Under the pieces are notes generated by a model. That model did no database searches. It worked only from the letters and a program-made list of their open reading frames with translations, and was not told the origin of the DNA. Below are positions 1 through 64,000 of a stretch of 64,000 nucleotides of DNA, one piece after another. A program made the position numbers and the translations under genes. Positions within the stretch are counted from its first letter, which is position 1, and the number at the start of each line of letters is the position of its first letter. The stretch is taken from sequence record OU509535.1; one strand, given 5' to 3'.

Positions 1-56
1 ATAAAATCGAAACTATTCTAAGTATTACTGGTAATCTTCCACAAGCCGACGATTAA
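1..56 (+). CDS. 3' end of an upstream gene, truncated by the window edge (...KIETILSITGNLPQADD*)
   Basis: Open frame from position 3 to TAA at 54-56, followed by a terminator hairpin. Confidence 0.5.
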   Translation, partial: KIETILSITGNLPQADD

Positions 57-68
57 TACATTATAAAT

Positions 69-95
69 AAAAGCCTCCTTTTCTGGAGGCTTTTT
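69..95 (+). terminator. Rho-independent terminator
   Basis: Stem AAAAGCCTCC / GGAGGCTTTT with loop TTTTCT and a T tract. TATAAATA (62-69) lies immediately 5'. Confidence 0.75.
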
Positions 96-131
96 CTATC
101 TGTTAAGTGCAATTAAAAATAAGGAAATTTA

Positions 132-3100
132 ATGTATATTGATGCATATATGGAACGAAAACGTAGTGGTGATGTGTTGCACGTAGTAGAACGAAAAAAT
201 GGAAAGCGTATTCTACGAGAATTACAACCACTATATGAGTATTATGTAGAAAATGTTAATGGTAATCACAAAACCATTTATGGTACTAAAGCAGAAAAAC
301 TGGAATTCGATACTGCATCTGAACTAAAACGAAGTATAGAAAAAAATGTAGCAAATGGAATCAGAACATTTGAAGGTAAATTCAATGTTGTATTCAAAAC
401 ACTTGCTCAATATTATATGGGTACTGAATCACCAGATTTAAACATTGTATTCTTCGATATAGAAACTGATTTTCATAAGAAATTTGGTTATGCATCTCCA
501 TCTAATCCCTTTAATCGTGTAACAGCCATTTCATTATATCAGTCATGGACAGGTAAAGATTATGTACTTACCCTTGCTCCAGAAGATATGACAACAACAG
601 AAGCACAGGATATTGTCAATAAACTAAATGCGGAAACTAATGATCCAAATTCAAGTGTAATTCTTTATACTGATGAAAAGGAAATGTTCATGGATTTCTT
701 TAGTCTAATTGATGATAGTGATGTATTATCTGGATGGAATAGTGAATTTTTTGATATTCCTTACATGATTAACAGAACCAAAATTATCTTCAATGAAGCC
801 ATGACTGCTCGTTGGTGTTTATGGAATAAAAAACCAATTGCACGTGAAGCGGATAACTTTGGTAAATTGGTACAGACATATGATTTGGTTGGTCGAGTTC
901 ATCTTGATTATCTTGCTCTTTATAAGAAACACGCCGCTCAGGTAGAGCAATCGTATAAACTTGATTATATCGCAGAAAAAATCACAAAAGAAAATAAAGT
1001 ACAGTACGAAGGATCTCTGGATAAATTATATAGAGAAGATTATATGACTTTCCTTCGATATTCTAAACAGGATAGTATTCTTCTCAAAAAAATCGATTCT
1101 ATTCTTGACTATATTAGTCTGCATAACCGACTGGCACATAAAGAATGTGTTCTCATCAAAACTACTATGGGTTCAGTAGCACTGATTGACACTTCAATTA
1201 TCAATCTAGCACACAAACGTGGTGAAGTAGTATTTGATAAAAAAGAAGAGGTTGAAATTGATCCAGAACTTGAGTACTATGATGGATACGATGATGATGA
1301 AGACAATAATGATTCAAAACTCAGTGCAAAAGCAGCAGGTGCATGGGTACAAGATCCAATATTAGGATTAGTTGAATACTTAGGTTGTACTGACTTTAAC
1401 TCACTTTACCCAACTGTACTTCGAACTCTAGGAATGAGTACTGAATGTATTCTTGGGCAAATTAGACAAGATTATACAGAAAAATACTTAGAAGAACGTA
1501 TATCTGAACAAAAAGCAAAGTCTAAATCAAAATCATTTGAACCGGAGTGGACAGCAGCATGGCATGGTTTATTCGCCGCTGTGGAGTTTACGATGGTACA
1601 TGAAAGAAGTGAAAAACTACTGACTATTGATTTAGAAGATGGCAGTTCTTTCCAGGCAACTGGTTCACAGTTATATGATATTATATTCAGTCCAGAAAGT
1701 ACTATTGTACTTAGTGCAAATGGAACACTATTTGATAAATCAAAATATGGTGTTATTCCAGATATCCTAACGCAATGGTATTCTGAGCGTAAAGCCCAGC
1801 AAAAAATGGTAATTGATTATAAACATATGGCTTCAGATGGTTGGGAAATCCCATCACCTGATATTGTTCAAAATATGTTTTCACAATTCAGTACTAAATC
1901 ATACTATAAAACAAACCTTCATGAAGAAGATCCAGTATATCTTCTACGTAAAGCTATAGGTGATAATAATCTTGAAGAAATTGCTCGTATTATTGTAGAA
2001 AATAATTTAGTACTAAAAGATGGACGTATTTTTTGTTCAGATGAGGATAAAAAATATTTCAAACAACAAAGTGCCTTCTGGAAACAAAACCAACAAATTC
2101 GTAAAATTCTTCTAAACAGTCTTTATGGTGCACTATTGAACAAAGGAAGTACTTTCTTTGATAAACGACTTGGACAATCAGTAACACTAACTGGCCGCTC
2201 AATGACAAAACACATGGCAAGTCGCATTAATGAAATTACTACTGGAGTGTATAATCACACTGGTGGTAGTGTTATATATGGTGATACTGATTCTGTGTAC
2301 TTCAGCGTTGTTCATTATTTAAAAGAACAAAACATTCCATGTGATCTAAGTAAAGAAGAGATTGTGGATATGTATATAAAAATTGGTGATGAAGTGGGTG
2401 AGTCTTTTCCTGAATTTATGGACAAAATGTTCAATACTGGAATCGAAAAAGGTAAAATTGTTGGTGCTGACCTGGAAATGGTTGGCTCTCGCGGGCTGTT
2501 CCTTAAAAAGAAACGTTATGCTATACTGAAATATTGGGAAGATGGGTTCCGTAAAGATGTTGATGGTAAACCTGGTGAAATCAAAGCAATGGGGCTTGAG
2601 ATTAAGCGTTCAGATACACCAAAATACATCCAGAACTTCCTTGAAGAGACTTTAATGGCATTACTGGTAGGGGAGTCCGAGAGTGAATTAAAACAGCGTG
2701 TACGCGATTTTAAGGCGGTATTTAAGGACAAACCAGCACACGAAAAGGGTTCACCTAGAACAGTGAAAAATTATTCAAACCTTGAAGCTGATTTTAAAAA
2801 TACTGGTAAATGTCATGTAGGTCACGTCCTCGCTGGTATTCAATGGAATATGTTACGTAATGCATATGATGATAAAACTGTGCCAGAAGTTACTGATGGT
2901 ACTAAAGTGATTGTATGTGATTTGAAACCAAATCCACTTGGAATTACTAAAATTGGTTATCCAATTGATTGTGCTGAGTACTTACCTGAGTGGTTCCTTG
3001 AATTACCGTTCGATACAGATAAAATGGAAGAAATTATCTTAACTAAAAAACTGGATAATATCTTTGGTATTCTTGATATGGATATTGGTATTCATGAAAA

Positions 3101-3134
3101 AAGTACTGCACAGGATTTTGGATTTTTCTCGTAA
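132..3134 (+). CDS. 43: Family B DNA polymerase (T4 gp43-like) with 3'-5' exonuclease
   Basis: ExoI FFDIETD, ExoII GWNSEFFDIPY, motif A DFNSLYP, motif B KILLNSLYG, motif C YGDTDS, KKRY; 1000 aa. Confidence 0.97.
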   Translation: MYIDAYMERKRSGDVLHVVERKNGKRILRELQPLYEYYVENVNGNHKTIYGTKAEKLEFDTASELKRSIEKNVANGIRTFEGKFNVVFKTLAQYYMGTESPDLNIVFFDIETDFHKKFGYASPSNPFNRVTAISLYQSWTGKDYVLTLAPEDMTTTEAQDIVNKLNAETNDPNSSVILYTDEKEMFMDFFSLIDDSDVLSGWNSEFFDIPYMINRTKIIFNEAMTARWCLWNKKPIAREADNFGKLVQTYDLVGRVHLDYLALYKKHAAQVEQSYKLDYIAEKITKENKVQYEGSLDKLYREDYMTFLRYSKQDSILLKKIDSILDYISLHNRLAHKECVLIKTTMGSVALIDTSIINLAHKRGEVVFDKKEEVEIDPELEYYDGYDDDEDNNDSKLSAKAAGAWVQDPILGLVEYLGCTDFNSLYPTVLRTLGMSTECILGQIRQDYTEKYLEERISEQKAKSKSKSFEPEWTAAWHGLFAAVEFTMVHERSEKLLTIDLEDGSSFQATGSQLYDIIFSPESTIVLSANGTLFDKSKYGVIPDILTQWYSERKAQQKMVIDYKHMASDGWEIPSPDIVQNMFSQFSTKSYYKTNLHEEDPVYLLRKAIGDNNLEEIARIIVENNLVLKDGRIFCSDEDKKYFKQQSAFWKQNQQIRKILLNSLYGALLNKGSTFFDKRLGQSVTLTGRSMTKHMASRINEITTGVYNHTGGSVIYGDTDSVYFSVVHYLKEQNIPCDLSKEEIVDMYIKIGDEVGESFPEFMDKMFNTGIEKGKIVGADLEMVGSRGLFLKKKRYAILKYWEDGFRKDVDGKPGEIKAMGLEIKRSDTPKYIQNFLEETLMALLVGESESELKQRVRDFKAVFKDKPAHEKGSPRTVKNYSNLEADFKNTGKCHVGHVLAGIQWNMLRNAYDDKTVPEVTDGTKVIVCDLKPNPLGITKIGYPIDCAEYLPEWFLELPFDTDKMEEIILTKKLDNIFGILDMDIGIHEKSTAQDFGFFS

Positions 3135-3146
3135 TGATGGTGATAT

Positions 3147-3509
3147 ATGTTTGAAGATGAAATTCAAAGGAATAATGAATTGTATGAAGAGTATAAAAAA
3201 ATGAAATCTGAAACAAAACAAAAGAACATTAACATAAGAATTACAGAATGTCTAATGAGTAATACTATCGATTCAGTACTGGCATATGATGCAATAGATG
3301 AGGACATTCTAACCAAGAATGGTTTCGTTAGAACAGGAACTATTTCTTTGTGTAATGAGATTGTTGGTGTTTATAGAAACCCAGTAAATAAAAAAACTTT
3401 TACTATAGAAATTGGTGATGATGTAGAACATCCATCAAATTTCATTGAAAAGGTTAACAATGAAATAATTAAAAAATCAGATAAACACTATCTGTACAAC
3501 TGGAAATAA
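3147..3509 (+). CDS. Hypothetical protein (120 aa)
   Basis: ORF with GGTG SD-like sequence upstream, in operon order; no recognisable motif. Confidence 0.7.
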   Translation: MFEDEIQRNNELYEEYKKMKSETKQKNINIRITECLMSNTIDSVLAYDAIDEDILTKNGFVRTGTISLCNEIVGVYRNPVNKKTFTIEIGDDVEHPSNFIEKVNNEIIKKSDKHYLYNWK

Positions 3510-3530
3510 TTATTTTTTTATTAAAAAATC

Positions 3531-3558
3531 TGAACAAGACAAGCATTTGTGATAAAAT
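3531..3558 (+). promoter_or_regulatory. TGAACA-class promoter (TGAACA-N16-TAAAAT, extended -10 TG)
   Basis: Matches a motif repeated at about 10 intergenic sites. An inverted repeat CAAGCATTT...AAATGCTTG overlaps the -10. Confidence 0.65.
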
Positions 3559-3621
3559 GCTTGTGTTGGAAAAGCAAAGAAACAACGATTAAATTTATAA
3601 AATAACAAAGAGGAATTAAAT

Positions 3622-4365
3622 ATGGATCTACGCAGTGTACTACGCGATCTGATGAACACTACTTCTAGTATGAATTTTGATAAAATTTCCATTACTAAAG
3701 AAGATCGTGGCGATGGTGAAAAAATTTATATGGAAAGTAAAGCAGATCAAAATGCTATTGTAATGCGTGCGTATGTAAAAGAGTCCGTACCTGAACTGGT
3801 TGAACTAAGTGGTCGTTTTGGTCTAGGTCAACTAGGTTTACTACAAGGTCTTCTGAATCTTAATACATTTAAGACTGAAGACACAAAAATTGTACCAATT
3901 ATCAAAGATGGTGCTGTTAAAAGTTTAACCTTTACATCACCAGAAGCAACAACAAATTTTGTTGTTATTTCTGATAAACTAACACCACAGGCTGTTAAAG
4001 TTGCTGAGCGTGGTTATGAAATTCAAGTAACACCAAGTGCTTCTAAAATTCAGGAACTCAAAAGCTTTAGTTCTCTGTTCAAATCAATGAGTACTAAAAT
4101 TACTCCTTACACCGAAAATGGGACTCTATATTTCTCTTGTGGTGAGAAAAATAAAAATACTTCAGGTGGTGTACTTGCATTCTGCCTGTGTGATGTTGAA
4201 TACCCAATGCTACAAGGCTATGAAATTGATTCAGTACTATCAGCTACTGCTCGTGTAGCAAACGCAGAAAGTACTGAAATGTTTATTACAAATAAAGGTC
4301 TAATGAAAATTAAAGTTGATACTGGAATTGCAGTATACGAATTTTTCATGCAAGGTTCAGTATAA
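3622..4365 (+). CDS. Probable sliding clamp (gp45-like processivity factor)
   Basis: 247 aa with a clamp-like alternating beta/alpha pattern, located next to the polymerase. A clamp loader is present at 58712. The assignment is from family recollection. Confidence 0.6.
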   Translation: MDLRSVLRDLMNTTSSMNFDKISITKEDRGDGEKIYMESKADQNAIVMRAYVKESVPELVELSGRFGLGQLGLLQGLLNLNTFKTEDTKIVPIIKDGAVKSLTFTSPEATTNFVVISDKLTPQAVKVAERGYEIQVTPSASKIQELKSFSSLFKSMSTKITPYTENGTLYFSCGEKNKNTSGGVLAFCLCDVEYPMLQGYEIDSVLSATARVANAESTEMFITNKGLMKIKVDTGIAVYEFFMQGSV

Positions 4366-4375
4366 GTAATACTAA

Positions 4376-4400
4376 AATGGGGAAAATGAATTTCCCCATT
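4376..4400 (+). terminator. Stem-loop without U tract (weak terminator or RNA-stabilising hairpin)
   Basis: AATGGGGAAA / TTTCCCCATT, loop ATGAA. Confidence 0.45.
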
Positions 4401-4423
4401 ATAATAAAGGAGAAAATATAAAA

Positions 4424-4630
4424 ATGCCAATTTATACTTATCGTTGTAGTACCGAAAATTGTACTAATGTAGAAGATAAAATTGTTAAATATTCAGAACG
4501 TGAAAATCCAAAAGACTGTAAATTGTGTGGTTCTGAAAAATCAATGCATTTTGAAAATTTCACACCGGGTGACAAAGGTGCAGCTTTTAACTACAAAGGA
4601 AATTGGTTGAATACCACAGGGAGATATTAA
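4424..4630 (+). CDS. FmdB-family zinc-ribbon protein
   Basis: MPIYTYRC-x4-C...CKLCGS signature; AAGGAG SD. Confidence 0.8.
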   Translation: MPIYTYRCSTENCTNVEDKIVKYSERENPKDCKLCGSEKSMHFENFTPGDKGAAFNYKGNWLNTTGRY

Positions 4631-4631
4631 T

Positions 4632-4931
4632 ATGAAACTAAAAATGATTAATGATTATGTACTGGTAAAACTTATTAAAGCAGAGGATACTAGTGCTGGT
4701 GGTATTATTCTAAGCAATGTTGAACCGCCTTGCGTCGGTCTTGTATTGTCAGTAGGTAAGGGTAAAGTTCTACCTAATGGCGAAATTGCTGAACATGATA
4801 TTAAAGAAGGTGATATGGTTATTTTTGGTAAATCATCCCTTAATATACCAATTGAAGAAGATCTTGGTGGTGGAAAGGATACTTATCATGTAATGAAAAT
4901 TGAAGAAGTGTTTGGTAAGAAATATGCATAA
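4632..4931 (+). CDS. groES: GroES-like co-chaperonin (copy 1)
   Basis: DYVLVK, mobile loop TSAGGIIL, VLSVGKG, IKEGDMVIFGK. Confidence 0.92.
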   Translation: MKLKMINDYVLVKLIKAEDTSAGGIILSNVEPPCVGLVLSVGKGKVLPNGEIAEHDIKEGDMVIFGKSSLNIPIEEDLGGGKDTYHVMKIEEVFGKKYA

Positions 4932-5631
4932 GAAAAAACGTCTCTTTCCATTTTGGTTAATTCCAGCCCATTGGGGATTAACTGGAAAAGCAAAAGAACT
5001 CGCTAAAATCAATTATTATTATTCAGGAAAAGATGCTGATCTTATGAGTGCAGAACATATGTACTTAACTCCATATGAAATTGATAAAGCCAAAATGGAA
5101 ATCAACAAAAAATATGATGATATTAGTGAACTACTATATCGTATCGGTGTTGTTGATTTGGATTTAAAATACAATCGAATTTCTAAACTGGAGCACAGTA
5201 ATTTAGTACTGGACATTCGATATGAATTAAAAGAACTGGATGAAAAAGAGTACGAAGCTCAAAAAATCGAATTACTTCCTGATGGTGTGGAAAAGAAATT
5301 AGCTGCAATTGAATATTCATATAAGTATCATGAGATTACTGAAAATGAATATCATAAAGAAATCGCAACTATTAACAAAGAACCATGGGGTCAATTATAT
5401 TCATCATATAATCCAGAAGAAGGATCAATTGAATTTTCTTTTGATTATAATGAATATTTTTGGAAAAAACTAAAAGCTGATGGTCATCCGGGTAATGACG
5501 AAGATGAGATTATCGATAATTATATCAGATATTGTTGTCGAAACATTGCACAGGATGATAATGAAGTTTCTGAAAGTGATGATGTGGTAATTCCAGACAT
5601 TCTTCCAGAAGGATTTAAATCTTACAAATAA
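4924..5631 (+). CDS. Conserved hypothetical protein (about 235 aa)
   Basis: More likely start is the ATG at 4924 (MHKKK), overlapping the groES stop; helical, acidic C-terminus. Confidence 0.65.
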   Translation: MHKKKRLFPFWLIPAHWGLTGKAKELAKINYYYSGKDADLMSAEHMYLTPYEIDKAKMEINKKYDDISELLYRIGVVDLDLKYNRISKLEHSNLVLDIRYELKELDEKEYEAQKIELLPDGVEKKLAAIEYSYKYHEITENEYHKEIATINKEPWGQLYSSYNPEEGSIEFSFDYNEYFWKKLKADGHPGNDEDEIIDNYIRYCCRNIAQDDNEVSESDDVVIPDILPEGFKSYK

Positions 5632-5632
5632 T

Positions 5633-5665
5633 AAAAAAGGAGAATCATTTTGATTCTCCTTTTTT
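5633..5665. terminator. Bidirectional Rho-independent terminator between convergent genes
   Basis: Perfect 15-bp stem AAAAAAGGAGAATCA / TGATTCTCCTTTTTT, loop TTT. Confidence 0.9.
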
Positions 5666-5678
5666 TATATATTAAAAA

Positions 5679-6374
5679 TTAGCTTACCAGAGCAGGGATC
5701 CATTTATACATCTTAATGGCGAAATCACCCGCCGCATCAGCAGCGGTACTTAGTAGTGGAACTACGGTAACGCCATCTTTAGCCAGCATTGGAACACCAG
5801 TAAGATCATCAATCAACAGACGACCTACTTCTTTTTCAGTACTTGGAACACCCTGGAAGGAACGAATGTTTTTATCAAATACATCAGCACGTTCGATCAT
5901 AAAGGTAACAACAGTAGCAGCAGCGATTGAAGCAGTACCTACAGAAAGAACACCATTTGGTGCATTGGTAAAATCTTCAATAGCAACACCAGTAGGATTG
6001 CCAGCGATTTCAGAAGTACTCAGAATAACTGCACGTTGCTGAACGATATCAACAATACGTTGTAGATTCAGTTGAGCAGCATAGGCAGCATTGTAATCAG
6101 CTTCAAGTGTCGCAACAACGAATGGAGTACCGTCAACGCGGATAATGCCTTTTTCGTTAAGATAAGCAACGATTACTTCTGGTAGTTCAGTGTTTAGAAA
6201 ACGTTGAACACCGACAAATGAACTAATTGCACCAGTAACCATAAAATCAACATTACCTAGTTTACTTACAGCGATTGATGCAAGGGCATTCTTACCATAG
6301 AAGTAGCCAAGTACTTTATCATAAGAAAAGCCATTAATACGTTCAAATTCGGTATTAGTAGTATTAGTAGCCAT
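5679..6374 (-). CDS. Probable abundant virion (head decoration-like) protein, paralog B
   Basis: Ala/Val/Thr/Gly-rich, higher GC with strong codon bias, AGGGGA SD. Shares QRAVILSTS and TFMIERADVF motifs with the neighbouring gene. Confidence 0.6.
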   Translation of the reverse strand: MATNTTNTEFERINGFSYDKVLGYFYGKNALASIAVSKLGNVDFMVTGAISSFVGVQRFLNTELPEVIVAYLNEKGIIRVDGTPFVVATLEADYNAAYAAQLNLQRIVDIVQQRAVILSTSEIAGNPTGVAIEDFTNAPNGVLSVGTASIAAATVVTFMIERADVFDKNIRSFQGVPSTEKEVGRLLIDDLTGVPMLAKDGVTVVPLLSTAADAAGDFAIKMYKWIPALVS

Positions 6375-6389
6375 AGTTAATTCCCCTTA

Positions 6390-6998
6390 TTATAGTTGTA
6401 CTGGTAGTGCAGCACGTACTTTAACAGCAGCAGCAGTTGCAGCAGCGGCATTACCGCTTGCACCAGTACCACTTAGAGCATCGACAACGGCATCTTTAGT
6501 ACGGAAAATACCAGCCTGTACCAGTGCTTTAGCTAGATCTTCTGCTGGGTTAACAGGGACGTCATAAGCAGCACCTGGACGTTTATCTTGTTTGTTGAAT
6601 ACGTCTTGGCGTTCGATGATCCAAGTAATAGCAACAGAACCAGCACCACCAGCAACATCAACGCCGCTGGTTGCAAATGCAACTACATTAGCAGAAGCGG
6701 TTTTGAAATTGGAAGGGATAACAACATCAGTATCAAATGCAATTGTAGAAGTAGTAACCAGTACTGCACGTTGACGCAGCAGTGAAGTAATTACGAACTG
6801 ATTGTATTGAGCATTGGTTAGTGCAGTTTGAAGTGCCTGATCTTGTTCTTCAGAACCATCAGAAGTTACTTTGGTATGACCAACTTCAACATCAGTTGGT
6901 AGATCAATTACTACGGTTACGAAACCGTTATTACCACCCCACCATTCGCGGCTATCAGCACTCATACCATAGTTGCGGTTAAAAGAGTTAAGACTCAT
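6390..6998 (-). CDS. Probable abundant virion (head decoration-like) protein, paralog A
   Basis: Strong AAGGAG SD and upstream late-type GATAAATA. QRAVLVTTS and TWIIERQDVF motifs are shared with the 5679 gene. Confidence 0.6.
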   Translation of the reverse strand: MSLNSFNRNYGMSADSREWWGGNNGFVTVVIDLPTDVEVGHTKVTSDGSEEQDQALQTALTNAQYNQFVITSLLRQRAVLVTTSTIAFDTDVVIPSNFKTASANVVAFATSGVDVAGGAGSVAITWIIERQDVFNKQDKRPGAAYDVPVNPAEDLAKALVQAGIFRTKDAVVDALSGTGASGNAAAATAAAVKVRAALPVQL

Positions 6999-7048
6999 AA
7001 AAAATCTCCTTAGTCAATTTTGTTGTAAGTTTTCACCTTACTTAAAGT

Positions 7049-7056
7049 TATTTATC
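7049..7056 (-). promoter_or_regulatory. T4-type late promoter (GATAAATA)
   Basis: TAAATA core about 50 nt upstream of the highly biased virion-like gene pair; T4 late consensus is TATAAATA. Confidence 0.6.
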
Positions 7057-7131
7057 AAAATAAATCAGACCCCATTAAAATATAATAAAAAAGTCCAATT
7101 TTAACATAATAATATTTATCTTTTAAATATT

Positions 7132-7160
7132 TGAACGAATTAAAATCTAAATGATATAAT
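7132..7160 (+). promoter_or_regulatory. TGAACA-class promoter variant (TGAACG-N17-TATAAT, TG extended -10)
   Basis: Upstream of rnh; same architecture as the other copies. Confidence 0.65.
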
Positions 7161-7196
7161 ATTATTGCTTATTATGAAATGAAACGGAGTTCATAA

Positions 7197-8668
<1,472 letters not shown>

Positions 8669-8703
8669 TTCAGGAGAAATGATAAGGATATCATTTTATT
8701 TTT

Positions 8704-12054
<3,351 letters not shown>

Positions 12055-12068
12055 AAATACTAAAATAA

Positions 12069-13361
<1,293 letters not shown>

Positions 13362-13369
13362 ATAAAATC

Positions 13370-13397
13370 TGAACAAAAACTTGTAAGTTGATATAAT
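13370..13397 (+). promoter_or_regulatory. TGAACA-class promoter (TGAACA-N16-TATAAT, TG extended -10)
   Basis: Distal of two tandem promoters upstream of the SSB gene. Confidence 0.7.
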
Positions 13398-13449
13398 GAA
13401 TATTGTAAGGAGATGTACCTACAAATATAAAAAAGCAGTTAAATAATTT

Positions 13450-13478
13450 TGAACAAAAACACAAAAATGTTCTATAAT
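13450..13478 (+). promoter_or_regulatory. TGAACA-class promoter (TGAACA-N17-TATAAT)
   Basis: Proximal of two tandem promoters upstream of the SSB gene. Confidence 0.7.
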
Positions 13479-13571
13479 TATTTGGTAGGAAGGAAGAATG
13501 AATTTTCTTCTGATATTAGTGACAAAGAAAATATAAACAAAGATGCAATTAAACATAAAGGACTATAATCT

Positions 13572-14657
13572 ATGAAAACTCTAGCAGAAATTCGTGCAGA
13601 ACTAAAAGCTCAAGCTGAAAAACAAGAAGCTCAAAAGAATGGTACATTTGTTGGTGAACGTAAACCAGATTCTTTCTTGGCTTTTTGGAATGTTGGTTTA
13701 AATGAAACTCTAAACCTTCGTTTTCTACCTGATGCAGATGAATCAAATCCATATTTCTGGCGTGAACGTGATATGATTAATCTTACCTTTAATGGTATTA
13801 AAGGTGTTAAACAAGAACGTGTAACTGTTCAAGTGCCATGTAATGAAATGTGGGTACCAAAAAGCTGCCCAGTATTGACTGAAGTTCGCAAATGGTTTGA
13901 TGAAGCAAATAAAACCGGAAACGAGGAACTGAAAAAACTAGCATCCTCTTACTGGAAAAAGAAAACCTATCTGATGCAATGTTTTATTGCTCCAGACAGT
14001 GCACCAGTTAAAGATGATATTGCTCCAGAAAACCCAATTCGTCGAATTCTAGCTAATAAAGATATCTTCGAAAAAGTAAAATCCATTCTACTTAATCCTG
14101 GTATCAAAGAAATGCCAACTCACTTCGAATATGGTCGTGATTTTGGCATTACTAAAACTAAAAATGGTGGTGGGTATAACAATTATGATAGCTCACAATT
14201 TTCTATGTCTGAACGTCCACTAAGTGCAGAAGAACGTGCAGCAATTGAAAAATATGGTCTGTATAATCTAAATGATTTTATGCCAAAACAACCAAACGCA
14301 GAAGAACTACAAGCAATCAAAGAAATGTTCGAAGCATCAGTAAAAGGTGAAGCTTATGATCCAGATCGTTGGGCTTTTGCTTACCGTCCAGCAGGTGTTC
14401 AAAAACCACAAACTACATCTCCTGCTGATGTGATTGCTAGTGCAAATATTCAAACTCCATCTGTAAGTACTGAACCAACAACTCCTGTTGTAGAGAGTAC
14501 CAGTACTGCTGCATCAGACCTGCTAAATCGCCTGAAAACTAACAGTACTGCACCAGTACAGGAACCAGTAGTTACATCAGCACCAGTTCCTGAAACTACC
14601 AAAAGTACTGCTTCAGCAGCAGATCTAATTGCCCGTCTGAAACAACAACAAAAATAA
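13572..14657 (+). CDS. 32: Single-stranded DNA-binding protein (T4 gp32-like)
   Basis: LRFLPDAD, FWRE, CPVL and YWKKK core motifs, with a long S/T/P/A-rich linker; adjacent to uvsX. Confidence 0.85.
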   Translation: MKTLAEIRAELKAQAEKQEAQKNGTFVGERKPDSFLAFWNVGLNETLNLRFLPDADESNPYFWRERDMINLTFNGIKGVKQERVTVQVPCNEMWVPKSCPVLTEVRKWFDEANKTGNEELKKLASSYWKKKTYLMQCFIAPDSAPVKDDIAPENPIRRILANKDIFEKVKSILLNPGIKEMPTHFEYGRDFGITKTKNGGGYNNYDSSQFSMSERPLSAEERAAIEKYGLYNLNDFMPKQPNAEELQAIKEMFEASVKGEAYDPDRWAFAYRPAGVQKPQTTSPADVIASANIQTPSVSTEPTTPVVESTSTAASDLLNRLKTNSTAPVQEPVVTSAPVPETTKSTASAADLIARLKQQQK

Positions 14658-14691
14658 TAAGTTTTTTTTGGTACAATATAGAGTATATAAT

Positions 14692-14717
14692 AAAGGAGCT
14701 ATGGATTAGCTCCTTTT
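14692..14717 (+). terminator. Rho-independent terminator
   Basis: AAAGGAGCTA / TAGCTCCTTT stem followed by a T tract. Confidence 0.75.
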
Positions 14718-14739
14718 CATTTCAAATGGAGAATTGAAT

Positions 14740-15852
14740 ATGAAACTGACAAGTGGTTTTGCTAATATTTTAAAAAATAGTACTGCATCAGTTAAAAAGA
14801 ATACTGGTGTTAGCGTTGGATTCCATGATCCTGATACATGGATCAGTACTGGTAACTACGCATTGAATTATCGAATGACTACAGATTTTCACAAAGGGGT
14901 GCCGCTCGGCAAAGTTGTGATGCTGGCGGGACAAAGTGGTAGTGGTAAATCATTTATTGCTTCTGGTAATATTGTTCGTGAAGCACAGAAGCAAGGTATA
15001 TTCGTAGTTATTATCGATTCTGAGAACGCATTGGATGAAGATTGGCTACATGCGTTGGGTGTTGATACATCACCCGAAAAATTACTAAAGATGAATATTG
15101 GGCTTTTGAATGATTGTGCTAAATTTACATATGAATTTATTGACGGATATCGTAAAGAATATTCAGATGTACCACGAGAAGAACGCCAGAAAGTTTTATT
15201 TGTGGTAGATAGTCTAGGATTTATGACAGTACCAAATGCGGTAGAACAATTCAAAAATGGTGATATGAAAGGAGATTTAGGACACAAGGCCAAAGCAATG
15301 AAAGCTTATATTACTCAATGTGTAAACTCATTTGGTGATTTAAATATTGGCATGGTTTGTGTTAATCACTCATATGAATCACAAGATATGTTCAATCCTG
15401 ATCCAAAGATTTCTGGTGGTCAAGGTATGGTGTATGCTAGTAGTATGGTATTGGCAATGTCACAATTAAAATTGAAGGAAGACCTTAATGGTGATAAAAC
15501 TTCTGATGTTAATGGTATTCGTGCTATCTGTAAAGTAATGAAATCTAGATATGCAAAACCCCATGAAACTGTAGAAATCAAAATTCCGTGGGATACCGGT
15601 ATGAATCCTTACAGTGGATTAGTTGAAATGTTTGAAAAATATAATCTACTTACAAAATCAGGAAATCGTCTTGTTTATACTGATATTGATACTGGAGAGC
15701 AAATTATCAAATATAGAAAAGCATGGCAATCGAATGAAGATCAGTGTTTGGATTTGATTATGAATCAATTTCACAGAAATCCATTGATTACCCCTGTTTC
15801 AGAAGAAGAAAAAGGTGATGAATCTTTTGGTATTGAACCTGATGTAGAATAA
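14740..15852 (+). CDS. uvsX: RecA/UvsX recombinase
   Basis: ISTGNYALN, Walker A GQSGSGKS, IDSENALD, VVDSL. The ATG at 14740 follows a GGAG SD (the track's 14734 start is TTG). Confidence 0.95.
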   Translation: MKLTSGFANILKNSTASVKKNTGVSVGFHDPDTWISTGNYALNYRMTTDFHKGVPLGKVVMLAGQSGSGKSFIASGNIVREAQKQGIFVVIIDSENALDEDWLHALGVDTSPEKLLKMNIGLLNDCAKFTYEFIDGYRKEYSDVPREERQKVLFVVDSLGFMTVPNAVEQFKNGDMKGDLGHKAKAMKAYITQCVNSFGDLNIGMVCVNHSYESQDMFNPDPKISGGQGMVYASSMVLAMSQLKLKEDLNGDKTSDVNGIRAICKVMKSRYAKPHETVEIKIPWDTGMNPYSGLVEMFEKYNLLTKSGNRLVYTDIDTGEQIIKYRKAWQSNEDQCLDLIMNQFHRNPLITPVSEEEKGDESFGIEPDVE

Positions 15853-15864
15853 CTATTTAAAATT

Positions 15865-15894
15865 ATGGTTGACTTATGTGTCAACCATTTTGTT
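15865..15894 (+). terminator. Rho-independent terminator
   Basis: ATGGTTGAC / GTCAACCAT stem followed by TTTGTT. Confidence 0.65.
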
Positions 15895-15932
15895 ATATTT
15901 TTAGTATAACATTTTAAATGAGAATTTTATAA

Positions 15933-17065
15933 ATGCCTAAAAAATTAACACAAGAAGAAGCTGAGCTAAAAATCATCCAAAAATGCAATGAAAACAATTA
16001 TACATTTGGACATTTTGTATATGTCAATAGCAAAACTACTATAACAATAAAATGTCATTGTGATTATGTATGGGATGTTATATATAATAATTTTGTTAAT
16101 AATGGAACTCGTTGTCCGAAATGTTCTGGCAATTTACGTTTAACACAAGAATATGTGGAAAATAAAGTAGAAGAAATTTGCAAACAAAAACAATATACAT
16201 TTGAAAAATTCATATATATTAATAATAACACAAAAATATCACTAACATGTCATTGTGGTCATAAATGGAAATGTTCTTATGATAATTTTGTTATTAATAA
16301 TAGAGGCTGTAGAAAGTGTGGTGGTACTCTAAAACTTACACAAGAAGAAGCCGAAATGAACATTAAATTGAAATGTATTAATATGAATTATAAATATAAG
16401 CCGTTTATATATAAAAATCAAAAAACTTATATTTCATTTGAATGTCATTGTGGTAATGAATGGAAGTGTGAATATAGATCTTTTATTGATAATGATAGTG
16501 GGTGTCCAAAATGTAATAATGGCGTATCATTCACACAAAAAGAGGCAGAAACTCTTGTAATTGAAAAATGTTTATCTCGTAAGTATACATTTGAAAAATT
16601 TAATTATATTGGGTCTATGAACACAAAATTGAATCTTATTTGTCATTGTGGTAATAGATGGACTTGTGTTTTTCTAATTTTGTAAATCAAAATAATGGCT
16701 GTCCAATATGTTCTGGGAATGAACAACAATATGCTTATATTCATTCTATTATTGATAATGATAATATAATTGCTATAAAATATGGTATAGAAACTATATT
16801 AAATTCAAGACAATTGCAACAAAATAGAAATAGTGTTTATACAATATCTTCATTAAAAACTTACTTTTTTGATAATATAGAAAATTGTAAATTAGCAGAA
16901 AAAGAATGTATTAAACTTTTTCAAAAAGAAAATAAAGAACTTTTCGGAAGAAAAGGTTATGTAACTAAAGAAGAAATGAAGGATGGTTGGTCAGAAACAA
17001 CATCCGTTTCTAACATTGATAAAATCATTTCTATCTATGAAAAATGGGGTGGAATTAAACAATAA
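15933..17065 (+). pseudogene. Free-standing homing endonuclease (tandem CxC...CxxC zinc repeats plus a C-terminal T5orf172/GIY-YIG-like domain), split by a 1-nt frameshift
   Basis: Four CHC...W...CxxC repeats. The 4th repeat is completed only by moving from frame 15933 to frame 16658 at the T5 run 16669-16673. C-terminal domain has YAYIH, KYGI and GWSET. Confidence 0.75.
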
Positions 17066-17529
17066 TGGCAAAACCGTGGCATTGGATAATTAAGGACGAT
17101 AAGAGCAAACTTCTTGATTTGATTACATATTTCAGTACTGAAATTGATGAAGCAAAGAAGGAAGTTAAAAAGGTTGGTTCTGTTGAGAAATTAGCACAAG
17201 ACTTACCTGGCTGGCATGAAACACGTTTGTCCCAATTACAAGAACTTGAAGCAGTACTGGAAACACTTGAAATAGAAATGAAACAAATACAGGCAGAAAA
17301 ATTTAAATACTATCTGGAATCATATCGACGTCAGCTATCCAGTTCAGACTGTAAGAAGTATGTTGAGGGTGATAAAGACGTGTGTGATTTGGCTGAAGTT
17401 ATTAACGAAGTTGCTTTTCTACGAAATCAATACACCAGTATTATTAAATCATTAGAAATGAAAGCATTCCAATTAAACAATATTGTTAAATTGCGTTGTG
17501 CTGGCTTGGAAGACATTAGACTAGATTAG
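17065..17529 (+). CDS. uvsY: UvsY-like recombination mediator
   Basis: Helical coiled coil with KYYLESYRRQLSSSDCKKYVEGD motif, located between uvsX and uvsW. Confidence 0.7.
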   Translation: MAKPWHWIIKDDKSKLLDLITYFSTEIDEAKKEVKKVGSVEKLAQDLPGWHETRLSQLQELEAVLETLEIEMKQIQAEKFKYYLESYRRQLSSSDCKKYVEGDKDVCDLAEVINEVAFLRNQYTSIIKSLEMKAFQLNNIVKLRCAGLEDIRLD

Positions 17530-17531
17530 AA

Positions 17532-17555
17532 AAAAGGACGCTTATGCGTCCTTTT
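17532..17555 (+). terminator. Rho-independent terminator (possibly bidirectional)
   Basis: AAAAGGACGC-TTAT-GCGTCCTTTT. Confidence 0.85.
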
Positions 17556-17574
17556 ATACGTTATAGGGAAATAT

Positions 17575-18396
17575 ATGACAAATAAACTTGAAGAATTTGT
17601 GAATTCTATTGCAGTACTGGATACTGAAACCAATGGTATTCTTGAAACCGATGAAATTATAGAATTTAGTATTTCATTTCCAGAATCATTGAATGATTCT
17701 ATTGATAATATAATGAATTACACCAATCGTTATAAACCACAAAAAGAAGTACCAGCTATAGCAAGTTCAGTTCATTTTATTACAAATGAAGATTTGGAAA
17801 GTTGTGGAACTTATGATTCTGAATTACCAACAATTGATGCATTAATGGGAAGTCGTCAATATTATGTTGGTCACAATGTACAGTTTGATCGTAGAATGAT
17901 GCGTCAATGTGAAGATAAATATCGCAGTGAACCTTCTCAATATCTATATAAAGATAATTGGATTTGCACTTTACGATTAGCCAAAAAACTTCATGCAGAA
18001 GATTCTGATTACGATAATATGACTCTAAGTTACTTATGGTTTAAACTTGGGTGTTATAAGGGGCATCGTAAAGTAGAAGCACATAGTGCACGTGATGATG
18101 TTTTTATGTGTTACTCGGTGCTAATTAAATTAGTTGAAGAATGCATTTCACTTGGAATCATTGATCCAAATAATGATATTGGATCTCAAATTATTCAGTA
18201 CTGTAATACTCCTATTATCTATGAAAAAGTAACATTTGGTAAACACAAAGGAATGGATTTTTCTGAATTACCAATGGATTACCTTATGTGGATGATTACA
18301 AATAGTGACATTTTAAATACTGACAAAGAAGATTGTGATATGGATTTGGTGGCAACTTTTGAGTACGAATATAACAGAAGGACAAACGCCAATTAA
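17575..18396 (+). CDS. DEDDh 3'-5' exonuclease (ExoX / epsilon-like)
   Basis: VLDTETNG, GHNVQFD, AHSARDD; C-terminal TFGKHKG module. Confidence 0.88.
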   Translation: MTNKLEEFVNSIAVLDTETNGILETDEIIEFSISFPESLNDSIDNIMNYTNRYKPQKEVPAIASSVHFITNEDLESCGTYDSELPTIDALMGSRQYYVGHNVQFDRRMMRQCEDKYRSEPSQYLYKDNWICTLRLAKKLHAEDSDYDNMTLSYLWFKLGCYKGHRKVEAHSARDDVFMCYSVLIKLVEECISLGIIDPNNDIGSQIIQYCNTPIIYEKVTFGKHKGMDFSELPMDYLMWMITNSDILNTDKEDCDMDLVATFEYEYNRRTNAN

Positions 18397-18413
18397 TAAC
18401 AAGGAAGATATAA

Positions 18414-19949
18414 ATGGAAATACCAAAAGTAGGAACAGGAACGTTCAGACCAAAGGCCAAAAAAGGTACTTCGTGTAAATTGATTATTCAAGATGAGGTT
18501 AATTGTAAGTTCGAAGGGTTAGATCCTTCCTTGCGTTCATTATTGATAAAAGAAGTATCATATATTTTACCATATGCGAAATTCACTCCAGCAGGTAGAC
18601 TTGGCCGCTGGAATGGTGAAGTGAATTTTATGAATATGGGTGGTGGTACATATTTACATATGCTTGATAAACTTCTTCCAATATTAGATGAGTACGAAGT
18701 ACAAATTGAATTAGAAGATCATAGGATTGATTATGGTTTTCAGTTCGATCCGATTGATGAGAATATTTTCAGTGATGTAGTATTTCCAATTGGGCATCAC
18801 ATGGAAGGTAAAAGTGTTATTCTTCGTGAACATCAAGTAAACTCAGTAAATGCATGTTTGGCAAATCCTCATGGATTGTTATTAGCAGCAACTGGAGCCG
18901 GAAAGACGATTATCTGTGCAGCGTTAGCTCGTTCAGTACAGAAATACGGTCGTTCAGTAATTGTTGTCCCTAGTACTGATTTAGTTCAACAGACATATAA
19001 TGATTATGTTATGATGGGACTTGATACTGGGATGTTTTGTGGTGCTCAAAAGGATTTCGGTCATCAACATACTATTACTACATGGCAATCATTTAACTCC
19101 TTGTGGAAAAAAACCAAGAAGGGTGAAATAGAATTAACAGAGCAAGATGTTCATGATTTTATTGATGGTGTTGTTTGTGTTATTGTTGATGAAGTACAAA
19201 CAGCCAGAGGTGATGCATTATCTAATCTATTATCAAAAGTAATGCAGAATGTTCCTTTGCGTTGGGGTTTAACTGGAACAATTCCAAAAGATCAAATTGA
19301 AGCAGCCAGAATTAAATGCAATCTTGGCAATGTGATTTATACTGTTACATCAAAAGAATTACAAGATAAAAAGATACTAAGCACGTGTAACATTAGTTGT
19401 ATAAAATTAAAAAGTTCAATGAAGTTTGAGAATTATGCCGAAGAATTAAAATTTCTAACAACTGATAGAGAAAGAATGTCATATGTTGCTAAGCTTATTC
19501 AAGCATTATCTGAATCAGGTAATACATTAGTATTGGTTGATAGAATTGAATGTGGTAATCTTTTATGTGAATTTTTAGGTTTACCAAAATCAGAATTTGT
19601 TAAAGGTGACACAAAGAAAAAAGATCGTGAATCTTCTTATGGTGAAATTCGCTGGGCTGATAATAAAATTTTAATTGCTACATATGGGGTTGCTAGTACA
19701 GGCATAAGTATTTCACGACTATATAACGTAGTTCTTATAGAACCTGGAAAAAGTTTCATTAAGACAATTCAAAGTATAGGACGTGGATTACGCGTTGCCG
19801 AAGACAAAGACCATGTTGAAATCATTGATATCAGTAGTTCAACGAAATACAGTGCAAAACATCTCAGAGAGCGTTTGGTTTATTACAAGGAAGCAAAATA
19901 TCCACATAATGTCATAGAAGTAAAAGACTGGCAAAATCTCTCAGACTAA
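18414..19949 (+). CDS. uvsW: SF2 DNA helicase UvsW
   Basis: LREHQ, Walker A ATGAGKT, VDEVQ, GLTGT, QSIGRGLR. Confidence 0.92.
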   Translation: MEIPKVGTGTFRPKAKKGTSCKLIIQDEVNCKFEGLDPSLRSLLIKEVSYILPYAKFTPAGRLGRWNGEVNFMNMGGGTYLHMLDKLLPILDEYEVQIELEDHRIDYGFQFDPIDENIFSDVVFPIGHHMEGKSVILREHQVNSVNACLANPHGLLLAATGAGKTIICAALARSVQKYGRSVIVVPSTDLVQQTYNDYVMMGLDTGMFCGAQKDFGHQHTITTWQSFNSLWKKTKKGEIELTEQDVHDFIDGVVCVIVDEVQTARGDALSNLLSKVMQNVPLRWGLTGTIPKDQIEAARIKCNLGNVIYTVTSKELQDKKILSTCNISCIKLKSSMKFENYAEELKFLTTDRERMSYVAKLIQALSESGNTLVLVDRIECGNLLCEFLGLPKSEFVKGDTKKKDRESSYGEIRWADNKILIATYGVASTGISISRLYNVVLIEPGKSFIKTIQSIGRGLRVAEDKDHVEIIDISSSTKYSAKHLRERLVYYKEAKYPHNVIEVKDWQNLSD

Positions 19950-19965
19950 AAAAATGGATTGAAGC

Positions 19966-19993
19966 TGAATGAAATTGAAAAAAATGATATAAT
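19966..19993 (+). promoter_or_regulatory. TGAACA-class promoter variant (TGAATG-N16-TATAAT, TG extended -10)
   Basis: Intergenic, upstream of the 20026 ATG. Confidence 0.5.
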
Positions 19994-20025
19994 TATTGTG
20001 TAAAATCAACAAGGAAGTAGAAATT

Positions 20026-20451
20026 ATGGAATTAAGAACTAGCATTTCTTTTATTGGTACTGAAGATGTACTATCTAAAATCGATTATCTAATCAATGAA
20101 GAATCTCTTATTGATGATATGGTTTATTCGCTGGATTTTATCTCTGAACTGGAAACAGAAGATACTTATGTTTATCGTTGTTACAGTACTGGTGATTCGT
20201 GGGTAAACATCTATGATATTCATTCACGATTTTCTACAAATGGAATTGATAAATGTGATATCATTTACACCAGTACTGATTCAGAGACTTATGTTGATGT
20301 AATCAGTTTGAGTGGAAATTTTGATGCTTATGTTGATTGTGATCCTGAAAAAATTCAGGAAATTTGTGAAACATATGGACTTGAATTTTTTGGTTCAGAT
20401 GAACCAGAAGAAGAATACGACGACGATGAAGAAGAAGAGGGATATTATTGA
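20026..20451 (+). CDS. Acidic hypothetical protein (about 141 aa)
   Basis: Probable start is the ATG at 20026 after AAGGAAG; very acidic C-terminus. Confidence 0.65.
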   Translation: MELRTSISFIGTEDVLSKIDYLINEESLIDDMVYSLDFISELETEDTYVYRCYSTGDSWVNIYDIHSRFSTNGIDKCDIIYTSTDSETYVDVISLSGNFDAYVDCDPEKIQEICETYGLEFFGSDEPEEEYDDDEEEEGYY

Positions 20452-20948
20452 TGAATATTTTAACACCAGAAAATAACGCATTTGATATGGATTTGGTATC
20501 AGATTTAATTCCCGAAGAAATGTATTGTGTACTGGATTTAAGTCCAGGTGGCGATAGTGATTTTTATTTTCGTCATATCCTCAATACTATTACATTCAAC
20601 AGCAACAGTGCTGATATTCAAATTGGTAATAAAGTACTACAAGTGCCTCTCAACTGGCAAATTATGTTAGGTGACGAAGACACTGGAATGGTAGAAATGT
20701 GTACTATTGAAAACATTCTTAATATGAAAGAACCAAAAGCATATGTTTTCAATCCAATTCGTTCTATGTATCCACGTTTTGAACCAGTTAAAGTACTAAG
20801 AGCATTTACTCTACCTACTAAATGGCAAATTCCAATTGTACCAAAAAAGAATTTGCTATGTGTTCCATTACAACACGGTTCTAATCCACCTTGCGTATAT
20901 TTCGCAGATGAAAATGAGAAAATTCAGGATTTACATTTGGGGCTATAA
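20451..20948 (+). CDS. Conserved hypothetical beta-rich protein (possibly Hint-like fold)
   Basis: TGATG coupling to the upstream gene; beta-strand periodicity. Confidence 0.6.
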   Translation: MNILTPENNAFDMDLVSDLIPEEMYCVLDLSPGGDSDFYFRHILNTITFNSNSADIQIGNKVLQVPLNWQIMLGDEDTGMVEMCTIENILNMKEPKAYVFNPIRSMYPRFEPVKVLRAFTLPTKWQIPIVPKKNLLCVPLQHGSNPPCVYFADENEKIQDLHLGL

Positions 20949-21745
20949 TGTCTGATAAAAAAGAATTACAAATTCAGGATGTATTACATCATATTGATAT
21001 TGCAGATTATAAGTATTATGATACACTTAGTGACGAAGAAAAGAAAAGTTTCACGCCATATACTGTTTTGAGATGGGTAAGTGCGTTGGACGATTCGTTA
21101 TTGGTTACTTACAATGCAAAAGAGATTGAAAATGTATTCGGTAAATGGAAGAATGGTGGCAAAGAAGCATTGAACGAGCTTGTATTGGAACTCCAGAAAG
21201 ATGGAGTTGGTGTTTTGAATGTATCAAAATATTGCCACACTGAACCTTATGACTGGAGAATCAAATTTTCAGTTAAAGATAAAAAATCGAGTGAAAAATT
21301 GATTTCAACACTTAAAGATTTTAGAATTAACTCATCTGAGATTCTCCAACTGGAAAATAGTGATGTACTAAAATATCAATTAATCTTTTTAAATGATATG
21401 GTTAACGATGGATTTTGGGAAATGAAAGACCATCCTGATTTAGTGTATCAATTGATGTGTTCGGTTCAGGATATGGTTGGTGCTGAACCTAAAGTACATA
21501 ACTGGATCCCGTTTACTAAAGGTTTGAAGAATGTTAGTACTGAATTATTCAATATCATTAAACAAACCCAACCCGAATTAACACGAGAAAATATAAACGA
21601 GCTTGAATATAAAATTCTCCTTTTATCTTACTCTAAAGAATCTTTTAAAGAACTACTTGATGATTTTGGATATCAGGAGAGTGAAGTTAAAAAATTGTTA
21701 AAAACATTTAAAGAAGAATGTTCGAAATATGGCAAAGAGATCTAG
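20948..21745 (+). CDS. Hypothetical protein; N-terminus resembles a clamp-loader small (gp62-like) subunit
   Basis: YYDTLSDEEKKSFTPYTVLRWVS N-terminal pattern; assignment is from recollection only. Confidence 0.35.
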   Translation: MSDKKELQIQDVLHHIDIADYKYYDTLSDEEKKSFTPYTVLRWVSALDDSLLVTYNAKEIENVFGKWKNGGKEALNELVLELQKDGVGVLNVSKYCHTEPYDWRIKFSVKDKKSSEKLISTLKDFRINSSEILQLENSDVLKYQLIFLNDMVNDGFWEMKDHPDLVYQLMCSVQDMVGAEPKVHNWIPFTKGLKNVSTELFNIIKQTQPELTRENINELEYKILLLSYSKESFKELLDDFGYQESEVKKLLKTFKEECSKYGKEI

Positions 21746-22475
21746 TACAGGGGGAATAAAAACCCCTATCAAGAAAATTAAAAAAGAAGAATATGTATGT
21801 TATTTCTGTGATAAAAAATTTAAAAGAGAAAATACTATACTAACGCATAAATGTATTAAACGTGACCGATATAATGATCGAGAAAGTCGTTTAATGCGAG
21901 AAGCATTAAGAATATATCTTTTGTTTATGAAAATAAATCATTTACCACTAAAGAAAGATGTTGAACCACTAATGTATTTTATCAAATCTTTGTATTTTAA
22001 TGACTTCTATGATTTCGCTAATTACATTCTAAATAATGATATACTTGAAAAAGAAAGATTTTTGAATCACATTATGACTAGTGGTATGTCAGTGCAGAAA
22101 TGGACTACCCATGCAGTACTTGAAGAGTGGGTTCTTCATGTATTAAAATATGAACATCCAGAACGTGGTGTAGAACGTTCTATTATGGCAATAGTCGAAT
22201 GGTCTGAATTGACGTCAAACGAATGGACTACATTTTTTGATAATGTTTCTCCTGCTCGTTTTATTGCATGGGTAGAAAGTGGTAAAATATCTCCATGGTT
22301 ATTATGGACTGTTCCACCGGAAGTGCTTAGAAAAATAACAGACCGACTTAGTGATTCTGAGCTTGAATATATAGTCAAATATATTGATCCTACTTATTAT
22401 CAAATAAAAAGTATAAATCCTTATCAAGTATCAGTGCAAAAATTAAAAACTATATTACAAGATTCGGGATTTTAA
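21729..22475 (+). CDS. C2H2/C2HC zinc-finger hypothetical protein (248 aa)
   Basis: YVCYFCDKKFKRENTILTHKC. Confidence 0.65.
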   Translation: MAKRSSTGGIKTPIKKIKKEEYVCYFCDKKFKRENTILTHKCIKRDRYNDRESRLMREALRIYLLFMKINHLPLKKDVEPLMYFIKSLYFNDFYDFANYILNNDILEKERFLNHIMTSGMSVQKWTTHAVLEEWVLHVLKYEHPERGVERSIMAIVEWSELTSNEWTTFFDNVSPARFIAWVESGKISPWLLWTVPPEVLRKITDRLSDSELEYIVKYIDPTYYQIKSINPYQVSVQKLKTILQDSGF

Positions 22476-22478
22476 AAT

Positions 22479-22844
22479 ATGAGTATATATAAACAAACGA
22501 TCAATGAAGGTAAAATTGATAATCTCTATCACAGAAATGTAACTAAACCAGAAGTACAGAGTATTAAAAAATCATCTGAACTTAAATTGCTCAGAAGTGG
22601 AAGTGTAACTGAAATAACACTGGATGATAAAACATTTCAGGTTTATGATGCACATAAGATTCATAATATTATTACGTTCGTTGAACGACATGAAGATAGT
22701 ATATTCAATTTAAGACAAGATAATAATAATCTTAAAAAACAAATACAAATACTATCAAAGAATATTCAAACATTACAAAGTACTGTTACAAAATTACAGG
22801 AACAATTAAAAAATGCAGGATTCAGTTCAAACAACTACTTATAA
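22479..22844 (+). CDS. Coiled-coil hypothetical protein (121 aa)
   Basis: Heptad C-terminus; N-terminal TINE|G candidate protease site. Confidence 0.6.
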   Translation: MSIYKQTINEGKIDNLYHRNVTKPEVQSIKKSSELKLLRSGSVTEITLDDKTFQVYDAHKIHNIITFVERHEDSIFNLRQDNNNLKKQIQILSKNIQTLQSTVTKLQEQLKNAGFSSNNYL

Positions 22845-23454
22845 AAAAGCAAGAACCGACATTGACATTGATGTAAAAGATGCAAAAGAAGTAATAAGTA
22901 TTCTTCCTTGTACAAGGAGTACTGAAAAAATTAATGAAAGTGGGTTAATCGTTCATAATAGTGGAGTTCATTTTGATAATATTCCTGTTGATCCTGTTAC
23001 TGGGTATAGTAGTATTGAATATAAAAAAGCCGAACAATTAGGGTATCAAAAAGTTGATATCCTTTCTAATTCAGCTTATAAGTACGTGAGAGACCGAGAA
23101 CATTTAATTGAACTCGTTAATAAAGAACCACAATGGGATTTATTGCTGATACCAGAAATAGTAGAAGAATTGTCACATATTAAAAAACACATTTCACTTC
23201 TTAATGTATGGAAACCACAAAGCATAGATGAACTGGCAATGTTTATTGCCATGATTCGTCCGGGGAAATACAAATGCCAAAGTATGAATTCATGGGATGA
23301 AGTACGTAAAGAAATATGGGATTACAGTACTGTACCAGTACAGGCAGATGGTAAAAAGGTAATGTATTTCAAAAAACCACATGCTTACGCGTATAGTTTT
23401 ATGATTGTGGTGCAATTGAACGCATTAGTTGAACACATTATGTCCTCTTCTTGA
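22813..23454 (+). CDS. dnaE: DnaE (Pol III alpha)-like minimal catalytic fragment, C-part
   Basis: TDIDID, HNSGV, KVDILSN, AMIRPG and FKKPHAYAY occur in DnaE order within only 213 aa. Confidence 0.8.
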   Translation: MQDSVQTTTYKKARTDIDIDVKDAKEVISILPCTRSTEKINESGLIVHNSGVHFDNIPVDPVTGYSSIEYKKAEQLGYQKVDILSNSAYKYVRDREHLIELVNKEPQWDLLLIPEIVEELSHIKKHISLLNVWKPQSIDELAMFIAMIRPGKYKCQSMNSWDEVRKEIWDYSTVPVQADGKKVMYFKKPHAYAYSFMIVVQLNALVEHIMSSS

Positions 23455-23794
23455 GAGCAACATTTCTTCGTTTAATTCGTTTTTGCGGTAAATCACTTAA
23501 AGATGTTTGTGGTCCACTGATGAATTTAATTTGTGGTGTATCGAAACGCTTAGTATAGTTTTCAAATTTTTCCATTTCTTCCTGGAAAAATAAACATACT
23601 GGAATCAGCCTATTACTCTGAAACCACCAGTCTTCTGCTAACTGGAGTATTTCCTCTCTTTCTTTTTTAGACATAAGATCCAAGCAATAGAGTGTTGTGT
23701 ATTTGGTACTCTTTATTTTAATTATCCCAATGTAGGTATTTTCGTTGTGGTCGAGTACTGTAATGTATTCGGGAAATGCTTGGTATTGATTCAT
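23438..23794 (-). CDS. Conserved hypothetical protein (118 aa)
   Basis: GGAAG SD and a perfect TATAAATA on the minus strand upstream. Confidence 0.7.
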   Translation of the reverse strand: MNQYQAFPEYITVLDHNENTYIGIIKIKSTKYTTLYCLDLMSKKEREEILQLAEDWWFQSNRLIPVCLFFQEEMEKFENYTKRFDTPQIKFISGPQTSLSDLPQKRIKRRNVALKKRT

Positions 23795-23802
23795 ATCACT
23801 TC

Positions 23803-23840
23803 CATAAATATTATATAGGTTTTAGTATTAAGTATTTATA
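23803..23840. promoter_or_regulatory. Face-to-face divergent late promoters: CATAAATA (+, 23803-10) and TATAAATA (-, 23833-40)
   Basis: Each TAAATA core points toward a gene that starts beyond the other core. Confidence 0.55.
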
Positions 23841-23854
23841 GAAGGAAAATATTA

Positions 23855-24832
23855 ATGTCTCATAGTGGCGTATATATGTACCCATATAATCAGGAAGTAT
23901 CATTAGGAAATTTCAATATGCCATTTCATAATGAGAAAATTGTTATATACAGAGGTGCGAATAATAATTTATCCTTTACAATCCATAATGCTGATGGAAA
24001 ATATACAAAAATAAAAGACAATGAATATTTGACATTCATGATCTTCGATGCAAGAAATAATAGTATTTTATTTAATACTGTACTTGATAAACAAATTCCA
24101 TCGTGGTTATCTGAGAGTGGTCAGGCACGACAATCACTTGGTAATAAAGAAAAAGTTTATTATGGTTGTGTTGTTCCTGCTGGTGTTATTCAGGATACTA
24201 GTCCAGGTTTAAAATATCGATGGAGTATTGTCAAAACTACTATTGATGGTTCTCTTCTTGAACCCACTCAATATTTGTATACTGGACTTGATTATGAAGC
24301 ATATGGTGAATTACAAATTTCAGATAAAGCTGCACCTGTGTTTGTCCCCAGTACTGAAGTTTCTAAGGATAAAAATTCTTCATGGAAGTCTATCAAAGAT
24401 AGTTACAGAGAAGTTATCAGTGATTCTTTAAAAGGTGAATATGATGTAATGTGTACTTCTCCATTAGCAGCACAAATGCAATATGGGTTAGTTGATGGAT
24501 TGAGTACAATTGCACTTTATACTGATAATTTTATTGGAAGAATACAATTACAAGGTTCACTTGAAAATAATGTACCGTCTGATGCAGAGAATTACAAATG
24601 GTTTATTATTAAATTAGATTCAAGTGAATACATTCAAAATAGTATAGATGAAAATGGATTCATTATTCCTATGAATGGAATACAGACATTTAATTTTAAA
24701 GGCAATTATATGTGGTTAAGAGTTGTGGTATGTATTCCACCAATCGAGTATACGGTTCCTTATGATTATAATACTGTGCGTAAAGAATACGATCCATTAA
24801 AAACACTTCCAAAAATATTGATTCGTCGATAA
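23855..24832 (+). CDS. Probable virion structural (tail/baseplate/neck-like) protein, 325 aa
   Basis: Beta-rich, with a late-type promoter; IVIYRGANNNLSFTIHNADG resembles the start of a BppU-like domain. Confidence 0.45.
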   Translation: MSHSGVYMYPYNQEVSLGNFNMPFHNEKIVIYRGANNNLSFTIHNADGKYTKIKDNEYLTFMIFDARNNSILFNTVLDKQIPSWLSESGQARQSLGNKEKVYYGCVVPAGVIQDTSPGLKYRWSIVKTTIDGSLLEPTQYLYTGLDYEAYGELQISDKAAPVFVPSTEVSKDKNSSWKSIKDSYREVISDSLKGEYDVMCTSPLAAQMQYGLVDGLSTIALYTDNFIGRIQLQGSLENNVPSDAENYKWFIIKLDSSEYIQNSIDENGFIIPMNGIQTFNFKGNYMWLRVVVCIPPIEYTVPYDYNTVRKEYDPLKTLPKILIRR

Positions 24833-24835
24833 ATT

Positions 24836-24864
24836 TGAACAAAAATACCTTTTAGTGATAGAAT
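24836..24864 (+). promoter_or_regulatory. TGAACA-class promoter (TGAACA-N17-TAGAAT, TG extended -10)
   Basis: Directly upstream of the primase-helicase operon. Confidence 0.65.
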
Positions 24865-24890
24865 GTTTTTATCAAAAGAAGGAAAACGAG

Positions 24891-25949
24891 ATGAATCAAG
24901 TTCAAAATATAGTATCTCAAATTTTTAAAGACCCGGTGCCAGCGATAAACCAGTGGAAAAGACATAACTGTCCTGCTTGTGTTTTTCGTGGTCAGGGTCG
25001 CCCAGATACAAGAGGACGTGGAAATCATATGTTCAATGCTGATGGTGGTATTGCATATAACTGCTTTAACTGTCATTTAAAAGTGTCATGGGTTCCTGGT
25101 TTATATATGAGCAAAGATTTTAAATCTTTGCTTTCTTATTTTGGGGCTGATGAAAAAAGTATTGCATATTTAGATCTCTTCGTTAAAGAAATGGTCAATA
25201 ATGAAGAATATAAAAAAGAAACACCATCCTCTAAACTATTTCAAAATTTACAAACAAGATCGTTGCCAGAGAATGCAAAAACATTTATAGAATGGGCTAA
25301 TACTGAACAACCACCAAAGGAATTCATTTCAGTACTAAATTCCGTAAATTCAAGAAATCCATATATTCTGGATTTGGACTTATACTGGAGTCCATCTAAA
25401 GAGCATCAATTATATAATCGATTTATTATACCTTATTATATGAATAATAAAATAATTGGTTATACTGCTCGTCATAAAGAACACAATCCCACCAAGTCAT
25501 TGCGATATATAAACCAAGTCAGTACTAATATTTTATATAATTATGATTTATTAAATGATAACAGAATTAAAACGATTTTAGTTACCGAAGGACCAATTGA
25601 TGCCGCATTGATGGGTGGTGTAAGTGCAAACAACTATTTTTTAACTTCTCCACAGATTGAATTATTAAAAGCAGCACAGGAACGTGGTAAGAAAATAGTC
25701 ATTGTACCTGACAGGGATAAAAATGGATTGGAAGCAGTAAATCAGGCAATTGATAATGGGTTTAGTGTTTCATTACCAAATTTTGGAACTATTAAAGATC
25801 CAACCAAATTCGGACACAGACCAATAAAAGACTTCGATGAAGCATGTGTTATATATGGAAGAATATTTTGTTTACAATTAATACACGATTCAATACTAGA
25901 TACTGAATTTTCAATCAAAACAAGAATTGCAAATTCATGGGATATATAA
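24891..25949 (+). CDS. 61: DNA primase (gp61-like; zinc ribbon plus TOPRIM)
   Basis: CPAC...YNCFNCH zinc motif, TOPRIM TEGPIDA and PDRD; ATG at 24891 follows AAGG. Confidence 0.88.
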   Translation: MNQVQNIVSQIFKDPVPAINQWKRHNCPACVFRGQGRPDTRGRGNHMFNADGGIAYNCFNCHLKVSWVPGLYMSKDFKSLLSYFGADEKSIAYLDLFVKEMVNNEEYKKETPSSKLFQNLQTRSLPENAKTFIEWANTEQPPKEFISVLNSVNSRNPYILDLDLYWSPSKEHQLYNRFIIPYYMNNKIIGYTARHKEHNPTKSLRYINQVSTNILYNYDLLNDNRIKTILVTEGPIDAALMGGVSANNYFLTSPQIELLKAAQERGKKIVIVPDRDKNGLEAVNQAIDNGFSVSLPNFGTIKDPTKFGHRPIKDFDEACVIYGRIFCLQLIHDSILDTEFSIKTRIANSWDI

Positions 25950-25963
25950 AATAAAGGAATATA

Positions 25964-27532
25964 ATGAACAAATCAATCACACCGGACGTGACTCAATATA
26001 GTATTAAAAATCAAGAATATCTTCTTTCTCAAATTTTTACAAATCCAGATTTGTATGTACGTTGTAAAAATATCTTAAAACCTGAATATTTTGATAAGAT
26101 ATTTCAAAACAGTATTCAGTACGTTCATGAATACAGTAATAAGTACAACGGTGGTTTCCCAACTCTACTTGATATTGAAGTTAAAAGTGGATTTCAATAC
26201 ACTGAAATTAAAGTATCTGAATTAAACAAACAAGCTGTATTAGATCATTGCGGTGAATTTTGTCGTCATAAAGCACTAGCACTTGCAGTTGAAAAGGGAA
26301 TGGAATTAGTTCAACAAAAAAAATATGGTGGTATTGAAGAATTAATTCGTGAAGCCATGCTTGTTACTGTACAAAATGAATTAGGTCTTGATGTATATGA
26401 AAACCCAGAGGAAACAATCCAGTCACTTAAAGATATGCAGGGTTCGATGCGAAGTGGATGGGATACTCTTGATTTCAAATTATTTGGTGGTTTTGGTAAA
26501 CAAGAACTTGAAATATTCGCAGCGGCAAGTGGTGGTGGTAAATCGGTTGTACTACAAAATATCGCAGTTAACTTTTCCAAAATGGGATTAAATGGTGCAT
26601 ATATTTCACTGGAACTTGCAGAAGAACTGGTTGCGGTTCGTATCTATGGTATGATGACTGATACTAAACTGAGTACAATCAAAAGCGATGCAAGTAACAT
26701 TGGTATGAAAATCGCCATTGATGGTAAACAGTCTGGATCACTGAGGATTAAGCGTTTACCAGAATCGATTACAACTTCTAATGATATCGAAAGTTACATT
26801 AGAGAATTACAAATAAAAACTGGGATTAAACTGGATTATATTTGTGTGGACTACTTAGACTTGATGACCTCGGAACGTAGTACTGATGCATCAAACGTGT
26901 TTGTTAAGGATAAATTTGTATCAGAAGAATTACGTGCCTTAGCACATACTATGGACATGACTGTATTCACCGCCGCACAGTTTAACCGTAGTGGTATTAA
27001 TGAAGAAAAGAAAAGTCAGGCACAAATTGCAGGTGGCATGTCAAAGATTTATACTGCTGATAACGTAATTTATATCGAAACTAATAAAGATAAAGGTGAA
27101 CTTTGGTTTGACTTCCAGAAAACTCGTAACAGTTCTGCTGTAGGTTCAAAACTTCGTATGTCTTATAATATGGACTCTCTTCGAGTACTGGATCATGCAC
27201 AAACAATTCAGGAGCTTGAGTGTAATAAGAGTGGTTTTAAGCTCACACAGAGTACTATGGGTGTTGGTGGAGGCTCAGTGACACAACCCCCTTCGACTAT
27301 GACAAGTCTTCGCCACAGCCTTTACAATGCAAATATGGGGCTATCTCAACCAGTTGAAGTTGAACACAATGTAGACAACACAAGTGTACTAAATACTGAC
27401 AATGAGGATGTTTTAAATTCACCAGCATATGAAAATGAAACAATTGAAGAATTTGAAATTGTAGAATCGGTGCAGACAAAACTTTCTCCAAGTAAAATTA
27501 GTAATATGAGAGACTTTTTAGGGAAGAGATAG
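25964..27532 (+). CDS. 41: DnaB-like replicative helicase (gp41-like)
   Basis: Walker A AASGGGKS, ISLELAE, VDYLDL, TAAQFNR, KTRNS; long low-complexity C-terminal tail. Confidence 0.92.
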   Translation: MNKSITPDVTQYSIKNQEYLLSQIFTNPDLYVRCKNILKPEYFDKIFQNSIQYVHEYSNKYNGGFPTLLDIEVKSGFQYTEIKVSELNKQAVLDHCGEFCRHKALALAVEKGMELVQQKKYGGIEELIREAMLVTVQNELGLDVYENPEETIQSLKDMQGSMRSGWDTLDFKLFGGFGKQELEIFAAASGGGKSVVLQNIAVNFSKMGLNGAYISLELAEELVAVRIYGMMTDTKLSTIKSDASNIGMKIAIDGKQSGSLRIKRLPESITTSNDIESYIRELQIKTGIKLDYICVDYLDLMTSERSTDASNVFVKDKFVSEELRALAHTMDMTVFTAAQFNRSGINEEKKSQAQIAGGMSKIYTADNVIYIETNKDKGELWFDFQKTRNSSAVGSKLRMSYNMDSLRVLDHAQTIQELECNKSGFKLTQSTMGVGGGSVTQPPSTMTSLRHSLYNANMGLSQPVEVEHNVDNTSVLNTDNEDVLNSPAYENETIEEFEIVESVQTKLSPSKISNMRDFLGKR

Positions 27533-27543
27533 GAATAATGTGA

Positions 27544-27813
27544 ATGGACGCAAAAAACCAAAATCTATTAGATAGTATTTTTGAACACACATCCGAAAAA
27601 AGATCAATACAGCATTTTAGTAATAGAGCAGATCACGCGATTAACTCTGTTATTAATTTACTTGAATATATAGAAACTGAATTTGATGCAGACGACGCTG
27701 AGGATTTAAAAAAGCGTTTATTTCTTAGTATAAAGAATAGAGACTATAAAAAGTTTCAAAAAGGATTGGAGAATATTGCACTCGATGAATCCAGAAAGAA
27801 TAAGGATAATTGA
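27544..27813 (+). CDS. Conserved hypothetical protein (89 aa)
   Basis: ORF in operon order; helical. Confidence 0.65.
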   Translation: MDAKNQNLLDSIFEHTSEKRSIQHFSNRADHAINSVINLLEYIETEFDADDAEDLKKRLFLSIKNRDYKKFQKGLENIALDESRKNKDN

Positions 27814-29441
27814 TGATTTTTGACAAGTCCAAATTTGAAAAATTAACCAAACCACGCAAACTGAAATATATTCAGGAAAATGACTTTTTTGGATTCAATA
27901 CGAAAAATGCAGTGATGGTATTGTATTGTATAGAAAATGGTTTAACGGATGTTGTATATGCACCATGTGGGGCTGAATGTAAAATAACCTCAACTAAACC
28001 ATCCAAGTATTGTAATAGTTATAAAAACAGAAAGGAAGAAACTTGCCCTCTGTGTCATAATTATTATAAAAATACAATGCAAGAGAAGTACAAAGAAAGT
28101 TGCACCAAAAAATATGGTGTAGAAAATCCAATGAAAAATGCTGAAATTAGGGAAATCTATAAACAGAATTTCATTGATAAAACAGGATATACAAATCCAT
28201 TGTGCACAGGTACTGATTCAAGAACAAAAAGAGATCAAACTTGTATTGTATTATTTGGTTCGGTATCTTCACAAAAAAACCGTACTGTTAGGGATAAAAC
28301 CATAAAAACAAGTACAGAAAAGTTTGGTACTGAACATCCTATGAAAAATAAAAATATTTCCACTAAAGCTGGAAATAACTTGAGTTTAGTTCTTAATAAA
28401 AAGAAAACAAAAAGAATCTTAGAAAATTTATCCGATGGTATTACATTCATCGATGATGAAAAACTGAAATTCAATCAAGAATATGAATTTCGTTGTGATA
28501 AATGTAATAATATTTTTAAACACCATATATGGAATCTTGGAACTAAAAAAATAAGTTGTCCTATTTGTTTTCCCAGGAATAACAATTCAAGTATGCAAGA
28601 AAATGAAATTAGAGGATATATTGAAAGTTTTGGATTAAAAACAATTAGTACTAAAAATATTATACATCCTTATGAAATTGATATTTATATTCCTGAATTA
28701 AAAATAGGATTTGAATATAATGGTAGCTACTGGCACAGCACTAAATTTGTTGATAAAAATTATCATTTGATGAAGCTTGAACTGGCAGAAAAATGTAATG
28801 TTCATTTGATTAATATTCATGAAGTTGATTATCAAAACAATAAAGAAGTAATATTATCTAGAATTAAAAATGTTTTAGGTTTTTCTGAATCTACATATGC
28901 CCGTTCTTGTACTATAAAAGAAGTTGGTTCAAAAGAAGAGAAGGAATTTCTTAATAAAAATCATTTACAAGGTTATGTTAATAGTAAACTGTGTTATGGA
29001 TTATATCATGATGATGTACTAATGGCTGTAATGTCTTTTGGTAAAACTCGATATGATAAGAATGATGATGGTGTATATGAATTACTAAGATATTGTTCGT
29101 CTGGTACTGTAATCGGTGGAGCATCGAGATTACTAAAACATTTTGAAAAATACAATAAACCAAAACGACTAATTTCATATGCATCAAGAGACTGGACAAG
29201 TATTAATAATAATTTATATAAAACGCTTGGATTTGAATTTGTGAAAAGTACTAAACCTAGTTATTTTTATGAAAAGAATAATACCAAATTCAGTAGATAT
29301 CAATGTACTTTGAAAAAATTATATAAAAACGACCCATCACTTTTGCCTAATTTAACAGAAGATGATATAACTATCGGTTTGTATAAGTTCAATAAAATAT
29401 ACACTACTGGGAATTTGAAATATGAAAAAAACTATAAATGA
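27813..29441 (+). mobile_element. Free-standing PD-(D/E)XK (Vsr/Hef-like) homing endonuclease, copy 1
   Basis: KYGVENP-type repeats, CDKC/CPIC zinc motif, EIDIYIPELKIGFEYNGSYWH nuclease motif and a C-terminal ARSC...FLNKNHLQG...YELLRYC domain; very AT-rich. Confidence 0.8.
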
Positions 29442-29577
29442 AAATGCCAGTTCTGGAAGTACATCATCTGGATCTATTGCTTCCAGTACCAACGGATTAC
29501 ATTATCCGCTAGTCACCAGACTTCCCAAGACTAATTTCTTTGGAATGAAAGAATATAAAAAGAAGGATAAAAAATGA
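29422..29577 (+). CDS. Small 51-aa protein missed by the ORF track (MKKTINENASSGSTSSGSIASSTNG...)
   Basis: Open frame ATG 29422 to TGA 29575-77, with ATGA coupling to the next gene; fills the otherwise empty gap; TINE| motif. Confidence 0.65.
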   Translation: MKKTINENASSGSTSSGSIASSTNGLHYPLVTRLPKTNFFGMKEYKKKDKK

Positions 29578-29966
29578 AACCATATACTTTCTATACAATC
29601 AATACAGTTGTTGATATTGGTGATGGTAGTACTCCTACTATATCAAATGGAAAGTTCACTGGTGCTATGAATTTATCAAGGCTGGTAGAAACAATTACTA
29701 TACATGATTATCCTATGATGGTAAGTATTGTAAAAACTGAAGTAGATTTATCAAAAGATAGTAATGCTGAATTTTACAATTTACCATCTGTGTGGGGAAA
29801 ATGTGTTGTGAGTACTTTTAAGTTCGCATTAACAAATGATGTGACATTGAAAATTAATGGTGTTCCATTGGTATTGCCTACTGTAGTTAATAATACCAGA
29901 ATTACTAAATTCCAGACAATGAATACTAACAGGAATATCAGTATTATTAAGCAGACTTTTTATTAA
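29574..29966 (+). CDS. Hypothetical protein (130 aa)
   Basis: AAGGA SD; ATGA overlap with the upstream small ORF. Confidence 0.65.
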   Translation: MKPYTFYTINTVVDIGDGSTPTISNGKFTGAMNLSRLVETITIHDYPMMVSIVKTEVDLSKDSNAEFYNLPSVWGKCVVSTFKFALTNDVTLKINGVPLVLPTVVNNTRITKFQTMNTNRNISIIKQTFY

Positions 29967-29974
29967 AATAAATA
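29967..29974 (+). promoter_or_regulatory. Late-promoter-like AATAAATA
   Basis: TAAATA core upstream of the 30006 ATG. Confidence 0.4.
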
Positions 29975-30005
29975 ATTGAAAGATCTTTTTACAAAAGGAA
30001 TTAAA

Positions 30006-30977
30006 ATGGATATTCAACAAACATCACAAGAATTACAAAAATTTGCTGATTCTCAGGGAATGAATATTGATGTTTCTACTGTACTTGATAATATGGATGC
30101 TGGTGATTTCGTGGAATTGAATTCGGCTATCGACTCTAACAATAATCAAGAAATTTTTAAAATTCTTCAAAAATATAAAGCACGTATGAGTGAAAGTTTT
30201 GAATATTTTAGTCCAACATATGTACTTAAATACGTAACCGAAAATTCAAAACTAAAAGAAATTGATAATTATAGTATTAAAGAATTAAAAGAAGCGTATT
30301 CAAAATTCAGTACATATGGTGATATTTCAGAATTTAGTACTCAGGAATTAAAAGCATTAGTGTATGAAGATATAACACAGAATGCTACACAGCTTAATGC
30401 GTTAAAAACTAGTAATATTGCACAACAAAATCTACAACAGCAACAACAACAAATTAATCCACAGACACAGGCTAAAGTTAAACAAGCAGAATTGCAAAAA
30501 GGTACGGGTAATATGAAAGTATCTGTTCCTGGTCAACAATCTGGTACAGATGAAATTGAACCCCTTGTTGGTATTGATGTTGGACAAACACCACAACAGA
30601 CATTGGTTGTTACTAAAAGTGGTTCTAAACCAAATCAGGTTAATATATTTGGTCTAGATGACGTCACCCCAGTTCAGGAATCAAGAAAACTAATGGATGA
30701 CATTGATAAGATCTGCACAGAAGAAAAATCTGTACAAGAGATTAATGCAGAAACTAAAAATGTTGCTCCGCCAGCACCTGAACAAAGTGGAACGCCATCG
30801 CCAGTTACTTATACTGCTCCTGGTATGGGTGAGTTTATTCATTCAGTACAGGACGTTCCATTTGAAGATGATTTCAGTGGAGAAGAAAGCCCATTAGGAA
30901 ATTCTAAATTTGAACAGAATGATGAAATTGTTAACGATATAATTGATTTATGTAATCGAATGGATAATAGAAAATGA
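30006..30977 (+). CDS. Probable head-core/internal virion protein (about 323 aa, Gln-rich)
   Basis: ATG at 30006 follows AAAGGA; multiple [VM]-x-E sites (MSE, VTE, VYE, VQE); polyQ stretch. Confidence 0.5.
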   Translation: MDIQQTSQELQKFADSQGMNIDVSTVLDNMDAGDFVELNSAIDSNNNQEIFKILQKYKARMSESFEYFSPTYVLKYVTENSKLKEIDNYSIKELKEAYSKFSTYGDISEFSTQELKALVYEDITQNATQLNALKTSNIAQQNLQQQQQQINPQTQAKVKQAELQKGTGNMKVSVPGQQSGTDEIEPLVGIDVGQTPQQTLVVTKSGSKPNQVNIFGLDDVTPVQESRKLMDDIDKICTEEKSVQEINAETKNVAPPAPEQSGTPSPVTYTAPGMGEFIHSVQDVPFEDDFSGEESPLGNSKFEQNDEIVNDIIDLCNRMDNRK

Positions 30978-31168
30978 GATCTATAAAAACCGACAATGGT
31001 TATAGTATTATCCTTAGTAATGAAGAGTACTCATTATATAGAAAAATTAAAGCTAGAAAAAAAATTCACGAAGAATCTCTTCCTGAATATTATCAAGAAC
31101 TCGCCAATAAACTGGTATCAAGGGGTGTTCTTGATAAAACTGAAGATAATATATATACAGTAAAATAA
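30974..31168 (+). CDS. Hypothetical protein (64 aa)
   Basis: ATGA overlap with the upstream gene. Confidence 0.6.
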   Translation: MRSIKTDNGYSIILSNEEYSLYRKIKARKKIHEESLPEYYQELANKLVSRGVLDKTEDNIYTVK

Positions 31169-31192
31169 TACAATGTAATTAAAGGAAGTTAT

Positions 31193-31846
31193 ATGAGTTA
31201 TTATTCTGATGATTATGAACAAAATAAGAAGGCTAAATCAGAAATTTCTGATTTACTTACTGACTTGTATGATATTGGTTTTTATGATAAAAATGATATC
31301 CCACCACCGGTAAGCACAGCACCTGATTATGGTTATGATTATATTACAGAAGGTGTACAAGGTACTTATTCACTGGATGAAAATGGTATTCCAGTTAATG
31401 TAGTACAACCCACTATCCCAGAACAGTACTATACTGAACCTGTTATTCAAAAACCAAAAAATACTAAAAAATGGGATTTAGTTGAAGATCACTATCCAGG
31501 TACTAAAAGTACTAAAGTCTATAGTATTAAATGTAATTCAAATGACCAAATTATTATGAATAACATTTTAATGCACGAAGCCGCTTTAACTTTAGTAAAT
31601 CTTTTAAATGAAGGTAGAATGTTAACTGATCCAAAAATTCTTGGTATAATCAGCAGTGGTATTCAATTTACTTCAGTTATGAATGAGGTCATAAAAGTAT
31701 CAAAAGAACGTCTTGTGGTACTAAATGAAGCTCGTTATGATGATGCAAAAGAATTGGATGTAAAAATTGCCGAAAAGAAAAATGAAGCATATAAACTGAA
31801 AAAACGTGTACTGGATTTTCTAAAAACTGAAGGCTACATTAAATAG
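31193..31846 (+). CDS. Hypothetical, probably virion-associated protein (217 aa)
   Basis: AAGGAAG SD; ITE|G site; lies in the head-core cluster. Confidence 0.55.
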   Translation: MSYYSDDYEQNKKAKSEISDLLTDLYDIGFYDKNDIPPPVSTAPDYGYDYITEGVQGTYSLDENGIPVNVVQPTIPEQYYTEPVIQKPKNTKKWDLVEDHYPGTKSTKVYSIKCNSNDQIIMNNILMHEAALTLVNLLNEGRMLTDPKILGIISSGIQFTSVMNEVIKVSKERLVVLNEARYDDAKELDVKIAEKKNEAYKLKKRVLDFLKTEGYIK

Positions 31847-31863
31847 TACTTCAAGGGAATGAA

Positions 31864-33597
31864 ATGAAAAAATATCTGAAAAATTTAGATACAGAAACAG
31901 AAAATCTATTTAATGAAATTCGTTCATTACTAAGTAACAAAAATAGTAAATCATGGCATACCTCAATAAATGCTTCTGGAAGGGAGCATTTAAAAAACGC
32001 GGTACTCAGAGTCTATCCAAGTAGTGATTTTTTATTATCAGAAGCATTAAAACTGATTATCAATCAAGAAGAACCACCGTATGCAGTATGTGGTAGAAAA
32101 TGTAAGTATTTTAATGGTCAGTATGATAGATATTGTTCATTGGGTGTCAAACCCAATAAAAACACTTATTGTGAGAAGTGCAATAAACACTGGCGAGAAA
32201 AGAAAAACAAATCCACAAAAGAAAACTGTCTAAATCAGTACAATGTTGAACACCCTTTTCAGCGAAATGATGTGAAAACAAAAGTACATGAAACTAAAAT
32301 ACGAAAATACGGTACTAATTATAATAAAATAATTTCAAACAAATCATTCAGTACTTATTATAATAAAACTGGATATTCATGTCCATTGAGTAATCCAGAT
32401 ATACAACAAAAAATTAAAGAAACTAATATTAAAAATTATGGATATGAAAATCCCGGTTCATCTCCATTAATTGTACAAAAAAGAAAAAATACCCAGAAGA
32501 AATTATATGGTCATGAACATTCTATGCAGAATGGTGATATAAAACTAAAGGTATTGATTAAATCTGCCACACAGAGAATGGATAGTATAAATTCAAAACT
32601 TGAATTTACTAATTTTATTCCTTTGTTTGATATTAGTGATTTAATTGGTTTGGATACATATAACAAAATGCCATACTGGTGTAATACACATGGTTTATTT
32701 TATTCATGTAGTAATTATAAAATTATATGTAATGAATGCACTCCCGTTCATATAAGCACACAACACAAAGAGATATTAAATTTTATAGAAAATCTTGGTA
32801 TTGAATGTGTAACGAATACACGCTCTGTTTTAAAAAGTACTATGGAATTGGATATTTTTATACCTGACTTGAATGTTGCAATAGAAATTAATGGTATGTA
32901 CTGGCATAGTACTGAATACAAAGAACGACTGTATCATCAAAACAAAATGTTGGAATGTAAAGAACATGGCATTCACTTAATACAGATATGGGAAGATGAA
33001 TGGAATACCAAACAAGATTTGGTTAAATTTCGTTTGATGAATGTATTAAAATGCTCCAGTACTATATATGCAAGAAAATGTAAAATAAAAGAAATCAATA
33101 AAAAAGAATGTGATAATTTTATTAATACATACCATATCCAAGGTTCTAGTTCATCATCTATTAGAATTGGTTTATATTACGAAAATGAATTATATGCAGT
33201 TATGACATTTGGAAAATCCAGATTTGATAAAACTGTTCAGTATGAATTGATACGATATTGTTCAAAAAGTACAGTCGTTGGCGGTGCATCTAAATTATTA
33301 AAGTACTTTGAGAAGAAATACAAACCAGTGTCGTTGATTTCTTATGCAGATGCGTGTTGGAGTACTGGTGATTTATATATTAAACTTGGTTTTACATATA
33401 ATGGATTAACTGAACCTGGTTATTTTTATTACAAATCAAGTACTGGTAGAATTTCAAGGCATCAATGTCAAAAGAAAAAACTAGTCAATCAGGGATATGA
33501 TGAAAATTTATCAGAATATCAAATATGTACCACTGTACTTAAATATAACAAAATATTTGATTGTGGTAATTTTAAATTCACTAAATATTACATATAA
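31864..33597 (+). mobile_element. Free-standing PD-(D/E)XK homing endonuclease, copy 2
   Basis: ELDIFIPDLNVAIEINGMYWH, ARKCKIKEI...YHIQG...YELIRYC; same architecture as 27813. Confidence 0.8.
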
Positions 33598-33616
33598 CTT
33601 ATAAGGAATATATAAA

Positions 33617-34240
33617 ATGTCTGACATTAAAAAAATCATGGAAGCTGAAAATCGTGTAGAAGCACTGAAGTTCATGCAGATTAATGAAAGTAATATTGAA
33701 AAACTGGAAGTGGTTCTCGCAATCAAATCTGGTATTGCCGATAAACTACAACGTGCTTCTGAGCAGTTGATGAACTACAGCGTTGACGTTCTCGGTCCAA
33801 TTGTTGATCGTATTAAAGCAGAAGAAGGTATTGAAGTGGCCGAAGAATTTCAGTCCAGAGTTAAAAACATCCTTCAACATGCAGCAGATGTAGTTATGGA
33901 TGCTAAAGACCAGATCACTAACGAAACTCTTAAACTTACTGGTGATGTAGCTGATAATCCAGATGTGGCTGATATCGGTATTGATGATGATCTAACCGTT
34001 GATGAGGAAACCCCAACTTTTGATATGGAATCTGATGCTTCCTTTGATGATATTGAAGAACCTGTACCGGAAGATCGTGCAATGAAAGAATCTGTACAAT
34101 ATACCCAAGTTGGTATCAAAATGGAAAGTACTAAAGGTACTATTGGTACAAAATATTTCAGTACTCATAAAGAAGCTGAAAAATGGCTCAAAGAAAATGA
34201 ATCTAAAGTCAAAAAAGTACTTGGGTTCGAGAAAAAATAA
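33617..34240 (+). CDS. Probable prohead core/scaffold-like protein (207 aa)
   Basis: CTAAATA late core at 33581-87, AAGGA SD, acidic coiled coil, IME|A and MKE|S sites. Confidence 0.5.
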   Translation: MSDIKKIMEAENRVEALKFMQINESNIEKLEVVLAIKSGIADKLQRASEQLMNYSVDVLGPIVDRIKAEEGIEVAEEFQSRVKNILQHAADVVMDAKDQITNETLKLTGDVADNPDVADIGIDDDLTVDEETPTFDMESDASFDDIEEPVPEDRAMKESVQYTQVGIKMESTKGTIGTKYFSTHKEAEKWLKENESKVKKVLGFEKK

Positions 34241-34248
34241 GGTTAATT

Positions 34249-34599
34249 ATGAAATTTCGTGATATTGTAAAAATCACAGAAGATGCACCACCAAAAGATA
34301 TTCGCAATATGATCACCAGTATTGCATTATCACTAGTTGCATCTGGTAGGGAAGAGGTTGGTATTCAGTCATTGGTTAATGAAATTAAGAAAAGGACTGG
34401 TATTGATGTTCCTTATAATGTGATGATGGATATTTTAAATTCGTTGCCATTTGTTCAGGATGCAAATTCTGATAGAGTACAATTTTCAGGAACTGATACC
34501 AGTACTGACTTTAAGCAACCTAATTCAGAAGAAAGTTCTGAACAAAAAGTACAAGATATGGCTGGTAAAGCAGCCACCGACAGTATGAAATCACTATAA
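34249..34599 (+). CDS. Hypothetical head-associated protein (116 aa)
   Basis: N-terminus MKFRDIVKITE|DA resembles protease-processed internal proteins. Confidence 0.5.
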   Translation: MKFRDIVKITEDAPPKDIRNMITSIALSLVASGREEVGIQSLVNEIKKRTGIDVPYNVMMDILNSLPFVQDANSDRVQFSGTDTSTDFKQPNSEESSEQKVQDMAGKAATDSMKSL

Positions 34600-34605
34600 A
34601 ATTTT

Positions 34606-34634
34606 TGAACAAAAAGACAAAAATAAGCTATAAT
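34606..34634 (+). promoter_or_regulatory. TGAACA-class promoter (TGAACA-N17-TATAAT)
   Basis: Upstream of the exonuclease gene. Confidence 0.7.
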
Positions 34635-34651
34635 TATGGAGTAACAAGGGA

Positions 34652-35359
34652 ATGTTTGTTCCACCTATTATTAGCAGATATTCTTATGTTGATTATAAAA
34701 GAATTGAAGGCGGCTCTCAGGGTCGCCTTTATTCTACCCCAACCGGAAATCTGCCATCGGTAACTACAATTCTAAGTGCCACATCCAATGATGAAGGATT
34801 GAAAAAATGGCGTGAATTTGTGGGAGAAGAAAAAGCCAATGCTATCACACTGGAAGCAACGACAATTGGTACCTTTATGCATGAAAATTTAGAAAATAGA
34901 TTAAATTCTAAGCCAGATCATGAAGGTGGTATGCCAGTACGTGTATTAGCAAGAAAAATGGCTGATAAAATTCAAGAAGAAGCGTGGCCTAAAATTAATG
35001 AAGTATGGGGTCAGGAAGTACCACTGTACTATGAAGGTCTATGGGCTGGAACAACAGATTTGGTTGGAATTCATGACGGAATTCCAACCATCATGGATTA
35101 CAAAAATTCTAGAAAAAAGAAAACATGGAATCATATTGAAAATTACCGTTTACAAATTGCCGCATATGCGTTGGCTCATAACTATATGTATGGAACTGAT
35201 ATACGACGTGGTGTAATATTTGTTTGTGTAAGAGAAGATCCTCAAAATTTACAATATCAGGAATTTATAATTGAAGGTGATGATTTTGATGAAGCCGTAC
35301 AAATGTGGATTTCTAGAGTAGAGCAATATTATATAATGAATGGGCAAATTATAAATTAA
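34652..35359 (+). CDS. PD-(D/E)XK exonuclease (RecB/Cas4/lambda-exo-like)
   Basis: LPSVTTIL, WAGTTDLVG, IMDYKNS, YRLQIAAYA. Confidence 0.85.
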   Translation: MFVPPIISRYSYVDYKRIEGGSQGRLYSTPTGNLPSVTTILSATSNDEGLKKWREFVGEEKANAITLEATTIGTFMHENLENRLNSKPDHEGGMPVRVLARKMADKIQEEAWPKINEVWGQEVPLYYEGLWAGTTDLVGIHDGIPTIMDYKNSRKKKTWNHIENYRLQIAAYALAHNYMYGTDIRRGVIFVCVREDPQNLQYQEFIIEGDDFDEAVQMWISRVEQYYIMNGQIIN

Positions 35360-35379
35360 ATTAGCAAACTGGAGTAACA

Positions 35380-35916
35380 ATGAAAGACAACGTATACATT
35401 TATATTATTAAAGTACTGGAAGGTAAAGGTTACGATATCAATGAAGTAATCAAGAAAAGCGATAAAGAAATCAAATCTCTTCCTCTATCTCGTCAGATTA
35501 TTGAGGGTATTATTTCTTATAAAGAAAAAGGTTCCCCAAAACTAGAAGAAATCGAAAAGGAAATCTTTGATAAGAGATATAACCCAGACGTGGAAGTAAA
35601 AACTTCAGATATTATCGAATATGTAAAAAACACCGATGAACAAAATGAAGTCCTGGATAATATTAAACAAGAACAACTTGAAGAAATTCCTGATGATGTA
35701 ATTGTAATTAAACATACTGCTCCTAACAAAGAAGATTTGGATATCATCAAAGATGCCCTTCAACAAAAAGAACTCCGTACAATTGCAAAATATGTTAAAC
35801 ACCTGAAAGACACCGTTCCTTCTGCTATTATGTCTGCTGTTGATAGTGTGACTATTAATGACCTAATTAATGCACGAATTGCAGAAGTAAAATCAGCAGA
35901 AGAAAAAACTAAATAA
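35380..35916 (+). CDS. Hypothetical protein (178 aa)
   Basis: GGAG SD; no recognised motif. Confidence 0.65.
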   Translation: MKDNVYIYIIKVLEGKGYDINEVIKKSDKEIKSLPLSRQIIEGIISYKEKGSPKLEEIEKEIFDKRYNPDVEVKTSDIIEYVKNTDEQNEVLDNIKQEQLEEIPDDVIVIKHTAPNKEDLDIIKDALQQKELRTIAKYVKHLKDTVPSAIMSAVDSVTINDLINARIAEVKSAEEKTK

Positions 35917-35947
35917 TCCTATAACGAACTTTGATTAAGGGTTTAAT

Positions 35948-36523
35948 ATGGCTCAACAACAAATCGCTTTACAACAAATCAGAACAGGTAAACAGCGTGA
36001 TTTACCGGATGCGTTGGAAAAAGGACAACTAGGATTCAGTACTGACGTAGGTCGTATGTTCGTTGGTTTACCATCCTCATCTGATCCTGCAAGTTTAGTA
36101 GCAGGTCGTAATTGGGACAATGCACCAAATAGTGGGAAAGAAAATGTAGAAATTATTACGGAGTTTACACCATGGCAGGTTGTTTCTAATATTGTAAACC
36201 GACCGTATGTATTCTCTGTACCGAAGGGTGGCAGTACGCAAATTTCAATTCAAAGTGATAATAGAGTGTTTCTTGATTATATGGCATATAACGATACTTC
36301 CAGTATTCTGGAAAGTGGTAATGTACAAATGTTGTGTAATGATTCAAAAACACTACTGGCACAATTTAATAATACAACTCAAGAAGAGGGTATCATTTCA
36401 TTGACTTTCTCGGATGCAACATTCGATGAAAGTACTAAATTGATGGTATTCACTATCACTAATAATGACACGGAAAGTGATTATAGTATAGAATTCGTAT
36501 ATAGAGGCTGGGATAAACCGTAA
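35948..36523 (+). CDS. Probable virion structural protein with an Mtd_N-like N-terminal motif
   Basis: LPDALEKGQLGFSTDVGRMFVG; CTAAATA late core at 35909-15. Confidence 0.55.
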   Translation: MAQQQIALQQIRTGKQRDLPDALEKGQLGFSTDVGRMFVGLPSSSDPASLVAGRNWDNAPNSGKENVEIITEFTPWQVVSNIVNRPYVFSVPKGGSTQISIQSDNRVFLDYMAYNDTSSILESGNVQMLCNDSKTLLAQFNNTTQEEGIISLTFSDATFDESTKLMVFTITNNDTESDYSIEFVYRGWDKP

Positions 36524-36541
36524 AAGGCTCCCAGCCTTTTT
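36522..36541 (+). terminator. Rho-independent terminator
   Basis: AAAAGGCT-CCC-AGCCTTTT. Confidence 0.65.
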
Positions 36542-36590
36542 ATCCCCTAAAATAATTAAAAACAATAAAAAAAACTTAAAAGGATGTAAA

Positions 36591-38906
36591 ATGATTAACG
36601 TTATTAAACGTGATGGATCAAAAGAACCACTCGACCTTGATAAAATTCACCAGATTTTATTTTTTGCATGTGAAGGTATTTCTGGTGTGTCTGTGTCCGA
36701 AATTGAAATTCGTGCTAAATTGCAATTTCATGAAGGAATTAAAACTTCTGTAATTCATGATATCCTAATTAAAAGTTCATCAGAGCTTATTTCTGAAGAT
36801 ACTCCAAATTATCAATACGTAGCTGGTCGTCTTTTGAATTATAGTATTCGTAAAGAAGTTTATGGTCAGTATGAACCAATTCCTTACGGAGAATATGTAA
36901 ATAACATGGTTCAAAAAGGTATATACGATCCTATCATTCTGGAAAAATATAATTCAGCAGAAATCGAAGAACTCGGGAAATGCATTAAACACAAACGTGA
37001 TGATAAATTTACTTTTGTTGCAATGAGTCAATGGCAAGGTAAGTATCTGTGTAAAAACCGTGTAACTAAAGAAATTTATGAAACACCACAAATGGCTTAT
37101 ATGACTATCGCTGCTACGATTTTCTCTGAATACAGTACTGAAATTCGTTTGTCATATGTTAAGAAGTTCTATGATGCTATTAGTACTTTTGATATTAGTT
37201 TACCAACTCCGATTATGTCCGGTCTTCGCACTAATACACGTCAGTTCTCAAGTTGTGTAGTACTGAATGTTGGCGATAGTCTTGATAGTATTGGTTCCAG
37301 TAATCATGCAATCCTGCGTTATATTTCACGTAAAGCAGGGCTTGGTGTTAATATGGGACGTATTCGTGCAATTGATTCTGCAATTCGTGATGGCGATGCA
37401 GTACATACTGGTGTAGTACCATTCTTATCTGCATTAGCAAAAACTGTCAAAAGCTGTTCCCAGGGAGGTGTAAGAGGCGGGGCAGCAACCGTACATTTTC
37501 CAATGTGGCATTTGGAATTTGAAAATATTGTAGTACTGAAAAATAATAAAGGAACTGAATTTAACCGAGTAAGACAACTGGACTATTGCTTCCAAATCAA
37601 TAAGACATTATATCAACGATTGATTGATGGAAAAGACATTACATTCTTTAGCCCACATGATGTTCCTGATCTATATGATGCATTTTGTGCTGATCAAGAA
37701 GAATTTGAACGTCTGTATATTAAGTATGAACTTGATGAAACTATTCGTAGGAAAACTATGCCAGCGATTGAAGCATTTAGTCATCTAATACAAGAGCGTG
37801 CAGAAACTGGCCGCGTTTATATTCAGAATATTGATAATGCCAATGAGCATGGTTCATTTATTCCAGAAATTGCACCAATTGAGCAAAGTAATTTGTGTCA
37901 GGAAATTGATTTACCATCTGTTCCATTTGAAGATATTAATAATGGTGAAGGTCTTATTAGCCTATGTACTTTGAGTGCTATTAACTGGGGTAATTTTGAC
38001 AAACCCGAAGATATGGAAGAAGCGTGTGATTTGGCTGTCCGTGCCCTGGATGCTATTCTTGATTATCAGGATTATCCAGTACTACATGCTGAACGAGCTA
38101 CAAAGCTCTACAGACCACTTGGTGTTGGTATTATGAGCCTAGCCTATTTCCTGGCTAAACGTGGCTTAAAATACGATACAAACGCATTGAACACTATTAA
38201 CGAATGGTCAGAAGCGTGGTCTTATTATTTGATTAAAGCATCCGTAAACCTTGCAAAAGAAAAAGGGCATTGTGATGGATTTAAGAATACTAAGTACTCA
38301 CTGGGTTTATTCCCACATGACACTTATAAATCAGATTCATATATCAATGAAATTGCACCATATGAATTAAAACAAGATTGGGATTCCCTACGTGAAGAAA
38401 TGATGGTGTATGGTATTCGTAATGCTACATTACATGCAAATATGCCAGGAGAAACATCATCACAAATCAGTAATAGTACTGCTGGTATTGAAAAGATTCG
38501 TTCTCTTGTAACAGTAAAAACTTCTAAAGATGGTGTTCTTAAACAAGTTGTACCTGAAATTTCAAAATTAAAGAACAAATATGACCTACTATGGGAACAA
38601 TCTGATAATATTGGTTATCTTCAGGTGTGCGGCGTTATGCAGAAATACATGGATCAAGGTATAAGTACTAATACGAGTTATAATCCTGAAAAGTTCCAAG
38701 ATGGAAAAGTGCCAATGTCAGTACTGTTAACAGAACTTCTAATGGCTTATAAACTTAACACAAAACAACTATACTATCATAACGTGTTGGACAATGCTTC
38801 TGAAGTTGATATTGACAAATATATGGAAGAAAAAAATAAATTAACAAAAAATGATATTGTTTTGCCTGAGCTACCAGAAGATGATTGTGAGAGTTGTAAA
38901 TTGTAA
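36591..38906 (+). CDS. nrdA: Class Ia ribonucleotide reductase alpha subunit
   Basis: ATP cone VIKRDG, QFSSC, QSNLCQEI, C-terminal CESC; uninterrupted. Confidence 0.97.
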   Translation: MINVIKRDGSKEPLDLDKIHQILFFACEGISGVSVSEIEIRAKLQFHEGIKTSVIHDILIKSSSELISEDTPNYQYVAGRLLNYSIRKEVYGQYEPIPYGEYVNNMVQKGIYDPIILEKYNSAEIEELGKCIKHKRDDKFTFVAMSQWQGKYLCKNRVTKEIYETPQMAYMTIAATIFSEYSTEIRLSYVKKFYDAISTFDISLPTPIMSGLRTNTRQFSSCVVLNVGDSLDSIGSSNHAILRYISRKAGLGVNMGRIRAIDSAIRDGDAVHTGVVPFLSALAKTVKSCSQGGVRGGAATVHFPMWHLEFENIVVLKNNKGTEFNRVRQLDYCFQINKTLYQRLIDGKDITFFSPHDVPDLYDAFCADQEEFERLYIKYELDETIRRKTMPAIEAFSHLIQERAETGRVYIQNIDNANEHGSFIPEIAPIEQSNLCQEIDLPSVPFEDINNGEGLISLCTLSAINWGNFDKPEDMEEACDLAVRALDAILDYQDYPVLHAERATKLYRPLGVGIMSLAYFLAKRGLKYDTNALNTINEWSEAWSYYLIKASVNLAKEKGHCDGFKNTKYSLGLFPHDTYKSDSYINEIAPYELKQDWDSLREEMMVYGIRNATLHANMPGETSSQISNSTAGIEKIRSLVTVKTSKDGVLKQVVPEISKLKNKYDLLWEQSDNIGYLQVCGVMQKYMDQGISTNTSYNPEKFQDGKVPMSVLLTELLMAYKLNTKQLYYHNVLDNASEVDIDKYMEEKNKLTKNDIVLPELPEDDCESCKL

Positions 38907-39003
38907 TATATTAATTACTAAAAACATCACAAATTAATATCAATAGTAAAAAGCTAAACACCATATAACGGTTTTTACTTTCGAATACAAATAATAATAT
39001 AAT

Positions 39004-39029
39004 AAATCCCACAATTAAGTGGGATTTTT
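39004..39029 (+). terminator. Rho-independent terminator / hairpin between nrdA and nrdB
   Basis: AAATCCCAC / GTGGGATTT stem followed by a T tract. Confidence 0.7.
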
Positions 39030-39056
39030 ATTCTATAAAACAAAGGAATGTAACAA

Positions 39057-40181
39057 ATGTCAGTGTTTCAAAAAAATACAAAATCACATTTAGAAAAGAA
39101 TATGTTTTTTGATGAAGCGGTAGATATCCAACGCTTTGAAACTAACAAGTATTCTACCATTGAGAAATTAACCGAACAACAAAAAGGATTTTTCTGGAGT
39201 CCCGGTGAAGTTGACGTAAATAAAGACAAAATTGATTTTACTAAATTATCTGAAGCGGAAAAGCATATTTTCACTTCCAACCTCAAACGTCAGATACTAC
39301 TTGATTCAGTACAGGGTCGTGGTCCAAACACGGTACTTCTACCACTGGCTTCGTTGCCGGAAGTAGAAAATTTTATTGAAACTTGGGCGTTCTTTGAAGG
39401 TGCAATTCATAGTAAATCATATACTCATATTATTCGTAACATCTACACCAATCCATCTGAAGTATTTGATACTATGCTTGATATTCCTGAAATTCTGGAT
39501 TGTGCCGTTGACGTATCTAAGTACTATGATGATTTAGAAGAATACGGTACTTGGTATCGTATGCTTGGTGTTGGCACACATACTATCAATGGTAAAGAAC
39601 TTGTTATTGACATGTATGAACTGAAAAAGAAACTGTGGTTGTGCTTAAATTCCATTAACGTATTGGAGGGTATACGATTTTATGTCTCATTCGCTGCATC
39701 CTTTGCATTTGGTGAAAATAAAATCATGGAAGGTAATGCCAAGATCATTAGACTAATTGCGAGGGATGAGTCTCTCCATTTAGCAGCAACTCAAATGATT
39801 CTTCGTTTGTTGAAAAAAGAAGATCCAGACTTTGTTAAAATTTCTGAAGAATGCTATGATGAAGTCCAGAGTATGTTCCTGGATGCTATTAAGCAAGAAG
39901 AAGACTGGGCTGATTATCTATTTAAAGATGGTTCTATTATCGGTCTTAATGCTGAAATACTAAAACAGTATGTTCGCTGGATTGGATCTAAACGTATGGC
40001 AGCAGTTGGAATTAAGTGTCCATATGCTGTAACGAAAAATAGCCCACTCCCATGGATGGAACATTGGATTAGTAGTGCGGGTGTGCAGGTTGCACCACAA
40101 GAAACTGAAATTAGTTCCTATGTAATTGGTGGTATCAAAGCCGATATTACAGAAAACACGTTCAGTACATTTAAACTATAA
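39057..40181 (+). CDS. nrdB: Class Ia ribonucleotide reductase beta subunit
   Basis: FFWSPGEVD, LLDSVQGR, EGAIHSKSY, LEGIRFY, RDESLH, VAPQETE. Confidence 0.97.
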   Translation: MSVFQKNTKSHLEKNMFFDEAVDIQRFETNKYSTIEKLTEQQKGFFWSPGEVDVNKDKIDFTKLSEAEKHIFTSNLKRQILLDSVQGRGPNTVLLPLASLPEVENFIETWAFFEGAIHSKSYTHIIRNIYTNPSEVFDTMLDIPEILDCAVDVSKYYDDLEEYGTWYRMLGVGTHTINGKELVIDMYELKKKLWLCLNSINVLEGIRFYVSFAASFAFGENKIMEGNAKIIRLIARDESLHLAATQMILRLLKKEDPDFVKISEECYDEVQSMFLDAIKQEEDWADYLFKDGSIIGLNAEILKQYVRWIGSKRMAAVGIKCPYAVTKNSPLPWMEHWISSAGVQVAPQETEISSYVIGGIKADITENTFSTFKL

Positions 40182-40186
40182 AATAC

Positions 40187-40220
40187 AAAATTCAGTACTT
40201 AATCAGTACTGAATTTTTTT
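40187..40220 (+). terminator. Rho-independent terminator built from two AGTACT copies
   Basis: AAAATTCAGTACT-TAATC-AGTACTGAATTTT followed by a T tract. Confidence 0.75.
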
Positions 40221-40234
40221 ATAAGGTATAAATT

Positions 40235-40426
40235 ATGGATGAAATAAATCATATTACAAAAGATGTTTTTACTATTGATTACGGGGTTGAATACAAATTC
40301 GTAATGCAAGGTGGGTTTGAAATTTTAGGCACCGTTGTTGATGTGTTTGATAACGGGATTGAGCTATCAGATGGCACTCGACTGGTGCAGGAGCATATTC
40401 TTTTATTCAAAGCGATGAAACGATAA
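40235..40426 (+). CDS. Small hypothetical protein (63 aa, possibly Sm/SH3-like beta barrel)
   Basis: AAGG SD; beta pattern GTVVDVFDNGIEL. Confidence 0.55.
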   Translation: MDEINHITKDVFTIDYGVEYKFVMQGGFEILGTVVDVFDNGIELSDGTRLVQEHILLFKAMKR

Positions 40427-40432
40427 AATTTT

Positions 40433-40461
40433 TGAACAGACACAAATTCATGTGATATAAT
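40433..40461 (+). promoter_or_regulatory. TGAACA-class promoter (TGAACA-N17-TATAAT, TG extended -10)
   Basis: Intergenic, upstream of 40499. Confidence 0.7.
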
Positions 40462-40498
40462 AAACTTGATAAAACACCAACACTAAGGAAACAAACAA

Positions 40499-40741
40499 AT
40501 GAACGAACTAAACAAAGAAGCTCTAAATGAAATGGTAGAAAACAACATCGAAGCAGCACAAGAAGAAATTGGTTATGAATTGTCAGAAGAAGATCTGGCG
40601 AAATCTCGTGATATCATTGCTCAACTGACTAAGTACTACAACATCAAAGATCAGAAACAAGAACATAACAAAAAGATCAAAGCACAACGCCGAGCTAAAA
40701 ATAAAGTACAACGTAATTCTCGTCGTATTAACCGAAAATAA
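40499..40741 (+). CDS. Hypothetical protein (80 aa; acidic N-terminus, very basic C-terminal tail)
   Basis: AAGGA SD; tail KAQRRAKNKVQRNSRRINRK. Confidence 0.7.
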   Translation: MNELNKEALNEMVENNIEAAQEEIGYELSEEDLAKSRDIIAQLTKYYNIKDQKQEHNKKIKAQRRAKNKVQRNSRRINRK

Positions 40742-40756
40742 AAAGAGGTACCCAAG

Positions 40757-41874
<1,118 letters not shown>

Positions 41875-41875
41875 T

Positions 41876-41902
41876 AAAAAAAGGAGGACTGTTGTCCTCC
41901 TT
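41876..41902. terminator. Terminator between convergent genes (U tract on the minus strand)
   Basis: A-run followed by AAGGAGGAC-TGTT-GTCCTCCTT. Confidence 0.8.
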
Positions 41903-42545
41903 ATAGTTTATTTAATTCAGTACCAATAAACTGCATTTGATCTTTGATTTTATTGACAAGTAATTCAACTTCGAATTTATTACAAGGTTTATCAACTGTA
42001 ATCATTGTATATCCTACTATTTCATACCCTTTGGTGTCCAAAATAGGAATAGTGATAACAGTATCATATGTGACCCTTGTGCTTTTAACATAAGCACATG
42101 TGAAGTTTTTCGGATCATAATTTTGACTACATTCGTTGTTTGAAGTATAGATATTTTCAAAATGTACTTTGTTTAAAAGTAATTCTTGAAAAGTATTATT
42201 TTTCTTGTCAATCAAATACATATAATTACTTATCTTTCTTTCTGGATAACGGTTTTTAAATGCTATCCCTTCTTGTGATACTATTATTTTTGTATTTTTA
42301 TCTTTGTTAAATTTATATACAACTATATATTGTACTGAATCATCAAGATTTATAATTTCTTGCATATTGGTATCAATCCTGTTGATATGATAACTATATG
42401 GAAAAGCATTCTCTTGAATATGCGGAACTATTTGATTAACCAAAAAATCAGTTATTGTATCTTTATTGTAAATCATTAAAGAGAGTATAGTAACGAAAAA
42501 CGCTATAATACAAAGCTTTGATAGACCATGTTTTGTGCTGAGCAT
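41901..42545 (-). CDS. T4 T-holin-like membrane protein, paralog 2 (one TMD plus GAF-like domain)
   Basis: N-terminal TMD LCIIAFFVTILSLMIY; YIVVYKF and VITIPILD..G..VGY GAF-like strands; AGGAGG SD. Confidence 0.5.
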   Translation of the reverse strand: MLSTKHGLSKLCIIAFFVTILSLMIYNKDTITDFLVNQIVPHIQENAFPYSYHINRIDTNMQEIINLDDSVQYIVVYKFNKDKNTKIIVSQEGIAFKNRYPERKISNYMYLIDKKNNTFQELLLNKVHFENIYTSNNECSQNYDPKNFTCAYVKSTRVTYDTVITIPILDTKGYEIVGYTMITVDKPCNKFEVELLVNKIKDQMQFIGTELNKL

Positions 42546-42557
42546 AAGTTTACCTCC

Positions 42558-43280
42558 TTAATATTCCAAATAATAACCAACATCATTCGCAATATTTTGT
42601 GCTATGTTGTTGAATTGCTCAACTTCAGCTTCATCTTTAGGAACTCTTTTGAAATATACAGCAATATACCCAGTTATTGTTGCAAATTTAACAGGAGCAG
42701 AAACAAGATAAACATTTCCATCATTAACTAATGCAGGATAGTTAATCTGAGATGTATATTCGTTTCGTGTCTCGTTACTATCTTTCAAATACTCTGTGTA
42801 TATTTTTTTTATTTCAACATAATATATGTGATTATTCCATAATTTATTAGTTTCTGCAAGAAATGAACTTAGTGGCAAGTTATCTAAATGGTAGACACTA
42901 ATATCGTCTTTATTTGGTGGATTAACCTTATAGGTAACTAAAATACGTCTTTCTGAAAATTGTGTATTTTCAGGAACATACTTATAAACTAATATCATAG
43001 ATATATCATTTGGATAAGCATTGATTGCTTTAGTTAGCCCTTTATCAATAGTATCTTTATTTTCTTTCTTTATAGTATACTTCGTAGAATTTCCTAGTTC
43101 TTCATGTTTATTGGGATTGTTTAATGTATTATTGATATATAATGTCCAAGAATCTGCTGTACTATATATAATAAAACCAATAACCAAGCAAAAAAACACT
43201 GTAATTATTTTAGAAGTCTTCCATTTCGTGATCATATCAAGGAGTTTATTAATATTTTCACTATCAAAATTGATATTCAT
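42558..43280 (-). CDS. T4 T-holin-like membrane protein, paralog 1 (one TMD plus GAF-like domain)
   Basis: N-terminal amphipathic helix, TMD IITVFFCLVIGFIIY, ILVYKYVPEN and LVSAPV...GYIAVYF resembling T4 T. Confidence 0.55.
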   Translation of the reverse strand: MNINFDSENINKLLDMITKWKTSKIITVFFCLVIGFIIYSTADSWTLYINNTLNNPNKHEELGNSTKYTIKKENKDTIDKGLTKAINAYPNDISMILVYKYVPENTQFSERRILVTYKVNPPNKDDISVYHLDNLPLSSFLAETNKLWNNHIYYVEIKKIYTEYLKDSNETRNEYTSQINYPALVNDGNVYLVSAPVKFATITGYIAVYFKRVPKDEAEVEQFNNIAQNIANDVGYYLEY

Positions 43281-43311
43281 ATCTCAATCCCCATGAGTAG
43301 ACTATATAGAG

Positions 43312-43318
43312 TATTTAC
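43312..43318 (-). promoter_or_regulatory. Late promoter (GTAAATA) for the holin-like pair
   Basis: TAAATA core about 30 nt upstream of the ATG at 43280; GGGGA SD. Confidence 0.5.
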
Positions 43319-43353
43319 CCCAAAACTAATTTTACCATGAGATAATTCTTAAT

Positions 43354-43710
43354 ATGATAATTTTATACTTTCTATGGATTAATATATTATTAGTACTGAT
43401 AACTACAGGATTTAGTACTACTGCAATTGTTGTTTATATTTTAAGTTCAGTGTTTATTATTATGAGATCATTATCTATAATTTTCAGTACTGAATTAGCA
43501 AAAAAGAATAATGATTTTTATGTCTTTTTATCGGAACTTAAAGATGATAATCCAAAATTAACTAAAAGTAACATCGTGTGTTCCAATTTAATACATTTGA
43601 TACTAATATTTGTATTTTTGCATAGTTATATTGCATTGGGCTTTGTATTATTTAATGTTATTATTAGACTTATCGAATCATATAAAATGGAGAAATTATT
43701 TAATGGCTAA
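43354..43710 (+). CDS. Small integral membrane protein (118 aa, 3-4 TMDs)
   Basis: Strongly hydrophobic segments at both ends. Confidence 0.65.
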   Translation: MIILYFLWINILLVLITTGFSTTAIVVYILSSVFIIMRSLSIIFSTELAKKNNDFYVFLSELKDDNPKLTKSNIVCSNLIHLILIFVFLHSYIALGFVLFNVIIRLIESYKMEKLFNG

Positions 43711-44227
43711 AATTATTTTATGTACAGATAAAAATTACGGTATAGGATATAAAAATACAATTCCGTGGCATAGCAGCGAAGATTTTAAACACTTCAAAGA
43801 AGAAACTTTGAATAAAACTGTTGTGATGGGATATAATACATGGAAATCCCTACCAAATAAACCATTGTCAAAAAGACTTAATATTGTACTGGTTAATCGT
43901 GAATATGAAGACCGCGATATGTATGATCAAACAAACGTCTTATTTCTGGATGAAGATAATTTAGAAAGTATTATTCGTAATAATCCAGATTGCGTTATTA
44001 TTGGTGGTGCATCAATTTATAAAATGAGTTTGCCTCATGTAGATGAAATCGTACATAGTATAATTCCCAAAGAATTTGTATGTGATTGCTTTTTTGACTT
44101 TACTATTGATAAACGTGTGATTATTGAACGCGAAAGTTGTAAAACACTTGATGATGGTATTATGGTGGATTATTACAAATGTCAACCAAATCCAGATTAT
44201 GATGATTATGTGGATTCATATCAATGA
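43703..44227 (+). CDS. frd: Dihydrofolate reductase
   Basis: GIGYKNTIPWH, EDFKHFK, VVMGYNTWKSL, IIGGASIY; true start is the ATG at 43703. Confidence 0.93.
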   Translation: MAKIILCTDKNYGIGYKNTIPWHSSEDFKHFKEETLNKTVVMGYNTWKSLPNKPLSKRLNIVLVNREYEDRDMYDQTNVLFLDEDNLESIIRNNPDCVIIGGASIYKMSLPHVDEIVHSIIPKEFVCDCFFDFTIDKRVIIERESCKTLDDGIMVDYYKCQPNPDYDDYVDSYQ

Positions 44228-44347
44228 AGATAAAGTGAAGCTAAAACCATTTGCACAAAGATTAAAAGATGCATAGACAGTGGTGATGCTTATTATAGAC
44301 AAACTGCTGGAAAACATACTTACACTTACAAGTTAAGGAAAACTTAG
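44208..44347 (+). pseudogene. Possible frameshifted gene remnant (..LKPFAQRLKDA/IDSGDAYYRQTAGKHTYTYKL..)
   Basis: Two abutting frames read as one protein-like C-terminus if one T is restored at 44274. Confidence 0.3.
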
Positions 44348-44370
44348 TATCATATACTCAAGGAAGAATA

Positions 44371-45729
44371 ATGTCAATAAAAAAAGAAACTACAAAATTA
44401 AAACCCACCGCAGATCAGAAAGTTATACTTGATGATTTTTTGGATAGAGTTGATAATTATCCAGGTAGGACTGAAGCTGTTCTTTCTGCACCTGCTGGTA
44501 CTGGTAAAACGTTCACCACTGCTGAAATTATTAAATTACTTTATAAAGATTATAATATTGCAGTAACTTCTCCTACACATAAAGCGAATTCTGTAATTCA
44601 AAATATGCTTATCAACCAAGCAGGGATTACAAAAGAAGATGCAAAGGTAAGTACTATTCATTCTTTTCTTGGGCTTAAATTGGTACAGGAAAAAAATCAT
44701 CAAGTACTGAAGCACGATCCACATAGTAAATTATCAACAACCAATGTTGATGTTCTTATCGTGGACGAATGTTCTATGATTTCAGAAGAATTATATTTCC
44801 ATATACAGAATCAATTACATCGTGTACGAAGGGCAGTGTTATACATTGGCGATAAATGTCAGTTACCACCAGTAGAAGCTGAAGTTATTGGTAAAGAAAA
44901 ATTATCCCCAACCTTTGATGTTTCAGTACAGTATACATTAACTGAAGTACTACGTCAGGCAATGGACAATCCAGTACTATCAGTCGCTACTGCTATCAGA
45001 GAATGCATCGGTACCAATAAAGATCCAATGCATATTATGGTCAATAACACAAAAGGTCATGATACTATCACACCCATTGATGATGAAGATTTATTTCTGA
45101 ATGTATATAAGGATTTTATTATTGAAAACAAAGGTAATAGTAATAAAATTTTTGATTTCGTGAATGAAAATAAAATCCTTGCATATACGAATATGAGAGT
45201 TAATATTGCAAACATGTATATCAGAAATCAATTATATGATGTACTTGATGAATTCGTAAAAGGGGAACCTATTGTATTTGAGAGTATTACCGAAAATAGT
45301 CCATATTCTGTTCAACAAATTATTCAGTGTCCAAGAGTGAGAAAAGAATCATTTATGGGTATTGATTGTTGGCAGTTTCAGTTACTTAATGGTAGTTTCA
45401 TTTACGGAGTTGGTCCTTCATCACGTGCGGCAATGGAAGATCATTTACAGGATATGGTAAGAAAGATTGAAAAGAAAGTTTTTAATCCATTGACAAAACG
45501 ACCATATGTATGGCAGGATTATTATATCATTCGCAATAAAATGCATATCATTAATTACCCATACGCAACAACTGTCCACAAATCACAGGGTAGTACATTC
45601 GATAATATTTGGTTTGATACTGATTTCATTGAGAGAATCCCAAACAATGATATGAAATGTCGAATTCTTTATACTGCAATGACACGTCCCAGATATAGTG
45701 TAATGTTAAGACAGAATGATTACTATTAA
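44371..45729 (+). CDS. dda: SF1B 5'-3' DNA helicase (Dda/RecD-like)
   Basis: APAGTGKT, TSPTHKA, VDECSM, GDKCQLPPV, YATTVHKSQGSTF. Confidence 0.9.
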   Translation: MSIKKETTKLKPTADQKVILDDFLDRVDNYPGRTEAVLSAPAGTGKTFTTAEIIKLLYKDYNIAVTSPTHKANSVIQNMLINQAGITKEDAKVSTIHSFLGLKLVQEKNHQVLKHDPHSKLSTTNVDVLIVDECSMISEELYFHIQNQLHRVRRAVLYIGDKCQLPPVEAEVIGKEKLSPTFDVSVQYTLTEVLRQAMDNPVLSVATAIRECIGTNKDPMHIMVNNTKGHDTITPIDDEDLFLNVYKDFIIENKGNSNKIFDFVNENKILAYTNMRVNIANMYIRNQLYDVLDEFVKGEPIVFESITENSPYSVQQIIQCPRVRKESFMGIDCWQFQLLNGSFIYGVGPSSRAAMEDHLQDMVRKIEKKVFNPLTKRPYVWQDYYIIRNKMHIINYPYATTVHKSQGSTFDNIWFDTDFIERIPNNDMKCRILYTAMTRPRYSVMLRQNDYY

Positions 45730-45768
45730 AATAAATAACAAAAAGAACTCTATGTTTTGGAGAACAAG

Positions 45769-46329
45769 ATGAACAACCAAATGCATGTTTTTAAAATTAC
45801 AGTACCAGGTAAAGTACTGGATGATAAACTATATTATCAATATACCGATTTCGAAGATGTAGTAGGTGATGCTACTAAACCACCAAGTGATGCACAAACT
45901 GTTGAGAAAAGTAAGGCGTATGTTCGTATGCGTTATTTCAATATTCAACTGGCATCTCTAATGATTCCTGTGTATGCTACATTTGAACCAACTACTGCTG
46001 GTACTTGTGCTGTTATTCCAGATACACCAGTACTGCACATTGGATACGTAAGTTATGAACCGTTCCTTAGTACTCTAAGTGATGCCGCACGTGCAGCCTT
46101 GGATACTGAAGACAAACGCACCGCTGCCGCAGCAAGTGTTATTGAACAACTTCTAATCGACGCCCTGGCTAAAGATCTGGTTGGTGAACAAGTACAAGTT
46201 CAAAAAACCACCAATCGCACTACAAGTCCACTAACAACCACTGAGGTTGATTATCGTGAAATCAGTATCGTGGAACTTGATGTTCCAGGAAGTGAAGTAT
46301 TAGTTACTGTAGAATATGTAAAATTATAA
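45769..46329 (+). CDS. Hypothetical, possibly virion protein (about 186 aa)
   Basis: ATG at 45769 follows a GGAG SD; highly expressed codon pattern. Confidence 0.6.
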   Translation: MNNQMHVFKITVPGKVLDDKLYYQYTDFEDVVGDATKPPSDAQTVEKSKAYVRMRYFNIQLASLMIPVYATFEPTTAGTCAVIPDTPVLHIGYVSYEPFLSTLSDAARAALDTEDKRTAAAASVIEQLLIDALAKDLVGEQVQVQKTTNRTTSPLTTTEVDYREISIVELDVPGSEVLVTVEYVKL

Positions 46330-46350
46330 TTTTTCAATTGGAGTCTTGAC

Positions 46351-46539
46351 ATGCAGGATAAAAAATTCTATGATCGCATTATTGAAGATGAACAATTCTT
46401 TGATAAAGTAATCTATGATATTGAGCATTTTATTGAAAATGCTCCAACGGTGAAAGCACGTCAACTAGGCTATGCAGTAAAACAAGGCTTAGTTGAAATC
46501 AAAAAAATTGCATCATACTATTCTGATGCTAAAAAATAA
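46351..46539 (+). CDS. Hypothetical protein (62 aa)
   Basis: GGAG SD. Confidence 0.6.
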   Translation: MQDKKFYDRIIEDEQFFDKVIYDIEHFIENAPTVKARQLGYAVKQGLVEIKKIASYYSDAKK

Positions 46540-46542
46540 TGC

Positions 46543-46571
46543 TTTACTAATGTTTTAAAATAACATATAAT
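46543..46571 (+). promoter_or_regulatory. Sigma70-type early promoter (TTTACT-N17-TATAAT)
   Basis: Canonical spacing, upstream of the IF3 gene. Confidence 0.65.
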
Positions 46572-46607
46572 ACAATCTTACCAATAAAAAACGGAGTAGT
46601 ATAATAC

Positions 46608-47117
46608 ATGAAAGAAATTATTGCCAATGACAAAATTATTGCTAAAACTGTTCGTTTAGTAATGGACGGTTCTAGTGAAGTAATGGCAATTGCTAAAGCA
46701 CGTCAGGAAGCCGATAATTTGGGTCTTGATATTGTGGTTGTAAATAATGGGGATGTACCTGTAGTTAAAATTGTAGACCTTAACAAATACAAATACGAAC
46801 TCAAACAATCAGAAAAAGCATCTCTGAAAAAACAGCGTCAGAATGTTATCAGTACTAAGGAGATTCAATTCACTTTCGGTACTCAGGATAATGATTTGAT
46901 CGTTAAGGCTAAATCTGCTACTAAGTTTTTATCAGAAGGTAAAAATGTATTAATTGTTATGAAAACCGTTGGTCGTGGAAATACACCTCAATTAGTTAAA
47001 CAAAATATTGATGCGATGAATGCTTTTGTGAAACGTCTTGGTGAAGTAGACTTTATCCAAAAAGTCGAATATCAGGGCAAAAAAGTAACATGCACTGTCA
47101 AAAGTACTGTAAAATAA
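46608..47117 (+). CDS. infC: Translation initiation factor IF3 homolog
   Basis: ANDKI..KTVRLV, GLDIVVV, PVVKIVDLNKYKYE, KEIQF, KFLSEGKNV; two-domain IF3 layout. Confidence 0.88.
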   Translation: MKEIIANDKIIAKTVRLVMDGSSEVMAIAKARQEADNLGLDIVVVNNGDVPVVKIVDLNKYKYELKQSEKASLKKQRQNVISTKEIQFTFGTQDNDLIVKAKSATKFLSEGKNVLIVMKTVGRGNTPQLVKQNIDAMNAFVKRLGEVDFIQKVEYQGKKVTCTVKSTVK

Positions 47118-47672
<555 letters not shown>

Positions 47673-47676
47673 TAAT

Positions 47677-48298
<622 letters not shown>

Positions 48299-48310
48299 GG
48301 AGTAAATCCA

Positions 48311-49228
48311 ATGCCTAGTAAGAGTCAATCACAAGCACGATTATTTGCAGCAATGGCACATGATCCAGAAATTGCAAAACAACATGGTGTTTCTATGAGT
48401 ACAGCAAAAGAATGGAATAAATCAGATGTAGAAATGGGTAATCTAAATAAGAGTTCTAAATTACCAAAGCATACAAAGAAAGAAAAGACTGAAGAAAGTT
48501 CTACTCGTGATATTCTGGATTATCTCAATAATCTGGAATTACAGGACGAAATAGAACAAGAAGAGAAAGCGGTACAGTACAGTACAGAACGCTCTAGAAT
48601 GCATCAAGAAGGCTGTCAGTGCGACGATTGTTCCAATAATGAGCACCACTATTACCCTGATGTACAACACGCCCAGGATTGCTCCTGTGATGATTGTGCT
48701 TCACATGTTGAGTTACAGGAAATGCCACAGAGATTTGATGCATTTGCTGGACAAGACCGAGATGAATTCGTTGATAAAACCGCTGAAATGACAGGCAGAC
48801 ACAACATGGTTCCATTTGCTGAACATGCTGATTATACTGTGTATAAAAATAAAAACGGTTCAGGGTTTATTGCTTATGGTAAAGATGGTAAACAGCTTGC
48901 AGTACTTAGTGGGTATGTGAGTGATAATGCAGTACATGGAGTACCAAATGTATTTGTTGAAGAAGCAATTGCATCCAAGACTGGTACTAAGGGTGTAATT
49001 TATACTATTTTCACTGATCTGTTAAATGCAGGATATAAAATTTTAAGTGATGAATTACATTCAGATGATGCAATTGCTTTTTGGTCTAAATTGATTTCAT
49101 CTCATCAAGTATATGTGGTTGGTGACGGCGAAGTACTGGCTCGTGCTAATACTCAAAAATTACACAAGTATTGGAGTTCAGATGAAACAAGTCCAAGTGC
49201 AGAATTACGTTTATTACTAGTAAAATAA
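48311..49228 (+). CDS. Multidomain protein: basic N-terminal module, duplicated His/Cys metal motif, C-terminal GNAT-like domain
   Basis: MPSKSQSQARLFAAMAHDP; HQEGCQCDDC / HAQDCSCDDC; KGVIYTIF..L..G..ILSDELHSDDAIAFWSKL. Confidence 0.5.
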   Translation: MPSKSQSQARLFAAMAHDPEIAKQHGVSMSTAKEWNKSDVEMGNLNKSSKLPKHTKKEKTEESSTRDILDYLNNLELQDEIEQEEKAVQYSTERSRMHQEGCQCDDCSNNEHHYYPDVQHAQDCSCDDCASHVELQEMPQRFDAFAGQDRDEFVDKTAEMTGRHNMVPFAEHADYTVYKNKNGSGFIAYGKDGKQLAVLSGYVSDNAVHGVPNVFVEEAIASKTGTKGVIYTIFTDLLNAGYKILSDELHSDDAIAFWSKLISSHQVYVVGDGEVLARANTQKLHKYWSSDETSPSAELRLLLVK

Positions 49229-49231
49229 AAA

Positions 49232-49251
49232 ATGGGAGCTTATGCTCCCAT
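49232..49251 (+). terminator. Hairpin terminator followed by CATAAATA and a TGAACA promoter
   Basis: ATGGGAGC-TTAT-GCTCCCAT. Confidence 0.65.
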
Positions 49252-49260
49252 AAATATTTT

Positions 49261-49289
49261 TGAACAAAAACATTAAAATCAACTATAAT
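49261..49289 (+). promoter_or_regulatory. TGAACA-class promoter (TGAACA-N17-TATAAT)
   Basis: Upstream of the topoisomerase operon. Confidence 0.7.
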
Positions 49290-49325
49290 TTATACGTTAT
49301 AACAAAGATACAAAAGGATTTAATA

Positions 49326-51293
49326 ATGGCTAAGAAACAAGAAAGTTCAGTACTTCAAGAACATGATGTACAACGCCTTAATGATTATCAACATGCTCGT
49401 CTACGCAGTGAAATGTACTTAGGTTCAAGAAGTATCCATGAAAGTCAAGTTCTCATTTTTGGGGAAAATTCATACCAAGTTACTAACATGGAATGGGTGC
49501 CTGCATTACTCACTGCATGTCGTGAATTATGGGATAATTCACTTGATGAGTTTAAAAAAGCCGGTACTAAAGAACCGGTACTTAAAATTGAATTTGATGA
49601 AAATGAATTAACATTCAGTTGTATTGATAATGGACGCGGTATTCCGATTGATTATGTTCCAGATTTCAATACTAATCTCTGTACTATGGTAATGACTGAA
49701 ACAAAGACTGGCAGAAACTTTGATGATTCAAAGCGTGATGAAACTATTGGTCAAAATGGTCTTGGTGGATCCGTGGCAATGCTTGTAAGTTCTAAAGCTG
49801 AAATGGAAATACATCGAAAAGGTCGTCCATATAAAACATCAGTGTCCAATGATTCATATGATGGATTTTATAAATTCAGTCAAAATTTTAAAGAAGGTAC
49901 TGAATTTATTCCAGAAATTCAAATTTCTGAACCAGTAATTAGAAAAATTAGTTCTGATAAAACAGGAACAAGTATTAGACTAACATTTAGTCCTTCTGTA
50001 TTTCCTAACAGAAAATTACCAATTGAACTGTTGTATAGCATTCTTAAAGAAATGGCATCAGCAAATCCAACATATAAAATCTTTTTGAATAATAAACGAA
50101 TTAATGTTAAACCAACTCCAGAAAAAACATTATTTAATGCATCTAAACTAATGCAACTAAATGTTAACGATGAATCTTTTAACTTTAACAGTACTTTTTA
50201 TATTATTCCAAATGCTGTTAATAATATGAATACTAATTTTCATATGCATGGTTTAGTTAATAATGCACCAGCGTTCGATGGTGGTACTCATCTAGATACA
50301 TTCAAGAAACATTTTTCACTTGGTATTGCTAATGCTCTTGAAAAAGAAGCGAAGAAGCGTAAGATGAAGCCAAACCGTTCAGATATTGAAGAAGGGCTTC
50401 TGATTTATAATGTAACTACAATGAAAGCACCTTCATTCAATTCACAAATTAAATCCAAATTAACTAACGAAAATGTAGTTAAACCAATTCAACAAGCAAT
50501 GAGTACTGAATGGTTCGAAGAATTAGTTAAAAAGAATAAAGATTGGGTTGATGAAATATTTGAACGTTGTGCTGCACGTACAAATAAAAAAGATGCAGAA
50601 GAAGATCGTCGTCTTGCTAAAAAACTTCTTAAAGGTAAAGTTGCCAAACTACTTGATTCAGTTGGTACTGATCGTTCCAAATGTATTCTAATGTTGGCAG
50701 AAGGTGATTCTGCTATTTCTAACATGGCTAGTGCTCGTGATCCTAATATTCATGGTATCTTACCTTTACGTGGTAAAATTATGAATGTGAGTGGTGAAGA
50801 GAAAACAAAAGAATTAATGGATTCTGATGCATTGCATGATATCATGGCTAGTATTAACCTAGTTCCAGGTGTGAAGGCAAATCGTGATGAATTGAGTTTT
50901 GGTAAATTATACATAGCAACGGATGAAGATACTGACGGCCTTAATATAGCCGCATTGATTTGTAATTTTCTTTATAAATTCTGGCCTGAACTATTTCAGG
51001 ATGCCGATAATCCGTTTGTGTATGTATTCAAAACTCCATTTATTATCCTGGAGAAAGGGAAAGAATCAAAATACTTCTATGGTTATAATGTTTCTGAATA
51101 CAATCCTGAAGATTGGAAGGGTTGGAAAGCCACACGTGCAAAAGGATTAGGAACATTGGAAAAGAGTAATTTCAGAGACGCATTCACCAATAGTGTAGCG
51201 GTTGCAATTACCGATGATGGTAATTTAGGTGAAACTCTGGATTTGATATTCAATAAAAAGAGAGCAGATGATCGCAAAGCATGGATGGCTTAG
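49326..51293 (+). CDS. 39: Type II DNA topoisomerase large (ATPase plus TOPRIM) subunit, gp39+60 fused type
   Basis: GHKL ELWDNSLDE, DNGRGIP, GQNGLG; TOPRIM LAEGDSA, PLRGK, ATDEDTDG, KGLG. Start is the ATG at 49326. Confidence 0.93.
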   Translation: MAKKQESSVLQEHDVQRLNDYQHARLRSEMYLGSRSIHESQVLIFGENSYQVTNMEWVPALLTACRELWDNSLDEFKKAGTKEPVLKIEFDENELTFSCIDNGRGIPIDYVPDFNTNLCTMVMTETKTGRNFDDSKRDETIGQNGLGGSVAMLVSSKAEMEIHRKGRPYKTSVSNDSYDGFYKFSQNFKEGTEFIPEIQISEPVIRKISSDKTGTSIRLTFSPSVFPNRKLPIELLYSILKEMASANPTYKIFLNNKRINVKPTPEKTLFNASKLMQLNVNDESFNFNSTFYIIPNAVNNMNTNFHMHGLVNNAPAFDGGTHLDTFKKHFSLGIANALEKEAKKRKMKPNRSDIEEGLLIYNVTTMKAPSFNSQIKSKLTNENVVKPIQQAMSTEWFEELVKKNKDWVDEIFERCAARTNKKDAEEDRRLAKKLLKGKVAKLLDSVGTDRSKCILMLAEGDSAISNMASARDPNIHGILPLRGKIMNVSGEEKTKELMDSDALHDIMASINLVPGVKANRDELSFGKLYIATDEDTDGLNIAALICNFLYKFWPELFQDADNPFVYVFKTPFIILEKGKESKYFYGYNVSEYNPEDWKGWKATRAKGLGTLEKSNFRDAFTNSVAVAITDDGNLGETLDLIFNKKRADDRKAWMA

Positions 51294-51296
51294 GAT

Positions 51297-53007
51297 ATGA
51301 AACATGATGAAGTAGTTAGTATAATTAAAAAATTTGCCAATGAAGTCAAGTCCAATGGGGAATCAGTACTAAAGCAAATTAAAAAGATGGATAGATATGA
51401 AGAAGTTATTTCATATCTAAAAAGCTATTATGGTGACTATGATATTAAAGTTCTAATTGGTTCAGTACTAAATGATTTAGATACCATTCCCATTGCTGCT
51501 TGTGGGAATGTATGTAGATTTGATGGATTAAAATTGAGGTACGTATGTACCTCATATAAAATGAACAAAGAAGAAACATGTCCTGAGTGTCATATTAAAT
51601 TAAAAGAAATAATGAACAACAACAGAATGCAATCTGTGGAAATGAAGTACGGTACTCCATATATATCTAAAGTTCCAGAATTTAGAGAGAAAGCAAAAAA
51701 TACAATGTTTAATGAGTATGGTGTATATAATATTTCTAATTTGGATTCTGTGAAAAAGAAAAAAAGTGATAATTATCACAATAAAAGTTTAGAAGAAAAA
51801 GAACGTATTAAAGAAAAAAATAAGAAAAAAGTAATACAGACATATGGTGTTGATAACGTATCTAAATCTGAAATTGTAAAACAAAAGAAACTTGGTAATA
51901 AAAATCCATTCAATAATAGTACTTTTAAAATTAAAAATATCATTAATACAACCAAACGAAGATATAATAGCATAACAGACTATTTAAAAACCAATGATAA
52001 ACCATATACACTAACTTACATGCCATTTGCATATAAAGATGACCATGTATTTCAATGTAAGTGTGGTGAAATTATAAGTTGTAAAATACAATCGTTTGAT
52101 ACAATACGTTGTTATAAATGTTTCCCATTGGAAGTAAGTTCTGGTGAACTTTGGTTGAGACAAGAAATTGAAAATATTATAAGTAATACATCAACAAGTA
52201 CTGAAATGTTATTAAATCAAAGGTATGATTTTATTGATAACATAGAAATTGATATATACTTACCTGAATTGAAAATAGGTTTTGAATTCAATGGTTCGTA
52301 CTGGCATAATGATGAACACAAAGATAAGTACTATCATCAGAAGAAATCGATTTCTGCAAAAAACAATGGTATCAATTTAATACATATCCATGAATCTGAT
52401 TATAATAAAATAAAAGATAAAATTGTAATGAGATTAAAACATGTATTAAACAAAAATGATAAAACAATTTATGCAAGAAAATGTATTGTAAAAGAAGTAT
52501 CATTTAAAGAAAGTGAAGTATTTTTGGATGAATATCATTTTCAACAATCACGTGTATCAGGTATAAGAATTGGATTATATTATGATAATGAATTAGTAGC
52601 ATTGGCTACGTATGGAAAATCCAGATATGACAAAAAATATGAATATGAATTATTGAGATTCTGTACCAAGTATTCGGTACCGGGTGGATTTAGTAAAATA
52701 ATGAAATACTTTGAGCAAACATACAACCCTAAATCATTGATGACATATGCCGATCTGGACTGGAGTAATGGTAATGTTTATGAAAAAAAATGGGTTTGAG
52801 TTTGTGAAATACACCGAACCAAGTTACTTTTACGTGGATAAATATCAAAATAAAATTTCAAGATATGATTGTCGTAAAACTGAATTATTAAAACTATATG
52901 ATTGGGCTACCAATGATATGACGGAAACTGAAATCTGTAAAAAATTAAATTACAATAAAATATATTCATCTGGAAATATAGTTTATCGTAAAATATATAA
53001 CAAATAA
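51297..53007 (+). pseudogene. PD-(D/E)XK homing endonuclease, copy 3, frameshifted near its 3' end
   Basis: EIDIYLPELKIGFEFNGSYWH. The A8 run at 52783-90 breaks YEKNGFEF, and the C-terminus matching copies 1 and 2 continues in the 52747 frame. Confidence 0.78.
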
Positions 53008-53022
53008 CAAAGAGGCAATGGA

Positions 53023-54429
53023 ATGGCTAAAAAAGAAAAAACTCAAGGTATTGATAATGCAACATTAACGCTATTAGATTACAACAGTTCTGAATATTTG
53101 AATAGCACTTCACTAGAATATTCAATGTATACATTAGATCGTGCTATTCCCGGAATTGATGGTCTAAAGAGTTCACAACGAAAAGCAATTTTTACGCTAA
53201 GTAAAATATCAGGTGAAATTAAAACAGTATCATGTGCTGGTCGCATGATTAGTGATGGTATCTATTTACATGGTGATTCATCTGCAAGTGGTACACTACA
53301 ACAACTGGCATCACCTGTAGCAAACAATTATCCACTCATTGGTAAACGTGGTGGTTTTGGTACACAGGTAAACAGTACACCAGCATCCCCGCGATACACA
53401 TATGTGAAGAAGAACAAAAGTACCGAAGAATTAATTCTTCGTGATATGGAAATTATTCCAATGCAAGAAAACTATGATGGTACCACTATGGAACCAACAC
53501 ATTTTCTTCCAATCATTCCATTATCGTTGTTTGGTAATGACAGTATGTCGGTTGGTTATAAGAGTACAATTCTTCCTTATAAAATTAAAGATATTATTGA
53601 TAACTGTATCCGTGTTATTGATAAAACTGAACTAAGAGAAATGATCCCATATTATGTATCAGTTGGTGCAAGCGAAACTGTAACTAAACTTGATGAAAAC
53701 AAATATGAGTTCTATGGAACAGCAGAAGTTATTGATGCCAGTACCGTAAAAGTTACTGGATTGCCACCCAACTATAGCGTTGAAAAATTTGTTGAAAAAT
53801 TAATTAAGATGGGTGATGATGGTGAAATTCGTGATTATGATAATGGTAGTACTGATACCATTGATATAACGATAAAATTACCACGTGGTACATCAAGCAA
53901 ATGGACTGAAAAGGATGTGATTGATTATTTTGGTCTATCCAAGAAAATTACACAAATTCTTACAGTACTCGATGCGAATGGTCGTGTTCGTGTATATGAT
54001 AACACTTCTGACCTAATTAAAGATTTCGTCGAATTTCGTTTTGGCTATTACATTAAACGTTATGAGAAAAAAGTTAAAGATTGTACTGAAGAAGTTATAT
54101 ATAAAATTCTAATTAAAGAATGCTTTGATAATGATATGATTGGTAAAGTTAAATCATTTAAGAATCGTGCTGAGTTAGTTGATTTTGTAACTAAACTCAA
54201 TATTGATATTGGGGCAAGTGAAGATAATATTCAAAGCATAGTTAATTATCCTTCTTATCGCTGGACACAAGAAAACTATAATGCAGTATTGAAAGATATT
54301 CAGGATAATATGGATTTAATTGATAAGTACAACGATTTACTTAATAATAAAAATAAAATTTGGGATATCTACAAAGAAGAACTTAAAGAGCTTCGTAAGA
54401 TTGATTTTACACCAAAACAAGAAAACTAA
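53023..54429 (+). CDS. 52: Type II DNA topoisomerase medium/breakage subunit (gp52-like)
   Basis: RAIPGIDGLKSSQRK, YLHGDSS, catalytic ASPRYT. Confidence 0.93.
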   Translation: MAKKEKTQGIDNATLTLLDYNSSEYLNSTSLEYSMYTLDRAIPGIDGLKSSQRKAIFTLSKISGEIKTVSCAGRMISDGIYLHGDSSASGTLQQLASPVANNYPLIGKRGGFGTQVNSTPASPRYTYVKKNKSTEELILRDMEIIPMQENYDGTTMEPTHFLPIIPLSLFGNDSMSVGYKSTILPYKIKDIIDNCIRVIDKTELREMIPYYVSVGASETVTKLDENKYEFYGTAEVIDASTVKVTGLPPNYSVEKFVEKLIKMGDDGEIRDYDNGSTDTIDITIKLPRGTSSKWTEKDVIDYFGLSKKITQILTVLDANGRVRVYDNTSDLIKDFVEFRFGYYIKRYEKKVKDCTEEVIYKILIKECFDNDMIGKVKSFKNRAELVDFVTKLNIDIGASEDNIQSIVNYPSYRWTQENYNAVLKDIQDNMDLIDKYNDLLNNKNKIWDIYKEELKELRKIDFTPKQEN

Positions 54430-54440
54430 TAATAAAGACT

Positions 54441-54467
54441 GGAGCACATATAATAGTGCTCCTTTTT
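54441..54467 (+). terminator. Rho-independent terminator, followed by late core GTAAATA (54469-75)
   Basis: GGAGCAC / GTGCTCC stem followed by TTTTT. Confidence 0.8.
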
Positions 54468-54502
54468 AGTAAATACCCTATATAAAACGGGAGAAAAGAA
54501 GA

Positions 54503-56830
54503 ATGGAAAATTTTACTCCTTTATGGGATATAAAATCGGAATCTGAATTTATTCAAGAGAGTGCTGACATATTAGTAACAACAAATATTAATAAAGATCC
54601 AGATGATAAAAACACTTCGTATGTTCTCAAGGACGGGGAATATATACTAATTCAGTTTCTAATAGAAACAAAAAATAAAGATGATACCAGTTTTGTGGCA
54701 GAAGACCATTATACGTTGTATGCCGGTGAAGATGTTAATAATTTGAAAAACATAACCACTGGTATTACTAAAAATAAATCAATCGCAGGAAATCACTATG
54801 CTAAATTAACAAAAGAGCAATTTGATTTAATTGATGAAAATACATCACCCATCTGGTATTTCAAATTACATTGTAAAAATAACGGAACATTTGATAGTAT
54901 TGAAATTACTACATTTACAATAGTGAGTGTAACTCGCGTTTCTCCATCTGATAGCATTACCATTGGTACAATTACAACCAGTTCACAATCTATCACTTAT
55001 AACAGTACTGAATTTTGGGTAACTCCCGGTGTAGTTGTTGGTGATGATAACAATAATTATTGTATAGGTGATATTAGTTTCGGTAATGATAGTACTCTGT
55101 TTGTACAGGCGTTTGGTCGTAAAGTACCAGGAACCACACCGAGAGTATTTTATCCAATTTATCGTTTAATGTCTATTACAGAAGATGAATTACCACAAAC
55201 TGATATTACTGGAAAGAGAGCAATTCTTTTTCCACAAAAAGAAGAATTCCCAATTACTGGCAATAACAAAGAAGTGAAAGTGAACATTCTTGATGAAACA
55301 ACAAAAACCTATGATACAGGTTTGGTGTTCAATCCAAATGGACAATTCTTACAAGCATTTTTATATGATTCATCACCATATGATTTGTATTTTAAAGTTC
55401 AAATACAAGATATAGAAAGTTCGTATACTAATGATAGTGAGCGTTATGCAATTTCACAAAGTTTTAAATCCGGTCAGATGTTTTTATGTCCAAGTGAATT
55501 TGATTTCATTTATTCAAACGATGTTCCAGTCGCTAATCATTTATATCAGTTGAAATCTGGTGTTACTTACCCATATGTTGTTGACAGTGATACAGAAGAC
55601 GGTTTGGAAAAACCCGTATTTAATAGTGATGACTGGGTTGATCTTGGTTTGTATGATAAAACACTGGGTACAGGGATTATTGGTGAAACAAAAATATTCA
55701 GAATGCTTGCAAACTCTGGTACTTCTGGTAAAATTAGTTTTATTACTGATAGTGATTTGGGTACTATTCATGTAGGTGAATATTTTGGTCACAGTACTTA
55801 TCCTGTTATTGAAACAGATTCTGAATTTAACGTATCTTTTAAAATAGTATCAGGTTCTGATATTACAAAATATGGACTTGAATTAAAACCAAATGGTTAT
55901 TTATGTGGTACTGCGTATGCTAAAAGTACTGATTTCACTGCAAATGATGATATCCCACTCGAATTTGAAGTTGAGGCTTATGATACTTCTGGTCTGAGAA
56001 ATACAAAAACATTCCAATTAAGAATTATTCGTGGATTTGGAGAAAACTATATAAGTTCACATTTAGTACCATCTGTACAATTCGAAAGAGAATGGTTTAA
56101 ATGTATTAGTTCTACGATATTTGGTAATCAGCAATTATTCAGAATTTCTGACGAACGATATGGGTTACAAAAAGTTCCGCGTATTCTATTAAAAGAGAAT
56201 TATGTTTCACAGGATTATAATTATAATACACTAAAAGAACTAAAAAGAGTACTAAGGAAAAATATTATTGATGAAAATAATATCCCACAAGGTACTTTCA
56301 ATTTAGTAATGGGTAATTACAAAGTACTATCATGTCTTGACAATTTAGGAAATTTACAGTACGATTTATTATTCAGAGAAGTACACCCATCTGGTTCTAT
56401 TATTTCAGTAAGTAATAATCCAAGAAGTTATTCGATTAAAAATTATACTTCTTTGACTGAAGTTTTTGGTTTAAGACAGAATTTGTTCAATGCTATTGGA
56501 GAAGACACTACCAATCTCATAACAGATCCAGATGATTTGAATAACAGGGGGTTATATGTAACGGGTTTGGACAGTTCACAAATGCTCGATACCGTTCCTC
56601 GTTTCATGAATCATCCATATGAAGGTGATGGTCTTAGTTCTGAATTCATGGTATTAATACCGGTTGCTTACTGTTTGCCGGGTAAAGGCGATGATTTGTT
56701 CTATAATCTCTATCAAAACAATGAGCACAAACTTATGGTAGGTACTGAATTTGAAGTTCCAGCAGTTGAATTTATTACTCATGTTGGCTATATGAAGGAA
56801 AAATTTCAAATTATTTTACAAAAATCTTAA
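54503..56830 (+). CDS. Large virion structural protein (baseplate/tail-like, with an Ig-like segment), 775 aa
   Basis: Late promoter, beta-rich T/S/D/G composition, SFKIVSG..GLEL.PNGYLCG Ig/He_PIG-like pattern. Confidence 0.5.
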   Translation: MENFTPLWDIKSESEFIQESADILVTTNINKDPDDKNTSYVLKDGEYILIQFLIETKNKDDTSFVAEDHYTLYAGEDVNNLKNITTGITKNKSIAGNHYAKLTKEQFDLIDENTSPIWYFKLHCKNNGTFDSIEITTFTIVSVTRVSPSDSITIGTITTSSQSITYNSTEFWVTPGVVVGDDNNNYCIGDISFGNDSTLFVQAFGRKVPGTTPRVFYPIYRLMSITEDELPQTDITGKRAILFPQKEEFPITGNNKEVKVNILDETTKTYDTGLVFNPNGQFLQAFLYDSSPYDLYFKVQIQDIESSYTNDSERYAISQSFKSGQMFLCPSEFDFIYSNDVPVANHLYQLKSGVTYPYVVDSDTEDGLEKPVFNSDDWVDLGLYDKTLGTGIIGETKIFRMLANSGTSGKISFITDSDLGTIHVGEYFGHSTYPVIETDSEFNVSFKIVSGSDITKYGLELKPNGYLCGTAYAKSTDFTANDDIPLEFEVEAYDTSGLRNTKTFQLRIIRGFGENYISSHLVPSVQFEREWFKCISSTIFGNQQLFRISDERYGLQKVPRILLKENYVSQDYNYNTLKELKRVLRKNIIDENNIPQGTFNLVMGNYKVLSCLDNLGNLQYDLLFREVHPSGSIISVSNNPRSYSIKNYTSLTEVFGLRQNLFNAIGEDTTNLITDPDDLNNRGLYVTGLDSSQMLDTVPRFMNHPYEGDGLSSEFMVLIPVAYCLPGKGDDLFYNLYQNNEHKLMVGTEFEVPAVEFITHVGYMKEKFQIILQKS

Positions 56831-56843
56831 AAAGGAGTGTATA

Positions 56844-57152
56844 ATGTCTCATCCATTATTTGATGCCAGTGAATTTACAGATAAGGAATTATATGCTAAA
56901 ATTAATGAGCAAATTTTACGTATAGCAAAAGCACGCTCGATTGGTATGAGTGAATCAGTAATTAGTCAAATGCAGATGCTTTTGGATTCTTATTATACAG
57001 AAATTGAAAACAGATCAACCAAAAAGGTTATAAGTAAAATGGAAGATTCAGATCCTTGTGTGTTTGATTTGAGTTCATATCTGGAAGACAACGACGGTGT
57101 GAAGAAGAAAAATGAAAGTACAGGGAAACAGATATATAAGTCCCAATGGTGA
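56844..57152 (+). CDS. Hypothetical protein (102 aa)
   Basis: AAGGAG SD. Confidence 0.7.
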   Translation: MSHPLFDASEFTDKELYAKINEQILRIAKARSIGMSESVISQMQMLLDSYYTEIENRSTKKVISKMEDSDPCVFDLSSYLEDNDGVKKKNESTGKQIYKSQW

Positions 57153-57630
57153 TGTTAAATGTAATCTAAATGCAGTAGTTTATGCCATTAATTGTGGTGC
57201 TGATATTCAGTACTTGCAATTAATGGATTTGGATGAAAGAGAAAGATTACTTTTCAATGATAACTGTAAGAAGTTTGGTTTAGAACAACGTATGTTGGAC
57301 TACACAATAGATCATGAACGTAATCATGAATTATGGTGCTATGATCCATTCTATGATAAAATCAACCTCAAAGAGTTCTTTTTGAGTAAATGTGAAACGC
57401 CAGAAGCAAGAGAGCGAGTTCTTTATGAACTGGAATTGTATGAATTTTACAATATGTCCAAATTACTTCGTTGTATGATTTGGTTGGTTGATTACTTTAA
57501 AGAAAATAATATCTTTTGGGGTTTGGGTCGTGGTAGTTCAGTATCATCTTATTGTTTATTTTTGATTGGATTACATTTGGTGGATTCGTTGAAATACGAT
57601 TTAGATGTTAATGAATTTTTGAAATATTGA
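57112..57630 (+). CDS. dnaE: DnaE (Pol III alpha)-like fragment, N-part of the palm
   Basis: RERVLYELEL...WGLGRGSSVSSYCLFLIGLHLVDSLKYDL..EFL corresponds to DnaE RL..EL...GPGRGSAAGSLVAY.LGIT..DPL.YDLLFERFL. Confidence 0.8.
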   Translation: MKVQGNRYISPNGDVKCNLNAVVYAINCGADIQYLQLMDLDERERLLFNDNCKKFGLEQRMLDYTIDHERNHELWCYDPFYDKINLKEFFLSKCETPEARERVLYELELYEFYNMSKLLRCMIWLVDYFKENNIFWGLGRGSSVSSYCLFLIGLHLVDSLKYDLDVNEFLKY

Positions 57631-57634
57631 TTTT

Positions 57635-57662
57635 TGAACAAAAATCACAAAAATGATATAAT
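57635..57662 (+). promoter_or_regulatory. TGAACA-class promoter (TGAACA-N16-TATAAT, TG extended -10)
   Basis: Upstream of the 57695 operon. Confidence 0.7.
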
Positions 57663-57694
57663 AAAGAAAACAGTTAATAAAAAGGATTTTTAAA

Positions 57695-58054
57695 ATGGTA
57701 AAGCACGTATCTTATCGTGGTAAAGTTGTTGATATGGAATTACTTAAATCACAAAACCAATATAAAGCTGCAATTGGTAATGCACAACTAAATGCTCGCG
57801 GCGATAAAATTGGTCGAGGTGGTACGGTCATTAAAACGCGTGAACAATTGATGCAAGAACGTGAAGCTGCACTACAGGTTCCTGATTTTATTCCAGTACA
57901 GAATTCTTCCAGTACTGAATATTCAACTGAATGGGATGATTCACAATTTAATGCATTTCCTGACATTACGGAATCACCACAAGAAGCACCAGCAGAAGTT
58001 CAGACGAAAAAAGCTGCACCACGTAGGACAAAAAAGGGTTCAAGTAATGAGTGA
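57695..58054 (+). CDS. Conserved hypothetical protein (119 aa)
   Basis: AAGGA SD; N-terminal GKVVDM...GNAQLNARGD motif and a disordered tail. Confidence 0.7.
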   Translation: MVKHVSYRGKVVDMELLKSQNQYKAAIGNAQLNARGDKIGRGGTVIKTREQLMQEREAALQVPDFIPVQNSSSTEYSTEWDDSQFNAFPDITESPQEAPAEVQTKKAAPRRTKKGSSNE

Positions 58055-58379
58055 TAAAGTATTGAAAGCATGTAGAGGTAAAGTACTCGTAACTGATTTG
58101 GAAGTAGGTGAGCGAGTAACAAATGGTGGTATTGTTTTAACTAATGACAACGGTCGCAGTCGAGGTATTCGTTCCCGATGGGCTAAAGTTTATTCAATTG
58201 GTGAAGGTGTAACTGGTATTGAAGAAGGTCAATGGATTTTAATTGATCATGGTCGATGGAGCCGCACTATTGAAGTTGACGGTATTAAACTAAATCTAGT
58301 TGATTATCCAGCTTCAGTGATGTTAGTGTCAGATGACGACCCACGCCAGCGTTGCACTTCATTTAGTTATTTTTCTTAA
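58047..58379 (+). CDS. groES: Divergent GroES-like co-chaperonin (copy 2)
   Basis: GKVLVTD, mobile loop TNGGIVL, KVYSIGEG, IEEGQWILI; true start is the ATG at 58047. Confidence 0.75.
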   Translation: MSDKVLKACRGKVLVTDLEVGERVTNGGIVLTNDNGRSRGIRSRWAKVYSIGEGVTGIEEGQWILIDHGRWSRTIEVDGIKLNLVDYPASVMLVSDDDPRQRCTSFSYFS

Positions 58380-58387
58380 TATTATTA

Positions 58388-58418
58388 AAAGTCCAGAATA
58401 TTCTGGACTTTATTTTTT
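58388..58418 (+). terminator. Rho-independent terminator (24-bp perfect palindrome)
   Basis: AAAGTCCAGAATATTCTGGACTTT followed by a T-rich tail. Confidence 0.75.
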
Positions 58419-58430
58419 AATGAGGAAAAT

Positions 58431-58700
58431 ATGATAACACCAGAAGGACAATTCAGCTTCAAAGATATTATATTAGTGTCAAAGAATAATAGATTTATGC
58501 TGGAAGACAGAAAAAGAAAAAACAAAGTATATGAAGTACAACACGATACTTTTAAAACTATGTTAGTACTTGCTGCACAAGCAAAGGGGAGAGGATTTAC
58601 TAAAAAAGTAAATTCATTTGAGTTTTTATATAACCAATTAGAAGTTACAGAAGATTTATTCACTGCATTAATGTATGATTTTACTGATTGGACTAATTAA
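58431..58700 (+). CDS. Hypothetical protein (89 aa)
   Basis: GAGG SD. Confidence 0.65.
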   Translation: MITPEGQFSFKDIILVSKNNRFMLEDRKRKNKVYEVQHDTFKTMLVLAAQAKGRGFTKKVNSFEFLYNQLEVTEDLFTALMYDFTDWTN

Positions 58701-58711
58701 AGGAAAAATAA

Positions 58712-59671
58712 ATGAGTAGTAGTACTTTATGGACAGAAAAATATCGCCCACTTACTATGGATGATTATGTTTCAAAAAATGACGCCCTTCGTCAAAAGAT
58801 GGAAGAATGGATCCGTACTGGTGATATTCCCCATATTGGTTTTTTTGGTCCAGCAGGAACTGGTAAAACGAGTGCGATTGGTGTTTTACTCAATGGGTTG
58901 GAACAAAACGGTCACATTGATATGGGTGATGTGACTATTCTCAATATGAGTTCAGAAGGTATGGACGCCATTCGTGAAAAAATCGAAAGCACAGCACAGT
59001 TATCATGTTATGGAAGATACAGGATTTTTGTTCTCGAAGAGTTTGAAACTACTTCACAGCGTTCACAAGGTTCAATGAAACGTATTATGGAAGATTATCA
59101 TGAAACTTCTCGTTTCATCATTACCAGTAATGAACCACATAAAATCCAAAAACCTATCATCTCCAGATTACAAGTAATTAATATAGAAAAACACGATATT
59201 GATCAATTCATGACGCGAGTACTTGATATCCTTATTAAAGAAGGTGTTGAGCTTGATACAGAAGAAAGTATCAATACAGTACAGGAATACATCAAAGCAT
59301 CATACCCAGATTTTCGTAAAACACTAAATGTATTGCAACAAAATGTCATTAATGGTAAACTTGTCCATATGGAAGATAGTATTGAATCTTCTGCAACGTA
59401 CAGAACCGAGATAGTAGAAGCACTGAAAAACGGTACTATTCGTGTGATGCGTGAAAAAATTGTACAAAGTATTCCAGAAGATGAGATGGATGCATTCTTT
59501 TCTTATCTGTACCGTAATGCTGAAATGTTCAGTACTGAGCCTGTTACTTTGATGAAAATTAAAGTAAAAATTCGTGATGCGGTTGTTAAACAAGCCACAG
59601 TATCAGACCGAGAAATGAATCTAAGTGCTCTACTTTGTGAAATAGATTTAATCTGTTCAGGAAATATGTAA
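58712..59671 (+). CDS. 44: Clamp loader AAA+ subunit (gp44/RFC-like)
   Basis: LWTEKYRP, Walker A GPAGTGKT, LEEFE, ISRL, DFRK.LN. Confidence 0.9.
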   Translation: MSSSTLWTEKYRPLTMDDYVSKNDALRQKMEEWIRTGDIPHIGFFGPAGTGKTSAIGVLLNGLEQNGHIDMGDVTILNMSSEGMDAIREKIESTAQLSCYGRYRIFVLEEFETTSQRSQGSMKRIMEDYHETSRFIITSNEPHKIQKPIISRLQVINIEKHDIDQFMTRVLDILIKEGVELDTEESINTVQEYIKASYPDFRKTLNVLQQNVINGKLVHMEDSIESSATYRTEIVEALKNGTIRVMREKIVQSIPEDEMDAFFSYLYRNAEMFSTEPVTLMKIKVKIRDAVVKQATVSDREMNLSALLCEIDLICSGNM

Positions 59672-59672
59672 A

Positions 59673-60296
59673 ATGAATAAGCAAGATTGTCTTGTATTTG
59701 ATTGCGATGAAGTTCTTCTTAATCACTTAGGAGCTTTTCGCTCCTTTGTTTTTGAACATTACAATATCACACCAAATACTGAATACCCCGTTGAATATGA
59801 TTTGGGATCGTGGTTTGATGTTTCTAACACTGAAATTAACGAAATGATCAAACACTTCAATGAACGATCTTATCAATTCGGATTACTCGAACCACTACAG
59901 CACAATACTGTAGAAGTAATGCATGAATTGCGAAGAGAATTCCCTAATAAAAAAATTGTAGTATTAACTAAATCAGGCACTGGCGGTCATGGTGAAGTAC
60001 TTAGAAAAGTAAATTTAATTAATGCCTTCGGGTATATATTCGATGACATTATTATAATTGAAATGTATGAATCCAAAAAAAGTGCACTATATCAATTACA
60101 ACAAAAATATAATGTAAAATTTTTGGTTGATGATTATATTAAAAATATCAAGGATGCTATGCAATTGGAAATTCGTGGTATTATGCTTAAATCCACATAT
60201 AATGAAATTTATAGTACCAGTACTGAATTTGATTATGTAAATAACTGGAGTGAGCTTAGATTAAAAATATACGAAATTTTGAACAGTAGTAAATAG
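59673..60296 (+). CDS. HAD-family 5'(3')-deoxyribonucleotidase
   Basis: FDCDEVL motif I, VVLTK, LVDDY motif IV. Confidence 0.8.
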   Translation: MNKQDCLVFDCDEVLLNHLGAFRSFVFEHYNITPNTEYPVEYDLGSWFDVSNTEINEMIKHFNERSYQFGLLEPLQHNTVEVMHELRREFPNKKIVVLTKSGTGGHGEVLRKVNLINAFGYIFDDIIIIEMYESKKSALYQLQQKYNVKFLVDDYIKNIKDAMQLEIRGIMLKSTYNEIYSTSTEFDYVNNWSELRLKIYEILNSSK

Positions 60297-60333
60297 TATA
60301 TATGATTGTAGATTTATAAAGGAATATAAAATT

Positions 60334-60879
60334 ATGCAAAACCCACAATCTACTATACAACAGTTATATGATAATCAGGGGATGTTGGATATTCTTATTG
60401 CTATTGAAAAATATTTTGAAGATAATGATTTATATGCATATAAAGATATCCAAAGTGGTGAAATCGTTGAAGGCCCAAATATTGAAAAATACTGGGTGGA
60501 AATTGTACTTAAATATTATCGTGAAAATTTTCCAGATCCAGCCGCATTTAAAATTCTGGAACGTCATGGTACTAAAGTTAAAGTTAAAGGTGATTATGAA
60601 ATTCACCCAATTGAACACCCACGTTCCCGTAGAGATATGGAGCAAGTTCCTGCACAAAATGGTACTGTTTCTATGCCTAAAGAAGAACGAGTACCAGTAC
60701 TTTTAGTTAGAGTTCAAATTCCACGAAGTGTTATTAATCCAGAAAGCTTTGATGAATACAAACTAAGTATTGCTGAATTAAATAAATCTCAAATTCAGGA
60801 TGTATCAGAATTTGAATCTGATGTGGAACAAGATGCTCCGGTGTCAGATGATGAACAATCAAATGCCGGGGGTATGTAA
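60334..60879 (+). CDS. Conserved hypothetical protein (181 aa)
   Basis: AAGGA SD; GEIVEGP...YWVE motif; acidic tail. Confidence 0.7.
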   Translation: MQNPQSTIQQLYDNQGMLDILIAIEKYFEDNDLYAYKDIQSGEIVEGPNIEKYWVEIVLKYYRENFPDPAAFKILERHGTKVKVKGDYEIHPIEHPRSRRDMEQVPAQNGTVSMPKEERVPVLLVRVQIPRSVINPESFDEYKLSIAELNKSQIQDVSEFESDVEQDAPVSDDEQSNAGGM

Positions 60880-61556
60880 TGAAAGAACAACTAAATGAAC
60901 AAGGACTGCGACCAAATATTCTTCATGATTTGGTATATCCAATTATTAGTATAGATGAATATGAACCTAAAATTAATCAAGATAATATCGTGGTTATGTT
61001 TCAGGTATTGAATAATTATGATGCAGCATATGATTTATCTTCTTTTATTGAGAAGACAAGCAAAAATGCCATTGATACTGAAGCAGCGGAAACACCTAAT
61101 CTTGATGGTCGTTATACTGTATTTGTCGAGATGCCGAGAAATGTTGAATTTCCAGAAGCATTGTATGATATGATCGTCAATATTCAAAATCTGTGTCCAG
61201 ATCCGAGTTGGAAATTACAGTTATATGGGGTTAATGATCCAATTGATTTGGATGTAAAGGAAATCACCAAACTGATTAATTTGAGTTCACCTGAGAGTAT
61301 TAAAGAATTTTTAGATGTAGAAGACGTAAAAATACTAAATGAGGGTGTTTTACAAATTTCAGTACACAATAAGGATTTGTATTATAGTACTGCATCTGCA
61401 TTTGGTTCGGAAGATTATGTAAAAAAACTTCTTTCCGAGAATGTTGATATTGATAACACACCTTTATCTAATTATCTGAGTACTGATTTTACTGTTGTTA
61501 GAAGTAATGACAAGTACATTGTTGAAAAGAATGGGAAATATTTAATACTTAAATAG
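60879..61556 (+). CDS. Hypothetical protein (225 aa), possibly protease-processed virion protein
   Basis: TAATG coupling; N-terminal LNE|QG. Confidence 0.6.
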   Translation: MKEQLNEQGLRPNILHDLVYPIISIDEYEPKINQDNIVVMFQVLNNYDAAYDLSSFIEKTSKNAIDTEAAETPNLDGRYTVFVEMPRNVEFPEALYDMIVNIQNLCPDPSWKLQLYGVNDPIDLDVKEITKLINLSSPESIKEFLDVEDVKILNEGVLQISVHNKDLYYSTASAFGSEDYVKKLLSENVDIDNTPLSNYLSTDFTVVRSNDKYIVEKNGKYLILK

Positions 61557-61567
61557 GGATTTATTGT

Positions 61568-62383
61568 ATGAGAGTATTGAAATATGTACAAGCATTACAC
61601 CAGAATACTAAAATTGATGAATTCAAAAAAGAAAACGTCAAGAAACATGACAACAAAGATATAGCTATTAGGATGTATCTTCGTCGATTTGAGGTTAATA
61701 GAATTGGAAAAAACTGGAGTGGTGAAGTAAGAGAAGATTTAGATACTGATGCAATACTAAAATCATATCTAGCCCGAAAAATTTACATCAACGAAAAGAG
61801 AATTTATATAGATCACTATCGTGAAATGGAAGAAAAGTTCACCGCTGGGTTATGGAAAATCTGGAGTATTGAACAATTTGGACACGAAGTACCTGAATTG
61901 AATGTACCAACTACATTCGAAGAATTACATAATATTTTAGTTAACAAAAATATTCATGATAAATTTTCTTTGAAAGATACTATAGATTTAGCATTGACAC
62001 ACAGTATGCTACATGGATACAATGGTTTCTTCGAAACGTTTGATGAATTCGATTTACTATGTGCACTACCAGGAGAGAAAAGTTGGACTTTGAGTCAAAC
62101 ATTTTCACAAAAAAGCGATAACCGAAAACTGAGTCCACAACGCTGTATTCAAGTTGCTATTGCTATGTATAAACTGGACTATCTGAATTGTTCAGAACCA
62201 TATCCACACTTCTGGAAGCAAAAAGCAATGGAATGTATGAACTATGCTTTGTGTAATATGGAAAAAAGTTATGAAATAAAATTCAGGAACGCAACTGTAT
62301 ACGACAATCCTGAAATTTGTGAGAACCCAGACAGATACCCTCCACCAAAACCAATAGCTGAATACATCAAAAAAAGGACGTGA
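61568..62383 (+). CDS. Hypothetical protein (271 aa)
   Basis: Long ORF, no recognised motif. Confidence 0.7.
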   Translation: MRVLKYVQALHQNTKIDEFKKENVKKHDNKDIAIRMYLRRFEVNRIGKNWSGEVREDLDTDAILKSYLARKIYINEKRIYIDHYREMEEKFTAGLWKIWSIEQFGHEVPELNVPTTFEELHNILVNKNIHDKFSLKDTIDLALTHSMLHGYNGFFETFDEFDLLCALPGEKSWTLSQTFSQKSDNRKLSPQRCIQVAIAMYKLDYLNCSEPYPHFWKQKAMECMNYALCNMEKSYEIKFRNATVYDNPEICENPDRYPPPKPIAEYIKKRT

Positions 62384-62397
62384 AAACGTCCTTTTTT
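62370..62397 (+). terminator. Rho-independent terminator with a GNRA loop
   Basis: AAAAAAGGACGT-GAAA-ACGTCCTTTTTT. Confidence 0.88.
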
Positions 62398-62399
62398 AT

Positions 62400-62428
62400 T
62401 TGACAAATCATTTCAAAAGAGTTATAGT
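62400..62428 (+). promoter_or_regulatory. Sigma70-type promoter (TTGACA-N17-TATAGT)
   Basis: Near-consensus elements with canonical spacing. Confidence 0.7.
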
Positions 62429-62466
62429 ACTGAAAATGTTTAATTGAATAGGACGGATAAACCCAA

Positions 62467-63582
62467 ATGAAAGGTAAATTTTTCTTCAAAGAAAAAGGTA
62501 AAGAAATCGAAATCCAGGAGTTTGATTTCGAATACGTTCTTAATTCTTTGTGTAAAGAATATAATCGCCATTCCAACAAAGAGTATTGCTATACTGTGAT
62601 TGTTAGTAGAACTTATAATTCTATTGGGGAACCAGTTTTTGATGTTCGCACATTAAATTTAAAAGAAATTTATTACGACAATGTTCGTTTGTGTGTATAC
62701 GATCTCATGATGGACAAAATTGCATTTCGCCGTCCAGAAATCAAAAACTTACCAGTTCCTGCATTACAGAAAGAATACCAGGAATGGAAAGAAGGTAAAG
62801 TTAAAAAATCGAGTACGCCAGTTGTTGTCGATATTCCTTTTAAAGAACTAAAACGTACTGAAATCTCCAGTAACGATCATCGTATTCCAGATATTATGTC
62901 ACAATTTAATGTGGATAGTTCTAAAGCATTAAAAGTACTGGACTGGATTGTTAATCTTCCAGTATGTACACAAGAAGTTACAATTAAAGTTCAAAACATC
63001 AGTACAAGACAACTGGAACTCAATGATGCATTACAACAACACAGTGAATATATTCATAAACTAATGAATAACTTAACATCTGCGTTAGAAACATTATTTC
63101 CATTAAAGCCAACATTTACTCAGAAGTTATTTGGTAAACAACCAGTTATTAAAATAGAACAATCTGATTTAAAAAATGTGATGGATACATTGAAGAAAGC
63201 AGTACAGTATGACACCACTAAGTTTAATGGTATTGATACTATGTTTTCTTCTTTAATTAGTGATATTCGTGCAATGCAGGACGAATTTGGTACAGCAGAA
63301 AATGCATGTGATTTTGCTATCAGTACATTAGAAGATAACTTTGAATTTGAATTAATGAAAAATCGCATTCTGAAAATGTCGATTACTAATACATCATCAG
63401 AAGCTGCACTAATTGGGTTCAATAAGAAATACAGAATAGATGTGGATCAAATGGTTGATATTCAAACAACAACGATTCCATGGATTATCATGCGTTTGCA
63501 GAATCAGGTAGGACAAACTGTTGATTCTGAAACAGTTGATATTCTTAAAAATTTGGCATACGGTAAAAAAGATGACAAATAA
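62467..63582 (+). CDS. Hypothetical protein with a C-terminal TelA/XpaC-like coiled-coil region (371 aa)
   Basis: Long helical C-terminal half with FTQKLFGK; adjacent to a TelA-like gene. Confidence 0.4.
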   Translation: MKGKFFFKEKGKEIEIQEFDFEYVLNSLCKEYNRHSNKEYCYTVIVSRTYNSIGEPVFDVRTLNLKEIYYDNVRLCVYDLMMDKIAFRRPEIKNLPVPALQKEYQEWKEGKVKKSSTPVVVDIPFKELKRTEISSNDHRIPDIMSQFNVDSSKALKVLDWIVNLPVCTQEVTIKVQNISTRQLELNDALQQHSEYIHKLMNNLTSALETLFPLKPTFTQKLFGKQPVIKIEQSDLKNVMDTLKKAVQYDTTKFNGIDTMFSSLISDIRAMQDEFGTAENACDFAISTLEDNFEFELMKNRILKMSITNTSSEAALIGFNKKYRIDVDQMVDIQTTTIPWIIMRLQNQVGQTVDSETVDILKNLAYGKKDDK

Positions 63583-63585
63583 CGG

Positions 63586-63613
63586 TTGACACAGTAACAG
63601 AGTGCTGTATAAT
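63586..63613 (+). promoter_or_regulatory. Sigma70-type promoter (TTGACA-N16-TATAAT)
   Basis: Perfect hexamers upstream of the 63675 ATG. Confidence 0.75.
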
Positions 63614-63674
63614 CTTTTATATCGAAACAACATACAGCACTTAAAACTTTTAATTCACCGAAGGAAACATTACA

Positions 63675-64000
63675 ATGTCCGAGAAAGAAATTAATCCCAC
63701 TAAAGCAGCCAAGAAAACTAACACTAAAACACGTAAAGCTCTAGCTATGGATGATTCTATCCTGGAAACTCCAAAAAAGAATCTACCGTCAAATGTTGCT
63801 TTGCGTGATACAAAAGGTACTCAACTCGCATTAACTATTGAAAACATCAATAGCATTGGTACTGTAACTGGTACTAAAGTTGCTGCATTAAGCAATGACA
63901 TTCTAACTAAAGTCAATGCAAGTGATACCAGTACTGAATTTGGTAAATCAGTATCCACTATTCTGAATCTTACTCGTTCAGTTGATATTGAATCACTTGT
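63675..64000 (+). CDS. TelA-like toxic anion resistance protein (5' part, truncated by the window edge; not in the ORF track)
   Basis: AAGGA SD, open to the window end; INSIG..TG.KVAALSNDILTKV..SD...EFG resembles the TelA N-terminus. Confidence 0.55.
   Translation, partial: MSEKEINPTKAAKKTNTKTRKALAMDDSILETPKKNLPSNVALRDTKGTQLALTIENINSIGTVTGTKVAALSNDILTKVNASDTSTEFGKSVSTILNLTRSVDIESL

Follow-up and report, generated by a model that had tools for sequence, protein, structure and literature searches.

The hexamer AGTACT is iterated throughout the 64,000-base stretch analysed here (the window), which belongs to a RaK2/K64-1-type Klebsiella jumbo phage, and its excess in this phage and its clade is about 7-8 fold over chance. 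The signal acts at the DNA level and distorts the encoded proteins. Three observations extend the initial annotation of this DNA: AGTACT is built into the architecture of early promoters, it is a trait of one phage clade with multiple hosts, and the tetramer GCGC has been eliminated from the same clade. We propose, with slightly less than even confidence, that AGTACT, in its wider form ttC-AGTACT-Gaa, is the recognition site of a phage-encoded reader of double-stranded DNA that is sequence-specific and has two uses, one at early promoters and one across the genome.

Enrichment of AGTACT at the DNA level

An exact count found 145 AGTACT sites in the window, about one per 440 bp. The initial annotation had described a HIP1-like iteration of this word from a hand scan of about 140 sites, with a GC content of about 32%, some 22 sites expected and a roughly 6-fold enrichment. 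All of its listed positions are present. The GC content is 32.2%, base composition predicts 21.2 sites, and dinucleotide-preserving shuffles gave 14.0±4.1 sites with a maximum of 24 (n=100; none reached 145), i.e. 145 observed vs 14-21 expected. Markov models of order 2 and order 3 predict 30 and 68 sites. With all null models through order 3 AGTACT is the most over-represented hexamer in the window, and it ranks first among the 4096 hexamers by order-3 z-score. The maximal, order-4 model predicts 137 sites (240 AGTAC x 238 GTACT / 416 GTAC); this figure is no refutation, because it shows only that the A preceding GTAC and the T following it are picked independently. The extended form CAGTACTG occurs 30 times in the window, with 0.5 expected. 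Spacing between sites is near-exponential (CV 0.96) except for promoter pairs 20-22 bp apart, which rules out regular spacing or phasing.

Within the window 137 sites lie inside the gene set and 8 outside it, at the same density; three of these eight fall in ORF147, which the gene set omitted. All three reading frames are used, as Ser-Thr (81 sites), xxA-GTA-CTx (45) and xAG-TAC-Txx (11), bearing out the Ser-Thr, Val-Leu and x-Tyr-x settings described in the initial annotation. That annotation had also named the comparison that could undo the signal, an amino-acid-preserving or Markov null. When the window genes were shuffled with amino-acid sequence and codon usage fixed, 43.0±5.5 sites were expected vs the 137 observed (z=17), and each frame was up about 3-fold or more; the excess persists. 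Amino-acid order by itself lifts the expectation in these genes from 24 to 43. The encoded proteins contain 149 Ser-Thr dipeptides, with 82 expected, and 54% of these are spelled AGT-ACT; compared with reversed dipeptides, Ser-Thr is found 149 vs 91 times and Val-Leu 144 vs 96 times. AGT-ACT is the sole Ser-Thr codon pair that is raised (81 vs 26), and TCA-ACT (3 vs 19.5) and TCT-ACT (4 vs 17.7) are depleted. Within their codon families AGT, ACT and GTA have shares of 36%, 49% and 43%. The use of all frames, the intergenic and promoter sites and the unique rise of AGT-ACT support selection on DNA rather than on protein, as had been suggested.

Individual elements of the window are listed in Table 1. 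The terminator after nrdB, both arms of which had been described as built from AGTACT, is confirmed by its fold (-13.6 kcal/mol, z -5.5). The four Ser-Thr sites in the single-strand DNA-binding protein fall in its Ser/Thr/Pro-rich C-terminal tail. The gene for the Hef-type homing endonuclease, a mobile element, bears the AGTACT signature at full strength.

Table 1. Elements of the window that contain AGTACT
Feature	Position	Strand	Remarks
DNA polymerase gene, 8 AGTACT sites	132..3134	+	
Single-strand DNA-binding protein gene, 4 in-frame AGT-ACT	14466..14609	+	RaK2 annotation
Hef-type homing endonuclease gene (31864-33597), 7 sites	32350..33444	+	~4 per kb
Intrinsic terminator after nrdB	40187..40217	+	13-bp stem, 5-nt loop, then T run
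AGTACT in both nrdB terminator arms	40194 and 40205	+	sequence
ORF147 (43354-43710), 3 sites within 100 bp in its 5' part	43392..43491	+	
Putative sigma-70-like promoter	62400..62431	+	TTGACA, 17-nt spacer, TATAGT; consensus match only
AGTACT overlapping the -10 box of the promoter upstream of the ORF at 62467	62426-62431	+	

Motif shape, clade distribution and early promoters

The consensus is a graded 12-bp palindrome, ttC-AGTACT-Gaa, with symmetric flanks: C at -1 in 44%, G at +1 in 47%, and T/A at ±2 and ±3. The rarest flanks are G at -1 (8%) and C at +1 (6%). The left and right flanks are almost independent of each other and half-site independence also holds genome-wide, the pattern to be expected of a dimer whose two halves each contact their own half-site. 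Single-mismatch variants occur at or slightly over expectation; AGTATT/AATACT, with observed/expected ratios of 0.91-1.13, are similar to the other neighbours. Complementarity of the left and right flanks barely exceeds chance, which rules out a hairpin or cruciform element. Outside the early region, palindromy is limited to 6 bp in 463 of 712 sites.

Comparison with relatives, which the initial annotation had called for, placed AGTACT as top hexamer throughout the sampled close relatives and found it missing in distant ones. The RaK2 genome contains 922 sites vs 115 expected. AGTACT heads the hexamer ranking in RaK2, PBECO4, EJP2, GAP32, CBB and XaC1 and in all sampled relatives with a DNA polymerase at least 62% identical, the hosts being Klebsiella, E. 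coli, Cronobacter, Pectobacterium and Xanthomonas. Atu_ph07 (1 vs 14 expected) and PA5oct (3 vs 14) show no enrichment. Among IMG/VR contigs, all five with a polymerase at least 70% identical are enriched, at 5.3-7.6 times expectation, and no enrichment was found in about 36 contigs with polymerase identity of 43% or less. The trait tracks the phage clade rather than the host, which argues for a phage-encoded reader.

In the DNA polymerase gene, which has 7-9 sites in each of six genera, conservation and turnover of sites coexist: one alignment column has a site in six of six genera, and 16 columns have one in a single genus only. Between genera the majority of sites are not positionally conserved, suggesting that density and not position is maintained, a pattern that a non-adaptive drive would also produce. 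At orthologous sites with conserved amino acids the hexamer is identical in 25/31, 22/30, 12/18, 14/18 and 15/18 cases, compared with a baseline of 30-36% (P from 5e-3 to 5e-7); synonymous conservation of shared sites is 2.2-2.7 times background. Close strains differ in sites present only in KP13-7 (7) or only in the window (4). Polymorphisms inside sites show a modest, weak deficit in the expected direction (5 vs 10-12.5 and 6 vs 7.3-11.2 expected).

AGTACT has a fixed place in early promoters, a feature new to this study. In RaK2, 17 of the 18 strong sigma-70-type early promoters on the + strand, which lie outside the window, carry the word in the spacer; it is 1-3 nt from the -10 box in 16 of them, and a second AGTACT stands at the -35 box in seven, the twin sites being 20-22 bp apart. 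The early promoters of GAP32 and XaC1 share this twin-site layout with different flanking bases. In all three phages a symmetric site overlaps the core elements of promoters that belong to a single temporal class. In GAP32 the twin-site promoters are located at 1-25 kb of the record and are absent from 305-355 kb. A search with the promoter sequence matched 377 positions spread over 62 phage records, which with few exceptions are RaK2-like jumbo phages. In about half of the early promoters the ...ACTG sequence gives a TG at the extended -10 position. The early leaders of RaK2 also contain GGGAATC-AGTACT-GATTCCC stem-loops.

A proposed reader and its alternatives

In all probability, the reader we infer is a product of the RaK2-like phages themselves and works as a symmetric dimer, with ttCAGTACTGaa as its putative target duplex. 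At early promoters one site directly precedes the -10 box and a second often stands against the -35 box; 20-22 bp apart, the two would lie on the same helix face, and their occupancy may gate the host RNA polymerase, most likely turning the early class off and less likely on. The genome-wide sites, one per 370-440 bp, could offer a dense hold from which the reader would mark, organise or protect the DNA, a role that is pure inference. Selection for site density would then override codon choice and partly amino-acid choice. By composition estimate, with no host genome counted, a 57% GC host chromosome would have about 15 times fewer sites per kb. The roughly 900 sites per genome are far beyond the needs of a classical regulator, which counts against a reader.

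The initial annotation had advised a hunt for a methyltransferase or binding protein recognising GTAC/AGTACT. Checks of genes in the window and the RaK2 clade yielded no enzyme or protein assignable to the word. When 30 window ORFs and 10 conserved early-region ORFs were scanned against Pfam, no convincing DNA-binding domain emerged; the domains seen in these 40 ORFs were CapR/zinc-finger nuclease, ClpS-like, KTSC, NT5C and ParE-like. A helix-turn-helix protein and a second N6 methyltransferase of GAP32 were both rejected, being without a RaK2 homologue. A clade-specific early protein encoded upstream of the ParE-like gene has 43 homologues, all within the clade, and its predicted structure, of low confidence (pLDDT 71, pTM 0.31), had no fold or PDB sequence match. 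Together the 40-ORF Pfam scans, the homologue tracing and this one structure prediction gave no DNA-binding protein recognising AGTACT as an operator. RaK2 encodes two methyltransferases, gp194 (a DNMT3-like C5 enzyme) and gp447 (Dam-type, PF05869), plus a Mom-like protein. CpG methylation has been reported for RaK2 (PMC3622015), which fits the DNMT3-like nature of gp194. PF05869 adenine methyltransferases are found in the clade in RaK2, Asteriusvirus (64% identity) and Serratia BF (45%), in a broad phage Dam family of 1224 records. The Mom-like gene is missing from the window phage, which keeps the full AGTACT count. None of gp194, gp447 and the Mom-like protein could thus be assigned to AGTACT.

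Alternatively, a phage methyltransferase or another modifying enzyme could act on AGTACT or its GTAC core, a reading that we regard as unlikely, though less so than the other alternatives. The difference between fully modified virion DNA and newly replicated DNA would then gate early promoters or direct strand discrimination, as in the GATC/Dam/SeqA system of E. coli. RaK2 DNA has been reported to be methylated and to resist many restriction enzymes (PMC3622015), and the clade has a conserved adenine methyltransferase of the PF05869 family. As a strict palindrome of 6 bp that matches the ScaI site exactly, the word has the typical format of a type II target, and in promoters it occupies the part of the spacer touched by sigma-70 region 3, so that a methyl group could alter promoter use. 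However, neither the C5 enzyme nor the broad PF05869 family, the GAP32 enzyme nor Mom can be assigned to it, enrichment is not needed for a protective modification, and the preferences extend 3 bases past the hexamer, more like the matrix of a binding protein than a strict enzyme site. We consider it improbable that biased repair, gene conversion or replication turns near-matches into AGTACT, with promoters and terminators merely co-opting an abundant word, in the manner of very-short-patch (VSP) repair or DNA uptake sequences. The maintenance of density over position with mostly lineage-specific sites, the gains and losses between close strains, the near-random spacing and a pressure that alters amino acids like uptake-sequence drive are consistent with such a process. 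Against it, no single precursor word is depleted (AGTATT/AATACT at 0.91), making one-route VSP-like repair unlikely. The initial annotation's interpretation is supported in part: the data agree with a HIP1-type palindrome acting at the DNA level, a link to a cognate methyltransferase gains no support, and a methyl-directed repair bias is not favoured, since these deamination neighbours are not depleted. Moreover, the fixed -10/-35 placement persists across genera despite changed flanks, which indicates function, the symmetric flanks with G at -1 and C at +1 avoided fit a reader, and we know of no mechanism or gene for a drive of this kind.

A conserved host protein, for example a nucleoid-associated one or RNA polymerase, that is recruited or titrated by the phage is no more probable than such a drive. 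The binding site of SlmA in enterobacteria is centred on AGTACT, and the early-promoter site abuts both sigma-70 contact elements and provides the extended -10 TG in about half of the promoters. But the trait follows the phage clade: it occurs in Xanthomonas and enterobacterial phages and is missing from related Pseudomonas/Agrobacterium phages and from about 36 low-GC T4-like contigs. A SlmA-type site was rejected, as the flanks it requires, G before and C after, are the least used. A signal acting in transcripts, for instance through a hairpin with a GUAC tetraloop or through RNA processing, is very improbable: AGTACT is central in the hairpins of the nrdB terminator and the RaK2 early leaders, but transcription starts downstream of the promoter sites, longer palindromes are a small minority, and the flanks are symmetric on the coding strand and barely complementary beyond chance. 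Base composition, codon usage or dipeptide content have next to no chance of explaining the signal. AGT, ACT and GTA are common codons and amino-acid order raises the expectation, but the synonymous/codon shuffles and the codon-pair table, with an effect unique to AGT-ACT, refute this explanation; the density is also equal outside the gene set, and the excess is absent in other low-GC phages.

Relation to known systems and GCGC

AGTACT resembles the cyanobacterial HIP1 (GCGATCGC), also a clade-shared, over-abundant short palindrome without a settled function found in all frames and intergenic DNA. Several-fold excess was seen in the window and in RaK2, frame-independent dispersal in coding and non-coding DNA, and clade-sharing in six cultured genera/groups and five IMG/VR contigs. 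HIP1 is a different word in a cell rather than a virus and contains a known methyltransferase site, CGATCG, whereas AGTACT has no cognate enzyme found here and additionally belongs to the fixed layout of one class of promoters. The uptake sequences of Haemophilus (USS) and Neisseria (DUS) likewise occur about once or more per kb in coding DNA, shift peptide content and serve as terminators when in inverted pairs, as at nrdB. Unlike AGTACT, they are non-palindromic; the competence machinery recognises them, and they spread when DNA is taken up and recombined. The cycle of a lytic phage includes no such uptake. Chi, which is over-represented, labels DNA as 'self' and restrains the RecBCD nuclease, offers a possible functional analogy for genome-wide marking. 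It is asymmetric, strand-skewed and read single-stranded by a host enzyme, while AGTACT is its own reverse complement, has symmetric flank preferences without Chi-like asymmetry or strand skew, and follows a phage clade.

SPO1 TF1 and phi29 p6, phage proteins that bind widely on the phage genome and repress early promoters, are the closest mechanistic model for a reader. TF1 needs hydroxymethyluracil DNA and p6 discriminates little between sequences; an 8-fold excess of one hexamer is seen with neither, and no homologue was identified here. The epigenetic alternative is modelled on enterobacterial GATC and its partners Dam and SeqA, a short palindrome both clustered in control regions and dispersed, with a known writer and reader; in RaK2 GATC is slightly low (observed/expected 0.78). 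Across the E. coli genome as a whole, GATC is not known to be appreciably enriched. The PeSL (promoter-early stem-loop) cassettes of T4-type phages combine repeated sigma-70-type early promoters, nearby stem-loops and a plastic region of small early genes, an arrangement also seen at 222-248 kb of RaK2 and in the early regions of GAP32 and XaC1. PeSL cassettes are confined to early regions and have no tie to a genome-wide enriched word. ScaI recognises the identical palindrome, but no ScaI-like enzyme gene was recognised here. Phages normally lose restriction sites and would be expected to lose short palindromes, and AGTACT, enriched 7-8 fold, shows no such avoidance.

In contrast to AGTACT, the words GCGC, CTAG and GGCC and a large number of GC-rich hexamers are under-represented or missing, and GCGC is totally absent from the AGTACT-rich clade. 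It is conceivable, though improbable, that AGTACT enrichment and GCGC elimination are two halves of a phage self/non-self system, consisting of a nuclease and a tag reader, that relies on DNA words and not on modified bases. Host DNA containing GCGC would be degraded by a phage nuclease, and the GCGC-free phage genome would escape; a second phage protein would read AGTACT tags and mark, protect or organise the DNA and time early transcription. Neither signature was mentioned for these phages in the literature searched.

A clade of 350-kb phages has multiplied a palindrome, biasing codons and even proteins, and has made it part of its early promoters. This implies a sequence-reading component central to widespread enterobacterial jumbo phages, which might be regulatory, chromatin-like or part of a modification system. 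Several of these phages are phage-therapy candidates. The motif is a direct handle for finding its reader, and an AGTACT-rich, GCGC-free genome is a simple signature by which members of the clade can be recognised in metagenomes.

AGTACT excess and pressure on the DNA word

AGTACT occurs exactly 145 times in the window, which has a GC content of 32.2%, and every position named in the initial annotation is among these sites. The expected number is 21.2 from base composition, 30 from an order 2 model and 68 from an order 3 model, and dinucleotide-preserving shuffles of the window contain 14.0±4.1 copies (maximum 24). Among all 4096 hexamers AGTACT is the most over-represented in the window, followed by the overlapping words CAGTAC and GTACTG, and CAGTACTG is found 30 times against 0.5 expected. 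The order 4 (maximal-order) Markov expectation of 137 matches the count, which means no more than that the GTAC core gains its leading A and its trailing T independently. Genome-wide in RaK2, the counts of AGTAC (1465), GTACT (1417) and GTAC (2483) predict 836 AGTACT sites, and 922 are observed. GTAC itself is present at 2.2-2.5 times expectation, and the NGTACN words show a graded excess with AGTACT (8.0) at the top and CGTACG (0) at the bottom. A compositional artefact is excluded.

In the 341-kb RaK2 sequence analysed, the 922 AGTACT sites compare with 115 expected, and the 244 copies of CAGTACTG with 2.9. All 10-kb bins of this genome are 3.5-10 fold enriched, the final 1-kb fragment excepted, and the lowest full bins fall in the tail-spike region; in the block of small early genes at 220-250 kb the enrichment is 16-20 fold. 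Other palindromes are strongly depleted in both the window and RaK2 (observed/expected 0.28-0.30 for CTAG, 0.29-0.41 for GGCC and 0.51 for AGCT). Twenty-four 6-bp palindromes, mostly GC-rich and including CTTAAG (0 vs 21), have no copy in the window.

The reading frames were analysed with a 73-gene set that spans 94% of the window. AGT-ACT accounts for 81 sites, xxA-GTA-CTx for 45 and xAG-TAC-Txx for 11; the remaining eight fall elsewhere, three in ORF147, a gene omitted from the set, and site density is the same inside and outside the set. One null model permuted synonymous codons within each gene, keeping the protein and its codon usage. It yields 43.0±5.5 sites (27.3, 2.4 and 13.3 by frame) against 137 observed (z=17), and a whole-codon shuffle yields 24. 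Together these numbers reveal two effects, an approximately 3-fold one of synonymous choice and a 1.8-fold one of amino-acid order. There are 149 Ser-Thr dipeptides where 82 would be expected (91 for the reversed control Thr-Ser), and 144 Val-Leu dipeptides where the expectation is 99 (96 for Leu-Val). Among the 24 Ser-Thr codon pairs AGT-ACT alone is raised (81 vs 26), and TCA-ACT (3 vs 19.5) and TCT-ACT (4 vs 17.7) are drained. The initial annotation had argued for selection at the DNA rather than the protein level, and this is borne out by an excess that outlasts the protein- and codon-preserving null and, among Ser-Thr codon pairs, is confined to AGT-ACT. The pressure is on the DNA word, with enough force to alter the make-up of proteins.

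Relatives, site turnover and the absence of GCGC

Window positions 30000-42000 match the unannotated record OU509535.1 at 100% and the Klebsiella phages K64-1, RaK2 and Muenster at 99.7-99.8%; the latter matches indicate that the window comes from a RaK2-type jumbo myovirus (Alcyoneusvirus, about 346 kb). It is a replication and nucleotide-metabolism block encoding DNA polymerase, RNase H, large terminase, SSB, UvsX, UvsW, primase, helicase, NrdA/B, Dda, topoisomerase II and clamp loader, with virion proteins interspersed and no tRNA genes in the 64 kb. RaK2 ORF115, a single 382-aa 'endonuclease' with CapR homology domains and a treble-clef zinc finger, is one of four paralogues in its genome, and its counterpart in the window is split by a frameshift or sequencing error. 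At the place of the window's DUF7487 ORF, probably a mobile or deleted gene, RaK2 has only the 128-aa ORF130. The large terminase ORF is 878 aa in EJP2 and about 545 aa in PBECO4, GAP32, CBB and XaC1; these length differences suggest an inserted element (an intein or fused domain) in some lineages. In KP13-7 the DNA polymerase match, like nrdA, is in two pieces, and the interruptions are presumably homing elements, extra insertions that have no counterpart in the window.

Coordinates of features in the window and in related phages
Feature	Location	Description	Status
Large terminase ORF	window 9371-12043	890 aa in window and RaK2	
Counterpart of RaK2 ORF115	window 15933-17065	overlapping ORFs 15933-16685 and 16658-17065	
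DUF7487 ORF	window 27810-29441	543 aa; also in KP13-7	
Interval between frd and dda	window 44227-44371	about 140 bp	
Promoter-like AGTACT site	window 62400-62431	sole qualifier in window	putative, by sequence
Early gene pair behind AGTACT promoter	RaK2 240247-240929 (RaK2 locus L005, 49248-49930)	also in GAP32 and XaC1	
Second early promoter class	GAP32 (locus L016, 8793-21725)	sigma-70-like, without AGTACT	
nrdA annotated in two pieces	KP13-7 (locus L017, 31755-35850)	about 4 kb with several ORFs between	

Observed/expected counts in relatives, proposed earlier as a check, were obtained over 43-kb regions around the DNA polymerase gene, and the enrichment recurs. AGTACT ranks first among hexamers in PBECO4 (71 vs 14), EJP2 (113 vs 14), GAP32 (90 vs 14), CBB (97 vs 14) and XaC1 (128 vs 14), whose polymerases are 81-62% identical to that of the window. 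Atu_ph07 (1 vs 14; polymerase identity 42%) and PA5oct (3 vs 14; 38%) show no enrichment. In IMG/VR, five of five contigs with a polymerase of at least 70% identity have a 5.3-7.6 fold excess, and none of about 36 contigs at 43% or below has one, most of these being of similarly low GC. The hosts of the enriched phages are Klebsiella, Escherichia, Cronobacter, Pectobacterium and Xanthomonas; the trait tracks phage lineage, not host. The E. coli Chi core, CTGGTG, is also among the top over-represented hexamers in the PBECO4, EJP2, GAP32 and CBB loci. Its counts in Asteriusvirus/Mimasvirus loci are 35-41 against 14-15 (order 2), Leu-Val codon effects included.

Conservation was assessed in 33-39 orthologous gene pairs per comparison, at sites whose encoded residues are conserved. 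The AGTACT nucleotides are identical in 67-83% of such sites, compared with 30-36% for other hexamers in the same frame (P from 5e-3 to 5e-7). Sites are mostly unshared between genera, and in the polymerase gene 16 of 25 site columns occur in a single genus. Close strains show gains and losses alike, with a weak deficit of mismatches inside sites (5 vs 10-12.5 expected for KP13-7, 6 vs 7.3-11.2 for RaK2). The maintained quantity is density, and individual sites are moderately constrained.

GCGC has no copy at all in the window (0 vs 42), in the 341 kb of RaK2 (0 vs 212) or in 143 kb of GAP32 (0 vs 140), nor in any AGTACT-rich locus examined among relatives and IMG/VR contigs. It is near expectation in Atu_ph07 (76 vs 59), PA5oct (42 vs 37) and most distant contigs; in two further distant contigs it is missing (0 vs 10, 0 vs 6). 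In our sample the AGTACT excess and the GCGC absence share the same phylogenetic boundary. Such a total absence suggests lethal cleavage at GCGC by a host or phage-encoded nuclease. In the literature searched we found no mention of the GCGC absence or of the AGTACT motif in these phages; the CBB and GAP32 papers, which list RpoD-like promoters, do not remark on AGTACT.

Anatomy of the word and its place in early promoters

Flanking bases were analysed at 712 RaK2 sites, the early region being left out. C occupies position -1 at 44% of these sites (14.5% in the background) and G at a mere 8%; at position +1 the shares are 47% for G and 6% for C. Positions -2 and -3 favour T, positions +2 and +3 favour A, and past ±3 the composition is that of the background, giving the consensus ttC-AGTACT-Gaa. 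Complementarity between left and right flanks is slightly above independence (249 vs 231, 246 vs 215, 283 vs 246), and 463 of the sites are palindromic over 6 bp only. Such a pattern is consistent with separate reading of the two half-sites on duplex DNA, and not with a hairpin. One-mismatch neighbours of AGTACT are at expectation or mildly above. Distances between sites are distributed almost randomly (CV 0.96), save for a single peak at 20-22 bp.

The RaK2 early promoter consensus incorporates the word (AAaaAGTACTTGaca-N9-tCAGTACTGtataat), and a promoter scan found 12 perfect 12/12 sigma-70 consensus matches in a 17-kb stretch of the early region. AGTACT lies in the spacer of 17 of the 18 strongest plus-strand promoters, 1-3 nt upstream of the -10 hexamer in 16. 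In 7 of the 18 the word occurs twice, the additional copy ending with a T that either coincides with the first -35 base or borders on it; two turns of the helix separate the pair. Promoter-associated sites make up no more than about 30-45 of the 922 in RaK2. A 54-nt RaK2 promoter query matched 377 places in 62 records, nearly all of them RaK2-like jumbo phages. GAP32 (aaaAGTACTtTGACA...gAGTACTtTATAAT) and XaC1 (aaaAGTACTTGCA...cgAGTACTtTATAAT) have the same twin-site early promoters, in which the hexamer is intact and the flanking bases differ. RaK2 early leaders also contain hairpins centred on the word (GGGAATC-AGTACT-GATTCCC), and the nrdB terminator in the window is indeed formed from AGTACT, judging from its sequence and fold. 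In the second promoter class of GAP32, the -35 TTGAC lies within a GC-rich hairpin (e.g. GGGGTTGACTTCGGTTAGCCCC) and is followed by TGTATACT.

Candidate proteins and interpretation

Three candidate DNA-modifying proteins are encoded by RaK2. The C5 methyltransferase is closest to DNMT3 catalytic domains and fits the CpG methylation of RaK2 reported by its discoverers (PMC3622015). The PF05869 Dam-type enzyme (172 aa) is conserved in the clade, yet belongs to a very broad phage family. The Mom-like protein is ORF149, encoded between frd and dda (Pfam Mom, E 4e-37); its gene is missing from the window's phage, and KP13-7 has a 585-bp ORF at this position. Neither the 30 window ORFs nor the 10 cross-genus conserved early ORFs scanned showed a DNA-binding domain. 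The early gene pair encodes a 118-aa clade-restricted protein and, just downstream, a 72-aa ParE-like toxin-domain protein (Pfam E 2e-10); for the former, the predicted model is unconvincing and no fold match was found. In the clade members phAPEC6 and 121Q a protein 'inner body' is packaged within the DNA (PMC7247149). DNA-associated virion proteins thus exist in the clade, and a link to AGTACT was found for none.

The main rival to recognition by a DNA-binding protein is that AGTACT is a modification mark, placed by a putative writer enzyme; we consider this unlikely. Less likely again, and in our view improbable, is a non-adaptive drive. The deamination neighbours AGTATT and AATACT are not depleted (observed/expected 0.91-1.13), which argues against an origin in VSP-type repair. 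We are equally doubtful of a host factor, given that the excess follows the phage lineage instead. An RNA signal would suit the leader hairpins and the terminator; the barely complementary flanks stand against a hairpin, and we regard this explanation as very improbable.

In its statistics AGTACT is akin to HIP1 and to uptake sequences, and in the proposed mechanism to TF1 or p6, although it does not show the full set of defining features of any of them. The reading we favour, tentatively and a little short of calling it probable, is that AGTACT is the binding site of a putative phage-encoded reader that recognizes the motif symmetrically in duplex DNA (ttCAGTACTGaa), both as an early-promoter operator and as a dense genome-wide tag. 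Such a reader would serve as an operator-binding factor at the early promoters, and may use AGTACT as a dense tag along the whole genome.

Follow-up and report, generated by a model that had tools for sequence, protein, structure and literature searches.

A putative heterodimeric minimal C-family DNA polymerase encoded by two distant genes of a RaK2-type Klebsiella phage

A phage-specific minimal Pol III alpha core was described by Iyer, Anantharaman, Krishnan, Burroughs and Aravind in 2021 (Viruses 13:63, PMC7824862) for the 'group 2.2' jumbo phages, of which Atu_ph07 is a named member. In these phages the core is divided between two proteins, the N-terminal one binding NTP and the C-terminal one binding Mg2+ and the template; their genes are distant from each other, and a family B polymerase is encoded as well. 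The authors proposed that an ancestral minimal form of the C-family polymerases is preserved in this arrangement. The protein pair from a Klebsiella phage analysed here is the same entity. It shares with the group 2.2 enzyme the same two small proteins, the distant genes, the family B polymerase and the T4-like replisome genes (PMC7824862). The split enzyme is thus not a new finding, having been described computationally in 2021. In agreement with the initial annotation of this DNA, no biochemical study of a split mini Pol III alpha was found in the literature. Beyond PMC7824862 we add, with no guarantee of novelty, the position of the break (E. coli residues 394|395), re-fused variants, a variant linked to a Replicase-family gene, the retention of the steric-gate His, an occurrence in a 141-kb non-jumbo phage, and tightly conserved flanking genes.

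The window, i.e. the whole stretch of 64,000 nucleotides that was analysed, is 100% identical to OU509535 and 99.7% identical to Klebsiella phage RaK2. The phage carrying both genes is a RaK2-type Klebsiella jumbo phage. An ORF check confirmed both open reading frames at their coordinates, with the N-part end and the C-part start as initially quoted:

57112–57630, plus strand: N-part of the split mini Pol III alpha, 172 aa (RaK2 ORF162)
22813–23454, plus strand: C-part of the split mini Pol III alpha, 213 aa (RaK2 ORF124)

The two genes are 34 kb apart in the window. RaK2 ORF162 and ORF124 alike are labelled 'DNA polymerase' only, and the C-part matches the PHROG family phrog_11778, 'DNA polymerase', with an E-value of 6e-104.

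Residues 96–172 of the N-part correspond to residues 318–394 of E. coli alpha. They comprise the first helices and the strand of the palm nucleotidyltransferase fold as well as the GRGS nucleotide-binding loop, in which Arg140, Gly141 and Ser142 are equivalent to E. coli Arg362, Gly363 and Ser364. Residues 1–95 are an N-terminal extension specific to the family. The N-part matches Pfam PF07733 with 35.1 bits (cut-off 23.9 bits), restricted to profile positions 18–95 of 260, which represent E. coli alpha 318–392. The profile of the N-part family aligns to residues 321–396 of E. coli DnaE (hhalign 85%, E 6e-6), and the family HMM found no match among the PDB sequences. An AF2 model of the N-part folded alone has a pLDDT of 84; when it was compared with the PDB, the first 14 ranks were taken by Pol III alpha and PolC structures throughout, but with E-values of only about 0.04. 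The RGSS sequence (Arg140, Gly141, Ser142, Ser143) is retained in 126–127 of 127 relatives, and all 38 aligned relatives have their C-terminal end at EFLK.

The C-part contains the catalytic DxD strand (Asp16, Asp18), the third carboxylate Asp82, the HxxG strand, the RPG motif and the steric-gate helix (Lys188, His190, Tyr194). In a colinear motif map, D16/D18/D20 are equivalent to E. coli D401/D403/D405, H48..G51 to H511..G514, K80/D82 to K553/D555, R149-P150-G151 to R639-P-G and K188/H190/Y194 to K758/H760/Y764, the latter two in a statistically weak alignment (hhalign E 0.018). E. coli His760 is the steric-gate His (PMC8485763). The catalytic residues Asp16, Asp18 and Asp82 are kept in all 337 relatives with a residue at the position, His190 in 335 of 340 and Arg149 in 336 of 340. 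Across the relatives the protein starts 6–20 residues N-terminal of DxD.

At the level of sequence, the similarity of the C-part to Pol III alpha is weak. The Pfam finger domain scores 14.4 bits, below the cut-off of 22, and the C-part alone reaches no Pfam cut-off. A single-sequence search returned chance matches only, the family HMM found no match among the PDB sequences, and a global hhalign alignment of the family to E. coli alpha 395–800 failed, the local mode giving an E-value of 0.018. The AF2 model of the C-part folded alone has a pLDDT of 92.8. In a Foldseek search of the PDB, Pol III alpha structures filled all of its top 10 positions; the probability was 1.0 and the best six had E-values of 2e-3 to 1e-2, but the query-normalised TM-scores were only 0.46–0.49. 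In addition, a profile of natural fused homologues aligns through the break to E. coli alpha 313–410 with an E-value of 9e-9. We infer homology of the C-part to Pol III alpha from the colinear motifs, the matches of the model and this profile crossing the break. As judged from these comparisons, palm and finger homology to Pol III alpha is present on both sides of the break.

The break interrupts the palm nucleotidyltransferase fold after the GRGS loop and before the DxD strand: Tyr172 of the N-part is equivalent to E. coli Pro394 and Tyr10 of the C-part to Glu395. About 78 residues are absent between the equivalents of E. coli Asp405 and His511 (thumb region), and about 80 finger residues are absent between the RPG and FxKxH motifs. 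The C-part ends near E. coli residue 780, and the clamp-binding/HhH, OB and tau-binding parts are absent. PHP, HhH and OB domains were not reported by Pfam in either protein. Since the thumb and the PHP, HhH and OB domains are missing and the C-part ends near residue 780, the pair is by its sequence a reduced variant of the C-family core and not a canonical DnaE. Several claims of the initial annotation are thereby borne out. These are the split between adjacent motifs, the three catalytic Asp positions in the C-part, the HxxG, RPG and FxKxHAxAY motifs (colinear with E. coli alpha, but statistically weak at hhalign E 0.018), and the loss of the thumb, most of the fingers and the PHP, HhH and OB domains, for which the Pfam result and the residue gaps speak.

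Among phage records, 96 have the C-part and 93 the N-part, and the tallies by genus agree. Both genes occur together in about 95 phage genomes at a spacing of 11 to 224 kb, a near-perfect co-occurrence. An apparent exception was Slickus01, a 141-kb phage that is not a jumbo phage, in which a profile search located the N-part 11 kb from the C-part. The phages recovered are RaK2-like, PA5oct-like, Atu_ph07 and XacN1; this set, with Atu_ph07 among the relatives, fits group 2.2. Altogether the split mini polymerase is conserved across hundreds of phages. A cellular origin of 15 matches from genome collections was rejected: all fall in metagenome bins of scattered taxonomy, and the contigs bearing them have phage-type synteny. 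Between RaK2 and Paride (PA5oct-like) the halves are 43% and 50% identical, compared with 30% for the primase, 36% for the helicase and 32% for the clamp loader.

Natural fusions of both parts are rare and were found on four metagenome contigs. P0295, P0390 and P0391 (375–376 aa) are each located on a different contig and P0379 (336 aa) on the fourth; in all of them the N-part precedes the C-part, with a linker of 8–10 residues. P0295 matches PF07733 with 59.6 bits at positions 12–121, spanning the break. In the tree, P0295, P0390 and P0391 are nested among the split forms with SH-aLRT values of 96–100, which firmly places one fusion clade within them. The gene of P0379 overlaps the end of a gene of the Replicase family (PF03090) by 4 bases. 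A scan of viral contigs and a tblastn search of plasmids returned no further mini forms akin to P0379, only full-length dnaE genes. In P0288, which is closely related to P0379, the ORF that immediately precedes the C-part is not an N-part.

The following genes of the window form the context of the two parts:

132–3134, plus strand: full-length B-family DNA polymerase, T4 gp43-like, 1000 aa (Pfam DNA_pol_B_exo1 77.1 bits and DNA_pol_B 76.9 bits, both above thresholds; RaK2 annotation gp43)
17575–18396, plus strand: DnaQ/epsilon-like DEDD 3'-5' exonuclease, 273 aa (Pfam RNase_T 46.6 bits; RaK2 annotation 'DNA polymerase exonuclease subunit')
21729–22475, plus strand: RaK2 ORF122, 248 aa, with a weak C2H2-like zinc-finger signature; context gene, no demonstrated membership in the enzyme
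23438–23794, minus strand: small gene RaK2 ORF125w, 118 aa, overlapping the 3' end of the C-part gene tail to tail; context gene, no demonstrated membership in the enzyme
24891–27532, plus strand: primase (gp61-like) and replicative helicase (gp41/DnaB-like), two genes downstream of the C-part (RaK2 annotation)
58712–59671, plus strand: clamp-loader ATPase (gp44-like), about 1 kb downstream of the N-part (Pfam and PHROG matches)

With both its exonuclease and its polymerase domain, the B-family polymerase is the full replicase that had been noted at the outset, and it is presumably the main replicase of the phage. The DnaQ-like exonuclease is a candidate for an in-trans proofreader of the mini polymerase. 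Furthermore, the window encodes UvsX, UvsW, a RecB-like exonuclease and RNase H/FEN.

In nearly all related loci examined, the C-part is preceded by an ORF122-type gene just 5' and followed by an ORF125w-type gene. By BLAST, Paride, Phosso and 15 of 15 MAG loci have a homologue of ORF125w that immediately follows the C-part and runs in the opposite direction, and gene calls reveal a reverse gene at this position also in two fused-form loci (L007, L009) and in Slickus01. For ORF125w there was no Pfam or PDB match, and searches of PDB and Pfam yielded nothing usable for either flanking gene. The order from the C-part to primase and helicase also occurs in the distant relatives Paride, Phosso and Slickus01 and in 12 MAG loci. 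Most of about 20 diverse loci examined have the order C-part, reverse ORF, ORF126-like gene, primase, helicase; in XacN1 the C-part does not adjoin the primase. The linkage of N-part and clamp loader is found in Paride, Phosso and XacN1 as well, and overall the two adjoin in four lineages. Promoter-like sites around the N-part are no more numerous than in shuffled sequence, and the text of the PA5oct transcriptome paper gives no timing at gene level.

On the sequence data at hand, the two genes probably specify the two subunits of a single minimal C-family DNA polymerase of about 385 aa, an obligate heterodimer that would act in short-patch synthesis at the replication fork. The N-part would contribute the first helices, the first strand and the GRGS nucleotide-binding loop of a Pol-beta-like palm, and the C-part the DxD strand, the third catalytic Asp, the RPG motif and a finger helix with the steric-gate His. 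By homology, the catalytic sheet would be assembled from both polypeptides, and both would be needed for it because the palm elements are divided between them. Without a thumb and the PHP, clamp-binding/HhH and OB elements, such an enzyme is predicted to be distributive and to synthesize short stretches of DNA, using a template and dNTPs. It would work beside the B-family replicase. Judged from gene position only, the favoured role would be short-patch synthesis at the fork, either extension of primers with subsequent hand-off or filling of Okazaki gaps. Gene position is weak evidence for a fork role, since gene order is generally conserved in this phage clade. A thumbless enzyme with few fingers may bind primer-template poorly. 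T4 gp43 extends RNA primers unaided, and the B-family polymerase of this phage may need no helper polymerase.

The initial annotation had likewise proposed a heterodimeric minimal enzyme of about 385 aa, to which it ascribed a non-replicative role. The heterodimer is strengthened by the near-perfect co-occurrence of the genes, the identical break point and the natural fusions, whereas the non-replicative role is not supported. Both genes are located in replication modules that are conserved, those of primase-helicase and of the clamp loader, which speaks mildly against a role wholly outside replication. Together with the retained steric-gate His, this location suggests a templated, dNTP-using polymerase that would be equally able to act at the fork. 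As a function of the enzyme, gap-filling repair seems nearly as likely as short-patch synthesis at the fork. That the same heterodimer is dedicated to repair, i.e. to short gap filling after base or nucleotide excision or recombination, or to lesion bypass, is possible though rather unlikely. The missing thumb, proofreading domain and clamp-binding elements would suit distributive short-patch synthesis in repair, UvsX, UvsW, the RecB-like, RNase H/FEN and DnaQ-like nucleases are encoded in the same window, African swine fever virus (ASFV) Pol X beside a B-family replicase and bacterial DnaE2 offer parallels, and repair is one option named by Iyer et al. (PMC7824862). However, no specific linkage to repair genes was found. 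Primase-helicase and clamp loader are the neighbours conserved most tightly, and one fused variant adjoins a Replicase-family gene and no repair gene.

A nucleotidyltransferase other than a templated DNA polymerase is unlikely, whether a terminal transferase acting on genome ends, an NTP-using synthase of primers or signal nucleotides, or a DNA-modifying enzyme. The retained G[GS], DxD and third Asp are a generic signature of Pol-beta-like nucleotidyltransferases, and the enzyme has lost the thumb, which grips DNA, together with most of its fingers. Nevertheless, the Pol III alpha-specific HxxG, RPG and FxKxHxxAY elements, the latter with the ribonucleotide-excluding steric-gate His, are nearly invariant, and no proteins other than Pol III alpha and PolC are among the best structural matches. 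It is highly improbable that the halves form no joint enzyme, each acting alone, for example by disturbing the host Pol III or replisome, or representing a decaying fragment of a captured dnaE. This would accommodate genes in separate transcription units 11–224 kb apart and the fairly confident AF2 model of each half alone. It is opposed by catalytic residues that are invariant in hundreds of lineages, the near-perfect co-occurrence, the common break point, independent natural fusions with canonical order and linker length, and a conservation above that of primase or helicase; pseudogenes or decay are excluded for these reasons. Finally, the products could be joined after translation by a split intein or at the RNA level. 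A precedent exists in cyanobacterial dnaE, where the products of two distant genes are joined by a split intein, but for the phage proteins the probability is negligible. The N-part stops one residue past the EFLK motif, at the equivalent of E. coli Pro394, and the C-part has only nine extra residues ahead of the Glu395 equivalent. Consequently, neither end has space for its intein fragment, which would take about 100 aa on the N side and about 35 aa on the C side, and Pfam detected no Hint/intein family in either half or in the neighbouring ORFs. Joining by trans-splicing was therefore rejected, and the absence of an intein at the break agrees with the initial annotation.

If active, the heterodimeric polymerase would be by far the smallest of the C family (about 385 versus about 1160 aa) and a rare natural enzyme whose catalytic fold is built from two separately encoded chains. 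It may serve as a manageable minimal system for studying how the bacterial replicase family works chemically and how it evolved, with the natural single-chain fusions as a convenient starting construct. A puzzle is raised by a second polymerase under stronger constraint than primase or helicase despite a complete T4-like replisome. One doubtful explanation is that the split is kept across the phage family because separate expression gates the activity of a two-chain, split-fold polymerase, the N-part being expressed along with the clamp-loader module and the C-part along with that of primase and helicase. The enzyme would then extend primers in the manner of Pol alpha and pass them on to the B-family replicase.

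In cyanobacteria, DnaE is encoded by two genes far apart; their products bear intein fragments, and splicing yields a single chain of full length. The phage pair resembles this system as a C-family polymerase derived from two distant genes, but it has no intein, the break is inside the palm core and the halves must remain separate chains. B. subtilis DnaE (DnaE3) is a second C-family polymerase beside PolC, which extends RNA primers and hands off to the main replicase; it is full length, clamp-binding and experimentally characterised. From gene position alone it is a possible working analogy only, and the partner in the phage is a B-family polymerase, not PolC. ASFV Pol X is an extremely reduced enzyme of the Pol-beta fold (174 aa) for short gap filling, with an experimentally shown role in repair, and this large DNA virus also has a B-family replicase. 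This, too, is a possible working analogy only, since Pol X belongs to family X rather than C and is a single chain. Bacterial Pol III alpha (DnaE1; E. coli, 1160 aa) shares with the phage proteins GRGS, D401/D403/D555, HAGG, RPG and the steric-gate helix in the same order, and its structures (PDB entries 2hnh, 5fku, 2hpi and 3e0d) are the best structural matches of the phage halves. Compared with DnaE1, the phage enzyme is one third the size, consists of two polypeptides and is without the PHP domain.

The window belongs to a jumbo phage of Klebsiella of the RaK2 type and is 100% identical to OU509535 and 99.7% identical to NC_019526. Reading its ORFs confirmed the two genes for the halves of a split mini Pol III alpha, with ends as described in the initial annotation, and the full B-family replicase claimed for this phage:

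57112-57630 (+): N-part, 172 aa, C-terminal end ...GLGRGSS...DVNEFLKY
22813-23454 (+): C-part, 213 aa, N-terminal start MQDSVQTTTYKKARTDIDIDV
132-3134: complete B-family replicase, exonuclease and polymerase domains both above the Pfam threshold

The RaK2 counterparts are ORF162 (N-part) and ORF124 (C-part). RefSeq labels both only 'DNA polymerase', and PHROGs places them in two distinct families of that name.

The N-part matches the Pol III alpha palm domain of Pfam (PF07733) with 35.1 bits (cut-off 23.9). The match covers profile positions 18-95 of 260 only, where the protein ends, and this stretch corresponds to residues 318-392 of E. coli alpha. A family profile of 38 N-part sequences aligns with E. 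coli DnaE 321-396 (hhalign probability 85%, E 6e-6). Pol III alpha or PolC structures fill the first 14 places among the PDB matches of the predicted N-part model (pLDDT 84), with E-values of only ~0.04.

Taken alone, the C-part gives weak sequence-level statistics. It reaches 14.4 bits with the Pfam finger domain, under the cut-off of 22, a weak match that recurs in 16 of 35 relatives; E. coli DnaE is reached by hhalign with E 0.018, and PDB sequences searched with the C-part family HMM gave no match. Three independent lines make the assignment to Pol III alpha sound. One is a set of motifs, all colinear with E. coli alpha (Ec), which includes the three catalytic Asp residues, HxxG, RPG and FxKxH recognized initially:

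Correspondence of C-part residues to E. coli Pol III alpha
D16 / D18 / D20: Ec D401 / D403 / D405
H48..G51: Ec H511..G514
K80 / D82: Ec K553 / D555
R149-P150-G151: Ec R639-P640-G641
F186, K188, H190, Y194: Ec F756, K758, H760, Y764

Another is the AlphaFold2 model of the C-part folded on its own (pLDDT 92.8). Only Pol III alpha structures appear among its top ten PDB matches; for the first six, the probability is 1.0 and E-values are 2e-3 to 1e-2, but query-normalised TM scores are only 0.46-0.49. Finally, a profile of natural single-chain homologues crosses the break uninterrupted and matches E. coli alpha 313-410 (E 9e-9 against the PDB; 96% and E 3e-9 by hhalign). Each half is homologous to one side of the active site of Pol III alpha.

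By ungapped offsets, Tyr172 of the N-part corresponds to Ec P394 and Tyr10 of the C-part to Ec E395. The core is split between adjacent motifs, as had been proposed, and the canonical chain loses no residue at the junction; the C-part carries nine additional N-terminal residues. The break is intra-domain rather than between domains. It lies within the Pol-beta-like nucleotidyltransferase core, with the G[GS] loop and helices on the N-part and the DxD strand on the C-part. Since the core itself is interrupted, we infer that the catalytic sheet would have to be built from both chains. The suggested loss of the thumb and most of the fingers also holds: relative to E. coli alpha, the C-part lacks ~78 residues between D405 and H511 (thumb region) and ~80 residues between RPG and FxKxH, and it ends near Ec 780. 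Pfam reported no PHP, HhH or OB domain in either half and no Hint family in the ORFs flanking them. Neither end of the break leaves space for intein fragments, in agreement with the earlier statement that no intein is present.

Long fused homologues exist in nature, two from an exhaustive search and two from a follow-up search. Three of these metagenome proteins (P0295, P0390 and P0391; 375-376 aa, mutual identity 78-81%) are encoded on separate contigs; the fourth, P0379, has 336 aa and lacks the N-terminal extension of the N-part. All four have the order N-part then C-part, with a linker of 8-10 residues compared to eight at the same place in E. coli. A maximum-likelihood tree built from 163 C-part sequences nests the clade of the three longer fusions within split forms (SH-aLRT 96-100). 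P0379 falls in another clade among split forms, on a long branch that makes its placement less sure. The fused gene sits at the C-part locus and is followed by the small reverse-strand ORF that also follows the split C-part. Because of this nesting and location, the split state looks ancestral for the family, with at least one and probably two secondary fusions. By the classic gene-fusion argument, such fusions are evidence that the halves function as a single protein.

At L008:1516-4181, P0379 and a 552-aa gene with PF03090 Replicase-family and HTH domains share 4 bases at the end of the latter, a single example. The 8-kb metagenomic contig that carries them shows no obvious jumbo-phage genes, and the pair may represent a small element's minimal replication module, made up of an initiator and a polymerase. 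On L030, a phage contig assigned to a Legionellales MAG, the split C-part lies ~7 kb from the gene for a single-chain 565-aa DnaE-like protein (L030:17637-19334, -). This protein has no PHP domain; its PF07733 palm is complete (143.5 bits), and a finger domain is also present. This suggests that phages encode a variety of reduced C-family polymerases.

In metagenome and genome protein collections, 335 C-parts and 145 N-parts were recovered by a word-indexed search, and 522 C-part matches by an exhaustive profile search against 50%-identity representatives. C-parts mostly measure 180-220 aa and N-parts 160-180 aa, a narrow size range in both cases. Conservation was counted over an alignment of 340 C-part and 127 N-part sequences. 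The catalytic Asp residues D16, D18 and D82 are present in 337/337 relatives with a residue at those positions. H190 is kept in 335/340 C-parts, R149 in 336/340, and RGSS in 126-127 of the 127 N-parts. An N-part alignment (n=38) shares the EFLK end in every sequence at identities down to 33%.

The two genes are also co-conserved. The phage genome collection has 96 records with a C-part and 93 with an N-part, and the genus tallies of the two are nearly identical. In an apparent C-only case, the 141-kb Alishewanella phage Slickus01, a profile search located the N-part upstream (E 3e-17). The distance between the halves varies:

Separation of the two halves
Slickus01: 11 kb
XacN1: 15 kb
Vibrio phage 2.275.O: 30 kb
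RaK2-like phages: 34 kb
PA5oct-like phages: 44 kb
Phosso: 224 kb

Slickus01 (OQ508957) is not a jumbo phage and has both halves, a clamp loader and a primase-helicase; hence the split enzyme is not confined to genomes >200 kb. A search of 185,579 species genomes yielded only 15 loci; every one lies in a metagenome bin, the bins are taxonomically scattered, and the contigs show phage synteny. The family is phage-specific. Compared with the PA5oct-like phage Paride, the C-part (43% identity) and the N-part core (50%) exceed the primase (30%), replicative helicase (36%) and clamp loader (32%), and thus both genes are under strong constraint.

The C-part lies in a block with the order UvsW helicase, several ORFs, an ORF122 homologue, C-part, a reverse-strand ORF125w homologue, an ORF126-like gene, primase and replicative helicase. 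This arrangement is conserved, wholly or for the most part, across very distant relatives (Paride, Phosso, Slickus01 and each of the 15 metagenomic loci); XacN1 is an exception to the C-part/primase linkage. A clamp-loader ATPase is found two to four ORFs downstream of the N-part in RaK2, Paride, Phosso and XacN1. Gene order is generally conserved in this phage clade, and the context places both halves in replication modules without proving a function at the fork.

Further features were observed around the two genes:

23438-23794 (-): ORF125w, lone reverse-strand gene overlapping the 3' end of the C-part gene
21729-22475 (+): ORF122, weak C2H2-like zinc-finger signature
17575-18396: DnaQ/epsilon-like DEDD exonuclease (RNase_T 46.6 bits), C-terminal stretch weakly matching QSregVF_b
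57634-57662: near-consensus sigma-70-like site immediately downstream of the stop codon of the N-part (TTGAAC, 17 nt, TATAAT, TG ahead of the second hexamer)
15933-17065: RaK2 ORF115 (382-aa endonuclease), here two overlapping ORFs (250 and 135 aa)
~48730-53830 (RaK2 141067-146169): homing-endonuclease gene between the topoisomerase II subunit genes (gp39-like, gp52-like), by RaK2 annotation
near 30811-32544: second homing endonuclease, by RaK2 annotation

Homologues of ORF125w and ORF122 flank the C-part in nearly every relative examined, including very distant metagenomic phages and fused-form loci, and their products could be accessory factors of the mini polymerase. The epsilon-like exonuclease could act as a proofreader in trans; XacN1 has an epsilon-like gene ~2.3 kb downstream of its C-part. 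Judged from the sigma-70-like site, the N-part may end its transcription unit; the count of such sites around the N-part is not above that in shuffled sequence. The divided ORF115 suggests a frameshift or a sequence difference in this isolate.

The catalytic and nucleotide-binding residues are all invariant, the genes co-inherit, and fused forms occur in nature. The structural interpretation of the initial annotation was right, and its observation stands well above chance; co-inheritance, the break point shared across the family and natural fusions strengthen the heterodimer inference it made. Presumably, the two halves pair as an obligate heterodimer and reconstitute the palm, and the finger helix with the steric-gate His would shut over the incoming dNTP. 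The corresponding E. coli H760 has been modelled to clash with the ribonucleotide 2'-OH and is reported as an invariant residue of Pol III alpha (PMC8485763). That the phage protein keeps this His speaks for a templated polymerase that uses dNTPs rather than for another kind of nucleotidyltransferase. Because the thumb, proofreading domain and clamp-binding elements are absent, the enzyme would be distributive and synthesize short patches. Such patches could serve repair, which we consider a possible role, or primer extension and gap filling at the fork. A replisome-linked role is slightly favoured, because of the gene position and the Replicase-linked fusion P0379, over both repair and the non-replicative function suggested originally.

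The split mini Pol III alpha has been described before. In phage CBB, Buttimer et al. (2017) drew attention to a 172-aa 'truncated' alpha-like protein (PMC5259590). Iyer et al. (2021) described, for 'group 2.2' jumbo phages, a phage-specific minimal Pol III alpha core whose NTP-binding N-terminal protein and Mg2+- and template-binding C-terminal protein are products of distant genes. They stated that it accompanies the family B polymerase, suggested cooperation in strand synthesis or repair, and proposed that the split mini enzyme models an ancestral form (PMC7824862). Later genome papers list the genes merely as 'DNA polymerase III'. In line with the initial remark, full-text literature searches found no biochemical, structural or genetic study of the split mini polymerase. 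What this analysis contributes are refinements: the break point at residue resolution, natural variants in which the halves are re-fused, retention of the steric gate, presence in a phage that is not a jumbo phage, and flanking genes that are conserved.
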